NCBI RefSeq assembly: GCF_963921235.1
Contig: NC_086097.1
Coordinates: 98,024,001 to 98,088,000, forward strand
Length of the DNA stretch: 64,000 bases
Reading direction: 5' to 3'
Origin: Mobula hypostoma
Lineage: Eukaryota
Every line of letters begins with the position of its first letter. The first letter of the stretch is position 1. The notes beneath the pieces were generated by a model. That model made no database searches and had not been told where the DNA came from. It saw only the letters and a program-made list of their open reading frames with translations. This document shows, in pieces, positions 1 to 64,000 of the stretch. The translations under genes and the position numbers were made by a program.

Positions 1-361
1 CCAGCCCTGGTCCTCTTGCAGCCATGTCTCTGTTATTCCCACAACATCATAATTGCCAATTTCCAGCTGAGCCTCAAGCTCATCCACTTTATTTCTTATA
101 CTCCGTGCATTCATATATAATACTTTAAATCCTTTAAAGTAATACTTTTACTCCCCTCACCTTTCACATCGATTCCTATTGCACTTTGCCATACTTTGCA
201 ACCCATCCCTTCTATACAATTCATCCTTACCCCAAAACAGATCCCAGTGGTCCAAGAATCTGAATCCCTGCTCCCCACACCAGCTCCTCAGCCACACATT
301 CAAATCCCCTATTTCCCTGTTCCTGCCCTCACCAGCACAAGGAACTGGAAGCAAACCAGAG
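1..361 (-). mobile_element. CR1 LINE, 5' part (ORF1 esterase-like remnant and start of APE); equivalent to 61748-62108
   Basis: LNVWLRSWCGEQGFRFLDHWDLFWGKDELYRRDGL is typical of the CR1 ORF1 esterase. In copy 2 the same sequence adjoins NARSIRNK...GITETW (APE). Confidence 0.85.
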
Positions 362-950
362 AATTTGAATCCCTCACCACTTAATATCCTTGGGTTTACA
401 CTTGATAAGAGGCGGAACCGAAGGAACTATATACGCCAAGTGGCCACAGACGCAAGTTGGAAGTTGGGGATCTTCTGCTTAGTAACTCAGCTCCACATTC
501 CCCAAAGCCTGTCCACTACCTACAAGGTTTGTGTCAGGAGACTCTTCACTTGCCTGGATGATCTTCAACATCATTCACACCATGCAGAATAAAGCAGCCC
601 ATTTTGAAAGTACCCGTCCACAACTATTCACCCAGTCCACATCCAATGCACAGCAGCGACTGCAGTCTGTACCGTCTGCAGGATGCACTGCAGTAATTCT
701 CCAAGACTCCTGAGCCTTTTGCAAACCCACGACCGCTACCAGCAAGAAGATCAAGGACAGCAAAAGCATGAAGTTGTCCTCCAGCCCACACTGCATCCTG
801 ACTTTTAAATATATCATTATTCCTTCACAGTCACTGGGTCAATATCCTGATACTCCCTCAGTAGATTGTGAGACTGTGTGCATAACCACGACCTGGTTAC
901 TTCAGTGCCAATTTCTCAAACACAGTTAGGAATGGACAATTAAATGTTTG
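362..950 (+). mobile_element. Ancient CR1-type LINE 3' fragment; its 5' part corresponds to 58730-58976
   Basis: NILGFTLDKRRN...VATDASWKLGIF...PQSLSTTYK resembles a degraded post-RT region of CR1-group LINEs. Confidence 0.6.
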
Positions 951-1589
951 CTCTGCCTGCGAAGCTCACATCAATTAAAACAAAAGAGAGCACATGAAGT
1001 TTCTTGCCGTATTTCGTTTCACATGTCCCACGGGTAGGGTCAGTCCTCATTTACGAGCGAGGGTAGAGAAGGAAGAGGGTGGTTAGGAATCTCTCTCCTT
1101 TCTTGCAACATTTCAGCCGCCAGAAATTTGTTCGTCTAAATTCTACAATTAAAATTATTATGATATTGCGCTAAAGTCAATTTCATATTCAAAATACTGT
1201 TAATGTAAACTTGAATCAAATATTGCTGGATTGTTTTGTGCTTTAAATAATCCCAACTGGTCAGAACCCGATGTACAGTATGTTTTAAAATTTATTTGCC
1301 AGATTTAACCCGCATTTCTTTTTCCCCTTGTTTGTGGCCCTTGACAAGGTGGTGGAGAGTAGCCTTCGTGAACTTTTGCAGAACCTCTGGTGATGGACAT
1401 AGACACAGCAGTGGTGGAAGAATGGCAGTGAACCAGATAGTACTTGGTCCAGACACAGCCTGAACTTGCACCTCTTGTTATTCAGACAGATATATTTATT
1501 TTTTGGACTCTGGCAGTCCAGCCATTCTGCAAAGCTTGAGCAGTGCATGGTGGGTGACCATGCCACAGATACTGATCCTTAAAACCCTC

Positions 1590-1751
1590 CCCTTGGATAA
1601 CACAAAGGCCATAGGACTTAGGAGCAGAATTAAGCCATTTGCCCCGTCAAGTCTGCTCCACCATTCCATTATGGCTATTCTGTCTCTCAACACCATTCTC
1701 CTGCCTTGTCCCATAACTGTTGACACCCTTAATAATCCAGAAACTATCAAC
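1590..1751 (-). mobile_element. CR1 3' end fragment, left half of the target split by the 22.7-kb insertion
   Basis: CR1 3'-UTR/ORF-end sequence (ggagcagaattaagccattt...gacacccttaataatccagaaactatcaac) that resumes at 24503. Confidence 0.75.
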
Positions 1752-1805
1752 ACTCACAACACGCTGGAGGAACTCAACAGGTCGGGCAGCATCTGTGGAA
1801 ACGAA

Positions 1806-1843
1806 CAGTCAACGTTTCGGGCCGAGACCCTTCATCAGAACTG
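1806..1843 (-). ncRNA. Minimal type I hammerhead ribozyme motif in Penelope pLTR
   Basis: Minus strand reads cagtt-CTGATGA-agggtctcggccc-GAAA-cgtt-gactg. Confidence 0.75.
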
Positions 1844-2006
1844 AAGAGGAAGGGGGCAAGGGCCCTATAAAGAAGGTGGGAGGAGGGTGGGAAGGAAAAG
1901 GCTGGTAGGTGCCAGGTGAAAAACCAGTGAGGGGAAAGATAAAGGGGTGGGGGAGGGGATGAGCAGGAAAGGTGAAGAAGGAATAGGAGAAAGCACAATG
2001 GGTAGT

Positions 2007-4458
2007 AACATAGAAACATAGAAAGTAGGTGCAGGAGTAGGCCATTCGGCCCTTCAAACCTGCACCACCATTCAGTATGATCATGGCTGATCATCCAACT
2101 CAGAACCCTGTACCTGCCTTCCCTCCATACCCGCTGATCCCTTTAGCCACAAGGGCCATATCTAACTCCCTCTTAAATATAGCCAATGAACTGGCCTCAA
2201 CTGTTTCCTGTGGCAGAGAATTCCACAGATTCACCACTCTCTGTGTGAAGAAGTTTTTCCTCATCTCGGTCCTAAAAGGCTTCCCCTTTATCCTCAAACT
2301 GTGACCCTTCGTTCTGGACTTACCCAACATCGGGAACAATCTTTCTGCATCTATCCTGTCCAATCCCTTTAGGATTTTATATGTTTCAATAAGATCCCCG
2401 CTTAATCTTCTAAATTCCAACGAGTATAAGCCTAGTTCATCCAGTCTTTCATCATATGAAAGTCCTGCCATCCCAGGAATCAATCTGGTGAACCTTCTTT
2501 GTACTCCCTCTATGGCAAGAATGTCTTTCCTCAGATTAGGGGACCAAAACTGTACACAATACTCCAGGTGTGGTCTCACCAAGGCCTTGTACAACTGCAA
2601 TAGTACCTCCCTGCTCCTGTACTTAAATCCTCTTGCTATAAATGCCAGCATACCATTCGCCTTTTTCACTGCCTGCTGTACTTGCATGCCCACTTTCAAT
2701 GACCGGTATATAACGACACCCAGGTCTCGTTGCACCTCCCCTTGTCCTAATCGGCCACCATTCAGATAATAATCTGTTTTCCTGTTTTTGCCACCAAAGT
2801 GGATAACCTCACATTTATCCACATTAAATTGCATCTGCCATGAATTTGCCCACTCACCTAACCTATCCAAGTCATCCTGCATCCTCCTGGCATCCTCCTC
2901 ACAGCTAACACTGCCACCCAGCTTCGTATCATCCGCAAACTTGAAGATGCTGCATTTAATTCCCTCATCTAAGTCATTAATATATATTGTAAACAACTGG
3001 GTTTTCAGCACTGAGCCTTGCGGTACCCCACCAGTCACTGCCTGCCATTCTGAAAAGGTCCCGTTTATTCCCACTCTTTGCTTCCTGTCTGCCAACCAAT
3101 CCTCTATCCACAGCAATACCATACCCCCAATACCGTGATCTTTAAGTTTGCATACTAATCTCCTGTGTGGGACCTTGTCAAAAGCCTTTCGAAAATCCAA
3201 ATATAACACATCCACTGGTTCTCCCCTATCCACTCTACTAGTTACATCCTCAAAAAATTCTATGAGATTCGTCAGACATGATTTTCCTTTCACAAATCCA
3301 TGCTGACTCTGTCCGATGATTTCACCGCTTTCCAAATGTGCTGTTATCACATCTTTGATAATTGACTCTAGCATTTTCCCCTCCACCGATATTAGGCTAA
3401 CCAGTCTATAATTCCCCGGTTTCTCTCCCCGTCCTTTTTTAAAAAGCGGGGTTACATTAGCCACCCTCCAATCCTCAGGAACTAGTCCAGATTCTAAAGA
3501 GTTTTGAAAAATTATCACTAATGCATCCACTATCTCTTGGGCTACTTCCTTAAGCACTCTGGGATGCAGACCATCTGGCCCTGGGGATTTATCTGCCTTT
3601 AATCCCTTCAATTTACCTAACATCACTTCCCTACTGACATGTATTTCCCTCAGTTCCTCCATCTCACTACACCCTCTGTCCCCTACCTTTCTGGAAGATT
3701 ATTTATGTCCTCCTTAGTGAAGACAGAACCAAAATAGTTATTCAATTGGTCTGCCATGTCCTTGTTCCCCATGATCAATTCACCTGTTTCTGTCTGTAGG
3801 GGACCTACATTTGTCTTAACCAATCTTTCTCTTTTCACATATCTATAAAAGCTTTTACAGTCAGTTTTTATGTTCCCTGCCAGTTTTCTCTCATAATCTT
3901 TTTTCCCTTTCCTAATTAAGCCCTTTGCCCTCCTCTGCTGGACTCTAAATTTCTCCCAGTCCTCAGGTGAGCCACTTTTTCTGGCTAATTTGTATGTTTC
4001 TTCTTTGGAATTGATACTATCCCTAATTTCCCTTGTCAGCCACGGGTGCACTACCTTCCCTGATTTATTCTTTTGCCAAACCGGGATGAACAATTGTTGT
4101 AGTTCATCCATGCGATCTTGAAATGCTTGCCATTGCATATCCACCGTCAATCCTTTAAGTGTCATTTGCCAGTCTATCTTAGCTAATTCAGGTCTCATAC
4201 CTTCAAAGTTACCCTTCTTTAAGTTCAGAACCTTTGTTTCTGAATTAACTATGTCACTCTCCATCTTAATGAAGAATTCCACCATATTATGGTCACCCTT
4301 ACCCAAGGGGCCTCTCACGACAAGATTGCTAATTAACCCTTCCTCATTGCTCAATACCCAGTCTAGAATAGCCTGCTCTCTAGTTGGTTCCTCGACATGT
4401 TGTTCAAAAAACCATCCCGCATACATTCCAAGAAATCCTCTTCCTCAGCACCCTTACC
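2007..4458 (-). mobile_element. 5'-truncated CR1 LINE (end of APE + RT)
   Basis: ORFs 3683..4426 and 2100..3662 ([31 protein letters not shown]); (TTTCTATG)n-type tail at ~2007. Confidence 0.95.
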
Positions 4459-7400
4459 AAGAAGGAGGTGGAACCATGAGGGGGGTGATAGGCAGCTGGG
4501 GGAGGGGGCAGAGTGAAAATGGGGTGGGGGAAGGGTGGGGGAGGGAATTACCAGAAGTTGGAGAATTCAATGTTCATAGCAAGGGGCTGAGACTACCCAG
4601 ACGGTATATGAAGGGTTGCTCCTCCAACCTGAGTTCGGCCTCATCATGGCAGTAGAGGAGGCCATGTATGGACATATCCGAATGGGAATGTGATGCAGAG
4701 TTGAAGTGGGTGGCAACCAGGAGATCCTGCCTGTTGTGGGGGATGGAGCAGAGGTGCTCGTTGAAGAGGTTCACCAATCTACGTCGGGTCTCACCGATGT
4801 AGAGGAGGCTGCACCGAGAGCACCGGATGCAATAGATGACCCCAACAGACTCACAAGTGAAGTGTTGCCTCACCTGGAAGGTCAGCTTGGGGCCCTGAAT
4901 GCTGGTGAGAGAGGAGGTGTAGGGTCAGGTGTAGCACTTACACTTACAGGGATAAGTGACGGGTGGGAGATCCGTGGGGAGGGATTTGTAGACCAGGGAG
5001 TCGCGGAGGGAACGATCCCTGCAGAAAGCAGAGAGGGGTAGAGAGGGAAAGATGTGCTTAGTGGTGGAGTCCTGTTGAAGGTGGCAGAAGTTGCGGAGGA
5101 TGATGTGCTGGATCCGGGGGCTGGTGGGGTGGTAGGTGAGGACAAGGGGAACTCTATCCCTGTTGTGGTGACGGGAGGATGGGATGAGGGCCGAAGTGTG
5201 GGAAATAGAGGAGATGCGGGTGAGGACATCATTAATGACGGCAGAAGGGAAACTACGACCCCTAAAGAAAGAGGACATTTGAGATGTCCTGGAACGGAAC
5301 CCCTCATCCTGGGAGCAGATGTGGTGGAGATGGAGGAACTGGGAATAGGAAATAGCATTTTTGCATGTGGCAGGGTGGGAAGAGGTATAGTCGAGGTAGT
5401 TATGAGAGTCAGTGGGCTTATAGAAGATGTCAGTGGACAGTCTGTCTCCAGTGATGGAGACCGAGAGGTCGAGGAAGAGAAGCAAAGTGTCCGAGATGGA
5501 CCAAGTGAATTTGAGGGCTGGGTGGAAGTTTGAAGTAAAGTCGATGAAATTGACGAGCTCAGGATGGGTGCAGGAAGCAGTATCAATGTAGTCGTCAATG
5601 TAGCAAAGGAAAAGTTGGGGAGCAGTACCACTAAAGGTTTGGAGCATAGACTGTTCCAAATAACCAACAAAGAGGCAGGCATTGCTGGGGCCCATGTGAG
5701 TGCCCATAGCTACACCTTTGGTCTGAAGAAAGTGGGAACAGCCAAAACAGAAGTTATTAAGTGTGATTATCAGTTCTTCCAACCGGAGGAGGGTAGTGCT
5801 GGTGGGGAACTGGTGAGGTCTATTGTCCAGAAAGTAGTGGAGGGCTTTGAGGCCTTCTTGATGGGGAATGGAGGTGTATAAGGATTGGACATCCATAGTG
5901 AAAATGAAGCGGTCGGGATCAGGGGACTGGAAGTCATTGAAGAGGTGGAGGGCATGGGATGTATCCCGGATGTAGGTGGGGAGGGACTGAACTATGGGTG
6001 ACAAAATGGAGTCCAGGTAGGCAGATACAAGTTCAGTGGGGCACGAGCAGGCAGAAACTATGGGTCTACCGGGACAGTCAGGCTTGTGGATCTTGGGGAG
6101 GAGGTAAAACCGAGCAGTGAAGGGTGTAGGAATCATGAGATTAGCGGATGAGGATGGAATGTCCCCGGAGTTGATAAGGGTGGTGATGGTACGGGAGGGA
6201 ATGGTTTGAATTTTTTTGGTGGGGTCCTGTTCCAGGGGTAAGTAAGAGGAGGTATCAGAGAGCTGCCTTTTGACCTCAGTGAGGTAGAGGTCCATCCGCC
6301 AGACTACTACGGCACCACCTTTGTCTGAGGGTTTGATGGTGAGGTTGGGATTAATGCAGAGAGAGTGGAGGGCAGTGCGTTCAGAGGGAGTGAGGTTGGA
6401 ACAGGAGAGAGGAGTGGTGAAGTTGAGATGGTTGATATCTCGGCGACAGTTGGAGATAAAAAGATCGAGTGCAGGTAGAAGGCCTGGGCGGGGTGTCCAG
6501 GAGGAAGAGGAGGGTTGAAGATGGGAGAACGGGTCATCAGAAGGGGGAAGGGAATCCTTGCCATACAAGTAGGCTCAGAGACATAGGCGATGGAAGAAGA
6601 GTTCAGCGTCGTGGCGGGCACAGAATTCACTGAGGTGTGGACGGAGGGGGACAAAAATGAGGCCCTTGCTAAGGACAGAACATTCTGCTTCAGAGAGGGG
6701 AAGGTCAGAGAGGATGGTGAACACATGGCAAGGGTTGGGGCTGGGGTCAGAGGAGGGTAAAGAGTGGGAGGTCTCAGGAAGGAGAGGGGATTGGGATATT
6801 CAGGGAGAGCGGGGTTAGGGGATGATGAGGGATCAGAGGAATGGGGGGCGATGGGGGTAGGGGGAAGGATGGGAGTCGCGGGGAGGATAGAGGGTAGTGT
6901 AGGTATAAGACGAGCGGTAGGAACCAGCAGCAGTAAGAGCAGTCCCGGTCTGGAGAGGGTCAGGACCTCGGTCTGAGCTGGATCTGGAGCTGGGGGTGGC
7001 AGAGCCTGTGGCCTACAGGGCCCCAGAACTGAGGTCGGAGTCAGAGGCGAGTGAGTCCTTGGCCCGCCGGGGGCTGGTCCCCATGTCCGGGAGGCCGTGG
7101 TCAGAGTCAGAGGTGGATGGGTCTTCGGCCTGCCGAAGGTCTGAGAGGTCAGGGTCTGAGGAGTCGGGGTCCGGGCTGGAACCGGTCGTCGTCGTAGGCT
7201 GCAGGCGGGCGAGCTTGTGGTCCTTCTTGGACGGGAGGAAGGAAAAGAAACGGCGGTTGGAGGCGTGAATCCGGCAGAGAATGAAGTGTAGGAGAGGTCC
7301 ATGGCAGACGGTGGAGAGTGAGGCCCGGAGTGGTGGTAGAGAGAGGGACAGGGCCCGTAGGTATCTCCGCATGGCAGTGAGCGTGGCGCGGAGAATCCGG

Positions 7401-7794
7401 CGGGAGCAGCGGTCAATGAAACGGAGGTATCTGGGATCCTCGCTGGGCCCGAACTGGGAGGCCTGGAACTGGAGCTGGAATCCCTGCGGTAACAGACGGT
7501 GGTGGAGACACGTTCCCAGGAAGGAGACGTGGCTGTGGGAGCGGGTCTGGGTCAGGATCTGGTTGAAGAGACGGAGAGAGGCGGTGATCACAGAGGGGGA
7601 GCAGTGAGAGAGGGTCTCACTGAACTCCCGTCGAAGGGAAGATTTAAACTTCTTCAGGGTAGGCATACCTCGAAGAGACTTCACAGTGGAGTAGCGAATC
7701 AAAACATAAAATTCTCTGCAGATGCTAGGGTCAAAACAACACGCACAACACGCTGCAGGAACTCAGCAGGTCAGGCAGCATCCGTGGAAACGAA

Positions 7795-7832
7795 CAGACA
7801 ACGTTTCGGGCCGAGACCCTTCGTCAGGTCTG
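7795..7832 (-). ncRNA. Hammerhead ribozyme motif (Penelope pLTR)
   Basis: cagac-CTGACGA-agggtctcggccc-GAAA-cgtt-gtctg. Confidence 0.75.
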
Positions 7833-8204
7833 AAGAGGGAGGGGGCAGGAGCCCTATAAAGGGGAAAGAAAGGGGAAAGATCAAGGGGTGGAGGAGGGGA
7901 TAGGCAGGAAAGGTGAAAAAGGAACAGGGAAAAGCACAATGGGTCGTAAAAGGAGGAGGAACCATGAGGGAGGTGATAGGCAGCTGGAGGAGGGGACAGA
8001 GTGAAACTGGGATAGGAGAAGGGAGGGGGAGGAAATTACTGGAAGTTGGAGAATTCTATGTTCATACCAAGGGGCTGGAGACTACCCAGACGGTATATGA
8101 GGTGTTGCTCCTCCAACCTGAGTTTGGCCTCATCATGGCAGCAGAGGAGGCCATGTATGGACATATCTGAATGGGATGGTGAAGCAAGTTAAAGTGGGTG
8201 GCAA

Positions 8205-8350
8205 TTATTATTGATATATTGTTTAACATTGTTAATCAGGTATTTGGCAATTTAATTCCTCATTGTACATATTGACATGTTGACTTGATTACTATATTTT
8301 TTTGTTCATCTTCAATAATAATTAATAAAAAAGATTTAAAAATGAAAATG
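8205..8350 (+). mobile_element. 146-bp AT-rich insertion, likely an L1-like 3' tail, with 13-bp TSD
   Basis: aagtgggtggcaa at 8192-8204 and 8351-8363; insert ends aataaaaaagatttaaaaatgaaaatg. Confidence 0.7.
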
Positions 8351-10085
8351 AAGTGGGTGGCAACCGGGAGATCCTGTCTGTTCTGGTGGATTGAGTGGAG
8401 GTGCTCGACAAAGCGGTCCCCCAATCTGCATCGGGTCTCACCGATGTAGAGGAGGCCGCACCGGGAGCACCGGATGCAATAGATGACCCCAACAGACTCA
8501 CAAGTGAAGTGTTGCCTCACCTGGAAGGTCTGTTTGGGGCCCTGAATGGTGGCAAGAGAGGAGGTGTAGGGTCAGGTGTAGCACTTAGGCTTACAGGGAT
8601 AAGTGCTGGGTGAGAGATCCGTGGGGAGGGACGTGTCGACCAGGCAGTTGCGGCGGGAACGATCCCTGCAGAAAGCGGAGAGGGGTAGAGAGGGAAAGAT
8701 GTGCTTAGTGGTGGGGTCCTGTTGAAGGTGGTGGAAGTTGTGGAGGATAATGTGCTGGATCCGGAGGCTGGTGGGGTGATGGGTGAGGACAAGGGGAACT
8801 CTGTCCCTGTTGTGGTGACGGGAGGATGGGATGAGGGCCGAAGTGCGGGAAATGGAGGAGATGCGGGTGAGGGCATCATTGACAACGGCAAAAGGGAAAC
8901 CATGATCCTTAAAGAAAGAGGACATTTGAGATGTCCTGGAACGGAACCCCTCATCCTGGGAGCAGATGTGGTGGAGATGGAGGAACTGGGAATACGGAAC
9001 AGCATTTTTATATGCGGCAGGAGGGGAAGAGGTACAGTCGGCGTAGTTATGAGAGTCAGTGGGCTTATAGAGGATGTCTGTGGACAGTCTGTCTCCAGAG
9101 AAGGAGACCGAGATCGAGAAAGGGGAGAGAAGTGTCCGAGATGGACCAAGTGAATTTGAGGTCAGGGTGAAAGTTAGAAGCAAAGTCGAAGGAATTGACG
9201 AGCTCAGCATGGGTGCAGGAAGCAGCACCAATGTAGTCGTCAATGTAGCGAAGGAAAAGTTGGGGAGCAGTACCAATATAAGTTTGGAGCATAGTCTGTT
9301 CCACATAACCAACGAAGAGGCATATGCGAGTGCCCATAGCTACACCCTTGGTCTGAAGAAAGTGGGAAGAGCCAAAAGAGAAGTTATTAAGTGTGAGTAC
9401 CAGTTCCGCCAACCGAAGGAGTGTAGTGGTGGTGGGGAACTGGTGAGATCTATTGTCCAGAAATTAGCGGAGGTCTTTGAGGCCTTCTTGATGGGGAATG
9501 GAAGTGTGTAAGGATTGGACATCCATGGGGAAAATGAAGCGGTCGGGACCGGGGAACTGCAAGTCATTGAAGAGGTGGAGGGCATGGGATATATCCCGGA
9601 TGTAGGTGGGGTTTGATTTCCTTCTTCACCTTTCCTCCCTATCCTCTCCTTGCTTCCCCTCCCCCACTCCTTCATCTTTCTCCTTGCTAGTTTTTCAAAC
9701 CAAACAGTGCGGTGTGTGGGAATCATGAGTTTTGTGGCTGACGATGGATGGTCTCCGGAGTTGATAAGGGTGGTGGTGATGGTATGGGAGACAATGGTTT
9801 GATTTCCTTCTCTGCCTTTCCTGCCTATCCTCTCCCTGCTTCCCCTACCCCACCCCTTGATCTTTCCCCTTATTGGTTTTTCACCTGGCACCTACCAGCC
9901 TTCTCCTTCCCACCCTCCCCCTACCTTCTTTATAGCGCCCCGCCCCCTCCCTCTTCAGTCCTGATGAAGGGTCTTGGCCCAAAACATTGACTGTTCATTT
10001 CTACGGATGCTGCCCGACCTGCTGAGTTCCTCCAGCGTGTTTTGCGTGTTGCTTTGACCCCAGCATCTGCAGAGAATTTTGTGTT

Positions 10086-10795
10086 TCCAATGAAGTTACG
10101 TTGCCTTTTCATGATCTCATACATTATTTTTCTTTTTGTTCTTGCTCTGTTCATGACATCCTCGTTAGATATTCGTTTTGTCCATGATATTCTTGGCATC
10201 CTCCTCAAAAACCACATCTCTGCTGCTTCAATTCGTTTCCTCATGTTACTAGATATTGTCCAACATTCTCAGCCATATTACAGAACTGGATAAACGTAAC
10301 ATTTCAGTACTCTGAGGTGGGTTGTCATGCCTAGTTTAGTGTTGGTCAGTATACTCTTCATTCTCGTAAAGGTGTCGTTTGCCATCCCTATTCTTCTTTG
10401 ATGTCCATGTCGCACCTGCCATCTGATTTCACCCAGATTCCTCAGTAGCAAAAGCTCTGTACTTGTTTTATGTCTTCCCCATTTATTCTCAGCCTGCAGA
10501 TAGGATTCTCCTTCTTTTTGGATATCACCATACATTCTGTCTTTTTGCAATTGATAGATAGACAACAGTGTGTTTTCTCCCCTGATTTGTTTAATGTGTA
10601 CAGTGAAACAATAGTACAAAAAATAAGAGACATCTTGGTGGTGAAATCATCAATAATTTCAGATATGCAGATGACACTGTGTTAAATGCAAATACGGAGG
10701 AAGAACTGCAAAATTAATTGATATACTTGTTGAAGAAAGTGCAAAAATGGGTCTATCTATCAATTGCAAAAAGACAGTATGTACGGTGATATCCA
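10086..10795. mobile_element. RTE-clade LINE fragment with internal inversion (minus ~10086-10563, plus ~10564-10795)
   Basis: RIEAAEMWFLRRM.RISWT and RVLKCYVYPVL on minus; QQCVFSPDLFNVYSE on plus. Confidence 0.8.
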
Positions 10796-11780
10796 GTAGA
10801 ACAAGGAATTCCATTATCAGCATTGCCTCAGAGTCATGGTCAAGGGAGAGTGAGGGGCACTCACAGGAAGCATGGCCACAAAATTACCATGTTGAAATGA
10901 AAATGGACACCTCCTCTCCCCCTCCCAACAAGCACCAGTCACTAGAGGCTTCATTCTTTACTTTCACTATTTGGTGTTGGTTTATTATTGTCTCATGTAC
11001 TGAGATAGAGTGAAAAGCCTGACTTGCAAACTGTTGATACCGATCAAAACATCACACAGTGTAGAGGTAGAACAAGGTACAACAATGACAGAACGCAGAA
11101 TAAAGTGTAACTGCTCCATTGAGGTGCAGTGCTGGAAAACAATAAGGTGCAAGATTATAACAATTGACATTGTGAGGTCAACAGTCCATCTTATCACAGT
11201 AGAGGAACATTCAACAGAACACAGAACATTACAGCACAATACAGGCCATTCAGCCCACAATGTTCTGATAGTTTATCCTGATCCAAGATCTATGTAACCC
11301 TTCCCTCCTATGTGGCCCTCAGTCTCTCCCTCATCCATGTACCTATCAAGAGTTTAATTGTTCCTACTGTGTCTGTCCTAAATTCAATGACGGACGGGGT
11401 AGAAGCTATCCTCGAGCCTGTTGGAAAGTATTTTTGTGCTTTCCTATCTCCTGCCCGACGGGAGGGGGGGATAAGACAGAATATGGGAGGGGTCTTTGAT
11501 TGTGCCGGCTCTTTTACTGAGGCAGTGAGAAATGTAGAAGAGTCCAAGGAGGAGAGGAAGATTTCTGTGATGTGCTCAGTTGTGTCCGTAACAACCTGCA
11601 TTTTCCAAAAGTCACATGCTTGATCATGATGAGGTAGATTGTGATGTCATTATGATCCAGTAACTGACCACAAGAAACTGCAGGCTGAGTGCAGTTCATC
11701 TGAGTGCAGACGGAGAGGCTAGTCTCCTTGAGGTGCTGAGCTGCTTCGTCAAGATTTTCTTAGAATTACACACAAAATCT

Positions 11781-13062
11781 ATGGAGTTCTGCAAACTAAA
11801 CAGGCGGGTGGTCCTTGGCCTGTCGATAGGCAGTGCTACCATCATCATTGGCTGGTGGGCCTACCAGAATTTCGCCAAGAAGCGCCACCAAGCTGTGAAG
11901 GCCAAGCACGTAATTGGCACAGCTCAGCCAGTGGATTGCAAAGCGCAGTCCAAGGTTAGAAGCCAGAATATGGAGGAGGGGAGTATAGAATCAGGAGATG
12001 GAGGAAACGAGCAGGGGATCTCATCACAGGGACTGGCAGATCGAAGGCTAAGTCCCGATCCGGCTCCGGAAGATCAAGGGCTTAGTCCCGCACCGGCTCC
12101 GGAAGATCGAGAGCTCGGTCCCAGACCAGCTCCGGAAGATCGAGGGCTTGGCCCCGGACCGGCTCCGGAAGATCGAGGGCCAAGTCCCGACACGGCTCCG
12201 GAAGATCCAGGGCCAAGCCCCGGACCGGCTCTGGAAAATCGAGGGCCAAGCCCCGGACCGGCTCCGGAAGATCGAGGGCCTGGTCCCGCACCGGCTCCGG
12301 AAGATCGAGGGCTCGGCCCCGGACCGGCTCCGGAAGATCGAGGGCTCGGTCCCGACCCGGCTCCTGAAGATCGAGGGCTCGGTCCTGACCCGGCTCCGGA
12401 AGATCGAGGGCCAAGCCCCAGACCGGCTCCGGAAGATCGAGGTCCAAGTCCCGACCCAGCTCCGGAAGATCGAGGGCCAAGCCCCAGACCGGCTCCGGAA
12501 AATCGAGAGCCAAGACCTGACTCGGGTCCAGAAGATCGAGGGCCAAGTCCCGACCCGGCTCCGGAAGATCGAGGGCCAAGTCCCGAACCAGCTCTTGGGC
12601 ATACCCAAATAGAGGTGACTGAACTGGAGCTGAGCCCAGTGGACAAACACTGGAATCGAGAGGATGAGAGGGAGGAAAATGGACGGGAGGGCAAAGCAAC
12701 CATCAGAGATCAGCAGGAGCAGAAGGTTGAAGAGAGGCTAGGGGGTGGGTCGGGTGACTTCACCAATGTGCAAGTGGGCATGAGGAGGGGAATAAAATTG
12801 GGCAAGAGAAAGAGATCCCTGGAGGAGTCGGCTGGAGAGAGGAAGCGCATGAGAAAGTGGCAGACAAAACTCCAAAGGAGACAGCCAAGAGTAGGGCAGA
12901 GGATTGGAAGGGGACAACGCAGAGCCTGGAGAAGAGTTCTCAGGTTTAGGGAACTGGTGCCTGAAGATGGGTCAAAGAAAGTAGGGAAATGGAAAGAGGA
13001 ATCGTCTGGTCCTGGAGGAAACACAGAAGGCTGGAATCCACAATCTTCTGAAGTTGATGAAG
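11781..13062 (+). CDS. Exon 1 of truncated PLC-delta-like gene: signal-anchor TM, 17x11-aa Pro-rich repeat, basic region
   Basis: ATG at 11781 in ORF 11733..13109; hydrophobic VVLGLSIGSATIIIGWWAY flanked by RR/KKR; donor G|GTAAAA at 13062/13063 is phase 1, matching exon 2. Confidence 0.7.
12039..12599 (+). repeat. Coding minisatellite, 33-bp unit x17 (DRGPSPDPAPE)
   Basis: gatcgagggccaagtcccgacccggctccggaa-like units, no indels, frame preserved. Confidence 0.95.
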
Positions 13063-13334
13063 GTAAAAATAAATGTATAGACACAATTGCTGTATCTTTT
13101 TTTATATAAAGGGGGCTGTGTTCCAAAGACTTTGGGGCACTGGAATATCCAAGTTGTAGAAGGCTACTGATCAAATGCTGATTTCTGGGGCTAGTATAGA
13201 TGACATCATTGAAATGGTGGGTCGAAGGGCCTGTTTCTGCGCAGATCTCTCAATGACACGTCATGACCTCACAGATCCTTTGTTTACCTGCAGTCTCCCA
13301 CCCACATTAATTATCTCACTCCCCTTGCCACTGG

Positions 13335-13460
13335 TACGGCACAGTGGAGAAGCAGTTAGTGGGACGCTCCACAGGGCCAGTGATCTCCGATCGGGGTGCA
13401 GTTCCACTGCTCTCTGTAAGGAGTTTGTATATTCTCCCCAAGACACCATGGAGTTCCTCC
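13335..13460 (+). mobile_element. tRNA-derived SINE fragment (HE1/V-SINE-like); related copies ~15375-15660 and ~44520-44690 plus ~45100-45170
   Basis: Shared core ...aaggagtttgtatattctcccc..accatg.. in three places. Confidence 0.55.
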
Positions 13461-14184
13461 AAGTTCAGTTGAAAGCTTCCAATCCTCCCCCCCCAACTTT
13501 CATATCGATTGTGCAGAGGAGATTCACCAGGATGCTGCCTGGGCTAGTTTAACCCATCCTCATGTAGTCTTATGAGGACAGGGTGAGCACACAAGGGCTT
13601 TTCTCTTTGGAGTGAAGGACGGTGAGAGGGGACTTGAGAGAAGTGTACAAGGTCATAACAAACATAGATCGAGTGGATAGCCAGAGATATTTTCCCAGGG
13701 AGGGAATGGCAAATAGCAGGGAGTGTACACAGAGAGTGGTGTGTTTGGGGAACCACCCCAGGGGTTGTGATAGAGGCAGATACATTAGGTACATTTAAGA
13801 AATACCTGGACAGAGCACATGAATGATAGAAAAAGGGAGTGCTCTATCTGGGGAAAGGGTTATATTGATCTTAGAACAGGTTAAAAGTTTGACACAATAC
13901 TGTGGGCTGAAGGGCCTGTGGTGTGCTCTGGTGTTCTATCCCACTCATTGCAATACCTTCCCCTCTCCTACCCATTAACACCCTTCCTCTGTCCTCCACT
14001 GCTCTCCCCTACCTTCCTAACTCCTGACTACTTACCCCTGCCTCACCAGATCCTCACTCTCCACTTGTCTGTTCCATCACTCCTTCCCTCCCTTCCACTT
14101 CCCCTTCACTACCCACTCTCCGCACCCTCCACTTCCATACTGCCATCTCTCCATCAGATGCGTCCTCTCCGTGTTCCTCCCAAG

Positions 14185-14349
14185 GCCTCAAGAATGACAA
14201 CGATATTCAAGTCATGCTCAAGGGTACTCACATGCTGAAGATCAAATCCAGCTCATGGATGAAGTCACGCTACTACAAACTGAATGAAGACTGCTGGACG
14301 GTGAGGTATAATTCCAAAAAGATCCTGAAGTCAGCCAGGAGCCAAATGT
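14185..14349 (+). CDS. Exon 2 of PLC-delta-like gene (N-half of PH domain)
   Basis: Pyrimidine tract + caag| acceptor and |GTGAGT donor; (G)LKNDNDIQVMLKGTHMLKIKSSSWMKSRYYKLNEDCWTV resembles PLCD1 [40 protein letters not shown]. Confidence 0.92.
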
Positions 14350-14668
14350 GTGAGTGTTGCTCAAGTCTTGGGAGGGTTGGTGTGACAGCAAACGTAGTTT
14401 TAAAAAGTTTTTAAAAATTGTCTTGGGCACCAACAAGTGCAGGGATTAGTCCTTGATTCCTGGTATGGCACCACACTGAGGCCAGTAGAGTTACTGCTTC
14501 ATTGCACCAGTGACCTGGATTCTATCTTTTATTGATTCTAGTTTATTTGGAGATAAGAGTGCAGACAGATCCTTCTGGCCCAAAAGGCCACACCACCCAG
14601 CGGTCCACCTGTTTAATGTCAGACAAATCACAGGACAATTCACCTACCCTGCTGTGTTCCTCCAGCAT

Positions 14669-14894
14669 TGTGTGTGTGTGTGAGTGTGAGTGTGAGTGTG
14701 TGAGTGTGTGTGTGTGTGTGTCTGTGTGTGTGAGTGTGTGCGTGAGTCTGTGTGTGTGTGTCTGTGAGTGTCTGTGTGAGTGTCTGTGTGTGTCTGTGTG
14801 AGTATCTGTGTGAGTAACTGTGTGAGTGTCTGTGTGTGTGTGTGTGTGAGAATGTGTGAGTCTGTGTGTGTGTGTGTGTGTGTCTGTGTGTGTG
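14669..14894. repeat. Imperfect (TG)n microsatellite; a second (CA)n tract at ~15228-15259
   Basis: Direct inspection. Confidence 0.95.
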
Positions 14895-15225
14895 TTTTGC
14901 TCAGAAAAACAACTATCCAATTCATTCAGCATTCCACAGAGGGAAGAACTTTCAGACAATATGACCCATATGTTGCAATAAGCTCCTTTCTCTCTCACCT
15001 CCTGGTCCATTTCCATTTCTCTGTTCATCCAGGTTTCCCATAAACATGACATGAGACATATCCATCAAGCAGGAGCTACAGAAACCTGAAGCCCCACACC
15101 TCACAACCCTAATTTCTACAGTTTATCAACACAATGATGCCTTTGCACAAGAGATTCTCCAGATGGTAGAACAACACACACAAGATGCAGAATGAACTCA
15201 GCAGGTCAGGCAGCATCCATAACTG

Positions 15226-15261
<36 letters not shown>

Positions 15262-15805
15262 CTGAGACCCGTCTGCAGGACTCAGCCTGATGGAGAATGT
15301 TGGCCTGAAGTGTTGGCTCTTTATTCCTCACCATAGATGCTGCCTGACCTGCAGAGTTCCTCCAGTATTTTAGGGCACCACAATAGCAGAGTGGTTCGTG
15401 TGATGTTGTTGCTGCTCGGTCAGGGATGGGGGGCAGGGAGTGGGCAGGTAATAATTCAAAGTTCAATACCAGTGCCGTGTGAAAGGAGTTTGTATATTCT
15501 CCCCGTGACCATGTGGGTTTCCTCCTGCAGTTCGAAGAAGGCTGACTGGTCATTGTAAATTTTCCTGTGATTAGGCTGCTGTTAAATAGGTGGGGTGTTG
15601 GGCGATGTGGCTTTTTGGAGAAGAAGGGCCAGTCCCACAGTGTATCTCTGAATAGATGAAGTGCTGTGAATAAATAACTTTGTGTGTGTGTTACTCTGAA
15701 TTTCCAGCTTCTGCAGAATCTCTTGTGCTTGTGAATCTGTGACTGAATCTCTTGTTCTGATCTCTGCTGCCGTTTTACTCTCTCCCCCAACCCGACCCCT
15801 TGCAG

Positions 15806-16245
15806 TCTCAATCGACGACATCAAAGAATTAAGACCTGGTCACCAGACGGAGGGAATGCAGCGGTACGCCACCGAGATACCCACCGACCGCTGTTTTACC
15901 ATCATATTTAAGGGCACGAGGGAGAACTTGGATCTGGTGGCCTCCGACGCCAGCGAGGCCTGGCATTGGATCCACGGTCTTGCCAAACTAAAGCAGAGAG
16001 GCTGCAGAATGAACAACAGAGAGCGGCTGGGCCAGCATCCATCTAGGAGGGTTGTCACGGCAGAGCGCCACGGAGAGAGGGGCCACTTCCCTCATGGTCT
16101 CCAACAGCAGCCCCCAAGTCCACTCCTACTCCACGCCGAAGGTCAAAGGCACCTCCCCATGTTAGAAACTTTTGCTGCTTGTTTCCCCAATGTGACTTAC
16201 ACTTCCCTCAGGCCCTCAGACTCCGTAGATTCCATTAGTTATTAA
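15806..16245 (+). CDS. Exon 3 of PLC-delta-like gene (C-half of PH domain; homology ends ~16034, reads through to TAA 16243-16245)
   Basis: ttgcag| acceptor, phase 1 giving F-SIDDIKELRPGHQTEGMQRYATEIPTDRCFTIIFKGTRENLDLVASDASEAWHWIHGL, which resembles PLCD1 [59 protein letters not shown]. Confidence 0.9.
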
Positions 16246-16289
16246 TGGTTTTTTAGTATTAGTTTAATAGATAGTCAATCCTTAGGTTT

Positions 16290-16887
16290 CATAGAAACAT
16301 AGAAACATAGAAAATAGGTGCAGGAGTAGGCCATTCGGCCCTTCGAGCCTGCACCGCCATTTATTATGATCATGGCTGATCATCCAACTCAGAACCCCGC
16401 CCCAGCCTTCCCTCCATACCCCCTGACCCCTGTAGCCACAAGGGCCATATCTAACTCCCTCTTAAATATAGCCAATGAACTGGCCTCAACAGTTTCCTGT
16501 GGCAGAGAATTCCACAGATCCACCACTCTCTGTGTGAAGAAGTTTTTCCTAATCTCGGTCCTAAAAGGCTTCCCCTCTATCCTCAAACTGTGACCCCTCG
16601 TTCTGGACCTCCCCAACATCGGGAACAATCTTCCCGCATCTAGCCTGTCGAATCCCTTTAGGATCTTATACGTTTCAATCAGATCCCCCCTCAATCTTCT
16701 AAATTCCAACGAGTACAAGCCCAGTTCATCCAGTCTTTCTTCATATGAAAGACCTGCCATCCCAGGAATCAATCTGGTGAACCTTCTTTGTACTCCCTCT
16801 ATGGCAAAGATGTCTTTCCTCAGATTAGGGGACCAAAACTGCACACAATACTCCAGGTGTGGTCTCAACAAGGCCTTGTACAACTGC
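16290..16887 (-). mobile_element. 5'-truncated CR1 LINE
   Basis: ORF 16389..16883 (RPHLEYCVQFWSP, RRLRGDLIE); (catagaaa)n tail. Confidence 0.93.
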
Positions 16888-16909
16888 CTTGTTTCAACAT
16901 GTTATAGGT

Positions 16910-19900
16910 ATTATAGGCTAAACTTAAGTCCTCTGAGAGGAGGACCCCCCACAAAAGCCACAAAGAATCTATGGAAAAGATACCCCCGGGGTGCCTGAGA
17001 GGGGGGAATGATGAGCACCCCAGTCGGATGGACACAACAACATCAGACCCAGGCAATGAACAAACGACGATGAGGAAGCAGTGTGCATGTGGCAAAATCT
17101 GCAAGAACGATCGTGGCTTGAAGATCCACCAAGCGAGGATGAAGTGTTTGGCGGGAGCGGGAGCAGGAGCAGCACAACGCGCAGGTGTCCAACCTGGTGA
17201 GACGAAGGAGGGGCCAGGCCCGGAGTCACCCCATAGTGCCCGGAACCTCCATGTGTTGCAAACTAATCCCTCGAACATGAAGTCTAACAGGAGGTGGATC
17301 AAATGGCCTGCAGCTAACATGACTTCACTGTGGAAGCAGTTTGATGACCATGTTAACCAAATTCTGGAGGCAACGGCGAAGGGGAGGGTTGATAGGAAGT
17401 TGCAAGCCATGACAACAATTATCGTTAGTATCGCAGCTGAACGGTTCGGAGAAGAGGAGAAGGAAGGCTCCAAAACACCTTACTCGAAGAACCAAAGAGC
17501 ATCGAGGATCCACAACATCAGGCAGGAGGTGAAAGCGCTGAAGTCCCAATACAAGTAGGCGGGAGAAGAGGAGCGCATTGGCTTGGCCCAGCTGATGTAC
17601 ATACTACGAAAGAAGATCAGGGTCCTCCGCCGGGCAGAGTGGAGGCGGCGTCATGAAAGGGCCTGAAAACATGCTGCCTTTATCGCCAACCCCTTCAAGT
17701 TCACCAAGGCGTTGCTGGGGGAGAAGCGCAGTGGGAAACTGGCCTGTTCACAGGAAGACATAGACCAACATCTGAAGAAGATATATAATGATCCTGAAAG
17801 AGAGCAGGAGTTGGGAGAGTGCAACATCCTAATAGACCCACCTGAACTGGATGTGCAGTTCGACGTGTCAGAGCTGCAACTAAAGGAAGTCAGAGAGGTC
17901 GTCCGCAAAGCAAGGGCAAGTTCGGCTCCAGGACCAAGCAGCACCTCGTACAAAGTGTACAAGAATTGCCCCAAACTCCTGCTGCGTCTGTGGAAGATCC
18001 TGAGAATCTTCTGGAGAAGGGGGAAGATCCCAGAACAGTGGAGAGTGGCTGAAGGGGTGTGGATCCCGAAGGAGGAAAATGCCACCCAGATAGATCAGTT
18101 TCGCATCATCTCCCTGCTGTGTGTCGAGGCAAAGATCTTCTTCAGTGCAGTTTCCAACCGGTTGTGCACCTACCTAGCAAAGAACACCTATATTGATACA
18201 TCGGTCCAGAAGGGTGGCATTTCAGGGATGCCGGGCTGTCTGGAGCACATCGGTGTGGTGACACAGCTCATCAGGGAGGCCAGAGAGAACAAGGGCAACC
18301 TGTCAGTGTTGTGGCTGGACCTGGCAAATGCATATGGCTCCATTCCGCACAAGCTGGTGCAGCTCACACTGACCAAATATCACATCCCCAGCAGAATCAG
18401 AGACCTTATCGCTGATTATTACAGCAACTTCAGGATGAGGCTCTCTTCAGGAGCAATTACATCAACCTGGCACAAGGTGGAGATCGGCATCATCACAGGG
18501 TGCACTATCTCAGTGACACTGTTCTCCCTAGCCATGAACATGCTCACTAAGTCTGCTGAACCAGAGTGCAGAGGGCCCAGAATGAATTCCGCTCAACGGC
18601 AACCACCTATCAGGGCATTGGATGACCTCACAGTCACCACAGAATCAGTCCCAGGCTGCCGGTGGATTCTGCAAGGGTTCGAAAAGCTGGTGGAGTGGGC
18701 CCGGATACGTTTCAAACCTGCCAAATCAAGATCGATGGTGCTGAGGAAAGGGAAGGTGGAGAACAAGTTCCGGTTCAGCATCGCAGGCACAGCCATGCCA
18801 ACCATCACAGAAAAGCCAGTCAAGAGCTTAGGCAAAGTTTTTGACAGCTCTTTAAGGGACACAACATCCATTCAGGCAACCTGCACCGAGTTGGATGGCT
18901 GGCTGAAATCTGTGGACAAGTCTGGCCTACCTGGGAAGTTTAAAGCCTGGGTGTATCAGCATGGCATTCTTCCCAGAATCCTGTGGCCCCTCCTCGTCTA
19001 CGCAGTTCCGATCTCGACAGTCGAAACCTTAGAGAGGAGGTTTAGCAACCACCTCAGGAGATGGCTGCGGCTGCCAAAGAGCCTGAGCAGCATCGCACTC
19101 TATGGACACCACAACAAACTGCAACTGCCCTTCAAGTCCTTGGAGGAAGAATTCAAGGTAATAAGAGCCAGAGAAGTGCTACAGTATAGGGACTCAAGTA
19201 ATCCGAAAGTGGCTAGAGCAGGGATCCAAGTAAGTACTGGCAGGAAGTGGAGGGCAGAGGAGGCTGTTCAGGAGGCAGAGGCGAGGCTGCGTCACGGGAG
19301 GCTGGTGGGAGTGGTCACACAAGGCCGAGCTGGGCTAGGATCCTTTCCAACTCCCCAACTGGACACCAGAGGGAAGGAAAGGCGTCGTCTAGTTCAGGAG
19401 GAGGTGAGAGCAGTAGTGGAGGAGATGGGAGCCTGCAAGGCGGTGGGAATGAAGCAACAGGGAGCTTGGACAAGATGGGAGAATGCGGTTGAGAGGAAAA
19501 TGACCTGGGCTGATCTTTGGAAAGCCGAACCACACCACATCCAATTTCTCATCCAGGCAGTGTACGATGTGCTTCCAAGCCCATCAAACCTGCACACATG
19601 GGGCAAGGCAGAGTCATCTGCGTGCCCACTGTGCTCCAAGCGAGGAACCCTGGAGCACATCCTCAGCGGCTGTGCAAGAGCACTTGGTGAGGGACGGTAC
19701 CGATGGAGGCACGATCAGGTCCTGAAGACCATCGCTGAAGCCATCAGCGCAGGAGTTCAGTGGGCGAAGCGGTTCCGACCCTCCACAGACCATTGCCTTT
19801 GTCAGAGCTGGGGTGCAGCCAATACCTGCCAAAAGAACATCTGCAGGCATTCTGACCTCTGCAATGGACTGGCAGCTGAAGTTCCCCAACCGTATCGCAG

Positions 19901-20387
19901 CCACCACCCTGCGACCAGACATTATCCTTGTGTCTGAGTCTACTAAGCAAGTGGTGCTGCTGGAGCTGACAGTCCCATGGGAAGATAGCTTGGAGGAGGC
20001 CTTTGAAAGGAAGCTCTCCAAGTACGCAGGACTGGTCAGCAATTGCCAGCAGGCTGGTTGGGAGAGCAAGGTGCCTCCCAGTGGAGGTTGGTTGTAGGGG
20101 ATTCATAGCCCATTCTTTAGTTAGAGCCTTCAGCATTTTGAGCATCGAGGGAGAGAGGAAGAGGAGAGCCATCCGCAGTACCACCGATGCGACAGAGAGG
20201 GCCTCAAGATGGCTGTGGCTCAAAAGAGGGGAGTCATAAGTAGCTAGCCATCTGGACACAAGCTGAGGTCTGATCAGCCCCGGCTGGGTCACCTGGAGGA
20301 GGTTGTATGATGTTGAAAGACCCGAAACACCCGATAATTCCAGGAACATCACTGAAGATGTGTCCAGAAGCATCAATGTACACAGCA
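16910..20387 (+). mobile_element. Hero/NeSL-type (R2-group) non-LTR retrotransposon with restriction-like endonuclease; near full length, with stops and frameshifts
   Basis: N-terminal zinc finger CACGKIC...IHQARMKC; RT (APGP, WLDLANAYGSIPH, GIITGCTIS); CPLC..GTLEHILSGC; RHD; RPDIIL..ELTVPWE..KY; PVEVGCRGF. Candidate TSD atgttataggt (16899-16909) / atgttacaggt (20388-20398). Confidence 0.88.
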
Positions 20388-20889
20388 ATGTTACAGGTGT
20401 TTATGAAAAATAAAGTTACTTTAAAGCTCTGAGTGAGATACTTTATTGATATAATATTCTTCCAATCAGCGACGAAAATGCAATTAATATTTTGTTTTTA
20501 CAACCAATGCTGATGGTGGATGAAACCCTGTTTGCAAAATACGTCAGGCACTGCATTTTAAACGAGTAATGAATCCTCTATGTCGTCCTACCATCAAAGA
20601 AGGATGCTTCGTTACACAAGCCATGATATTTTCCAGCGGAATTTTGTTTTTCAAAAATACTTCCACCTTTTGTACCTGTCTTCAACTTTCAGGATAAAAG
20701 CATTTCCTCACTGCTGTAATCTCACGTGAAAAAGTATCAATATTGAATATACATGTAAAAATAAAACTAGCTTTTTCGGCAGGTTCTCAGATAGTGTCAC
20801 AGAGTCTGAGCAAAGTACAGCACCGAAACAGGCCCTTCAGCCCATCAAGTCCATGCCAAACTATTTAAGCTGCCTTCTCCCATCGATCA

Positions 20890-21206
20890 GAGAAGATTCA
20901 TGAGGATGATTCCAGGAATGAAAGGGTTACCGTATGAGGAACGTCTGGCAGCTCTTGGGCTGTATTCCCCGGAGTTCAGGAGAATGAGGGGGGGGGTCTC
21001 ACTGAAACATTCCAAACATTAAAAGGCCTGAACAGATTAGATATGGCAAAGTTATTTCCCACAGTAGGGGAGTCTAGAAAAAGAGGGCACAACTTCAAGA
21101 TTGAAGGAACAGAGATGTGGAGAAATTACTTTTGTCAAAGGGTGGTATGTCTGTGGAATTTGTTGCCACCAGTGGCTGTGGAGGCCAAGCCACTGGATGC
21201 ATTTAA
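20890..21206 (+). mobile_element. CR1 3' ORF fragment
   Basis: LFPTVGESRKRGHNFKI...QRVVCLWNLLP. Confidence 0.8.
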
Positions 21207-22520
21207 GGCCCTTGCTAAGGACAGAACGTTCTGCCTCAGAGGGGGAAGGTCAGAGGGGATGGTGAGGACACGGCAAGGGTTGGGGCTGGGGTCAGAGGAG
21301 GGTAAAGATTGGGAGGTCTCAGGAGGCAGAGTGGGGTTGGGATGTTCAGGGAGAGCGGGGTTAGGGGAGAATGAGGGATCAGAGGAATGGAGGGGGATGA
21401 GGGGTAGAAGGAAGGTTGGGAGTCATGGGGAGGATAGAAGGTAGTGGAGGAATAAGACGAGCGGCAGGAACCAGCGGCAGTAAGAGCAGTCCCGGTCTGG
21501 AGAGGGTCAGGACCTCGGTCTGAGCTGGATCTGGAGTTGGGGGTAGTGGAGCCTGTGGCCCGCAGGGCACCTGAACTGAGTTCTGAGCCAGAAGCGAGTG
21601 AGTCCATGGCCTGCCGGGGGCTGCTGCCCATGTCCCGGAGGCCGTGGTTCCAGTTGGGGTCAGAGTAAGAGGCAGATGGGTCTTCGGCCTGCCGAAGGTC
21701 TGAGAAGTCGGGGTCTGAGGAGTCGGGGTCCGGGCAGGAGCCAGTCGTCGTCGTGGGCTCCAGACGGGCGAGCTTGTGGTCCTTCTTGGACGGGAGGAAG
21801 GAGAAACGGTGGTTGGAGGTGTGAATCCAACGGAGAATGAAGTGTAGGAGAGGTCCATGGCAGACGGTGGAGAGTGAGGCCCGGAGTGGTGGTAGAGAGA
21901 GGGACAGGGCCCGTAGTTATTTCCGCATGGCAGTGAGCGTGGCGTGGAGAATCCGGCGGGAGCAGCGGTCAATTAAACAAAGGTATCTTGGAGCGTCGCT
22001 GGGCCCGAACTGGGAGGCCTGGAACCAGAGCTGGAATCCCTGCGGTACAAGATGGCAGTGGAGACACGTTCCCAGGAAGGAGACGTGGCTGTGGTAACGG
22101 ATCTGGGTCAGGATGTGGTCGAAGAGTCAGAGAGAGGCGGAGATCACAGAGTGAGAGAGAGTCTCACTGAACTCCCATTGGAGAAAACATTTAAACTTCT
22201 TCAGGTTAGGCAGACCTCGAAGAAACTTCACAGTGGAGTAGCGAATCAACACATAAAATTCTCTGCAGATGCTGGGGTCAAAGCAACACGCACAACACGC
22301 TGGAGAAACTCAGCAGGTCAGGCAGCATCCGTGGAAACAAACAGACAACGTTTCGGGCCGAGACCCTTCGTCAGGTCTGAAGAGGGAGGGGGCAGGAGCC
22401 CTATAAAGAAGGTGGGGGGAGGGTGGGAAGGAGAAGGCTGGTAGGTGCCAGGTGAAAAACCAATAAGGGGAAAGATCAAGGGGTGGGGTAGGGGAAGCAG
22501 GGAGGGGATAGGCAGGAAAG
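21207..22520 (-). mobile_element. Penelope 5' region plus upstream pLTR; direct repeat of ~6661-7860
   Basis: ggcccttgctaaggacagaac... matches 6661 onward; ORF 21379..21972 parallels 6307..7416; hammerhead at 22342-22379. Confidence 0.9.
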
Positions 22521-24502
22521 GCAGAGAAGGAAATCAAACCATTGTCTCCCATACCATCACCACCACCCTTATCAACTCCAGAGACCATCCATCGTCAGCC
22601 ACAAAACTCATGATTCCCACACCCCGCACTGTTTGGTTTTACCTCCTCCCCAAGATCCACAAGCCTGACTGTCCCGGTAGACCCATAGTTTCAGCCGGAT
22701 CCTGCCCCACCGAACTTGTATCTGCCTTCCTGGACTCCATTTTATCTTCCATAGTTCAGTCCCTCCCCATCTACATCCGGGATACATCCCATGCCCTCCA
22801 CCTCTTCAATGACTTCCAGTTCCCTGATCCCCACCGCTTCATTTTCACTACGGATGTCCAATCCTTATACACTTCCATTTCCCATCAAGAAGGCCTCAAA
22901 GCCCTCTACTACTTTCTAGACAATAGATCTCACCAGTTCCCCACTACAACTACCCTCCTCCGGTTGGCGGAACTGGTACACACACTTAATAACTTCTCTT
23001 TACTTTCTTCAGACCAAGGGTGTAGCTTTGGGAACTCGCGTGGGCCTCAGCTATGCCTGCCTCTTCATTGGTTACGTGGAACAGACTATGCTCTAAACTT
23101 ATACTGGTACCGCTCCCCAACTTTTCCTTCGCTACATTGACGACTACATTGGTGCTGCTTCCTGCACCCATACTGAACTCGGCAATTTCATCAATTTTGC
23201 TTCTAACTTTCACCCAGCCCTCAAATTCACTTGGTCCATCTCGGACACTTCTCTCCCCTTTCTCGATCTCTCGGTCTCCATCTCTGGAGACAGACTGTCC
23301 ACTGACATCTTCTATAAGCCCACTGACTCTCATAACTACCTCGACTATACCTCTTCCCACCCTGCCACATGCAAAAATGCCATTCCCTATTCCCAGTTCC
23401 TCCATCTCCGCCACATCTGCTCCCAGGATGAGGGGTTCCATTCCAGGACATCTCAAATGTCCTCTTTCTTTAAGGATCATGGTTTCCCTTCTGCTGTCAT
23501 CAATGATGCCCTCACCCGCATCTCCTCTATTTCCCGCACTTCGGCCCTCACCCCATCCTCCCGTCACCACAACAGGGACAGAGTTCCCCTTGTCCTCACC
23601 TACCACTTCACCAGTCTCCAGATCCAGCACATTATCCTCTGCAACTTCCGCCATCTTCAACAGGACCCCACCACTAAGCACATCTTTCCCTCTCTACTTC
23701 TCTCCACTTTCTGCAGAGATCATTCCCTCCGCGACTCCCTGGTCCACACATCCCTCCCCACGGATCTCCCACCCGGCACTTACCCCTGCAATCCTAATTG
23801 CTACACCTGACCCTACACCTCCTCTCTCATCAGCATTTAGGGCCCCAAACAGACCTTCCAGGTGAGGCAACACTTCACTTGTGAGTCTGTTGGGGTCATC
23901 TATTGCAACCAGTGCTCACGGTGCGGCCTCCTCTACATCGGTGAGACCCGACGCAGATTGGGGGACCGCTTTGTCGAGCACCGCCACTCCGTCCGCCACA
24001 ACAGACAGGATCTCCCGGTTGCCACCCACTTCAACTCTGCTTCCCATTCGGATATGTCCATACATGGCCTCCTCTACTGCCATGATGAGGCCAAACTCAG
24101 GTTGGAGGAGCAACACCTCATATACCGTCTGGGTAGTCTCCAGTCCCTTGGCATGAACATTGTTTCACTCTGCCCCCTCCCCCAGCTGCCTATCACCTCC
24201 CTCATGGTTCCGCCTCCTTTTACGACCCATTGTGCTTTTCCTTGTTCCTTTTTCACCTCTCCTGCCTATCCCCTCCCCCACTCCTTGATCCCCCTTACTG
24301 GTTTTTCACCTGGAACCTACCAGCCTTCTCCTTCCCACCCTCCCCCCACCTTCTTTATAGGGCACCTGCCCCCTCCCTCTTCAGTCCTGACGAAGGGTTC
24401 CGGCCCGAAACGTTGACTGTTCGTTTCCACGGACGGTGCCCAACCTCCAGTGTGTTGTGAGTGTTGCTTTGACCCCAGCATCTGCAGAGTATTTTGTGTT
24501 TA
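22521..24502 (+). mobile_element. Inverted Penelope 3' half (RT, GIY-YIG, pLTR)
   Basis: FYLLPKIHKPDCPGRPIVS; YIDD; GIY-YIG ORF 23862..24416; pLTR ends ttttgtgttta at 24502. Confidence 0.92.
24382..24419 (+). ncRNA. Hammerhead ribozyme motif (Penelope pLTR)
   Basis: cagtc-CTGACGA-agggttccggccc-GAAA-cgtt-gactg. Confidence 0.75.
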
Positions 24503-24820
24503 CAAGAAACTATCAACCTCTGCAATAATATATCCAATGGCTTGGATTCCACAGATACACCACCCTCTGGCTAAAGAAATTCCTCCTCATCTCTGTTCTC
24601 AAGGGATTCTGAGGCTGTGCCTTCTGGTCCCAGACTCCCCAACTATAGGAATCATCCTCTCCACATCCACTCTATCTAGGCCTTCCAATTTTCGACAGGT
24701 TTCAATGAGATCCTCCATCATTCTTCTAAACTGCAGTGACTCCAGAGCCATCAAACGCTTCCCATATGTTAACCCTTTCATTCCTGGAATCATTCCCATG
24801 AACCTCCTCTGGGCCCTCTG
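24503..24820 (-). mobile_element. CR1 fragment, right half of the split target (continues 1590-1751)
   Basis: caagaaactatcaacctctgc...accaccctctggctaaagaaattcctcctcatctc; ORF 24599..24799 is the CR1 C-terminus. Confidence 0.78.
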
Positions 24821-25399
24821 AAAGGCCTTTGAGCATTTTAAATGTCACTGATTATCTGAAAATTGCTTCAGCGGATTTAGATTATTAAATTATTTTAATT
24901 TTGTTTAAGCATACCTCACAACATATTTAAGTGCTTGAAATTAAATAAAACAAAGAAAGATAAACAATCTACTGCCCGCATGTTTTCAGTTAAGATCAGT
25001 GACCACATTCGAATGAATGGGATCACAATACATACACCAGCTGTTGCTGGGGTAAGCTTGAGGGACCGGACACAAAGTGCATCCAGACCTTCAATATATC
25101 CAATGTGGAAGGTATGAGCTCAAGTTCATTCCCATCTGCTGTGTTGTCACACAGTTAGTCAATAATTCCCTTGGGAACTGTTGTCTGAAAGCTGGGTTGA
25201 TTTCCAAGTCAGGATATTGGTGCTGGTATTTGTATTGGATTAATATTGTCACATGTACTGAGGTACAGTGAAAAGCTTGTCTTGCATACTGGTCATACGC
25301 ATCAATTCATTACACAGTGCCTTGGGGTAGAATAAGGCAAAACAATAATGTTAGGATGTTGGGCTGTAGTATGATGGACTTCACTGTGCAGTTTGAGAA

Positions 25400-25950
25400 G
25401 AAGAAGCTAAAGTCAGATGTTTCAGTATGATAGTAGAGTAAGAGGAATCACAGAGGCATGAAAGGGGAGCTGGTCAAAGTTGACTGGAAGGGACACTGGC
25501 AGGAACAACACCAGAACAGCAACAGCTGCAGTTTCTGAGAGCAATTCGAAAGGATAGATGGATCCCAAAGATGAAGAAGTATTTTAAAGGGAGGATGAGA
25601 CAACTGTCACTGACAAGGGAAGTCAAACACAGCATAAAGACAAAAGAGAGAGTGCACACTATTTAGCAAAATTAGAGGGAAGTTAGAGGATTGGGAAGCT
25701 TAAAAGCCAACAGATGCCAACTGAAAAAGCAATAAAGAGAGAAAAGATGAAATATCAATGTAAGCTAAACAATAATGTAAAAAAAGGATACAAAAAGTTT
25801 TTTCAGATATGTGAAGAGTAAAAGAGGCAGGAGTGGATATTGGACCACTGGAAAATTATGCTAGAGAAGTAATAATGGAGGACAAAGAAATGGCAGATGA
25901 ACTGAATAATTATTTTACATCAGTTTTCACTGTGGAAGACACAAGCAGTT
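25400..25950 (+). mobile_element. Degraded CR1 fragment (APE-RT linker); appears to resume at ~30710
   Basis: IGPLEN..EVIMEDKEMADELNNYFTSVFTVED. Confidence 0.8.
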
Positions 25951-25951
25951 T

Positions 25952-27800
25952 GTCTCAGCTTGCTCCTGCCCCACCGAACTCATTTCTGCATACCTCGACA
26001 CTGTTTTATCCCTCCTTGTTCAATCCCTTCCTACCTATCTTCGTGACACTTTTCATGCTCTGAAACTTTTCGATGATTTTAAGTTACCTGGACCCCACCG
26101 CTTTATTTTCACCATGAATGTCCAGTCCCTATATACTTCCATCCCCCATCAGGAAGGTCTCAAAGCTCTCCACTTCTTTTTGGATTATAGACCTAACCAG
26201 TTCCCCTCTACCACCACTTTGTTCCGTCTAGTGGAATTAGTCCTTACTCTTAATAATTTCTCCTTTGGCTCCTCCCATTTCCTCCAGACTAAAGGTGTAG
26301 CTATGGGCACCCGTATGGGTCCCAGCTATGCCTGCCTTTTTGTTGGCTTTGTGGAACAATCTATGTTCCATGCCTATTCTGGTATCTGTCCCCCACTTTT
26401 CCTTCGCTACATCGACGACTGCATTGGCGCTGCTTCCTGCACGCATGCAGAGCTCGTTGACTTTATAAACCTTGCCTCCAACTTTCACCCTGCCCTCAAG
26501 TTTACCTGGTCCATTTCCAACACCTCCCTCCCCTCTCTAGATCTTTCTGTCTCTATCTCCGGAGACAGCTTATCTACTGATGTCTACTATAAGCCTACTG
26601 ACTCTCACAGCTATCTGGACTATTCCTCTTCTTACCCTGTCTCTTGCAAAAATGCCATCCCCTTCTCGCAATTCCTCCGTCTCTGCCACATCTGCTCTCA
26701 GGATGAGGCTTTTCATTCCAGGACAAAGGAGATGTCCTCCTTTTGTAAAGAAAGGGGCTTCCCTTCCTCCACTATCAACTCTGCTCTCAAACACACCTCT
26801 CCCATTTCACGCACATCTACTCTCACTCCATCCTCCCGCTGCCCCGCTAGGAATAGGGTTCTCCTTGTCCTCACCTACCACCCCACCAGTCTCCGGGACC
26901 AACATATAATTCTCCGTAACTTCTGCCACCTCCAACGGGATCCCACCAATAAGCACATCTTTCCCTCGCCCCCCCCCCACTTTCCGCAGGGATCCCCTTC
27001 TCCCTTCTCCATTCGTGCCCCCCATCCCTCCCCACCGATCTCCCTCCCGGCACTTATCCTTGTAAGCCGAACAAGTGCTACACATGCCCTTACACTTCCT
27101 CCCTCACTGCCATTCAGGGCCCCAGACAGTCCTTCCAGGTGAGGCGACACTTCGCCTGTGAGTCGGCTGGGGCGATATACTGCGTCCGGTGCTCTCAATG
27201 CGGCCTTCTATATATTGGCGAGACCCGACGCAGACTGGGAGACCGTTTTGCTGAACACCTATGCTCTGTCCGCCAGAGAAAGCAGGATCTCCCAGTGGCC
27301 ACACATTTTAATTCCACATCCCATTCCCGTTCTGAAATGTCTATCCACGGCCTCCTCTACTGTGAAGATGAAGCCACACTCAGGTTGGAGGAACAACACC
27401 TTATATTCCGTCTGGGTAGCCTCCAACCTGCTGGCATGAACACTGACTTCTCTAATTTCCGTTAATGCCCCACCTCTCCCTCGTACCCCATCCGTTATTT
27501 ATTTATTATATCTATGTATCTATATATATATATATTCTCTCTCTCTCCTTTTTCTCCCTCTGTCCCTCTCACTATACTCCTTGCCCATCCTTTGGGCTTC
27601 CCCCCTCCCCCTTTCTTTCTCCCTGGGCTTCCTGTCCCATGATCCTCTCATATCCCTTTTGCCAATCACCTGTCCAGCTCCTGGCTCCATCCCTCCCCCT
27701 CCTGTTTTCTCCCATCATTTTCGATCTCCCCCTTTCCCTCCCACTTTCAAATCTCTTACTTGCTCTTCTTTCAGTTAGTCCTGACGAAGGCTCTCGGCCC
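25952..27800 (+). mobile_element. Penelope-like element, second subfamily, 3' half; pLTR tail resumes at ~30639-30710
   Basis: ORF 26114..27142 (QTKGVAMGTRMGPSYA, YIDD) and 27139..27465 (GIY-YIG); hammerhead 5' half at 27776-27800. Confidence 0.92.
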
Positions 27801-30637
27801 GGCGGATGAGTTGAGGGCATGGATTGACATGTGGAATTATGATGTTGTAGCAATTAGTGAAACTTGGCTACAGGAGGGGCAGGACTGGCAGCTTAATATT
27901 TCAGGGTTCCGATGTTTCAGATGTGATCGAGGCAGAGGAATGAAAGGTGGGGGAGTAGCATTGCTTGTTAGGGAAAATATTACAGCAGTGCTCAGGCAGG
28001 ACAGATTAGAGGGCTTGTCTACTGAGTCCTTATGGGTGGAGCTGAGAAACAGGAAAGGTATGGCCACATTAGTGGGATTGTATTACAGACCACCCAATAG
28101 TCAACGAGACTTGGAAGAGCAAATCTGCAGAGAGATAGCAGGCAACTGCAGGAAACATAAAGTTGTGGTGGTAGGGGATTTTAATTTTCCATACATTGAT
28201 TGGGACTCTCATACTGTTAAGGGTCTAGATGGTTTAGAGTTTGTAAAATGTGTTCAGGAAAGTTTTCTAAATCAATATATAGAGGGACCAACTAGAGGGG
28301 ATGCAATATTGGATCTCCTGTTAGGAAACAAATTAGGGCAAGTGACAGAAGTCTGTGTAGGGGAGCACTTTGGTTCCAGTGATCATAACACCATTAGTTT
28401 CAATTTGATCATGGACAAGGATAGATCTGGTCCTAGGGTTGAGGTTCTGAACTGGAAGAAGGCCAAATTTGAAGAAATGAGAAAGGATCTAAAAAGCGTG
28501 GATTGGGACAGGTTGTTCTCTGGCAAAGATGTGATTGGTAGGTGGGAAGCCTTCAAAGGGGAAATTTTGAGAATGCAGAGTTTGTATGTTCCTGTCAGGA
28601 TTAAAGGCAAATTGAATAGGAATAAGGAACCTTGGTTCTCAAGGGATATTGCAACTCTGATAAAGAAGAAGAGGGAGTTGTATGAAATGTATAGGAAACA
28701 GGGGGTAAATCAGGTGCTTGAGGAGTATAAGAAGTGCAAGAAAATACTTAAGAAAGAAATCAGGAGGGCTAAAAGAAGACATGAGGTTGCCTTGGCAGTC
28801 AGCTGAAGGATAATCCAAAGAGCTTTTACAAGTATATTAAGAGTAAAAGGATTGTAAGGGATAAAATTGGTCCTCTTGAAGATCAGAGTGGTCGGTTTTG
28901 TGCAGAACCAAAGGAAATGGGGGAGATCTTAAATAGGTTTTTTGCGTCTGTATTTACTAAGGAAGCTGGCATGAAATCTATGGAATAGTGGGAATCAAGT
29001 AGTGAGACCATGGAAACTGTACAGATTGAAAAGGAGGAGGTGCTTGCTGTCTTGAGGAAAATTAAAGTGGATAAATCCCCGGGACCTGACAGAGTGTTCC
29101 CTCGGACCCAGAAGGAGACTAGTGTTGAAATTGCGGGGGCCCTGGCAGAAATATTTAAAATGTCGCTGTCTACGGGTGAAGTGCCGGAGGATTGGAGAGT
29201 GGCTCATGTTGTTCCGTTGTTTAAAAAAGGATCGAAAAGTAATCTGGGAAATTATAGGCCGGTGAGTTTAACGTCAGTAGTAGGTAAGTTATTGGAGGGA
29301 GTACTAAGAGACAGAATCTACAAGCATTTGGATAGACAGGGGCTTATTAGGGAGAGTCAACATCGCTTTGTGCGTGGTAGGTCATGTTTGACCAATCTGT
29401 TGGAGTTTTTCGAGGAGGTTACCAGAAAAGTGGATGAAGGGAAGGCAGTGGATATTGTCTACATAGACTTCAGTAAGGCCTTTGACAAGGTCCCGCATGG
29501 GAGGTTAGTTAGGAAAATTCAGTCGCTAGGTATACATGGAGAGGTGGTAAATTGGATTAGACATTGGCTCGATGGAAGAAGCCAGAGAGTGGTAGTAGAG
29601 CATTGCTTCTCTGAGTGGAGGCCTGTGACTAGTGGTGTGCCACAGGGATCAGTGCTGGGTCCATTGTTATTTGTCATCTATATCAATGATCTGGATGATA
29701 ATGTGGTAAATTGGATCAGCAAGTTTGCTGATGATACAAAGATTGGAGGTGTAGTAGACAGTGAGGAAGGTTTTCAGAGCCTGCAGAGGGACTTGGACCA
29801 GCTGGAAAAATGGGCTGAAAAATGGCAGATGCAGTTTAATACTGACAAGTATGAGGTATTGCACGTTGGAAGGACGAACCAACGTAGAACAAACAGGGTT
29901 AATGGTAAGGCACTGAGGAGTGCAGTGGAACAGAGGGATCTGGGAATACAGATACAAAACTCCCTAAAAGTGGCGTCACAGGTAGATAGGGTGGTAAAGA
30001 GAGCTTTTGGTACATTGGCCTTTATTAATCGAAGTATTGAGTATAAGAGCTGGAACGTTATGATGAGGTTGTATAAGGCATTGGTGAGGCCGAATCTGGA
30101 GTATTGTGTTCAGTTTTGGTCACCAAATTACAGGAAGGATATAAATAAGGTTGAAAGAGTGCAGAGAAGGTTTACAAGGATGTTGCCGGGACTTGAGAAA
30201 CTCAGTTACAGAGAAGGGTTGAATAGGTTAGGACTTTATTCCCTGGAGTGTAGAAGAATGAGGGGAGATTTGATACAGGTATATAAAATTATGATGGGTA
30301 TAGACAGAGTGAATGCAAGCAGGCTTTTTCCACTGAGGCAAGGGGAGAAAAAAAAACAGAGGACATGGGTCAAGGGTGAGGGGGGAAAAGTTTAAAGGGA
30401 ACATTAGGGGGGGCTTCTTCACACAGAGAGTGGTGGGAGTATGGAATGAGCTGCCAGAAGAGGTGGTAAATGCAGGTTCTTTTTAACATTGAAGAATAAA
30501 TTGGACAGATACATGGATGGGAGGTGTATGGAGGGATATGGTCCGTGTGCAGGTCAGTGGGACTAGGCAGAAAATGGTTCGGCACAGCCAAGATGGGCCA
30601 AAGGGCCTGTTTCTGTGCTGTAGTTTCTATGGTTCTA
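27801..30637 (+). mobile_element. CR1 LINE, nearly complete ORF2 (APE + RT), disrupted
   Basis: ORF 27760..28806 (ISETW, GDFN, SDH) and 29010..30395 (RT); ttctatgg tail. Confidence 0.95.
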
Positions 30638-30709
30638 TAAAACGTCGACTGTACCTCTTCCTGGAGATGCTGCCTGGCCTGCTGCATTCACCAGCAACTT
30701 TGATGTGTG

Positions 30710-32378
30710 CTGTCTGACAAATCTGTTCGAATTCATTGAGGAAATAACAGATAGGATAGACAAAGGAGAGCCCATGGATGTAGCTTGCTTTGATTTTTCA
30801 GAAGGCCTTGACAAGATGTCGCACATGACGCTGTTGAACAAGTTAAGAGCCTATGGTATTACAGGAAAGATAGTGGCTGACATACAGGGGGTAAAGAGTT
30901 GGAATAAAGAGAGCCTTTTCTGATTGGCTGGCATTGATTAGTGGTGCTCCACAGGGGTCAATGTTCTGCCCGCTTTTCACATTATATATAATGATTTGGA
31001 TGAGGGAACTGATGGCTTTGTGGTCAAGTTTGCAGATGATACAAAAGTAGATGGGTACTGTTAAGGAAGAAGGGAATCTGCAGAAGTACTTAGACAGATT
31101 AGGAGAATGGGCAAAGAAGTAGCAGATGGAATTGTGACGTACCCCGTAACTGGGTTGCCAAACCAGCAGAAATGGATCACTCAGTTGGAGTCTGGAGTAC
31201 TAAAACTAAGAAAGTTTTATTAAAGAAACAAGCAACACAGTAATCGAAAGGATAATAAATGCAACAGTTCAGCGATGATAAACACACATGTGCACAGAAT
31301 TAAGATAACAGCATCAATCAAGCTCTATCGTTGTCTAGGGGTAAATGACCAAATTTCAAAGTGACTCAAAGTTCAGTCCAGTTTAGTAGTTCAGTTCGCA
31401 GTAATCGTTGCCATGGCGATGGACAACGTGGGGGGAGAGAGAGAGGGAACAGGAACAACTGATCATTCAGACATGGCTTCACTCACAGACCGACGATATG
31501 GCTCACAACAGCTTTTTGGGCAGGTCCTTGGTGATGTCACCTGAGGGCACCGACTGTGACCCCTCCTCCAGATGCGGTCGATCCTCTGCAGTGAACCCGG
31601 CACCCAGGCAAGGGCGGACACACACCGGGTTCCCGCTGATCGTACCTTTCCACCCTGGCCGTTGTCTGGTACTTCCCACCGACTCGTGAGAAGCGTACCG
31701 CTTCCAGGGTCTCGTTACCTCGGGTGGCGTGTGTGTTGCCTTAGCAAACCGGTCCCTTTTTATCCCCCTGCTGGGGTATCGCCTGTCCATCACTTCAAAC
31801 AGTTCAAGGTTCAAAGGGGGGAGCCGCTCCAGACAGCTCTCTCTCCCCCGTCCCTTCATTACACATCTCCAGACGCTGCTCCATTGTTCCTTATCTCTCC
31901 TTCCCCTGAGGGCAGGTGGCAGGCCACTTGCTGATGTCACTGATGCTAACCCAGGCCAGCAAACATCTTAATTTTATGTGTATTCTCGTCACAGAATATT
32001 ATGTTGGGAAATGTATGATCATGCACTTTAGTGAAAGGAATAAAGGGATAAACTATTTTCTACGTGGAGAAAAAATTCAGAAATCAGAGGTGCAAAGGGA
32101 CTTAGGAGACCTCATGCAAGATTCTGTAAATGTTAACTTGCAGGTTGAGTTGTTTGTTATGTCTCCCCTCTCGCAGTTTAGAAGAATGAGGAGGGATCCC
32201 ATTGAAACCTATCAAACATTGGAAGGCCAAGATAGAGTAGATGTAGAGAGGTTATTTCTTATAGTAGGGGGAGTCTAGGACAAGTAGGCGCAGCCTCAGA
32301 GTAGAGAATGTCCATTTAAAACAGAGATGAGGAGGAATTTCTTGAGCCAGAGAGTGGTGAATCTGTGGAATTTATTGA
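30710..32378 (+). mobile_element. Degraded CR1 RT fragments interrupted by a solo LTR
   Basis: CLTNLFEF..; VGKCMIMHF..EVQRDLG. Confidence 0.8.
31133..31993. mobile_element. Solo LTR (861 bp), probably Gypsy-type
   Basis: TGTGACG...CGTCACA termini; 4-bp TSD GAAT (31129-31132, 31994-31997); CR1 coding sequence continues across it. Confidence 0.88.
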
Positions 32379-33199
32379 CCCATTAACCCAGTTCTTAACA
32401 TACCACAGGCTCTCTCTCCCCCTAATAAGGGAAAAAGAGGTGTCTCTGTTTGACAACAAAGAGGGGAGACTTAACAAACAACTCACTGATTTACGATGTT
32501 AAAAGTCTGTTGCGTCGCTTTTTCCAAACTCTGTGCCCAAAGATCTCAGGTCTCAGGGCACACAGCCAGAGATCTTCCGTCTCCCACAACACTCCGATTT
32601 CCTGCAGAGGCACCGACCTCCAGTCTGCCCGCCTCCAGAGCCACAAAATCCCAAAATTCCGAAGGCACGCTAATCTCGGCCGCGTCCTTGACATACCAAA
32701 TAGCAGCCAGTCGTGAGTCCCCGAGAGAGGATCCCATTCCCACAAAGAACCGATGTCAGCGTGTAACTCCAGGTCAGGGTCTTCAAAAGAACCCTGAAAG
32801 GGAAAAATAGGGATATTAAAGGTAGGATTAGAGCTGTTTGTGAAGATGCAAGCAAAGGAGTTGCCGTTAGGCACCATTGGCTTCTGGTCTTGTGATCTTT
32901 GATGGCAGTGAGAGGGACAAGGGGAGGGGCTTAAGGACCACTATCTGCGGCACGGTCACCCGCCATGCACTGCTCAACCTTTGCAGCATGGGTCGACTGC
33001 CAGAGTCCAAAAAATAAACACATCAGGGAATAATGAGAGGTGCAAGTTCTGGCTGTGTGTGGACCAAACACTGCTGCTCTTTCATTACTGTTGAGTCTAC
33101 ATCTATCACCAGCACCTTGTCAATGGCCACAAACAACACACGAGAAATGCTGGTTCAATGTGGCAATTAAATTTTCAATCTCTCACTGCTACAGTCGGA

Positions 33200-34620
33200 A
33201 GTTCCCACCTGCTTCTAAAAGACAACAGTTATACCAGTGCCCAAGAAGAGAAGTGTGAGCTGCCTTATTGACTATCACCCAGTGGCACTCACATCTACGG
33301 TGATGAAATGCTTTGAGAGGTTGGTCATGGCTGGAATGAACTCCTGCCTCAGCAAGGACCTGGACCCACTGCAATTTGCAAATCAGCACAATAGGTCTAT
33401 AGCAGACACAATCTCAATGGCTCTGCACACTGCCTTAGATCTCCTGGACAATACAAACACCTATGTCAGGATGCTGTTCATTGACTATAGCTCAGCATTT
33501 AACACCAGCATTCCCACAGTCCTGAGCAGTAAGCTACAAAACCTGGGCCTCTGTACCTCCTTCTGTAATTGGATCCTCAACTTCCTAATCAAGACCACTG
33601 TCTGTGTTAATTGGTGCTAACATCTCCTCCTCGCTGACGATCAACACTGGTGCACTTTGGGTGTGTGCTTAGCCCACTACTCTACTCTCTCTGTACCAAT
33701 GACTAAGGCAAGGCATAGCTCAAATACCATCCTTCAGTTTGCTGATGATACAACCATTGTTGGTAGAATCTCAGATGGAGATGCGTGGGCTCACAGGAGC
33801 GAGATATACCAGCTAGTTGAGCAGTGTGGCAGCAACAACCTTGCACTCAATGTCAGGAAGATGAAAAAGCTGATTGTAGACTTTAGAAACAGGAAGATGA
33901 GGAAACAAACCAACCCTCATAGAGGGATCAGAAGTGAAGAGAGTGAGCAATTTCAAATTACTGGGTGTCAAGATCTCTAAGGATCTAACCTGGTCCCAAC
34001 ATATTGATGCAGCTGGAAAGAAGACAAGATGCGGCTATATTTCATTAGGGGTTTGAGGAGGTTCAGTTCGTCACCTAAAACACTCAAAAACTTCTACAGA
34101 TGTACTACGGATAGCATTTTGACAAGCTGAATCACTGTCTGATATGGGGGCGGGGGAGGGTGCTACTGCACAAGAACAAAAGAAGCTACAGAAAGTTGGA
34201 AAACTATTCAGCTCCATCGTGGGGACTAGTCTCTGTAGTACCTAAGATAGCTTCAAGGAGCAGTGCCTCAGAAAGGCAACGTCCATTAGTAAGGACCCCC
34301 ATCACCCAGGACGTGCCCACTTCTCATAGTTACTGTCAGGAAGGAGGTACAGGAGCCTGAAGGCACACACTCAGTGAATCAGGACATCTTCTTCCCCTCT
34401 GCTATATGATTCCTAAATGGACATTGAACCCATAAACACTAACTTACTTTTTTTAATATATATTACTTCAGTTTTTGCACAACTTTAAGTCCATTCAATA
34501 TTCATAGATATACTTACTGTAATTGATTTATTTTTTCTATCTCTGTTATCATGTATTGCATTGTACTGCTGTTGCTAAGTTAACAAATTTCATGACACAT
34601 GCCAGTGATAATAAACCTGA
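33200..34620 (+). mobile_element. Rex1/Babar-type LINE 3' fragment
   Basis: [50 protein letters not shown]; aataaacctgattc tail. Confidence 0.85.
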
Positions 34621-35166
34621 TTCAAATAATTTTTAAAAAATATATAAAACTAAACAATCATTGGGAGTAAGCAATATCACAGGACAAAAGAACTGGTACT
34701 ACATCTTTCGTTGGAAATTATACAAGTTCGTAAGTCTCCTTTATAAGTGATCTGACGTTCTCAACCAAGGTGCAAAGACAATAACAAAGGAGATTGGTAC
34801 AATATTAGTTGGAATGTGTTAGATTGTCTTCTCCAATCAAAGAATGAATAATCCCTTTGTCATTGATGTGCACATTTAACATACACTTTCTATAATTACA
34901 CCAGAGAGGTGAATGCGTGGTACACAGTGAACTTTACATTTCTTGCAGCCCTCCAGATATCAAACAGTTAATATTGTGCCTCCCATTCTCTCTAAGCATG
35001 AGAGAATGCTTAACATACTAAGCAAAAACTCACTGTAAAATAACACCATTTTTGTAACCTGAGGAGCACTAACTTTCAAACCAAGCAACCTTGCAGAAAT
35101 TGACTGTGAACCACTCATAGACTGACTCCTTTCTCTAACCCTCAGAATATCAATCAATACAATACA

Positions 35167-36066
35167 ATGTGGTAAATTGAATCAGCAAATTTGCTGATGA
35201 TACAAAGATTGGAGGTGTAGTAGACAGTGAGGAAGGTTTTCAAAGCTTGCAGAGGGACTTGGACCAGCTGGAAAAATGGGCTGAAAAATGGCAGATGGAG
35301 TTTAATACAGAGAAGTGTGAGGTATTGCATGTTGGAAGGACAAACCAAGGTAGAATATACAGGGTAAATAGTAAGGCAATGAGGAGTGCAGTAGAACAGA
35401 GGGATCTGGGAATACAGATACAAAATTCCCTAAAAGTGGCGTCACAGGTAGATAGGGTCGTAAAGAGAGCTTTTGGTACATTGGCCTTTATTAATCAAAG
35501 TATTGAATATAAGAGCTGGAATATTATGATGAGGTTGTATAAGGCATTGGTGAGGCCGAATCTGGAGTATTGCATTCAGTTTTGGTCACCAAATTACAGG
35601 AAGGATATTAATAAGGTTGAAAGAGTGCAGAGAAGGTTTACAAGGATGTTGCCGGGACTTGAGAAACTCAGTTACAGGGAAAGGTTGAATAGGTTAGGAC
35701 TTCATTCCCTGGAGCTATGATGGGTATAGATAGAGTGAATGAAAGCAGGCTTTTTCCACTGAGGCAAGGGGAGAAAAAAACCAGAAGACATAGGTTAAGG
35801 GTGAAGGGGGAAAAGTTTAAAGGGAACATTAGGGGGGGCTTCTTCACACAGAGGGTGGTGGGAGTGTAGAATGAGCTGCCAGACGGGGTGGTAACTGTGG
35901 GTTCTTTTTAAACATTTAAGGATAAATTGGACAGATACATGGATAGGAGGTGAATGGAGGGATATGGTCCGTGTGCAGGTCAGTGGGACTAGGCAGAAAA
36001 TGGTTCCGCACAGCCAAGAAGGGCCAAAAGGCCTGTTTCTGTGCTGTAGTTTTTCTATGGTTTCTA
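35167..36066 (+). mobile_element. 5'-truncated CR1, same family as 27801-30637
   Basis: ORF 35247..35720 nearly identical to the C-terminus of 29010..30395. Confidence 0.92.
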
Positions 36067-36656
36067 TATCTGAGAGATGATATTTCTGTCTATAATATAA
36101 TCAGTCATTGATGGCTGTAGCTAATCAAGACTTCACCAATTATCCTGGATCTTCAAAGAGTTGTCAATCGAAGACAATACTTTCAACAGAGCTTACTGAC
36201 CTGTGGGTCACCCACTCACTGTACATTGGGAATAACACATCTCATCTAATTTATTAAACCAAGTAGATCATTGGTTTTTTTTGATAGAGTGAAGCGTTGT
36301 TAATGCCCCAAAATGCCTACAATTAAGTGCATTAGTCCTGGTGTTTTAAATCTTCAGTTTGCAGAGTTGGACTGAGCCAAAGCATTAGATAAGAGGTCTG
36401 ATCTTCAATCCATTTTGGCTTGGCATTCAGCCAGACTGAGACTTGGATTCAATTTTAAGATTGCGAAAAAAGCATCACTTTGTCTGCAGCCAATTGATAT
36501 AGTTCCTCGGAAAATACCCTGATTAAACGCATTTAAGTGCTGACCGCATTAGTAAGAAATTTGGGTTTAAGATTTCATTCATGAACAAGAATTCATATTG
36601 GCACAAGGCTTAGAACATAAAACATAGAAATTTACAGCACAATATCAGCCCTTTGA

Positions 36657-37322
36657 GGACAGATCATTATCCGAATGGTGTCAAGGGGAAGTACAACGAG
36701 ATCTAGGTGTCCTTGTTCATCAGTCACTGAAAGTAAGCATGCAGGTACAGCAGGTAGTGAAGAAAGATAATGGCATGCTGGCCATCATAACAAGGGGAAT
36801 TGAGTATAGGAGCAAAGAGGTCTTATTGAGGGAGTTCAGCGTAGGTTCACGAGGTTAATTCCCGGGATGGAGGGACTGTCATAAGTTGAAAGATTGGAGC
36901 GAGTTGTATACACTAGAATTTAGAAGGATGAGAGGGGATCTGATTGAAACATATAAGATTATTAAGGGATTGGACACACTAGAGGCAGGAAACATGTTCC
37001 CGATGTTGGGGGAGTCCAGAACCAGAGGCCACAGTTTAAGAATAAGGGGTAGACAATTTAGAACAGAGTTGAGGAAAAACTTTTTCACACAGAGGGTTGT
37101 GGTTCTGTGGAATGCTCTGTCTCAGAAGGCAGTGGAGGCCAATTCTCTGGATTCTTTCAAAAAAAGAGTTCAGTAGAGCTCTTAAAGATAGCGGAGTGAA
37201 GGGATATGGGGAGAAGTCAGGAAAAGGGTACTGATTGTGGATGATCAGCCATGATCACAGTGAAAGGTGGTGCTGGCTCGAAGGGCTGAATGGCCTACTC
37301 CTGCACCTATTGTCTATTGTCT
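36657..37322 (+). mobile_element. CR1 3' fragment
   Basis: ORF 36886..37176; (tattgtc)n tail. Confidence 0.88.
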
Positions 37323-37988
37323 TTGGCCCATAATGTTATGCCGACCTATTAACCAAGTGACATTAAATTATTTTTTCTCCTTTTTACATTTTTTTCTCTG
37401 AAAGTCTTTGATCCCGGCTATAGGAACTTGTTAATGGCTTTCTCTCACTTGACAGTGAAAGAAAATACCACAGAGGGGGAGCGAACTCAGCAGTCCTAGT
37501 GAAAGACTTGTCATTTAAATTCATTCAAAATGCAGCTCAGTTGGGAGGGATGCGACGCACAGCACAATTTAGTCACAGATGTTTATGATCATATACTCAT
37601 AGACATTATGATGAATATACTGAAATTTAGTGCTGGCAGCAGATCTTCATTTGTCCTTCATCCAGCTTCAACTTAAATGGAGGACTGCAGGACCTGCCTA
37701 ATGAGATGGCACTGCTCCCAACATCAACGTCTCTGCCCCTATGATCTTGCTTTATGTTACAGAGAAAATAGCCTGTCTCTACGTCTCTGTCTAATTGTTT
37801 TGTCATTTTAACTACCCAAATTAGATCACCACTGGGCCTTGTAAACTCAAGGGATTATGTGAATTTAACATGATATAATACTTACGACCTGAGTATCATC
37901 CTGTAAACCTTTTCAATGACCCTTTCAAGGTCAGGATTTTGGTGTCCAGATTGAATGCAACTGGGGTCTGAACAAAACCGTACAAATA

Positions 37989-40804
37989 TTGGGATCACAG
38001 AGACATGGCTCCAGGGTGACCAGGGATGGGAGCTCAACGTTCAGGGATATTCAATATTCAGGAGGGATAGACATGAAGGAAGGGGAGGTGGGGTGGCGTT
38101 GCTGGTTAAAAAAGAGATTAACGCAATAGAAAGGAAGGACATAAGCCGGGAAGATGTGGAATCGATATGGGTAGAGCTGCGTAACACTAAGGGGCAGAAG
38201 ACGCTGGTGGGAGTTGTGTACAGGCCACCTAACAGTAGTAGTGAGGTCGGAGATGGTATTAAACAGGAAATTAGAAATGTGTGCAATAAAGGAACAGCAG
38301 TTATAATGGGTGACTTCAATCTACATGTAGACTGGTTGAACCAAATTGGTAAAGGTGCTGAGGAAGAGGATTTCTTGGAATGTATGCGGGATGGTTTTTT
38401 GAACCAACATGTCGAGGAACCAACTAGAGAGCAGGCTATTCTGGACTGGGTTTTGAGCAATGAGGAAGGGTTAATTAGCGATCTTGTCGTGAGAGGCCCC
38501 TTGGGTAAGAGTGACCATAATATGGTGGAATTCTTCATTAATATGGAGAGTGAGATAGTTAATTCAGAAACAAAGGTTCTGAACTTAAAGAGGGGTAACT
38601 TTGAAGGTATGAGACGTGAATTAGCTAAGATAGACTGGCAAATGACACTTAAAGGATTGACGGTGGATATGCAATGGCAAGCATTTAAAGGTTGCATGGA
38701 TGAACTACAACAATTGTTCATCCCAGTTTGGCAAAAGAATAAATCAAGGAAGGTAGTGCACCCGTGGCTGACAAGAGAAATTAGGGATAGTATCAATTCC
38801 AAAGAAGTAGCATACAAATTAGCCAGAGAAAGTGGCTCACCTGAGGACTGGGAGAAATTCAGAGTTCAGCAGAGGAGGACAAAGGGTTTAATTAGGAAGG
38901 GAAAAAAGATTATGAGAGAAAACTGGCGGGGAACATAAAAACTGACTGTAAAAGCTTTTATAGATATGTAAAAAGGAAAAGACTGGTAAAGACAAATGTA
39001 GGTCCCCTGCAGACAGAAACAGGTGAATTGATTATGGGGAGCAAGGACATGGCAGACCAATTGAATAATTACTTTGGTTCTGTCTTCACTAAGGAGGACA
39101 TAAATAATCTTCCAGAAATAGTAAGGGACAGAGGGTCCAGTGAGATGGAGGAACTGAGTGAAATACATGTTAGTAGGGAAGTAGTGTTAGGTAAATTGAA
39201 GGGATTGAAGGCAGATAAATCCCCAGGGCCAGATGGTCTGCATCCTAGAGTGCTTAAGGAAGTAGCCCAAGAAATAGTGGATGCATTAGTGATAATTTTT
39301 CAAAACTCGTTAGATTCTGGACTAGTTCCTGAGGATTGGAGGGTGGCTAATGTAACCCCACTTTTTAAAAAAGGAGGGAGAGAGAAACTGGGGAATTATA
39401 GACCGGTTAGCCTAATGTCGGTGGTGGGGAAACTGCTGGAGTCAGTTATCAAGGATGTGATAACAGCACATTTGGAAAGCGGTGAAATGATCGGACAAAG
39501 TCAGCATGGATTTGTGAAAGGAAAATCATGTCTGACGAATCTCATAGAATTTTTTGAGGATGTAACTAGTAGAGTGGATAGGGGAGAACCAGTGGATGTG
39601 GTATATTTGGATTTTCAAAAGGCTTTTGACAAGGTCCCACACAGGAGATTAGTGTGCAAACTTAAAGCACACGGTATTGGGGGTAAGGTATTGGTGTGGG
39701 TGGAGAATTGGTTAGCAGACAGGAAGCAAAGAGTGGGAATAAACGGGACCTTTTCAGAATGGCAGGCAGTGACTAGTGGGGTACCGCAAGGCTCAGTGCT
39801 GGGACCCCAGTTGTTTACAATATATATTAATGACTTGGATGAGGGAATTAAATGCAGCATCTCCAAGTTTGCGGATGACACGAAGCTGGGTGGCAGTGTT
39901 AGCTGTGAGGAGGATGCTAAGAGGATGCAGGGTGACTTGGATAGGTTGGGTGAGTGGGCAAACTCATGGCAGATGCAATTTAATGTGGATAAATGTGAAG
40001 TTATCCACTTTGGTGGCAAAAATAGGAAAACAGATTATTATCTGAATGGTGGCCGATTAGGAAAAGGGGAGGTGCAACGAGACCTGGGTGTCATTATACA
40101 CCAGTCATTGAAAGTGGGCATGCAGGTACAGCAGGCGGTGAAAAAGGCAAATGGTATGCTGGCATTTATAGCGAGAGGATTCGAGTACAGGAGCAGGGAG
40201 GTACTACTGCAGTTGTACAAGGCCTTGGTGAGACCACACCTGGAGTATTGTGTGCAGTTTTGGTCCCCTAATCTGAGGAAAGACATCTTTGCCATAGAGG
40301 GAGTACAAAGAAGGTTCACCAGATTGATTCCTGGGAAGGCAGGACTTTCATATGAAGAAAGACTGGATGAACTGGGCTTGTACTCGTTGGAATTTAGAAG
40401 ATTGAGGGGGGATCTGATTGAAACGTATAAGATCCTAAAGGGATTGGACAGGCTAGATGCAGGAAGATTGTTCCCAATATTGGGGAAGTCCAGAACGAGG
40501 GGTCACAGTTTGAGGATAGAGGGGAAGCCTTTTAGGACCGAGATTAGGAAAAACTTCTTCACACAGAGAGTGGTGAATCTGTGGAATTCTCTGCCGCAGG
40601 AAACTGTTGAGGCCAGTTCATTGGCTATGTTTAAGAGGGAGTTAGATATGGCCCTTGTGGCTACAGGGGTCAGGGGGTATGGAGGGAAGGCTGGGGCGGA
40701 GTTCTGAGTTGGATGATCAGCCATGATCATAATAAATGGCAGTGCAGGCTCGAAGGGCCAAATGGCCTACTCCTGCACCTATTTTCTATGTTTCTATGTT
40801 TCTA
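37989..40804 (+). mobile_element. Young CR1 LINE; ORF2 (APE + RT) with one frameshift at ~38900; same family as 2007-4458
   Basis: ORFs 37955..38938 and 39028..40707; (tttctatg)n tail. Confidence 0.95.
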
Positions 40805-40919
40805 AATAAAGCACAGTGTTCTCCTCTTTGTATTCTGGTCTACTTGAGGTTGATATACTACGGAATTTTTAAATAGCTGACTCCAAAATTATTAAATGAT
40901 AGGGTACTCAAAGCATCCA

Positions 40920-43320
40920 CTTAAGCTCAAACTCAACTTTATTGTCATCTTACTGTATGTATATGTAACCAAGAGGTTGCAAGAAAAACAGTAAAAATAG
41001 CAGATGAAGCATCCTTCAACCTCTGGACCATGGTGCACCCACAAAACATATATCACACAGAGCACATAAAGCAAAGTATCACCACAAATATGTTAATAAA
41101 ATATAATTCAAAGTGCATGTAGTGTGCAGCACAGGTAAACATTAAAGAGCTCACGGTCCGAGTGATGAGACCTCAGTGTTGGCAGGGTATTCATTAGCCT
41201 CACAGCCCGAGAGAAGAAGCTGTAACCAAATCTGGCGATGCTAGTCCTGATGCTCCTGTGCCTTCTTCTTGACAGTAGCGGGTCAAAGAGATTGTGGGGT
41301 GGGTGGTAGGGATCGTCAAGAATGCTTCGGGCCCTTTGTATACATTACTGCTAGTAAATGTCATTAACCGGGGGAAGGAGACACTGGTGATCTCTTGGTG
41401 GCTTTTACTATCCTCTGTAGGGTCTTGTGGTCCAATGCCTTACATCTGCTGTAGCACACAATGTTACAGCCAGACAGGCCTCTCTAGATGATGCTGCTGT
41501 AGAAAGTTGCTAGAATGGGGGCTGGGGAGTTTTGCACATTTCAGTCTCCTCAGAAAGTGTAGATGCTGTTGTGCCTTCTTGACTAATGAGGAGGTGTTGT
41601 GGGTCTAGGTTAGATTGTCCATTATGTGCACACCAAGGATCTTTGCATTCTTCACTCTCTCTGCAGCAGAGCCATTGATGTGCAATGACGAGTGATTGAT
41701 CTGCATCTTCCTTTAGTCCATAATATCTCTTTTGTCTTTTCCATGTTGAGACTCAGGTTGTTGCTCTCATACCATTTGGTCTCTACCTCCTCTCTGTATG
41801 CCCGCTCATCAGTGTTGCTGATGAGGCCAACCACTGTTGTATCATCAGCGAACTTGATGACTCGGTTTGAGCGGGATCTGGCTGTGTAGTCATGAGTCAG
41901 CAGTGCGAACAGCAGCAGGCTGAGCTCACAGCCCTGGGGGGCAACAGTGCTCAGTGTGATGGAGTTTGAGATGTTGCTGACTGGGGTCTTTCAATCAAGA
42001 AGTCTAAAATCCAGTTACAGAGGGTGGTGTTGGCTCCCAGGGAGGAGAGTTTACCCACCGACCTCTGAGGGATAATCGTGTTAAACGGCAAGCTGAAGTT
42101 CACAAACAGTATCCAGGGGTATGATCTATTATTTTCTATGTAGGACAGGATGGAGTGGAGGGCCAAGGCTATGTCATCATCAGTAGACCAGATTGAGTGA
42201 TAGGTAAACTGGAAAGAGTCCGCCGTAGCTGGAAGGTGGGATTTTAAATGATTCACTATCAGATGCTCAAAGTACTTAATGACTGTTAAAGTCACTGCCA
42301 CTGGGCAGTATGCATTATGGCCGGTTACCGTCACTCTTGAACACCAGAATGATGGTGACTGCTTTGAGGCCTGCAGTGGACTGTTTCAAAGAGCTGTTAA
42401 AGATGTCCGTTATGACCTGTGTTAGCTGGGCCGCACAATCCCTCAGCACCCAGCCAGGCATGTTATCAAGCCCCACAACTTTGCGTGGGGTTCCACTAGC
42501 TAGGATCCTCCTCACCTCAGTTGTGACCAGACAGTGTCTGTCCCTCGGGGTGTCTGAGGGCTTTTTCTCAATGTCACATCATTCATTCCGTTAAATTGTG
42601 TGTAGAAGGTATTCAGCCTGTTTGGAAAGGAAGACATCTCTGTCATTGATGCACAGGGTGGACTTGGAGTCTGTTAGGGTTTGTATACCTTGCCACATGC
42701 ACCGCATGTCCCTGGTGTCACAAAGGTGTCCGTGAATTTTCTCTGAGTGCTCTCACTTTGCCTTCCTAATGACACTCAAGAGCGTGGCTCTTAAGAGTCA
42801 TCCTATCCCCGATTTGAAGGTCGTGTCCTGATCTCTGAACGGTGCACAGACCCCTGCAGTCAGCCATGGTTGCTGGTTTGCCCTGGCAGTGTGGTATTTA
42901 ATCACAGTAACGTTTTTAATGCATTTTCCTAGGTAGCCAGTCACCAATCCTGTGTATTCATAAATGTTGACGTGATGATGGAATATGCTGCATTCTGTGC
43001 TCTCAAAACAGTCCTACAGTGCTGAGCTGTCACCTCCTGGACAGGTCATGAACTCTCTGTAAACTCACTGAGTCACTGGTTTACTCATTTGACCCATTTA
43101 ACCAGTGGTCTGTATGCAGGATTAACAAAATGGGTATGTGGTCTGAGTGTCTGAGATGAGGGTTGGAGGGGGGCAGCGGTGTTGCCTCCATGAGTATTGG
43201 TATAGATCAGGTCACTACGTTCATCCTTCTGGTTGCAAAGTTGACATACTGGTCGAAATTCTGCAGAGCTGTTTTCTAAGTTGCCATGATTGAAGTCACC
43301 ACCAACAATGCAGAAACCAT
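40920..43320 (-). mobile_element. Degraded Rex1/Babar-type LINE
   Basis: GLDNMPGWVLRDCAAQL; PVAVTLTVIKYFEHL; VGLISNTDERAYREEV. Confidence 0.75.
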
Positions 43321-43609
43321 TGGGACTAATATCCCCTTGTTCGCTTCACATCAAACTTTGTCATTGTTTCTCCAAGAATATATCATTCGTACACTAATCC
43401 AAGCCAAAATTGTGTCACAGTGCCAGGATATAAAAATGATGGCTCTGTGACCACTCCCACATCAGAGAATTATTTAACAGGATCTAAAACTAAAAGTAGA
43501 AAAAATAAAAACCTTGAATCTGGTGATGCCTAATCCATGGAGACAACATGAGGGTTGGCAATGGCATCAAAGCACTGTGGGTGCTGGAAGCCCAATACTA
43601 GAACAAGGA

Positions 43610-44385
43610 ATGTGCTTCACCTGTGAGTCTGTCAGGGTCATTTATTGTCTCCGGGGCTCACAGTGTGGCCTCCTCTGCCTTGGTGAGACCCAATGCAAAT
43701 TGAGGGCTGCTTTGTTGAACTCCTTCACTCTGTCCGTCGCAACAGCCAAGATGTCCTGGTGGCCATCTATTTCAATTCCACTTCCCATTCCCACATCAAC
43801 ATGTCTCTCCATGGTCTCCTTTATTGCCACAGTTAGACCAGACACAGGTTGGAGGAGCATCACCTCATATTCCATCTGGGTAGTCTCCAATCTGATGACA
43901 TGAATATCTATTTCTCTAACTTCTGGTACACACAACCCTCTGTTCACCTCCCCGCCCCAACCTTTGATTTCATTCATTCTAGTGATGCTCGCACCACTTC
44001 TCTTCCTCTTCCCTGTTCTCATCACCTCCCTCTGGCTCTCCACCTTCCCTTTCTTCCATGGTCTACTGCCACCTCCTATCAGATTCCTTATTCTTCAGTT
44101 CCTTCCCAATTCCGCATACCTGCTCCTAGCTTCTTATATCATCTTCTAACAAACCTCTCCAAATTTCCCCACCCACCTATCTTTCTCCTCACCTGGTCTC
44201 ACCTATCACTTGCCAGCTTTCACTCCTTCCCCTCCTCCACCTTTTAATTCTGGCTTCTACCCCCTTCCTTTCCACCCTGTTGAAGGGTGACGGCCCAAAT
44301 CATCAACTCTTTATTCTCCTCCAGTATTTTATGTGTGTTGCTCAAGATTTCTGACATCTGCAGAATTCTTATTACAACTTACTTC
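43610..44385 (+). mobile_element. Old Penelope 3' fragment (GIY-YIG remnant + pLTR)
   Basis: FTCESVRVIYC...LGET; EEHHLIFHLGSLQ. Confidence 0.75.
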
Positions 44386-44689
44386 CACTTTCTGCTTCTC
44401 ATCATCAGTGGTGTGGAATATCATGCCCTCAAGCCCAGTATCTCACTCACCCATACTACCCATAAAATCCAAGGTCCAAGTTCTGATGCACTATCATAGC
44501 CTGCCAACCCCAGAAGAAGGGGTGCTTAGCAGCTAGCACAACACTATTACAGCTCGGGGCATCAGAGTTCAGAGTTCACTCTTAGTGTCTTCTGTAAGGA
44601 GTTTGTACATCCTCCCTGTGGAATCCGTGGGTTTTCTCCAGGTGCTCTGGATCCCCTCACACAGTCCAAAAACGGACAGATTAGTAGGA

Positions 44690-45097
44690 TCCTTCATCAA
44701 CTGTGGGATTGAGTTTAAGAGCAATGAGGTAATGTTAAGACTATATAAGACCTCAGTTAGACTCCACTTGGAGTACTGTGTTTAGTTCTGGTCACCTCAG
44801 TACAGGAAGGATGTGGATACTATAGAGGGAGTGCAGAGGAGATTTTCAAGGATGTTGCCTGGATTGGAGAGTGTGCCTTATGAGAATAGGTTGAATGTGC
44901 TCGGCCTTTTCTCCTTGGAACAACGGAGGATGAGAGGTGACCTGATAGAGGTGTATAAGGTAATGAGAGGCATTGATCTAGGGCTATGGGATAGGGAAAT
45001 TCTTGGTAGTTTCTGGAGTAGGTTACCTGGTCGGCACCACTTTGTGGGCCAAAGGGCCTGTAATGTGCTGTCGATTTCTATGTTCTATGTTCTATGC
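44690..45097 (+). mobile_element. CR1 3' fragment inserted in a SINE
   Basis: IEGVQRRFSRMLPGL..RRMRGDLIEVYK; (ttctatg)n tail. Confidence 0.8.
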
Positions 45098-45599
45098 TAA
45101 TTGGTCATTGTAAATGGTCCCATGATTAGACTAGGTTTAAATCGGGGGTTGCTGGGATTGTGGCCAGAGGAAGGTGTGCAGACAAGGGGTCAGGGTTGTG
45201 ATCAGAGATGGTGTCGGGAACATTTGCGTTATTTCCTGTTGTCTTTAAACTGACCTGGTTCACTGGAAATTTTATTGTGCTACTCCGTAAAAGTGCACTG
45301 GGTAGTAATAAGAGTAACACCCAATAGTCAAGAAAATCGGCACGTCTAGTTGTACCAAAGTCTTGTGTTGCCAGATTATCAGAGTGTAATTGTACCTTTG
45401 AGGTGCTTTATGGTCTTGCCACACCCAGTAGTATTTTCCTTGTTCACAAATCCATTGCCATTGACTGCTGTGTCTCTAAGATCCTTATCCATTGATAGTT
45501 GGCCAAGAGATGATGGCCTAGAAGTCAAACTGAACTGAAACTGTGTAAGGTCAATATATTCTAGTGTGATAGCCTACCCTTGTGTGAATAATTCTTATA

Positions 45600-47977
45600 G
45601 TGATTTTTGGGAAGGTAGTGCAGAAAATATGTGATAGCATTGCAGTGGTGGTAGCTTTCTGTGAGGGGGACTGGGAGTTGCACCTCCATGCTATAAGAAC
45701 CATGATCCCATGGTGCTTTGCCTATGATAAGATGAATTATGCCAGGTACCTGTCCCCTTACTTTGCTCAGATGATGAACCTCCCAGAGTAGAATCCTTCT
45801 GTGTATGAGGCCTTCAAGACAGGCCAATTCTCAGTGCAGCTGTCAAGTAACAACCCCTTTGGGCAGATCCCTGTGGACCAGGCTATTGAAGCCACAGTGA
45901 ACAAAGACACACAGACTCCTGGAGACACATCACAGTTCAGCCTGAATGCTGGAGCTATCAAGCATTACTACATAACAGCTGAGCACCGCAGTGCATTCCT
46001 GGGACAGTTAAGGGAGATGGTGCAAGACAACAAATCAGAGCTTTGCCATGCAGAGCTACAGAGGCCAAGAATCCAGAAAGATGAGGAAGCAGTTTCACCA
46101 GTGGTTAGCCTCGTACATGAATGGGTCAACCGATTTGCAGAGAAGCAGGACCTTACTAACATCTCTACAATAAAGGCAGCCCCCAAGGACATTGCCTCCG
46201 ACCTGATGAAGGCATATGAGATTGGTGAGTAATACTATGCAATCTTCAAGGATGAGAGACTAGAGGAAGACCCACCAGCAAAAAAAAAATTCCATGACCC
46301 AATGAAAACCAACAAGCTGAAAACATTCAGTGATATGTGTAAGAAGAGAGAAGTGAAATCAAATGGGAGGGCGATCATCTTGAAAGCCGACAGGTCTTTG
46401 TTTGGACGCATCCTAGTGATGGCACAAGGGCACAGTCTACGTCTGGAGGATATCCTTCCTCATCCCCTTGGACCATTGCCCTGGGCCCTGTCCACACCAG
46501 AAGGATCGCTGAGAAAAACAAATAAAGCTACTTTAGCCACAACCTTGCAGAAAAATGTAGCAGTAGAAGAGCAACTCCCAGGAAACTCTGCTACAGTGGT
46601 TGATGAAATGAACTTGGTCCAAAGAGTGAAAGGTGATCAAGTTACTTTCAGAGATGTTGCCACAACAATTCTGGGTATGGCTCTGAGGGAAGGCAGTCAA
46701 AGTAGCAGAATAGATGTTGTAGTCAACACATACAAGGAGAACTCTATCAAGAATAGTGAAAGATCTCTACCGGGTGAAGAGACTGGTCATGAGTTGCAAG
46801 GTATCACAGGCACACAGACGGTGAGGCAGTGGAGGAGCTTCCTGACCAAAGTCAGTAACAAAAATAGTCTCATTAGCTTCAATAGTCCATGGATGGAGGA
46901 AGGCGGAGTACAGAGCAAAGCTACAGAAGATTCTGTATGCAACTGTGAATGACAAATGTTACATAATCACATCTCAAGACAGTGAGGAGGTATCAGCTCT
47001 TCAGTGTCAACAAGAAGCAGATGGCCACCTACTTCTCCATGCTTCCCATGCCACATGAGAGGAATACCAATCTGTAGTGATCTGCTCAGAAGACACAGAT
47101 GTCTTTATCACGTCTCTAGCATATTTGTGGGACAAGATTGAGGCCCCATTGTTCCAGAAGTGTGGCACTAGAACCCGTACAAGTCTTGTAGACATCAGAA
47201 AGGTTGCTGCCACTGTTGGTATAGAGGTTTGTAGGGCTCTCGTCAGGTTGCACAGATATACAGGATGTAAGACTGTAAGTGCTTTTGGAGGCAAAGGGAA
47301 GACAAGTGCCCTAAAACTTCTGACCAGCAACAGGGAAACTCAGGACACATTCTTAGAGTTGGGTCAGGAATGGGACCTCTCCCCAGAACTGATGGACAAA
47401 CTGGAGGCATTTACTGTACGTGTCTCCTGTATGCCCCAAAAGCATCGACCACCGAGGTCAATGAGCTCAGGTATCACATTTTCTGTGCCAAAAAAAGGTG
47501 AAATCGAAAGTCATCAACTCCCACCGTGCAAGTACTGTTTAACAAAACATGCACAGCGAGCCAACTACCAGGCTGGTATATGGAGAAGATATTTGGAGAA
47601 GGACCCACAACTGCCAAGCCCTGTTGGCAGAGGATGGAAGATGGAGAGAGAAGAGGAAGCTGAACAGTTGGTGGTGCACTGGATGGAAGGCCAGCCAGCA
47701 CCCGATGCCATCCTGGATCTACTGGCCTGTAACTGTCCAAAAAAATGTTCACTCCCAAGATGTATGTGTGTTGCAAATGGCCTCAGGTGCACTGACATGT
47801 GTAGACTGGCAGACTGTGAGAACCAGGCATCCACCTCAGAGCGTGTGGAAAGTTCAGATGAAGATGTGGAAGACGTAGAAGACTTTATTATGATTATTAA
47901 TAGGTTATGAAAGTAAAACAAAGTATGGAAAGCAGCTTTTGATTAAATATATTCATTTTACAACCAAATGGGGTCTA
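45600..47977 (+). mobile_element. Academ-like (AcademX) DNA transposon remnant, 5'-truncated: transposase C-part, XPG/FEN-like nuclease, Cys-rich finger
   Basis: Pieces FAYDKMNYARY, PVDQAIEATVNKD, HPLGPLPWALS, RIDVV, EAD..LLH, CSEDTDV, TGC.TVSAFGGKGK, HAQRANYQAGIW, CNCPKKC..CMCVANGLRCTDMC..CEN; candidate terminus ggggtcta at 47977. Confidence 0.7.
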
Positions 47978-48014
47978 GGTTATGGCCATGTGGAACCCCA
48001 CATTTGAATTATTG

Positions 48015-49391
48015 TACTGTTCACCAATGAGAGGGAACTTGATGATAGTGAGGACAATATGAGTGAGGTTGATGTTCTGCAGCATGTTGATATTAAGGGA
48101 GAGGAGGTGTTGAAGTTGTTAAAATACATTAGGATGGATAAGTCCCTGGGGTCTGACGGAATATTCCCCAGGCTGTTCCACGAGGTGAGGGAGGAGATTG
48201 CTGAGCCTCTGACTAGGATCTTTATGTTCTCGTTGTCCACGGGAATGGTACCGGAGGATTGGAGGGAGGCGAATGTTGTCCGCTTGTTTAAAGAAGGTAG
48301 TAGGGATAGTCCGGGTAATTATAGACCAATGAGCCTTATGTCTGTGGTGGGAAAGGTGTTGGAAAAGATTCTTTGAGCTAGGATCTCTGGAGGATTGGAG
48401 GATTGTGACTAGTGGTGTCCCACAAGGATCTGTTCTGGGACCTCTACTTTTCGTGATTTTTATTAACGACCTGGATGTGGGGGTAGAAGGGTGGGTTGGC
48501 AAGTTTGCAGACGACACAAAGGTTGGTGGTGTTGTAGATAGTGTAGAGGATTGTCGAAGATTGCAGAGAGACATTGATAGGATGCAGAAGTAGGCTGAGA
48601 AGTGGCAGATGAAGTTCAACCCGGAGAAATGTGAGGTGGTACACTTTGGAAGGACAAACTCCAATGCAGAGTACAAAGTAAATGGCAGGATACTTGGTAG
48701 TGTGGAGGAGCAGAGGGAACTCGGGGTAGATATCCACAGATCCCTGAAAGTTGCCTCACAGGTGGATAGGGTAGTTAAGAAAGCTTATGGGGTGTTAGCT
48801 TTCATAAGTCGAGGGATAGAGTTTAAGAGTCGCAATGTAATGATGCAACTCTATAAAACTCTGGTTAGGCCACACTTGGAGTACTGTGTCCAGTTCTGGT
48901 TGCCTCACTATAGGAAGGATGTGGAAGCATTGGAAAGGGTACAGAGGAGATTTACCAGGATGCTGCCTGGTTTACAGAATATGCATTATAATCAGAGATT
49001 AAGGGAGCTAGGGCTTTACGCTTTGCAGCGAAGGAGGATGAGAGGAGACATGATAGAGGTGTATAAGATATTTAGAGGAATAGATAAGAGTGGATAGCCA
49101 GGGCCTCTTCCCCAGGGCACCACTGCTCAATACAAGAGGACATGGCTTTAAGGTAAGGGGTGGGAAGTTCAAGGGGGATATTAGAGGAAGGTTTTTTACT
49201 CAGAGTGTGGTTGGTGCATGGAATGCACTGCCTGCGTCAGTGGTGGAGGTAGATACACTAGTGAAGTTTAAGAGACTACTAGACAGGTATATGGAGGAAT
49301 TTAAGGTGGGGGCTTATATGGCAGGCAGGGTTTGAGGGTCGGCACAACATTGTAGGCCGAAAGGCCTGTACTGTGCTGTACTATTCTATGT
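48015..49391 (+). mobile_element. CR1 fragment with internal deletion
   Basis: ORFs 48059..48376, 48405..48593, 48609..49097 and 49090..49335. Confidence 0.9.
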
Positions 49392-49839
49392 AATTCTATA
49401 TGCTATGACAAAAGCTTAAGATTGTTTTGATTTGATACAACAATATGGAAAATATCATGACATTGATAAAACTCCAGAAATGTCTCCAAATGAGGTTTTT
49501 TACCTTTTGGGGGGGTGGGGTAACATTTTCTGCTGTACTGATGTTAATATGGAATATATACAAAATGTGATTACTTATTTGAAGTAATAAAGCTACCACT
49601 GGTGCAATGCTATCACATGTTTTCTAACTCTAGAGATGTATACCTTGCCGAAAATCACTATGAGCATTATTCCCCTCAGATGGTACTGACCGACCCTACT
49701 GACTCACGGACTGAAGGATCATTGCAGAAAATCTTTCCTACCAATTGCAATAATCATATTCAACAGTTCATCTCTGTGCAACAGGAGAACACACATGATA
49801 GTACAATAGTCTCTGCTTTATTATTTTGTACATTATTAC

Positions 49840-50340
49840 AATAGACAATAGGTGCAGGAGTAGGCCATTTGGCCCTTCAAGCCAGCACCGCCATTCCCTG
49901 TGATCATGGCTGACCATCCACAATCAGTACCCAGTTCCTGCCTTCTCCCCATATCCCTTGACTCCACTATCATTAACAGCTCTATCTAACTCTTTCTTGA
50001 AAGCATCCAGAGAATTGGCCTCCACTGCCTTCTGAGGCAGAGCATTCCATAAATCCATAACTCTCTGGGTGAAAAACTTTTTCCTCAACTCCGTTCTAAA
50101 TGGCCTACCCCTTATTCTCAAATTGTGGCCTCTGGTTCTGGACTCCCCCAACATCAGGAACATGTTTCCTGCCTCTAGCGTGTCCAATCCCTTAATAATC
50201 TTCAATCAGATTCAATGATTCAATCAGATCCCCTCTCATCCTCCTAAATTCCAGTGTATACAAACCCAGTCACTCCAATCTTTCAACATATGACAGTCCC
50301 GCCATCCCGGGAATTAACCTCGTGAACCTCCGCTGCACTA
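49840..50340 (-). mobile_element. CR1 3' fragment
   Basis: ORF 49924..50205; (caataga) tail. Confidence 0.88.
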
Positions 50341-50689
50341 TTACAGTATTATTGTATATATTGTGGCGACCCACTTTCTGGCACCCACGAACCGGCTCAC
50401 GAAACAGCGCACGCAGGCAGAGGGCCGTCAGCAAAAAGGGCGCCAGGCCATCTTCACCAGCAGGGGGAAAATCCCGCGCGCAGAAAGGGTCTGGGAATAT
50501 GCATTCCCCACAGTAGTCCCGCCCCAGGGAGGGCGGGAACGGGAAGGCTTTAAAGCGGGCCGCGATGTTTGAATAAATCTCTTTCATCGCAACTCTAACT
50601 TATCGACTCCGTGTGGTTATTCTAGCGCTGTGTGTAGCACACCGCTACAATTGGTGACCCCGACGGCCCAAACGATATTTGGACCAGAG

Positions 50690-51394
50690 ATGACCGACGC
50701 TGCATCTGTTCACGCAGTTTCGTTAAAACTGCCAAGCTTCTGGACGCTGCGACCCCATTTCTGGTTCGAACAAGCAGAAGCACAATTCCACATTCGGCAG
50801 ATAACCTCGGAGTCCACTCGCTACTACTACGTGCTGAGCTCCCTCGACCAGGAGACTGCTGCACAAGTTGAGGAGTTTATACAGTCGCCCCCGGAGGACG
50901 GCAAATACACAGCATTCAAAGCCCTGCTCATAAGGACTTTCGGACTCTCACGGCGCGAACGAGCACGCCGCTCAATGCACCTGGATGGTTTGGGAGACAG
51001 GCCGCCGTCAGCATTAATGAACGAGATGCTGGCCCTGGCTGAAGGACACAAACCCTGCCTCATGTTTGAGCAGGCGTTCCTAGAGCAACTGCCCGAGGAC
51101 ATATGCCTGCTGCTGTCCGACGCAGATTTCAGCAACCCCCGGGAGGTGGCGGCCCGAGCAGATTTGCTGTGGAATGCCAGGAAAGAGAGAGGGGCATCCA
51201 TCGCACAGATCACCAAGCCGCGTGCCCAACGACAGACCAGACCAGGCCCGGCAGCAGAGCCTACAAAACCCGGCGGCGGGAGTGAGGAGTCCAACGAACA
51301 ATGGTGTTTCTACCACCAGCGGTGGGGCACGGAGGCCCGCCGCTGCAGACCGCCCTGCAAATTCCCGGGAAACGCCAGGGCCAGCCGCCGCTGA
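50690..51394 (+). CDS. gag: Gypsy Gag
   Basis: SLKLPSFW..WFEQAEAQF; C-terminal WCFYHQRWG..ARRCRPPC. Confidence 0.85.
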   Translation: MTDAASVHAVSLKLPSFWTLRPHFWFEQAEAQFHIRQITSESTRYYYVLSSLDQETAAQVEEFIQSPPEDGKYTAFKALLIRTFGLSRRERARRSMHLDGLGDRPPSALMNEMLALAEGHKPCLMFEQAFLEQLPEDICLLLSDADFSNPREVAARADLLWNARKERGASIAQITKPRAQRQTRPGPAAEPTKPGGGSEESNEQWCFYHQRWGTEARRCRPPCKFPGNARASRR

Positions 51395-54300
51395 TGGCTA
51401 CGGCGGCTGGCCATCAGGACAGCCTCCTGTACGTCTGGGACAAGCAGTCGGGACGCCGCTTTTTGGTCGACACCGGAGCGGAGATCAGCGTCTTACCTCC
51501 AACGAGTTACGACACCCGCAACAGAGAACCGGGACCCACCCTGAGGGCCGCTAATGGCAGCACAATACGAACCTACGGCACCCGCACGGTGCGGCTACAG
51601 TTCAGCTCCAGCCGGTTCACGTGGGACTTCACACTGGCCGCCGTGGCCCAACCACTGCTGGGGGCAGATTTTCTACGAGCCCACAGCCTGCTGGTCAACT
51701 TGCAGGGAAGCGATTAGTCCACGCCAAGACTTTTCAAACGTTCTCCCTGGGTGAAGCACAGTTGCCAGCCCCACACCTGGACTCCATCACGCTGTCCGAC
51801 GATGAATTCACCAGGGTCCTGGCGGATTTCCCATCAGTACTGACACCGCAGTTCACGGCAGCCATGCCCAGTCACGGAGTACAGCACCACATCCCGACCC
51901 AGGGACCACCCCTCCAGGCCCGTGCTCGAAGGCTTCCCCCGGACAAGCTCCGACTGGCGAAGGAGGAGTTCAAGAAGATGGAGGAATTAGGGATCATACG
52001 ACGGTCCGACAGCCCATGGGCCTCCCCCCTTCACATGGTGCCCAAGGCAACGGGGGGCTGGAGACCATGCGGTGACTACCGCAGACTGAACGAGGCTACA
52101 ACACCAGACCGCTACCCTGTGCCGCACATTCAATACTTCGCAGCAAACCTACACGGCGCAAGGATCTTTTCCAAGGTAGACCTCGTCCGGGGATACCATC
52201 AAATCCCTGTACATCCGGACGACATCCCCAAAACAGCACTTATCACCCCGTTCGGACTTTTCGAATTCCTCCGAATGCCGTTTGGTCTAAAGAATGCCGC
52301 ACAGACTTTCCAGCGGCTAATGGACGCTGTGGGACGCGACCTGGACTTTGCATTCATCTATTTGGACGACATCCTCATAGCCAGCAGTAGTCGGCAGGAG
52401 CATCTGTCCCACCTCCACCAGCTCTACTCCCGCCTGAGCGAATTCGGCCTTACAATCAACCCAGCCAAATGCCAGTTCGGACTCGATACCATCAACTTCC
52501 TGGGCCACAGGATTACCAAAGACGGGGCAACCCCGCTGCCCGCCAAGGTAGACGCGGTCCGCCACTTCCCCCGACCCAACACAATCAAAGGCTTGCAGGA
52601 ATTCGTGGGTATGGTGAATTTCTACCACCGTTTCCTCCCCTCAGCAGCCCGAACCATGCGCCCCTTGTTCACTCTAATGTCGGGTAAGGGCAAGGACATT
52701 ACCTGGAACGAAGAGGCCGCAACCGCTTTCGTTAAAACCAAAGAAGCCTTGACAAATGCCGCGATGCTGGTGCACCCCAGAGCAGACGTTCCTACTGCCC
52801 TCACGGTGGACGCATCCAACACAGCAGTCGGTGGAGTGCTGGAACAACTCATCGAGGGTCGCTGGCAACCCCTGGCGTTCTTCAGCAAACACCTACGACC
52901 ACCCGAACTCAAATACAGTGCTTTCGACCGGGAGCTATTGGCACTATACCTGGCAATCCTGCATTTCAGGTACTTCTTAGAAGGTAGGCCCTTCACCGCG
53001 TTCACAGACCACAAACCGCTTACCTTTGCGTTCACTAAGGTGTCCGACCCCTGGTCGTCCCGCCAGCAGCGACATCTGTCCTACATCTCCGAGTACACGA
53101 CGGACATCCGGCATGTCTCTGGAAAGAACAATGTCGTGGCAGACGCACTTTCCAGACCCACCATACAGGCCCTGTCCCAGGGGGTGGACTATGCAGCGCT
53201 GGCAGAGGCACAGCAGGCAGACGCTGAGATCCCCAGTTACAGGACTGCAGTCTCCAGTTTGCAGCTCCAAGACCTCCCCGTAGGCCCAGGTGAGGGGACC
53301 CTACTATGTGACGTAGCTACTGGCCAACCCCGCCCCATCGTCCCAGCAGCCTGGCGCCGGCGGGTGTTCAAATCCATTCACAACTTAGCGCACCCCTCCA
53401 TCAGGACAACTGTCCGGCTGGTCTCCAACAGGTTCGTGTGGCATGGACTTCGTAAACAGGTCAGTGAATGGGCCAAAACGTGTATGCAGTGCCAAACGGC
53501 CAAGGTGCAGCGGCACACCAAGGCTCCACCGCAGCGGTTCGAACCCACCCGCCGGAGGTTCGACCACATCCATGTGGATATCGTGGGGCCCCTGCCAGTG
53601 TCACGAGGAGCGCGGTACCTCCTAACTATGATAGACCGGTTCACCAGATGGCCAGAGGCAGTCCCGCTCAGCGACACCACCTCCGAATCCTGCGCCCGAG
53701 CACTGATCGCAACCTGGGTAGCACGCTTTAGGGTACCGGCCCACATTACCTCCGACAGGGGCGCCCAGTTCACCTCCAGCCCATGGTCAGCTGTGGCCAG
53801 CCTATAGGGAACACAGCTACGCCACACAACTGCCTACCACCCACAGTCGAACGGACTAGTGGAGCGCTTCCACCGTCACCTGAAATCGGCTCTCATGGCC
53901 CGCCTGGAGGGGCCTAACTGGGTGGACGAACTTCCCTGGGTCCTGCTCGGAATCCGCACGGCGCCCAAAGAGGATCTACACACCTCGTCGGCCGAGTTGG
54001 TGTACGGCGCGCCCCTGGTCGTCCCAGGAGAGTTCATACCAGCCCCAAGGGGGCAAGAGGAAGAACCCACAGCAGTCCTGGACAGACTACGGAAGAGGCT
54101 CGGTAACCTGGCCCCCATACCCACTTCACAGCACGGACAGAGCCCGACCTGCGTACCCAAGGACCTGCAGAACTGTAAGTTTCTTTTTGTACGACGGGGC
54201 GGAGACCGGGCACCGCTACAGCGGCCCTACAAGGGGCCGTTTAAGGTGATCAGGAACAACGGGTCCACGTTCATGCTGGACATTGGGGGGAGAGAGGAGG

Positions 54301-54455
54301 TTTTCACGGTGGACCGACTCAAACCGGCCCATGTGGACTTGGCGCAACCGGTCCAGGCTCAGGCACCGCGGCGCAGGGGCAGACCTCCCAAACAGAGGCC
54401 GATCCAGACTGTGGACATTGGGGGAGGTATCGCCGGTTCTGGGGGGGGGGGGTTA
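51394..54455 (+). pseudogene. pol: Gypsy Pol (PR-RT-RH-IN) with a frameshift at ~51705 and a TAG at 53805-53807
   Basis: FLVDTGAEIS; YLDD; TVDAS; HHCC; HVDIVGP; SDRG; ERFH; PYKGPF. Confidence 0.9.
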
Positions 54456-55639
54456 TGTGGCGACCCACTTTCTGGCACCCACGAACCGGCTCACGAAACA
54501 GCGCGCGCAGGCAGAGGGCCGGCAGCAAAAAGGGCGCCAGGCCATCTTCACCAGCAGGGGGAAAATCCCGCGTGCAGAAAGGGTCTGGGAATATGCATTC
54601 CCCACAGTAGAACGGGAAGGCTTTAAAGCGGGCCGCGAAGTTTGAATAAATCTCTTTCATCGCAACTCTAACTCACCGACTCCGTGTGGTTATTCTAGCG
54701 CTGTGTGTAGCACATCGCTACAATATTATTATTCTGTACTTTATTATTAGTTAAGTCTGTACACTACTAAGTGTGTTTTTAAATGTTGCTACTGTAATGA
54801 AAGAATTTCCCAATCAGGATCAATAAAGTACTTCTTATTATTATTATTTTCATCAGTCTTCTTAGTGACCTCTTCAAAAATCTTAATCAAATTAGTGGCG
54901 CAGGATGTCCCACAGAAAGAGCCCTGCTGACTATCCCTGATCAGCCCCTACATTTCCAAATGTACATGAATCCAATCCCTTAGAATGTTCCTCAATAATT
55001 TCCATAGCACTGATGTGAAATTCACAGACTGCTGGAAGTCCAGTGCTGGAAGAAAGCATTGACTCGATAGGCCAAAATTCTTTTCAAATATTAAAATATT
55101 TTTGATTGATCACAGGTGAGTACAAAAACACTTTCTAACACAGAAGCACCTTGTATAACTGCGTTCACTCTGATCACACAGGGAATTAATTCTGGAGAAT
55201 TCATGGCACCTGGATGTAACAAACACTGACAAAAGAGGGTGCTAAAGTACTTTTAAAATCGTGAATCTGTTTGGAAATGGAGAACCTCTTGAATTACTCA
55301 TTTGTGTTGTTCAGGCTGCATAGTGTTGCAGTTCCGGAGACTGGTTCAGGCTGTTTGAAGATTGCCCATTCTACATGTGATCGTCTTTTGTTTCCTCCCA
55401 CATTTCAATGAAGAACAGAGAGGCTAATGGGTTATAGTACATTCCCCCTTCATGCAGACATGTGGCAACAAGAGCCAGAAGACTGTTGACAGGAGATGAG
55501 ACTGAGAATAACTATGGGGTAAAGGGAATTAAGGAGGCCGGGACTGGGACCGCTGGAGGACAGCACAGACTCCATGTGTCAAAATTCTTCTCATGAAAAT
55601 TAATTTGTGATGGTTATGTAGATGTCAGAGGCACTCAAG

Positions 55640-57030
55640 AGCAGTATAGAGATCTCTATACTGAAATGAGGCACAACATCATAAAACAGGGCTGAGAAGC
55701 AGAAGAAGTACCCAAGGACTGGAGAACAGGACATCTAGTTCAAATCCCTAAGAAAGGAGATCTCCAGGAATGCAAAAACTACAGAGGGATAATGTTGCTT
55801 TTAGTGCCAGGGAAAGTTCTGAGCAGAATCATTTTAGAGAGATTGAAAAATGTAGTGGATGAGAAGCTTAGAGATGAACAAGCAGGATTTCGACAAAACA
55901 AGTCTTGAACTGATCAAATTACAACTCTAAGGACTATCATTGAACAGAATGGAACACATCACTCTACATTGATTTTGTAGATTATGAAAAAGCACTTGAC
56001 AGCCTGGACAGGGAGACATTGTGGAAACCAGTGAGGCATCTTGGGATTCCAGAGAAGTTAACTAACTTGGGAAAGAAGATCTATGCAGAATAATCCATAT
56101 AGGTCAGTTGTCAGATACTTTCAAGGTGAACACTGGGGTACGACAGGGATGCTTACTGTCCCTTTTCTCTTTCTGCTGGTGGTGGACTGGATTATGAAGC
56201 AAACAACAGATGGCAAGAAGAATGGAATATAGTGGACATTGTTCAGACAGCTGGATGATCTTGACTTTGCTGATGATTTGGCACTACTGTCACACAGCCA
56301 TGCCCAGATGCAAGAGAAAATAGATCTTCTAGACTCCACATCGCAGAAAATAGGGCTCCACATCCATGTGGGGAAAACAAAATTACTAAAAGTAAATGCA
56401 GGAAACAACACAGTTATCCTGAGAAATGTTCCTCTAGAAGAAGCGGAGTCATTTGTCTATCTGGGAAGCATTGTCAACAAGGAAAGAGGTACAGACCAGG
56501 ATCCAAAAGCCAGAGGAGCCTTCATAATACTACGTCCAGTTTGGACGGCAAAAGAACTAAGGTTAAGAACCAAACTGAGAATCTTCAACTCAAATGTCAA
56601 ATCTGTCCCCTTATATGGCTCTGAAACTTGGAGACTGACATCAAAAGCTATCAGAAAAATCCAGACCTTCATCAACAAATGCTTGCGTCAGATTTTGGGG
56701 CTAACATGGACAGATTATGTGAACAATACAGAATTATGGCAAAGGACCAACCAGACACCATTTGAGGCAGAGATCAAGAGAAGGAAGTGGTGCTGGGTAG
56801 GAAGCCCCCGAATAGTATCACCAGACAAGCTCTCACATGGAATCCTCAGGGCAAGCGAAATCGAGGTAAGCCCAAGTCCACATGGAGGAAGGAAGTGTTA
56901 ACCGACGCCAGGAGAGTGGGAATGACATGGTCACAGCTGGAGAGATATGCACAAGACAGGTTGATCTAGAAAGAGGTTGTTGATGGCCTATGCTCACTAG
57001 TGAGTTGAAAGGCAGAAGAAGAAGATGTAG
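55640..57030 (+). mobile_element. RTE-clade LINE, 5'-truncated and degraded
   Basis: IPKKGDLQECKNYRGI; GVRQGCLLSP; LDFADDLALLSH; LYGSETW; QALTWNPQGKR. Confidence 0.85.
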
Positions 57031-57211
57031 ATGTACCACCCAGTCCGGTCCTGAGTGAAAAAGTAATAGTATTGTACTTAGATGAGACTCAAGGAAATTA
57101 ACCTCTGTCAACACCCTGGTAGTACTGTAATCCCAGGGTAGTGAGGGATAGATGAAAATCAGCCAGGAATCCTGACCCTGGTGGAATTTACTACTTGTAT
57201 CTTCATTGACC

Positions 57212-57495
57212 ATGAGACCATAAGACAAAGGAGCAGAAGTCGGCCATTTGGCCCATCGAGTCTGCTCCACCATTTTATCATGAGCTGATCCATTCTCCCA
57301 TTTAGTCCCACTCCCCCGCCTTTTCACCATAACCTTTGATGCCCTGGCTACTCAGATACCTATCAATCTCTGCCTTAAATACACCCAATGACTTGACCTC
57401 CACTGCCGCCCACGGCAACAAATTCCATAGATTCACCACCCTCTGGCTAAAAAAATTTCTTTGCATTTCTGTTCTGAATGGCCGCCCTTCAATCC
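57212..57495 (-). mobile_element. CR1 3' fragment
   Basis: ORF 57302..57517 (FRTEMQRNFFSQRVVNLWN). Confidence 0.85.
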
Positions 57496-58484
57496 AGAAA
57501 AAAGCCGAAATAAACATGCTAATTAATTAGGTGCCGCCGACACGTAATTGTCGGCCCAGATCAGAGGCGATGCAATCGGAAAAATCGGCACTGATCTGGG
57601 CCGATAATTACGTGTCGGCGGAACCTAATTAATTAGCATGTTTATTTTGGCTTTTTTCTTAAAGATGTGCTGTGTGCCTCCCGGCTACCGCTGTGTTCTT
57701 CGCGAATCGGTACAGTATCTGTCCGGGGCCCGGGTGTTGGGGTGGTGGGACACGGGGGTGTCATCTCATCATCGATCAGGGCAGGCAGCTCATCTTCTCC
57801 TATGACTGCCTGCCTCGATGTCGAAAGTCGAGGTTCATCGTCTGCTGTGGCTGATGTGGAAGGCTTGCTTGACTGCTGAGCCTCGCACATTTTTCTATCA
57901 TACAGTTCTTTGTAAGTAATCAAACCATCCTGCAAATATCCCCTAAACCTACGTACTCTTCAAGATTAAAGTCAGACTTTATCATTGCAGCGAAAATCTC
58001 ACGCGGTTGCTTCACTTTCTGCGTTCGGTTTCGATTGTTATCCTTTCCTCTTCCAATTGCATCAGCTCTTCATCCATCAGTTCTTGGTGATGGGATGCCA
58101 AAACCTCTTCAACATCATCTTCATCAGCTTCCACAAGCCAAACTCACTTTGTGTTTGCTTCGTTCACCACGATCAAAATGCTTAATTATGTCCAGTTTTA
58201 CGCTAAGTGTAACACCCTTACTCTTTCAGGCTTTTCCGACACCTTAGAACTCATCTTGCTAATGGCTGCTCAATGCAACGTGTTTCAGCAACGCCGTTCC
58301 AAATCCGGGGCAGAGCGGCTGCTCGGGGCGCGCTGCCTTTTATCGCGTGCTGATTTTTTATCGCACGCTGCCTTTCTTCGTAACAGTGAAAACACCTTCT
58401 GAAAGCAAAAAGAGGGTACTAATGTAGGTCTTTCGTAACAGTGAGGTTTCGTAAAGCAAATGTTTGAAAAGCGGGGGACACCTG
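57496..58484 (-). mobile_element. Tigger/pogo-like non-autonomous DNA transposon remnant
   Basis: Minus strand begins TA|CAGGTGTCCCCCGCTTTT with tacgaaa subterminal motifs; the opposite TIR is not seen. Confidence 0.6.
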
Positions 58485-58976
58485 TAACTCCAGCTGCGGC
58501 TCTTATCAATCAATTTGAGAATTTCCATTATTGTGTTATGTAGAAGTAATATTTCAGCGCTGCTTGTCCTGGTAAAGCAGGTTCCTACAGGGAAGACCGA
58601 TTGTTTACTCTGTCAGTGGTCAATCCGTTCTGGTTCTCCCATAATGTTCCCAGTTCAGTGTAGTGGTTCGATTTTTACCAATTTTGTTTTCTTGTTAACA
58701 AGAACGACGATATTTGAACAATTCGCATGAAATATTCACTTTTCTTTACAACACTTCACAATGACTTTCCTTCACTCGCAAGGTCAGAAGGAAATGTGTT
58801 GGCTGATGTTCAGCATCTTTCGCAGCCGCTAGATAACGAAGCAGTACACACCCAAAATCCAGACAATTCTGAGGTCTGGGCCAGTAGGTGGCAAGTAACA
58901 CTCGACAAATGTCAGACAATGGCAGTATTCGGCAAGAGCAAATCCAACACGCCTCTCCTATTTGTAATGGCATTGT

Positions 58977-61900
58977 CAATAGACAATAGACAATAGGTGC
59001 AGGAGTAGGCCAATCAGTCCTTTGAGCCAGCACTGCCATTCACTGTGATCATGACTGATCATCCACTATCAGTACCCTTTTCCTGCCTTCTCCCCATATC
59101 CCTTGACTCTGCTATCTTTAAGAGCTCTATCTAACTCTTTCTTGAAAGAATCCAGAGAATTGGCCTCCACTGCCTTCTGAGGCAGAGCATTCCACAGAAG
59201 CACAACCATCTGTGTGAAAAAGCTTTTCCTCAACTCCGTTCTGAATGGTCTACCCCTTATTCTTAAACTGTGGCCTCTGGTTCTGGATTCCCCCAACATC
59301 GGGAACATGTTTCCTGCCTCTAGCGTGTCCAATCCCGTAATAATCTTATATGTTTCAATCAGATCCCCTCTCATCCATTAAATTCCAGTGTATACAAGCC
59401 CAGTCGCTCCAATCTCTCAACATATGACAGTCCCGTCATCCCGGGAATTAACCTCGTGAACCTACGCTGCACTCCCTCAATAGCTAGAATGTCCTTCCTC
59501 AAATTTGGAGACCAAAACTGCACACAATACTCCAGGTGTGGTCGCACCAGAGCCCTGTACCACTGCAGAAGGACCTCTTTGCTCCTATACTCAACTCCCC
59601 TGGTTATGAAGGCCAACATGCCATTAACTTTCTTCACTGCCTGCTGTACCTGCATGCTTACTTTCAGTGACTGATGAACAAGGACACCTAGATCTCGCAC
59701 TTCCCCTTTTCCTGAATTGACACCATTCAGATAGTAATCTGCCTTCCTGTTATTGCCACCAAAATAGATAACCTCACATTTATCCACATTAAACTGCATC
59801 TACCATGCATCTGCGCACTCACCCAACCTGTCCAAGTCACCCTGCATTCTCATAACATCCTCCTCACATTTTACACTGCCACCCAGCTTTGTGTCATCTA
59901 CAAATTTACTAATTTTACTTTGAATTCCTTCATCTAAATCATTAATGTATATTGTAAATAGCTGTGGTCCCAGCACCGAGCCTTGCGGTACCCCACTAGT
60001 CACTGCCCACCATTCTGAAAAGGACCCATTAATCCCTACTCTTTGTTTCCTGTCCGCCAACCAATTTTCTATCCATGTCAGTACGCTACCCCCAATACCA
60101 CTTGCTCTAATTTTTCCCACTAACCTCCTATGTGGGACCTTATCAAAGGCTTTCTGAAAGTCCAGGTACACTACACCCACTGGCTTTCCCATGTCCATTT
60201 TCATAGTTACATTCTCAAAAAATTCCAGAAGATTAGTCAAGCATGATTTCCCCTTCGTAAATCCTGCTGACTCGGACCTATCCTGCTACTGCTATCCAAA
60301 TACGCCACTATTTCATCTTTTATAATTGATTCCAGCATCTTCCCCACCACTGATGTCAGACTAACTGGTCTATAATTGCCTGTTTTCTCTCTCCCTCCTT
60401 TCTTAAAAAGTGGGATAACATCAGCTACCCTCCAATCCGCAGGAACTGATCCTGAATCTATAGAACATTGGAAAATGATTACCAATGTGTCCACGATTTC
60501 CAGAGCCACCTCCTTAAGTACCCTGGGGTGCAGTCCATCAGGCCCTGGGGTTTTATCAACCTTCAGTCCCATCAGTTTACCCAACACCATTTTGTGCCTG
60601 ATGCAATTTTCCTTCAGTTCATCTGTTACCCTAGGTCCTCTGGCCACTATTACATCTGGGAGATTGTCTGTGTCTTTCCTAGTGAAGACAGACCCAAAGT
60701 ACCTGTTCAGCTTGTCTGCCATTTCCTTGTTACCCATAATAACTTCACCCATTTCTGTCTTCAAGGGCCCAACTTTGGTCTTAACTAATATTTTCCTCTT
60801 CACATACCTAAAGAAGCTTTTACTATCCTCCTTTATATTCTTGGCTAGCTTACCTTCGTACCTCATCTTTTCCCCGCCGTATTGCCTTTTCAGTTATCTT
60901 CTGTTGCTCCTTAAAAGTCTCCCAATCCTCTGGCTTCCCGCTCATCCTTGCTATTTTATACTTCCCCTCTTTTATTTTTATACTGTCCTTGACTTCCCTT
61001 GTCATCCACGGTCGCCCCTTACTCCCCTTAGGATCTTTCTTCCTCTTTGGAATGAACTGATCCTGCACCTTCTGTATTATTCCCAGAAATACCTGCCATT
61101 GTTGTTCCACTGTCATCCCTGCTAGGGTATCTTTCCAGCCAACTTTGGCCAGCTCCTCCCTCATGGGTCCATTGTCCCCTTTGTTCAACTGTAATACTGA
61201 CACTTCCGATCTTCCCTTCTCCCTCTCAAATTGTAGATTAAAACTTATCATATTATGGTCACTACCTCCTAATGGCTCCTTTACCTCGAGTTCCCTTATC
61301 AAATCTGGCTCATTACACAACACTAAATCCAGAATTTCCTTCTCCCTGGTAGGCTCTAATACAAGCTGCTCTAAGAATCCATCTCTAAGGCATTCCACAA
61401 ACTCCCTTTCTTGGGGTCCAGTACCAACCTGATTTTCCCAGTCTACCTGCATGTTAAAATCCCCCATAACAACCGTAGAATTACCTTTGCGACATGCCAG
61501 TTTTAACTCTTGATTTAACTTGCACCCTATATCCAGGCTACTGTTTGGGGGCCTGTAGATAACTCCCATTAGGGTCTTTTTGCCCTTACAGTTTCTCAGT
61601 TCTATCCATACTGACTCTACATCTCCTGATTCTATGTCCCCCCCTCGCAAGTGACTGAATTTCATTCCTCACCAACAGAGCCACGCCACCCCCTCTGCCG
61701 ACCTGTCTGTCCTTTCGATAGGATGTATACCCCTGAATATTCATTTCCCAGCCCTGGTCCTCTTGCAGCCATGTCTCTGTTATTCCCACAACATCATAAT
61801 TGCCAATTTCCAGCTGAGCCTCAAGCTCATCCACTTTATTTCTTATACTCCGTGCATTCATATATAATACTTTAAATCCTTTAAAGTAATACTTTTACTC

Positions 61901-62108
61901 CCCTCACCTTTCACATCGATTCCTATTGCACTTTGCCATACTTTGCAACCCATCCCTTCTATACAATTCATCCTTACCCCAAAACAGATCCCAGTGGTCC
62001 AAGAATCTGAATCCCTGCTCCCCACACCAGCTCCTCAGCCACACATTCAAATCCCCTATTTCCCTGTTCCTGCCCTCACCAGCACAAGGAACTGGAAGCA
62101 AACCAGAG
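58977..62108 (-). mobile_element. CR1 LINE (ORF1 remnant + ORF2 with several frameshifts) inserted into an older CR1-type element
   Basis: ORFs 61586..61861, 60850..61665, 60237..60866, 59800..60240, 59371..59799 and 59069..59374; (caataga)n tail. Confidence 0.95.
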
Positions 62109-64000
62109 AATTTGAATCCCTCACCACTTAATATCCTTGGGTTTACACTTGATAAGAGGCGGAACCGAAGGAACTATATACGCCAAGTGGCCACAGACGC
62201 AAGTTGGAAGTTGGGGATCTTCTGCTTAGTAACTCAGCTCCACATTCCCCAAAGCCTGTCCACTACCTACAAGGTTTGTGTCAGGAGACTCTTCACTTGC
62301 CTGGATGATCTTCAACATCATTCACACCATGCAGAATAAAGCAGCCCATTTTGAAAGTACCCGTCCACAACTATTCACCCAGTCCACATCCAATGCACAG
62401 CAGCGACTGCAGTCTGTACCGTCTGCAGGATGCACTGCAGTAATTCTCCAAGACTCCTGAGCCTTTTGCAAACCCACGACCGCTACCAGCAAGAAGATCA
62501 AGGACAGCAAAAGCATGAAGTTGTCCTCCAGCCCACACTGCATCCTGACTTTTAAATATATCATTATTCCTTCACAGTCACTGGGTCAATATCCTGATAC
62601 TCCCTCAGTAGATTGTGAGACTGTGTGCATAACCACGACCTGGTTACTTCAGTGCCAATTTCTCAAACACAGTTAGGAATGGACAATTAAATGTTTGCTC
62701 TGCCTGCGAAGCTCACATCAATTAAAACAAAAGAGAGCACATGAAGTTTCTTGCCGTATTTCGTTTCACATGTCCCACGGGTAGGGTCAGTCCTCATTTA
62801 CGAGCGAGGGTAGAGAAGGAAGAGGGTGGTTAGGAATCTCTCTCCTTTCTTGCAACATTTCAGCCGCCAGAAATTTGTTCGTCTAAATTCTACAATTAAA
62901 ATTATTATGATATTGCGCTAAAGTCAATTTCATATTCAAAATACTGTTAATGTAAACTTGAATCAAATATTGCTGGATTGTTTTGTGCTTTAAATAATCC
63001 CAACTGGTCAGAACCCGATGTACAGTATGTTTTAAAATTTATTTGCCAGATTTAACCCGCATTTCTTTTTCCCCTTGTTTGTGGCCCTTGACAAGGTGGT
63101 GGAGAGTAGCCTTCGTGAACTTTTGCAGAACCTCTGGTGATGGACATAGACACAGCAGTGGTGGAAGAATGGCAGTGAACCAGATAGTACTTGGTCCAGA
63201 CACAGCCTGAACTTGCACCTCTTGTTATTCAGACAGATATATTTATTTTTTGGACTCTGGCAGTCCAGCCATTCTGCAAAGCTTGAGCAGTGCATGGTGG
63301 GTGACCATGCCACAGATACTGATCCTTAAAACCCTCCCCTTGGATAACACAAAGGCCATAGGACTTAGGAGCAGAATTAAGCCATTTGCCCCATCAAGTC
63401 TGCTCCACCATTCCATTATGGCTATTCTGTCTCTCAACACCATTCTCCTGCCTTGTCCCATAACTGTTGACACCCTTACTAATCAAGACACTATCAACAC
63501 TCACAACACGCTGGAGGAACTCAACAGGTCTGGCAGCATCTGTGGAAATGAACAGTTAACGTTTCGGGCCGAGACCCTTCATCAGGTCTGAAGAGGAAGG
63601 GGGCAAGGGCCCTATAAAGAAGGTGGGAGGAGGGTGGGAAGGAAAAGGCTGGTAGGTGCCAGGTGAAAAACCAGTGAGGGGAAAGATAAAGGGGTGGGGG
63701 AGGGGATGGGCAGGAAAGGTGAAGAAGGAATAGGAGAAAGCACAATGGGTAGTAACATAGAAACATAGAAAATAGGTGCAGGAGTAGGCCATTCGGCCCT
63801 TCAAACCTGCACCACCATTCAGTATGATCATGGCTGATCATCCAACTCAGAACCCTGTACCTGCCTTCCCTCCATACCCGCTGATCCCTTTAGCCACAAT
63901 GGCCATATCTAACTCCCTCTTAAATATAGCCAATGAACTGGCCTCAACTGTTTCCTGTGGCAGAGAATTCCACAGATTCACCACTCTCTGTGTGAAGAAG
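61748..64000. repeat. Copy 2 of the segmental duplication, including the left junction of the Penelope-bounded segment (63484-63498) and its CR1 insert
   Basis: Matches 1-2253. Confidence 0.97.

Follow-up and report, generated by a model that had tools for sequence, protein, structure and literature searches.

A Penelope-framed chimeric gene cassette bounded by a target-site duplication within a CR1-like LINE of Mobula hypostoma

A block of 22.8 kb in the genome of Mobula hypostoma is a genuine insertion: it interrupts a LINE, and it has both a target-site duplication and true Penelope ends. It lies within the 64,000 nucleotides analysed here (the window: NC_086097.1, positions 98,024,001 to 98,088,000), at 98 Mb of a 256-Mb contig referred to below as C1. 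Between its Penelope parts the block carries what is, to judge from its sequence, a splice-competent three-exon gene: a transmembrane helix, 11-amino-acid repeats, a PH domain of PLCD1 type and a novel tail. The central issue is how such a cassette came to occupy the site, and our tentative answer, in which our confidence falls somewhat short of an even chance, is that Penelope machinery may have integrated it ready-made into the CR1-like LINE.

Evidence for insertion comes firstly from the flanks. The interval between 1751 and 24503 interrupts one older CR1-like LINE fragment (3′ region, minus strand), whose left half occupies 1590–1751 and whose right half occupies 24503–24830. The first-pass annotation had the fragment breaking at 1751 and resuming colinearly at 24503, and both halves indeed fit an intact member of the family: on that element the left half stops at position 208 and the right half starts at 195, an overlap that consists of exactly the duplicated bases and indicates that 13–15 nt are single-copy there, with ctctgc directly after. 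The last 15 nt of the left half (1737–1751, ccagaaactatcaac) and the first 15 of the right (24503–24517, caagaaactatcaac) agree today at the 14 of 15 positions originally reported. The left copy carries caag in three of three paralogous junctions, reading caagaaactatcaac at C1:97.1 Mb and C45:60.17 Mb and caagacactatcaac at 63484, in the window's own tandem copy; the right copy is unchanged in all four paralogues found. Together these point to an ancestral duplication matching at 15 of 15 positions. Within this genome the flanks of the insertion site match filled paralogues only.

About 6.5 kb of the block is LINE sequence nested later; with this subtracted, the block would have measured ~16.2 kb when formed. 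The first nested element, CR1-like (2008–4459, minus; RT frame 2103–3698, RVT_1 3e-30), is 94% identical to window positions 38346–40804 and is missing at C45:60.17 Mb, where 2007 adjoins 4460. A 596-bp LINE 3′ fragment (16292–16887, minus) is missing from C1:97.1 Mb, C1:93.97 Mb and the C45 copies, and a further LINE (16888–20386, plus; 756-aa frame 17667–19934 with RVT_1 at 1.8e-16 and zf-RVT) is missing from C1:93.97 Mb and from the C45, C2 and C5 copies.

Penelope sequence starts at 1752 in minus sense and ends at 24502 in plus sense, so that just inside both junctions lie outward-pointing 3′ ends, the inverted, tails-out arrangement described at first pass. A 40-nt tail (24463–24502) is present at the right end and missing at the left; a tail of 30–40 bp at one end only is a described signature of Penelope-like elements (PLEs; PMC3846280, PMC8557442, PMC11167929). 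The leftmost part (1752–2007, minus) is the 3′ end, or pLTR region, of a full-length Penelope, copy A; it points left, lacks the 40-nt tail and contains a hammerhead core at 1815–1838. The body of copy A (4460–7701, minus), the reverse complement of which defines body coordinates 1–3242, holds degenerate RT and GIY-YIG frames. Frame 4928–6574 (minus) matches RVT_1 at 8e-8, and motifs can be read by eye: FYLLPKIHKP...RPIVS and YIDD, along with VIY...YIGET...R...E of GIY-YIG type. The LPKIHK-type and YIDD motifs are ones we take to be typical of PLEs. The GIY-YIG profile itself (PF01541) is matched by the putative GIY-YIG frame of the right-hand truncated Penelope described below, over positions 2–67 of 78 at E 0.0032 and 18.2 bits, under the 22.6-bit cut-off.

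Two copies of a composite structure, module M, frame the cargo. The left copy (7702–10091) has three parts: a full tail (minus, 7702–8118), body 3240 to 1490 (minus, to 9805) and a partial tail (plus, 9829–10086). Its interior is inverted relative to four other copies (segment 7867–9697, compared with C1:98.09, 97.1 and 93.95 Mb and C45:60.17 Mb), the flip occurring between copies that are 98.7% identical; at C5:104.3 and C2:143.9 Mb the interior has the window's orientation. To the right of the cargo lies X′, the 5′ 1042 nt of the Penelope body (21206–22250, minus; homologous to 6660–7701), followed by the right module M: a partial inverted pLTR (22251–22530, minus; tail 400 to 170, hammerhead core 22351–22374) and a 5′-truncated Penelope (22531–24502, plus; body 1490–3240 and 3′ end, GIY-YIG frame from 23841, hammerhead core 24387–24410). 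Body position 1 abuts the tail terminus at 7701/7702 and 22248/22251 – the partial tandem, or pseudo-LTR – and the adjacent inverted arm is truncated at body 1490. The minimal hammerhead core CTGANGARGG-N-CCCGAAA occurs five times in the window versus none in 100 shuffles, and a search of Rfam matched no family at E ≤ 0.1. Both outer Penelope tails (1749, 24452) read cacTcacaac, and the inner ones carry G, as first observed, the inner G tails being three in number (7738, 10037, 22285). The T variant marks the outer tails at both loci where both outer ends are visible (the window and C5:104.3 Mb); G is found in five inner tails that match the probe, the window's three and two at C45:60.17 Mb, the inner tails of the C5 copy being unmatched by it.

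The cargo begins at a junction in which Penelope sequence ending ttttgtgttt meets ccaatgaag. Its first part (10092–16291, plus), colinear copies of which occur on C45, C2, C5 and C36, comprises an upstream region and the three-exon gene; its second (20387–21205, plus) ends in an inverted CR1-like fragment (20888–21207), another copy, with its break 5 nt from the hit position of the flanking LINE. Exon 1 (11781–13062, plus) runs from an ATG through a TM-like helix, the 11-aa repeats (~17 copies, a 33-bp minisatellite at 12038–12594) and a basic region to a phase 1 donor, G/GTAAAA. It is open, with ATG and GT, in five of five C1 copies; neither a homologue nor a Pfam family was found for it. Exon A (14158–14349, plus; AG acceptor, GT donor, phase 1 at both ends) encodes the N-terminal half of a PLCD1-type PH domain (tblastn with ray PLCD1, 5.6e-16). 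Exon B (15806–16245, plus) encodes the C-terminal half to 16035 (2.9e-20 to the PLC-delta-1 PH domain, PDB 1mai) and then a 69-aa novel tail ending in DSISY and a stop. Annotated ray proteins of 147 aa and 162 aa are colinear with exon B through this tail. Other ray genome annotations label such pieces short ‘PLCD1-like’ or ‘PLCD3-like’ proteins.

Introns with GT-AG borders are kept between the three exons, and in this the cargo is unspliced, as had been supposed. The earlier description of three PLC-delta-like exons holds for the two PH halves (14158–14349 and 15806–16035) but not for 11781–13062, which is unrelated to PLC. Nor is the cargo a fragment of the host PLC-delta gene, as was then thought: it is a member of a multi-copy chimeric family, and the true PLCD1a lies on another contig (C5:222.14–222.23 Mb), where 31 kb separates the PH exons. 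The PH domain specified by exons A and B is 65–72% identical to that of ray PLCD1a, with the position and phase of the PH-internal intron in common. The first exon of the cargo and its novel C-terminal tail are unlike anything in PLCD1a, and no EF-hand, X, Y or C2 exon was found in the window: a tblastn search of the whole window with two full PLCD1 proteins recovered only the two PH exons, none of 52 genome hits to PI-PLC-X falls in the window, and the Pfam scans took in all plus-strand frames of at least 30 aa in 9800–21600 and 42 of 101 long frames window-wide. Whatever the mechanism of its movement, the cargo represents a lineage-specific family of chimeric genes, hitherto undescribed, that takes its PH domain from PLC-delta-1.

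That copies of the cargo might exist elsewhere had been anticipated, and a genome-wide search found many: at least 41, on at least nine contigs, mainly on a contig other than the window's. Older copies, 28–30% diverged, lie on C52 and C55, and weak exon-B matches also on C54. Penelope–cargo junctions match in every copy read across them, which suggests a single origin of the association, at some other site. Cargo boundaries and the inversion junction within M (tail ~160 to body 1490) recur unchanged on C45, C2 and C5; in a search with the M junction 25 of 41 rows span it, 24 of these within 10 kb of a cargo copy. The family has spread mostly through tandem arrays on one contig, with a unit of 7.85 kb (2 kb of Penelope 3′ sequence plus cargo), and through segmental duplication. 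Other C1 copies, which carry both junctions together with their flanks, are segmental duplicates and do not stem from transpositions of their own: the colinearity of C1:97.1 Mb with the window extends over positions 197–27800, both junctions included, and the copy at C1:98.09 Mb continues a 61.7-kb tandem repeat. C45:60.17 Mb has the left junction in common with the window locus, the boundary between LINE and copy A being 93.6% identical between C1 and C45:60.17; the right flank was found on C1 only.

A tree of the cargo start region places the LINE-flanked copies (six C1 rows and C45:60.17, compared with C2, C45:68.07, C45:70.44 and C45:49.53) in one clade with support of 99/98. This clade is nested inside the family under a root that is midpoint only, older copies being unalignable in this region. 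The nesting suggests that the cassette probably reached the LINE site ready-made, and that the cargo is not ancestral here; the possibility of ancestral PLC exons, raised at first pass, is answered in the negative to the extent that midpoint rooting allows. The X′ of the LINE-flanked lineage is nearer to copy A than to the X′ of the C5 copy, and the copy A found in the paralogue at C1:97.1 Mb falls in with the X′ clade (96/96). Further Penelope-bounded copies with duplications of their own, which had been looked to as support for mobility, were found at neither of two more dispersed loci that we inspected: at C5:104.3 Mb the copy ends in exact Penelope termini and has no target duplication, and C2:143.9 Mb is truncated within Penelope at both sides. 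The window locus is the one duplication-bounded example found.

PLEs cut and extend both strands of the target, and their reverse transcription starts at either of two sites ~40 nt apart; these properties fit Penelope carriage, our best explanation. That the cassette would have travelled by RNA through Penelope enzymes, and not by recombination, is a best guess. Integration into the LINE fragment would have produced the 15-bp duplication and the two outward Penelope 3′ ends, and the integrated unit would have been a pre-existing one: module M, a ~7-kb unspliced three-exon gene, then X′ and module M. The right arm could have been copied off a long read-through transcript ending in a Penelope 3′ end and the left arm (full-length copy A plus upstream pLTR) off Penelope RNA, the two cDNAs being joined within the common pLTR/5′ region. 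Later, three LINE pieces nested in the block, the interior of the left module flipped between its inverted tails, and segmental duplication took the whole locus, flanks and all, to C45:60.17 Mb and to a number of sites on C1. The tandem arrays at other loci would have been generated by unequal crossing-over of flanking direct Penelope modules.

In favour of Penelope carriage are the perfect ancestral duplication around the whole block together with the colinear LINE halves; the tail at one end only, as described for PLEs; the RT and GIY-YIG frames, partial tandem, inverted 5′-truncated arm and hammerhead cores; the outer T and inner G tails; and the nested clade (midpoint rooting) within a family on at least nine contigs. 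That the cassette pre-existed is suggested by the recurrence of cargo boundaries and M inversion junction on C45, C2 and C5. Against this stand the single duplication-bounded example, the array at C45:49.5 Mb, which ends without LINE flanks or Penelope termini, and the fact that most visible amplification is at the DNA level (tandem arrays, flank-sharing C1 paralogues). Carriage also requires an RNA no shorter than 12.7 kb from which two canonical introns had not been removed, and a homology-guided join of two cDNAs; the closeness of copy A to X′ calls for gene conversion or in-situ duplication; and the root is midpoint only, older copies being unaligned in the cargo start region.

The first-pass annotation left the choice between PLE transduction, which is our best guess, and recombination into a resident PLE. 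The latter we consider unlikely, though a serious contender: a tails-out Penelope pair would have made the duplication, and ectopic recombination or conversion with an array would then have copied in M, cargo, X′ and M, the Penelope arms serving as homology and no RNA copy of the cargo being involved. The family does recombine via Penelope parts, as the tandem unit attests, and the interior of M has flipped among near-identical copies; the grouping of copy A with X′ at C1:97.1 Mb suggests conversion; kept introns and inverted segments require no special pleading; and outer T with inner G tails suits a resident element with an overwritten interior. However, a conversion tract of more than 10 kb would be needed between ~10%-diverged repeats on different chromosomes, the resident head-to-head junction would have to be overwritten too, since both M copies carry the family-specific junction, and the exact Penelope termini at C5:104.3 Mb go unexplained unless the same events took place there.

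It is improbable, in our estimation, that Penelope and gene were first joined at the ancestral LINE site, from which all Penelope-associated copies would descend. Such a join might have come, for example, from template switching at integration, or from replication-based templated insertion in which 3.3 kb of Penelope became duplicated around the gene. The full structure of copy A, pLTR and truncated inverted arm does resemble one primary PLE integration, of which X′ plus M would be a truncated derivative; the junction of LINE and copy A is old, about as deep as the main radiation of the family; and copy A and X′ are mutually close. But the LINE-flanked copies form a single derived clade (midpoint rooting), the LINE flank is kept at none of three other loci or array ends examined and the right flank only on C1, and a cargo junction exactly at a Penelope terminus together with a 3.3-kb duplication is demanding of a single event. 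Scarcely credible is the notion of no insertion at all (a chance 15-mer, or two LINE copies abutting Penelopes inserted independently around a native gene), for although Penelopes are abundant here and the LINE fragment at the cargo end, whose break is 5 nt from where the flanking LINE was hit, hints that this LINE family offers a preferred target, the two halves line up on an intact element with exactly the duplicated bases in common, the ancestral match is 15 of 15, and the cargo family lies mainly on another contig with the flanked clade nested (midpoint rooting only).

A bolder form of Penelope carriage, which we hold to be doubtful, is that a cartilaginous-fish PLE may repeatedly have retro-mobilised a cassette of at least 12 kb with an unspliced chimeric host gene, and so have seeded a family that recombination later enlarged to more than 40 copies. 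Selection would have kept the C1 copies open, as is suggested by two frame-restoring indels of independent origin in that subfamily's C-terminal tail. If true, it would be the first PLE-driven gene-family expansion in a vertebrate, and the cargo by far the largest transduced by a PLE outside rotifer Terminons.

PLEs are, to our knowledge, the least understood class of retroelements, and we know of intron retention and host-gene carriage by them from a few rotifer examples only. A clean 16-kb duplication-bounded cassette with more than 40 related copies would extend PLE capacity in host range and size, and the locus offers a concrete test system for PLE carriage in its termini, tail and read-through RNA. 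A literature search found no vertebrate case of a Penelope-framed gene cassette.

Comparison with known systems is instructive. Canonical EN+ PLE insertions (Penelope, Poseidon and Neptune), as described in PMC8557442, PMC11167929 and PMC4209133, have RT with C-terminal GIY-YIG, a partial-tandem pLTR, an inverted 5′-truncated neighbour, a one-end tail, a minimal hammerhead core in the repeats and a short target-site duplication; all have counterparts here, those of the GIY-YIG domain and the hammerhead being putative. Unlike them, the present block holds ~7 kb of non-Penelope genic DNA between its Penelope parts. Terminons, the giant telomeric PLE-related elements of bdelloid rotifers, are alike (PMC6431247) in being large PLE-based units with hammerhead motifs that capture host genes between neighbouring array elements, but they have EN-deficient Athena RTs and attach to telomeric repeats; the putative GIY-YIG frame, target-site duplication and non-terminal position of our locus do not match a Terminon. 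Penelope-mediated mobilisation of intron-containing host genes, members of NRPS and LRR families, is reported for Adineta vaga (Arkhipova, Yushenova and Rodriguez 2013, PMC3846280). There the units are framed by pLTRs alone, whereas here 2.3–3.3 kb of Penelope makes up the frame, EN region and a piece of 5′ body included, a full-length inverted Penelope adjoins it, the unit measured ~16 kb when formed (22.8 kb at present) and has a vertebrate host, and most copies are tandem arrays or segmental duplicates. Like the present locus, with three exons and their GT-AG introns between two M modules and an inverted copy A on the left, the A. vaga units as there described enclose an unspliced gene of a multi-copy family within direct Penelope terminal repeats, and have one inverted repeat to the side, a short target-site duplication around the whole and an optional tail at one end: a Penelope-framed, duplication-bounded gene arrangement so far described only in rotifers.

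That the Penelope-framed block at 1752-24502 is an insertion is shown by the junctions with the CR1-like LINE fragment that it splits. The left 15-mer (1737-1751) reads ccagaaactatcaac, the right 15-mer (24503-24517) reads caagaaactatcaac, and the stretch directly between the two, from 1752 to 24502, starts and finishes in Penelope sequence. An intact LINE of this family, in locus L037, served as the reference for aligning the two halves one by one: its position 208 is the last matched by the left half, and its position 195 the first matched by the right. The bases in the overlap are thus single-copy in the intact LINE, where ctctgc follows directly, and the target site has the context ...ctaatcaagaaactatcaacctctgc.... 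The first-pass annotation had taken the CR1 halves to be colinear, and the overlap at 195-208 bears this out. Paralogous junctions account for the single mismatch. All three paralogous left 15-mers start with caag, the sequence being caagaaactatcaac at C1:97.1 Mb (C1 is the contig of the window, which covers C1:98024001-98088000) and at C45:60.17 Mb, and caagacactatcaac at 63484, in the second copy inside the window; the right 15-mer is identical in 4/4 paralogous right junctions. The duplication was accordingly perfect (15/15) at the time of insertion, and the mismatch arose later in the window copy.

At its end the cargo carries a piece of a different CR1-like copy, inverted (20888-21207), whose break lies 5 nt from the insertion position in the flanking LINE; this LINE family is a possible preferred target of Penelope.

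The Penelope parts were measured against an uninterrupted body (7701-4460, minus strand; 3242 positions). By this ruler the left arm is a full-length minus-sense element, copy A (1752-2007 and 4460-7701), split by a nested LINE (2008-4459), and its 5′ end adjoins a complete tail terminus at 7701/7702, a partial tandem (pLTR) arrangement. On the right lies a module, M (22251-24502), in which an inverted pLTR of ~245 bp is joined to a plus-sense copy running from body position 1490 to the 3′ end; a second M (7702-10091) lies on the left and has its own interior inverted, and X′ (21206-22250) corresponds to body positions 1-1042. The two termini differ by 40 nt (24463-24502), present on the right and missing from the inverted end on the left. 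A tail variant noted at first pass proved real: T in the outer tails (1749, 24452) and G in the inner ones (7738, 10037, 22285). The frames match RVT_1 in Pfam, and a GIY-YIG-like domain falls under the cut-off (E 0.0032), its motifs being readable by eye. Five minimal hammerhead cores occur in the window versus none in shuffles; Rfam returned no family with E<=0.1 over window positions 1-28000. Published accounts of Penelope-like elements (PLEs) describe partial tandems, an adjoining inverted truncated copy, a tail of 30-40 bp at a single end and short duplications, and have both target strands cut and extended, with two reverse transcriptase start sites defining the tail (PMC3846280, PMC8557442, PMC11167929). 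Because the layout in the window is the published one, both ends of the block are authentic Penelope integration ends.

An older Penelope subfamily, ~75% related, is present at 25952-27493 and in L037 (C45:60178192-60181214). Its copies on C45 are paired in inverted, tails-out orientation, in support of that arrangement being usual for Penelope insertions in the Mobula hypostoma genome. The orientation of the left M interior (7867-9697) varies among copies: C2 and C5 agree with the window; the downstream paralogue (98.7% identical) and three further copies have it reversed. Either this segment has flipped repeatedly between the inverted tails, or its orientation is an assembly error. Elsewhere in the window, 50573-54623 (plus strand) holds frames of LTR-retroelement type, with DUF7041, reverse transcriptase, RNase H, and integrase zinc-binding and core domains.

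Between the Penelope parts lies the cargo (10092-16291 and 20387-21205), interrupted at 16292-20386 by two later LINE insertions that are absent from older paralogues. Three PLC-delta-like exons had been proposed; tblastn of two full-length PLCD1 proteins against the whole window recovered two and not the third. We read the cargo as an intron-containing chimeric gene comprising exon 1 (11781-13062, from ATG to G/GTAAAA), exon A (14158-14349) and exon B (15806-16242 plus stop), all of whose introns are GT-AG and of phase 1. The predicted product of 637 aa has a TM-like helix, ~17 repeats of 11 aa, a basic region, a full PH domain and a 69-aa tail. Pfam gave one PH match, a PDB search the PH domain of PLC-delta-1 (2.9e-20), and a protein search ray PLCD1a proteins at 71-75% identity together with two annotated proteins of only 147 and 162 aa that are colinear with the read-through tail of the window; the N-terminus of the 162-aa protein corresponds to the last part of exon 1 joined by splicing to exon B. 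No PLC catalytic exon was found in the window, and the exon-1 protein had neither a homologue among 8000 scored candidates nor a Pfam family. The true PLCD1a lies elsewhere, at C5:222.14-222.23 Mb.

The PH-domain exon of PLCD1a (residues 88-165) occurs twice with equal score, at C5:222171745 and at C5:222250314, the latter beyond the last exon match seen for PLCD1a. Intronless open frames resembling PLC (844-883 aa), each with a complete PI-PLC-X domain, lie at three sites, C5:167142222-167144735 (L026 1722-4235), C91:35.50 Mb and C18:146.19 Mb, and may be retrogenes. One, translated, gives 837 aa from the first ATG and looks PLC-eta-like by eye; a PLC-eta-like intronless ORF was too distant a probe to find the cargo exons. 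A PLC gene at C1:99.48 Mb, whose motifs look by eye to be of beta type, shows no link to the window locus and was set aside.

Exon 1 is open, with its ATG and GT, in all five C1 copies; it carries 7 stops in the C45:49.53 Mb unit, and the C45:60.17 Mb copy is without its end. The reading frame of exon A is open in all but one of 12 copies; its acceptor, readable in 11, is AG in 4, all on C1, and TG in 7/7 C45 copies. For exon B, all 12 copies keep the PH part open and 5/12 an intact tail. A 1-nt loss in the tail is common to every C1 copy (alignment over 15980-16110); afterwards the frame was regained by +1 nt in the 98-Mb copies and by -5 nt in the 93.97-Mb copy, the 97.1-Mb copy being still broken; two independent restorations are a hint of selection in the C1 subfamily. 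We do not take the PH exons to be under purifying selection: dN/dS spans 0.30-1.30 over 36 pairs (below 0.9 in 33), but dN (0.09-0.13) is as high as the divergence of the non-PH sequence next to it (0.08-0.10), which the PH part even exceeds. Given this match, most cargo copies look neutral.

The window takes part in a 61.7-kb tandem segmental duplication of 99.5% identity: 1-2253 equals 61748-64000 at 99.5%, and the match runs on into C1:98088001 and beyond. In the downstream copy the cassette segment 9841-24033 occurs twice, 14.8 kb apart. The C1:97.1 Mb copy is colinear with 197-27800, both junctions included, and the C1:93.97 Mb copy covers the right junction. With 40 candidates scored per flank, the right flank was found on C1 only, and the left flank (1278-1751) also at C45:60.167 Mb, where the LINE and copy A meet as in the window and are followed by an unsplit copy A, M and cargo as far as 12815; the same searches for an empty site gave filled paralogues and unrelated repeats alone.

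Across the 3.48-Gb assembly there are at least 41 matches to the 401 bp around exon B (40 of 129 candidates scored), 26 on C45, 5 each on C1 and C5, and one each on C80, C2, C36, C55 and C52. A protein search gave weak exon-B matches (59-67% identity) on C52 and C54, and longer queries found colinear cargo copies. Cassette copies are mostly clustered in arrays on C45, a 117-Mb contig, at 49.5, 54.9-55.1, 60.2, 61.2, 63.3, 68.1, 70.4-70.6 and 71.1 Mb. One C45 array repeats a 7.85-kb unit of Penelope (22477-24505-like) and cargo (10092-16290 plus 20387-20648-like), running from the 22477-equivalent to the 23259-equivalent without LINE flanks, as expected if direct Penelope repeats on either side had undergone unequal crossing-over.

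The C2 and C5:104.3 Mb copies share the M-cargo-X′-M layout of the window. Of 41 rows, 25 span the inversion junction of M (40 of 3305 candidates scored), and among the matches listed 24 of these 25 have a cargo copy no more than 10 kb away, the sole exception being C75:33.77 Mb (84% identity), where the 800 bp examined contained no Penelope end and was thus uninformative. It follows from the common layout and this proximity that Penelope and cargo were joined once. The gene family predates that association, since ~70%-identity copies on C55 and C52 have cargo segments in common and in the same order (13124-13678, 15318-16151 and 20501-20793, each copy having some of these). An old Penelope-tail-like fragment (15285-15365), inside the intron preceding exon B, recurs in both other copies checked, at C45:49.5 Mb (77%) and C55:49.4 Mb (74%), and is therefore older than the present Penelope frame.

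Whether the cargo was native to the site was addressed with a tree built from its first part (10100-10860; 11 rows, matches <450 nt dropped, the C45:60.17 row joined from two neighbouring stretches and C5:104.3 Mb left out). C45:60.17 groups with the six C1 rows in a single clade (support 99/98), and C2, C45:68.07, C45:70.44 and C45:49.53 fall outside this LINE-flanked clade under midpoint rooting. On that root, which is not secured, the tree agrees with a cassette that was already complete when it reached the LINE site, once, and that was then spread by segmental copying. We tentatively favour, at a little under an even chance, one-step transfer of the cassette by Penelope. A perfect duplication surrounds the entire unit, whose ends are authentically Penelope; outer tails are T-type at both loci with visible ends (the window and C5:104.3 Mb) and inner tails are G where typed (the window and C45:60.17 Mb); and copies are dispersed over at least nine contigs. 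Against it, the Penelope-bounded copies with duplications of their own that the first-pass annotation had looked to were found in 0/2 other dispersed copies, with none seen at C5:104.3 Mb, in a survey of copy ends that left out most copies (among them C36, C80, C5:36.8 and 213 Mb, and the C45 arrays at 55 and 70 Mb); moreover, amplification is visibly DNA-level for the most part, a long unspliced RNA would be needed, and copy A and X′ seem homogenised within the lineage. Stepwise recombination into a resident Penelope would account for the same end structure and is an unlikely though serious alternative; a tree of copy A and X′ did not separate the models. An origin of the Penelope-cargo association at the LINE site of the window itself is distinctly improbable, and chance deserves hardly any credence, a small part of the probability being left unassigned.

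The literature searches turned up no vertebrate host gene framed by Penelope, which is no proof of absence. For one-step transfer by Penelope there is a parallel in rotifers, where PLE-mediated gene transfer has a precedent in passages of PMC3846280 that are echoed in parts of PMC8557442 and PMC6431247.
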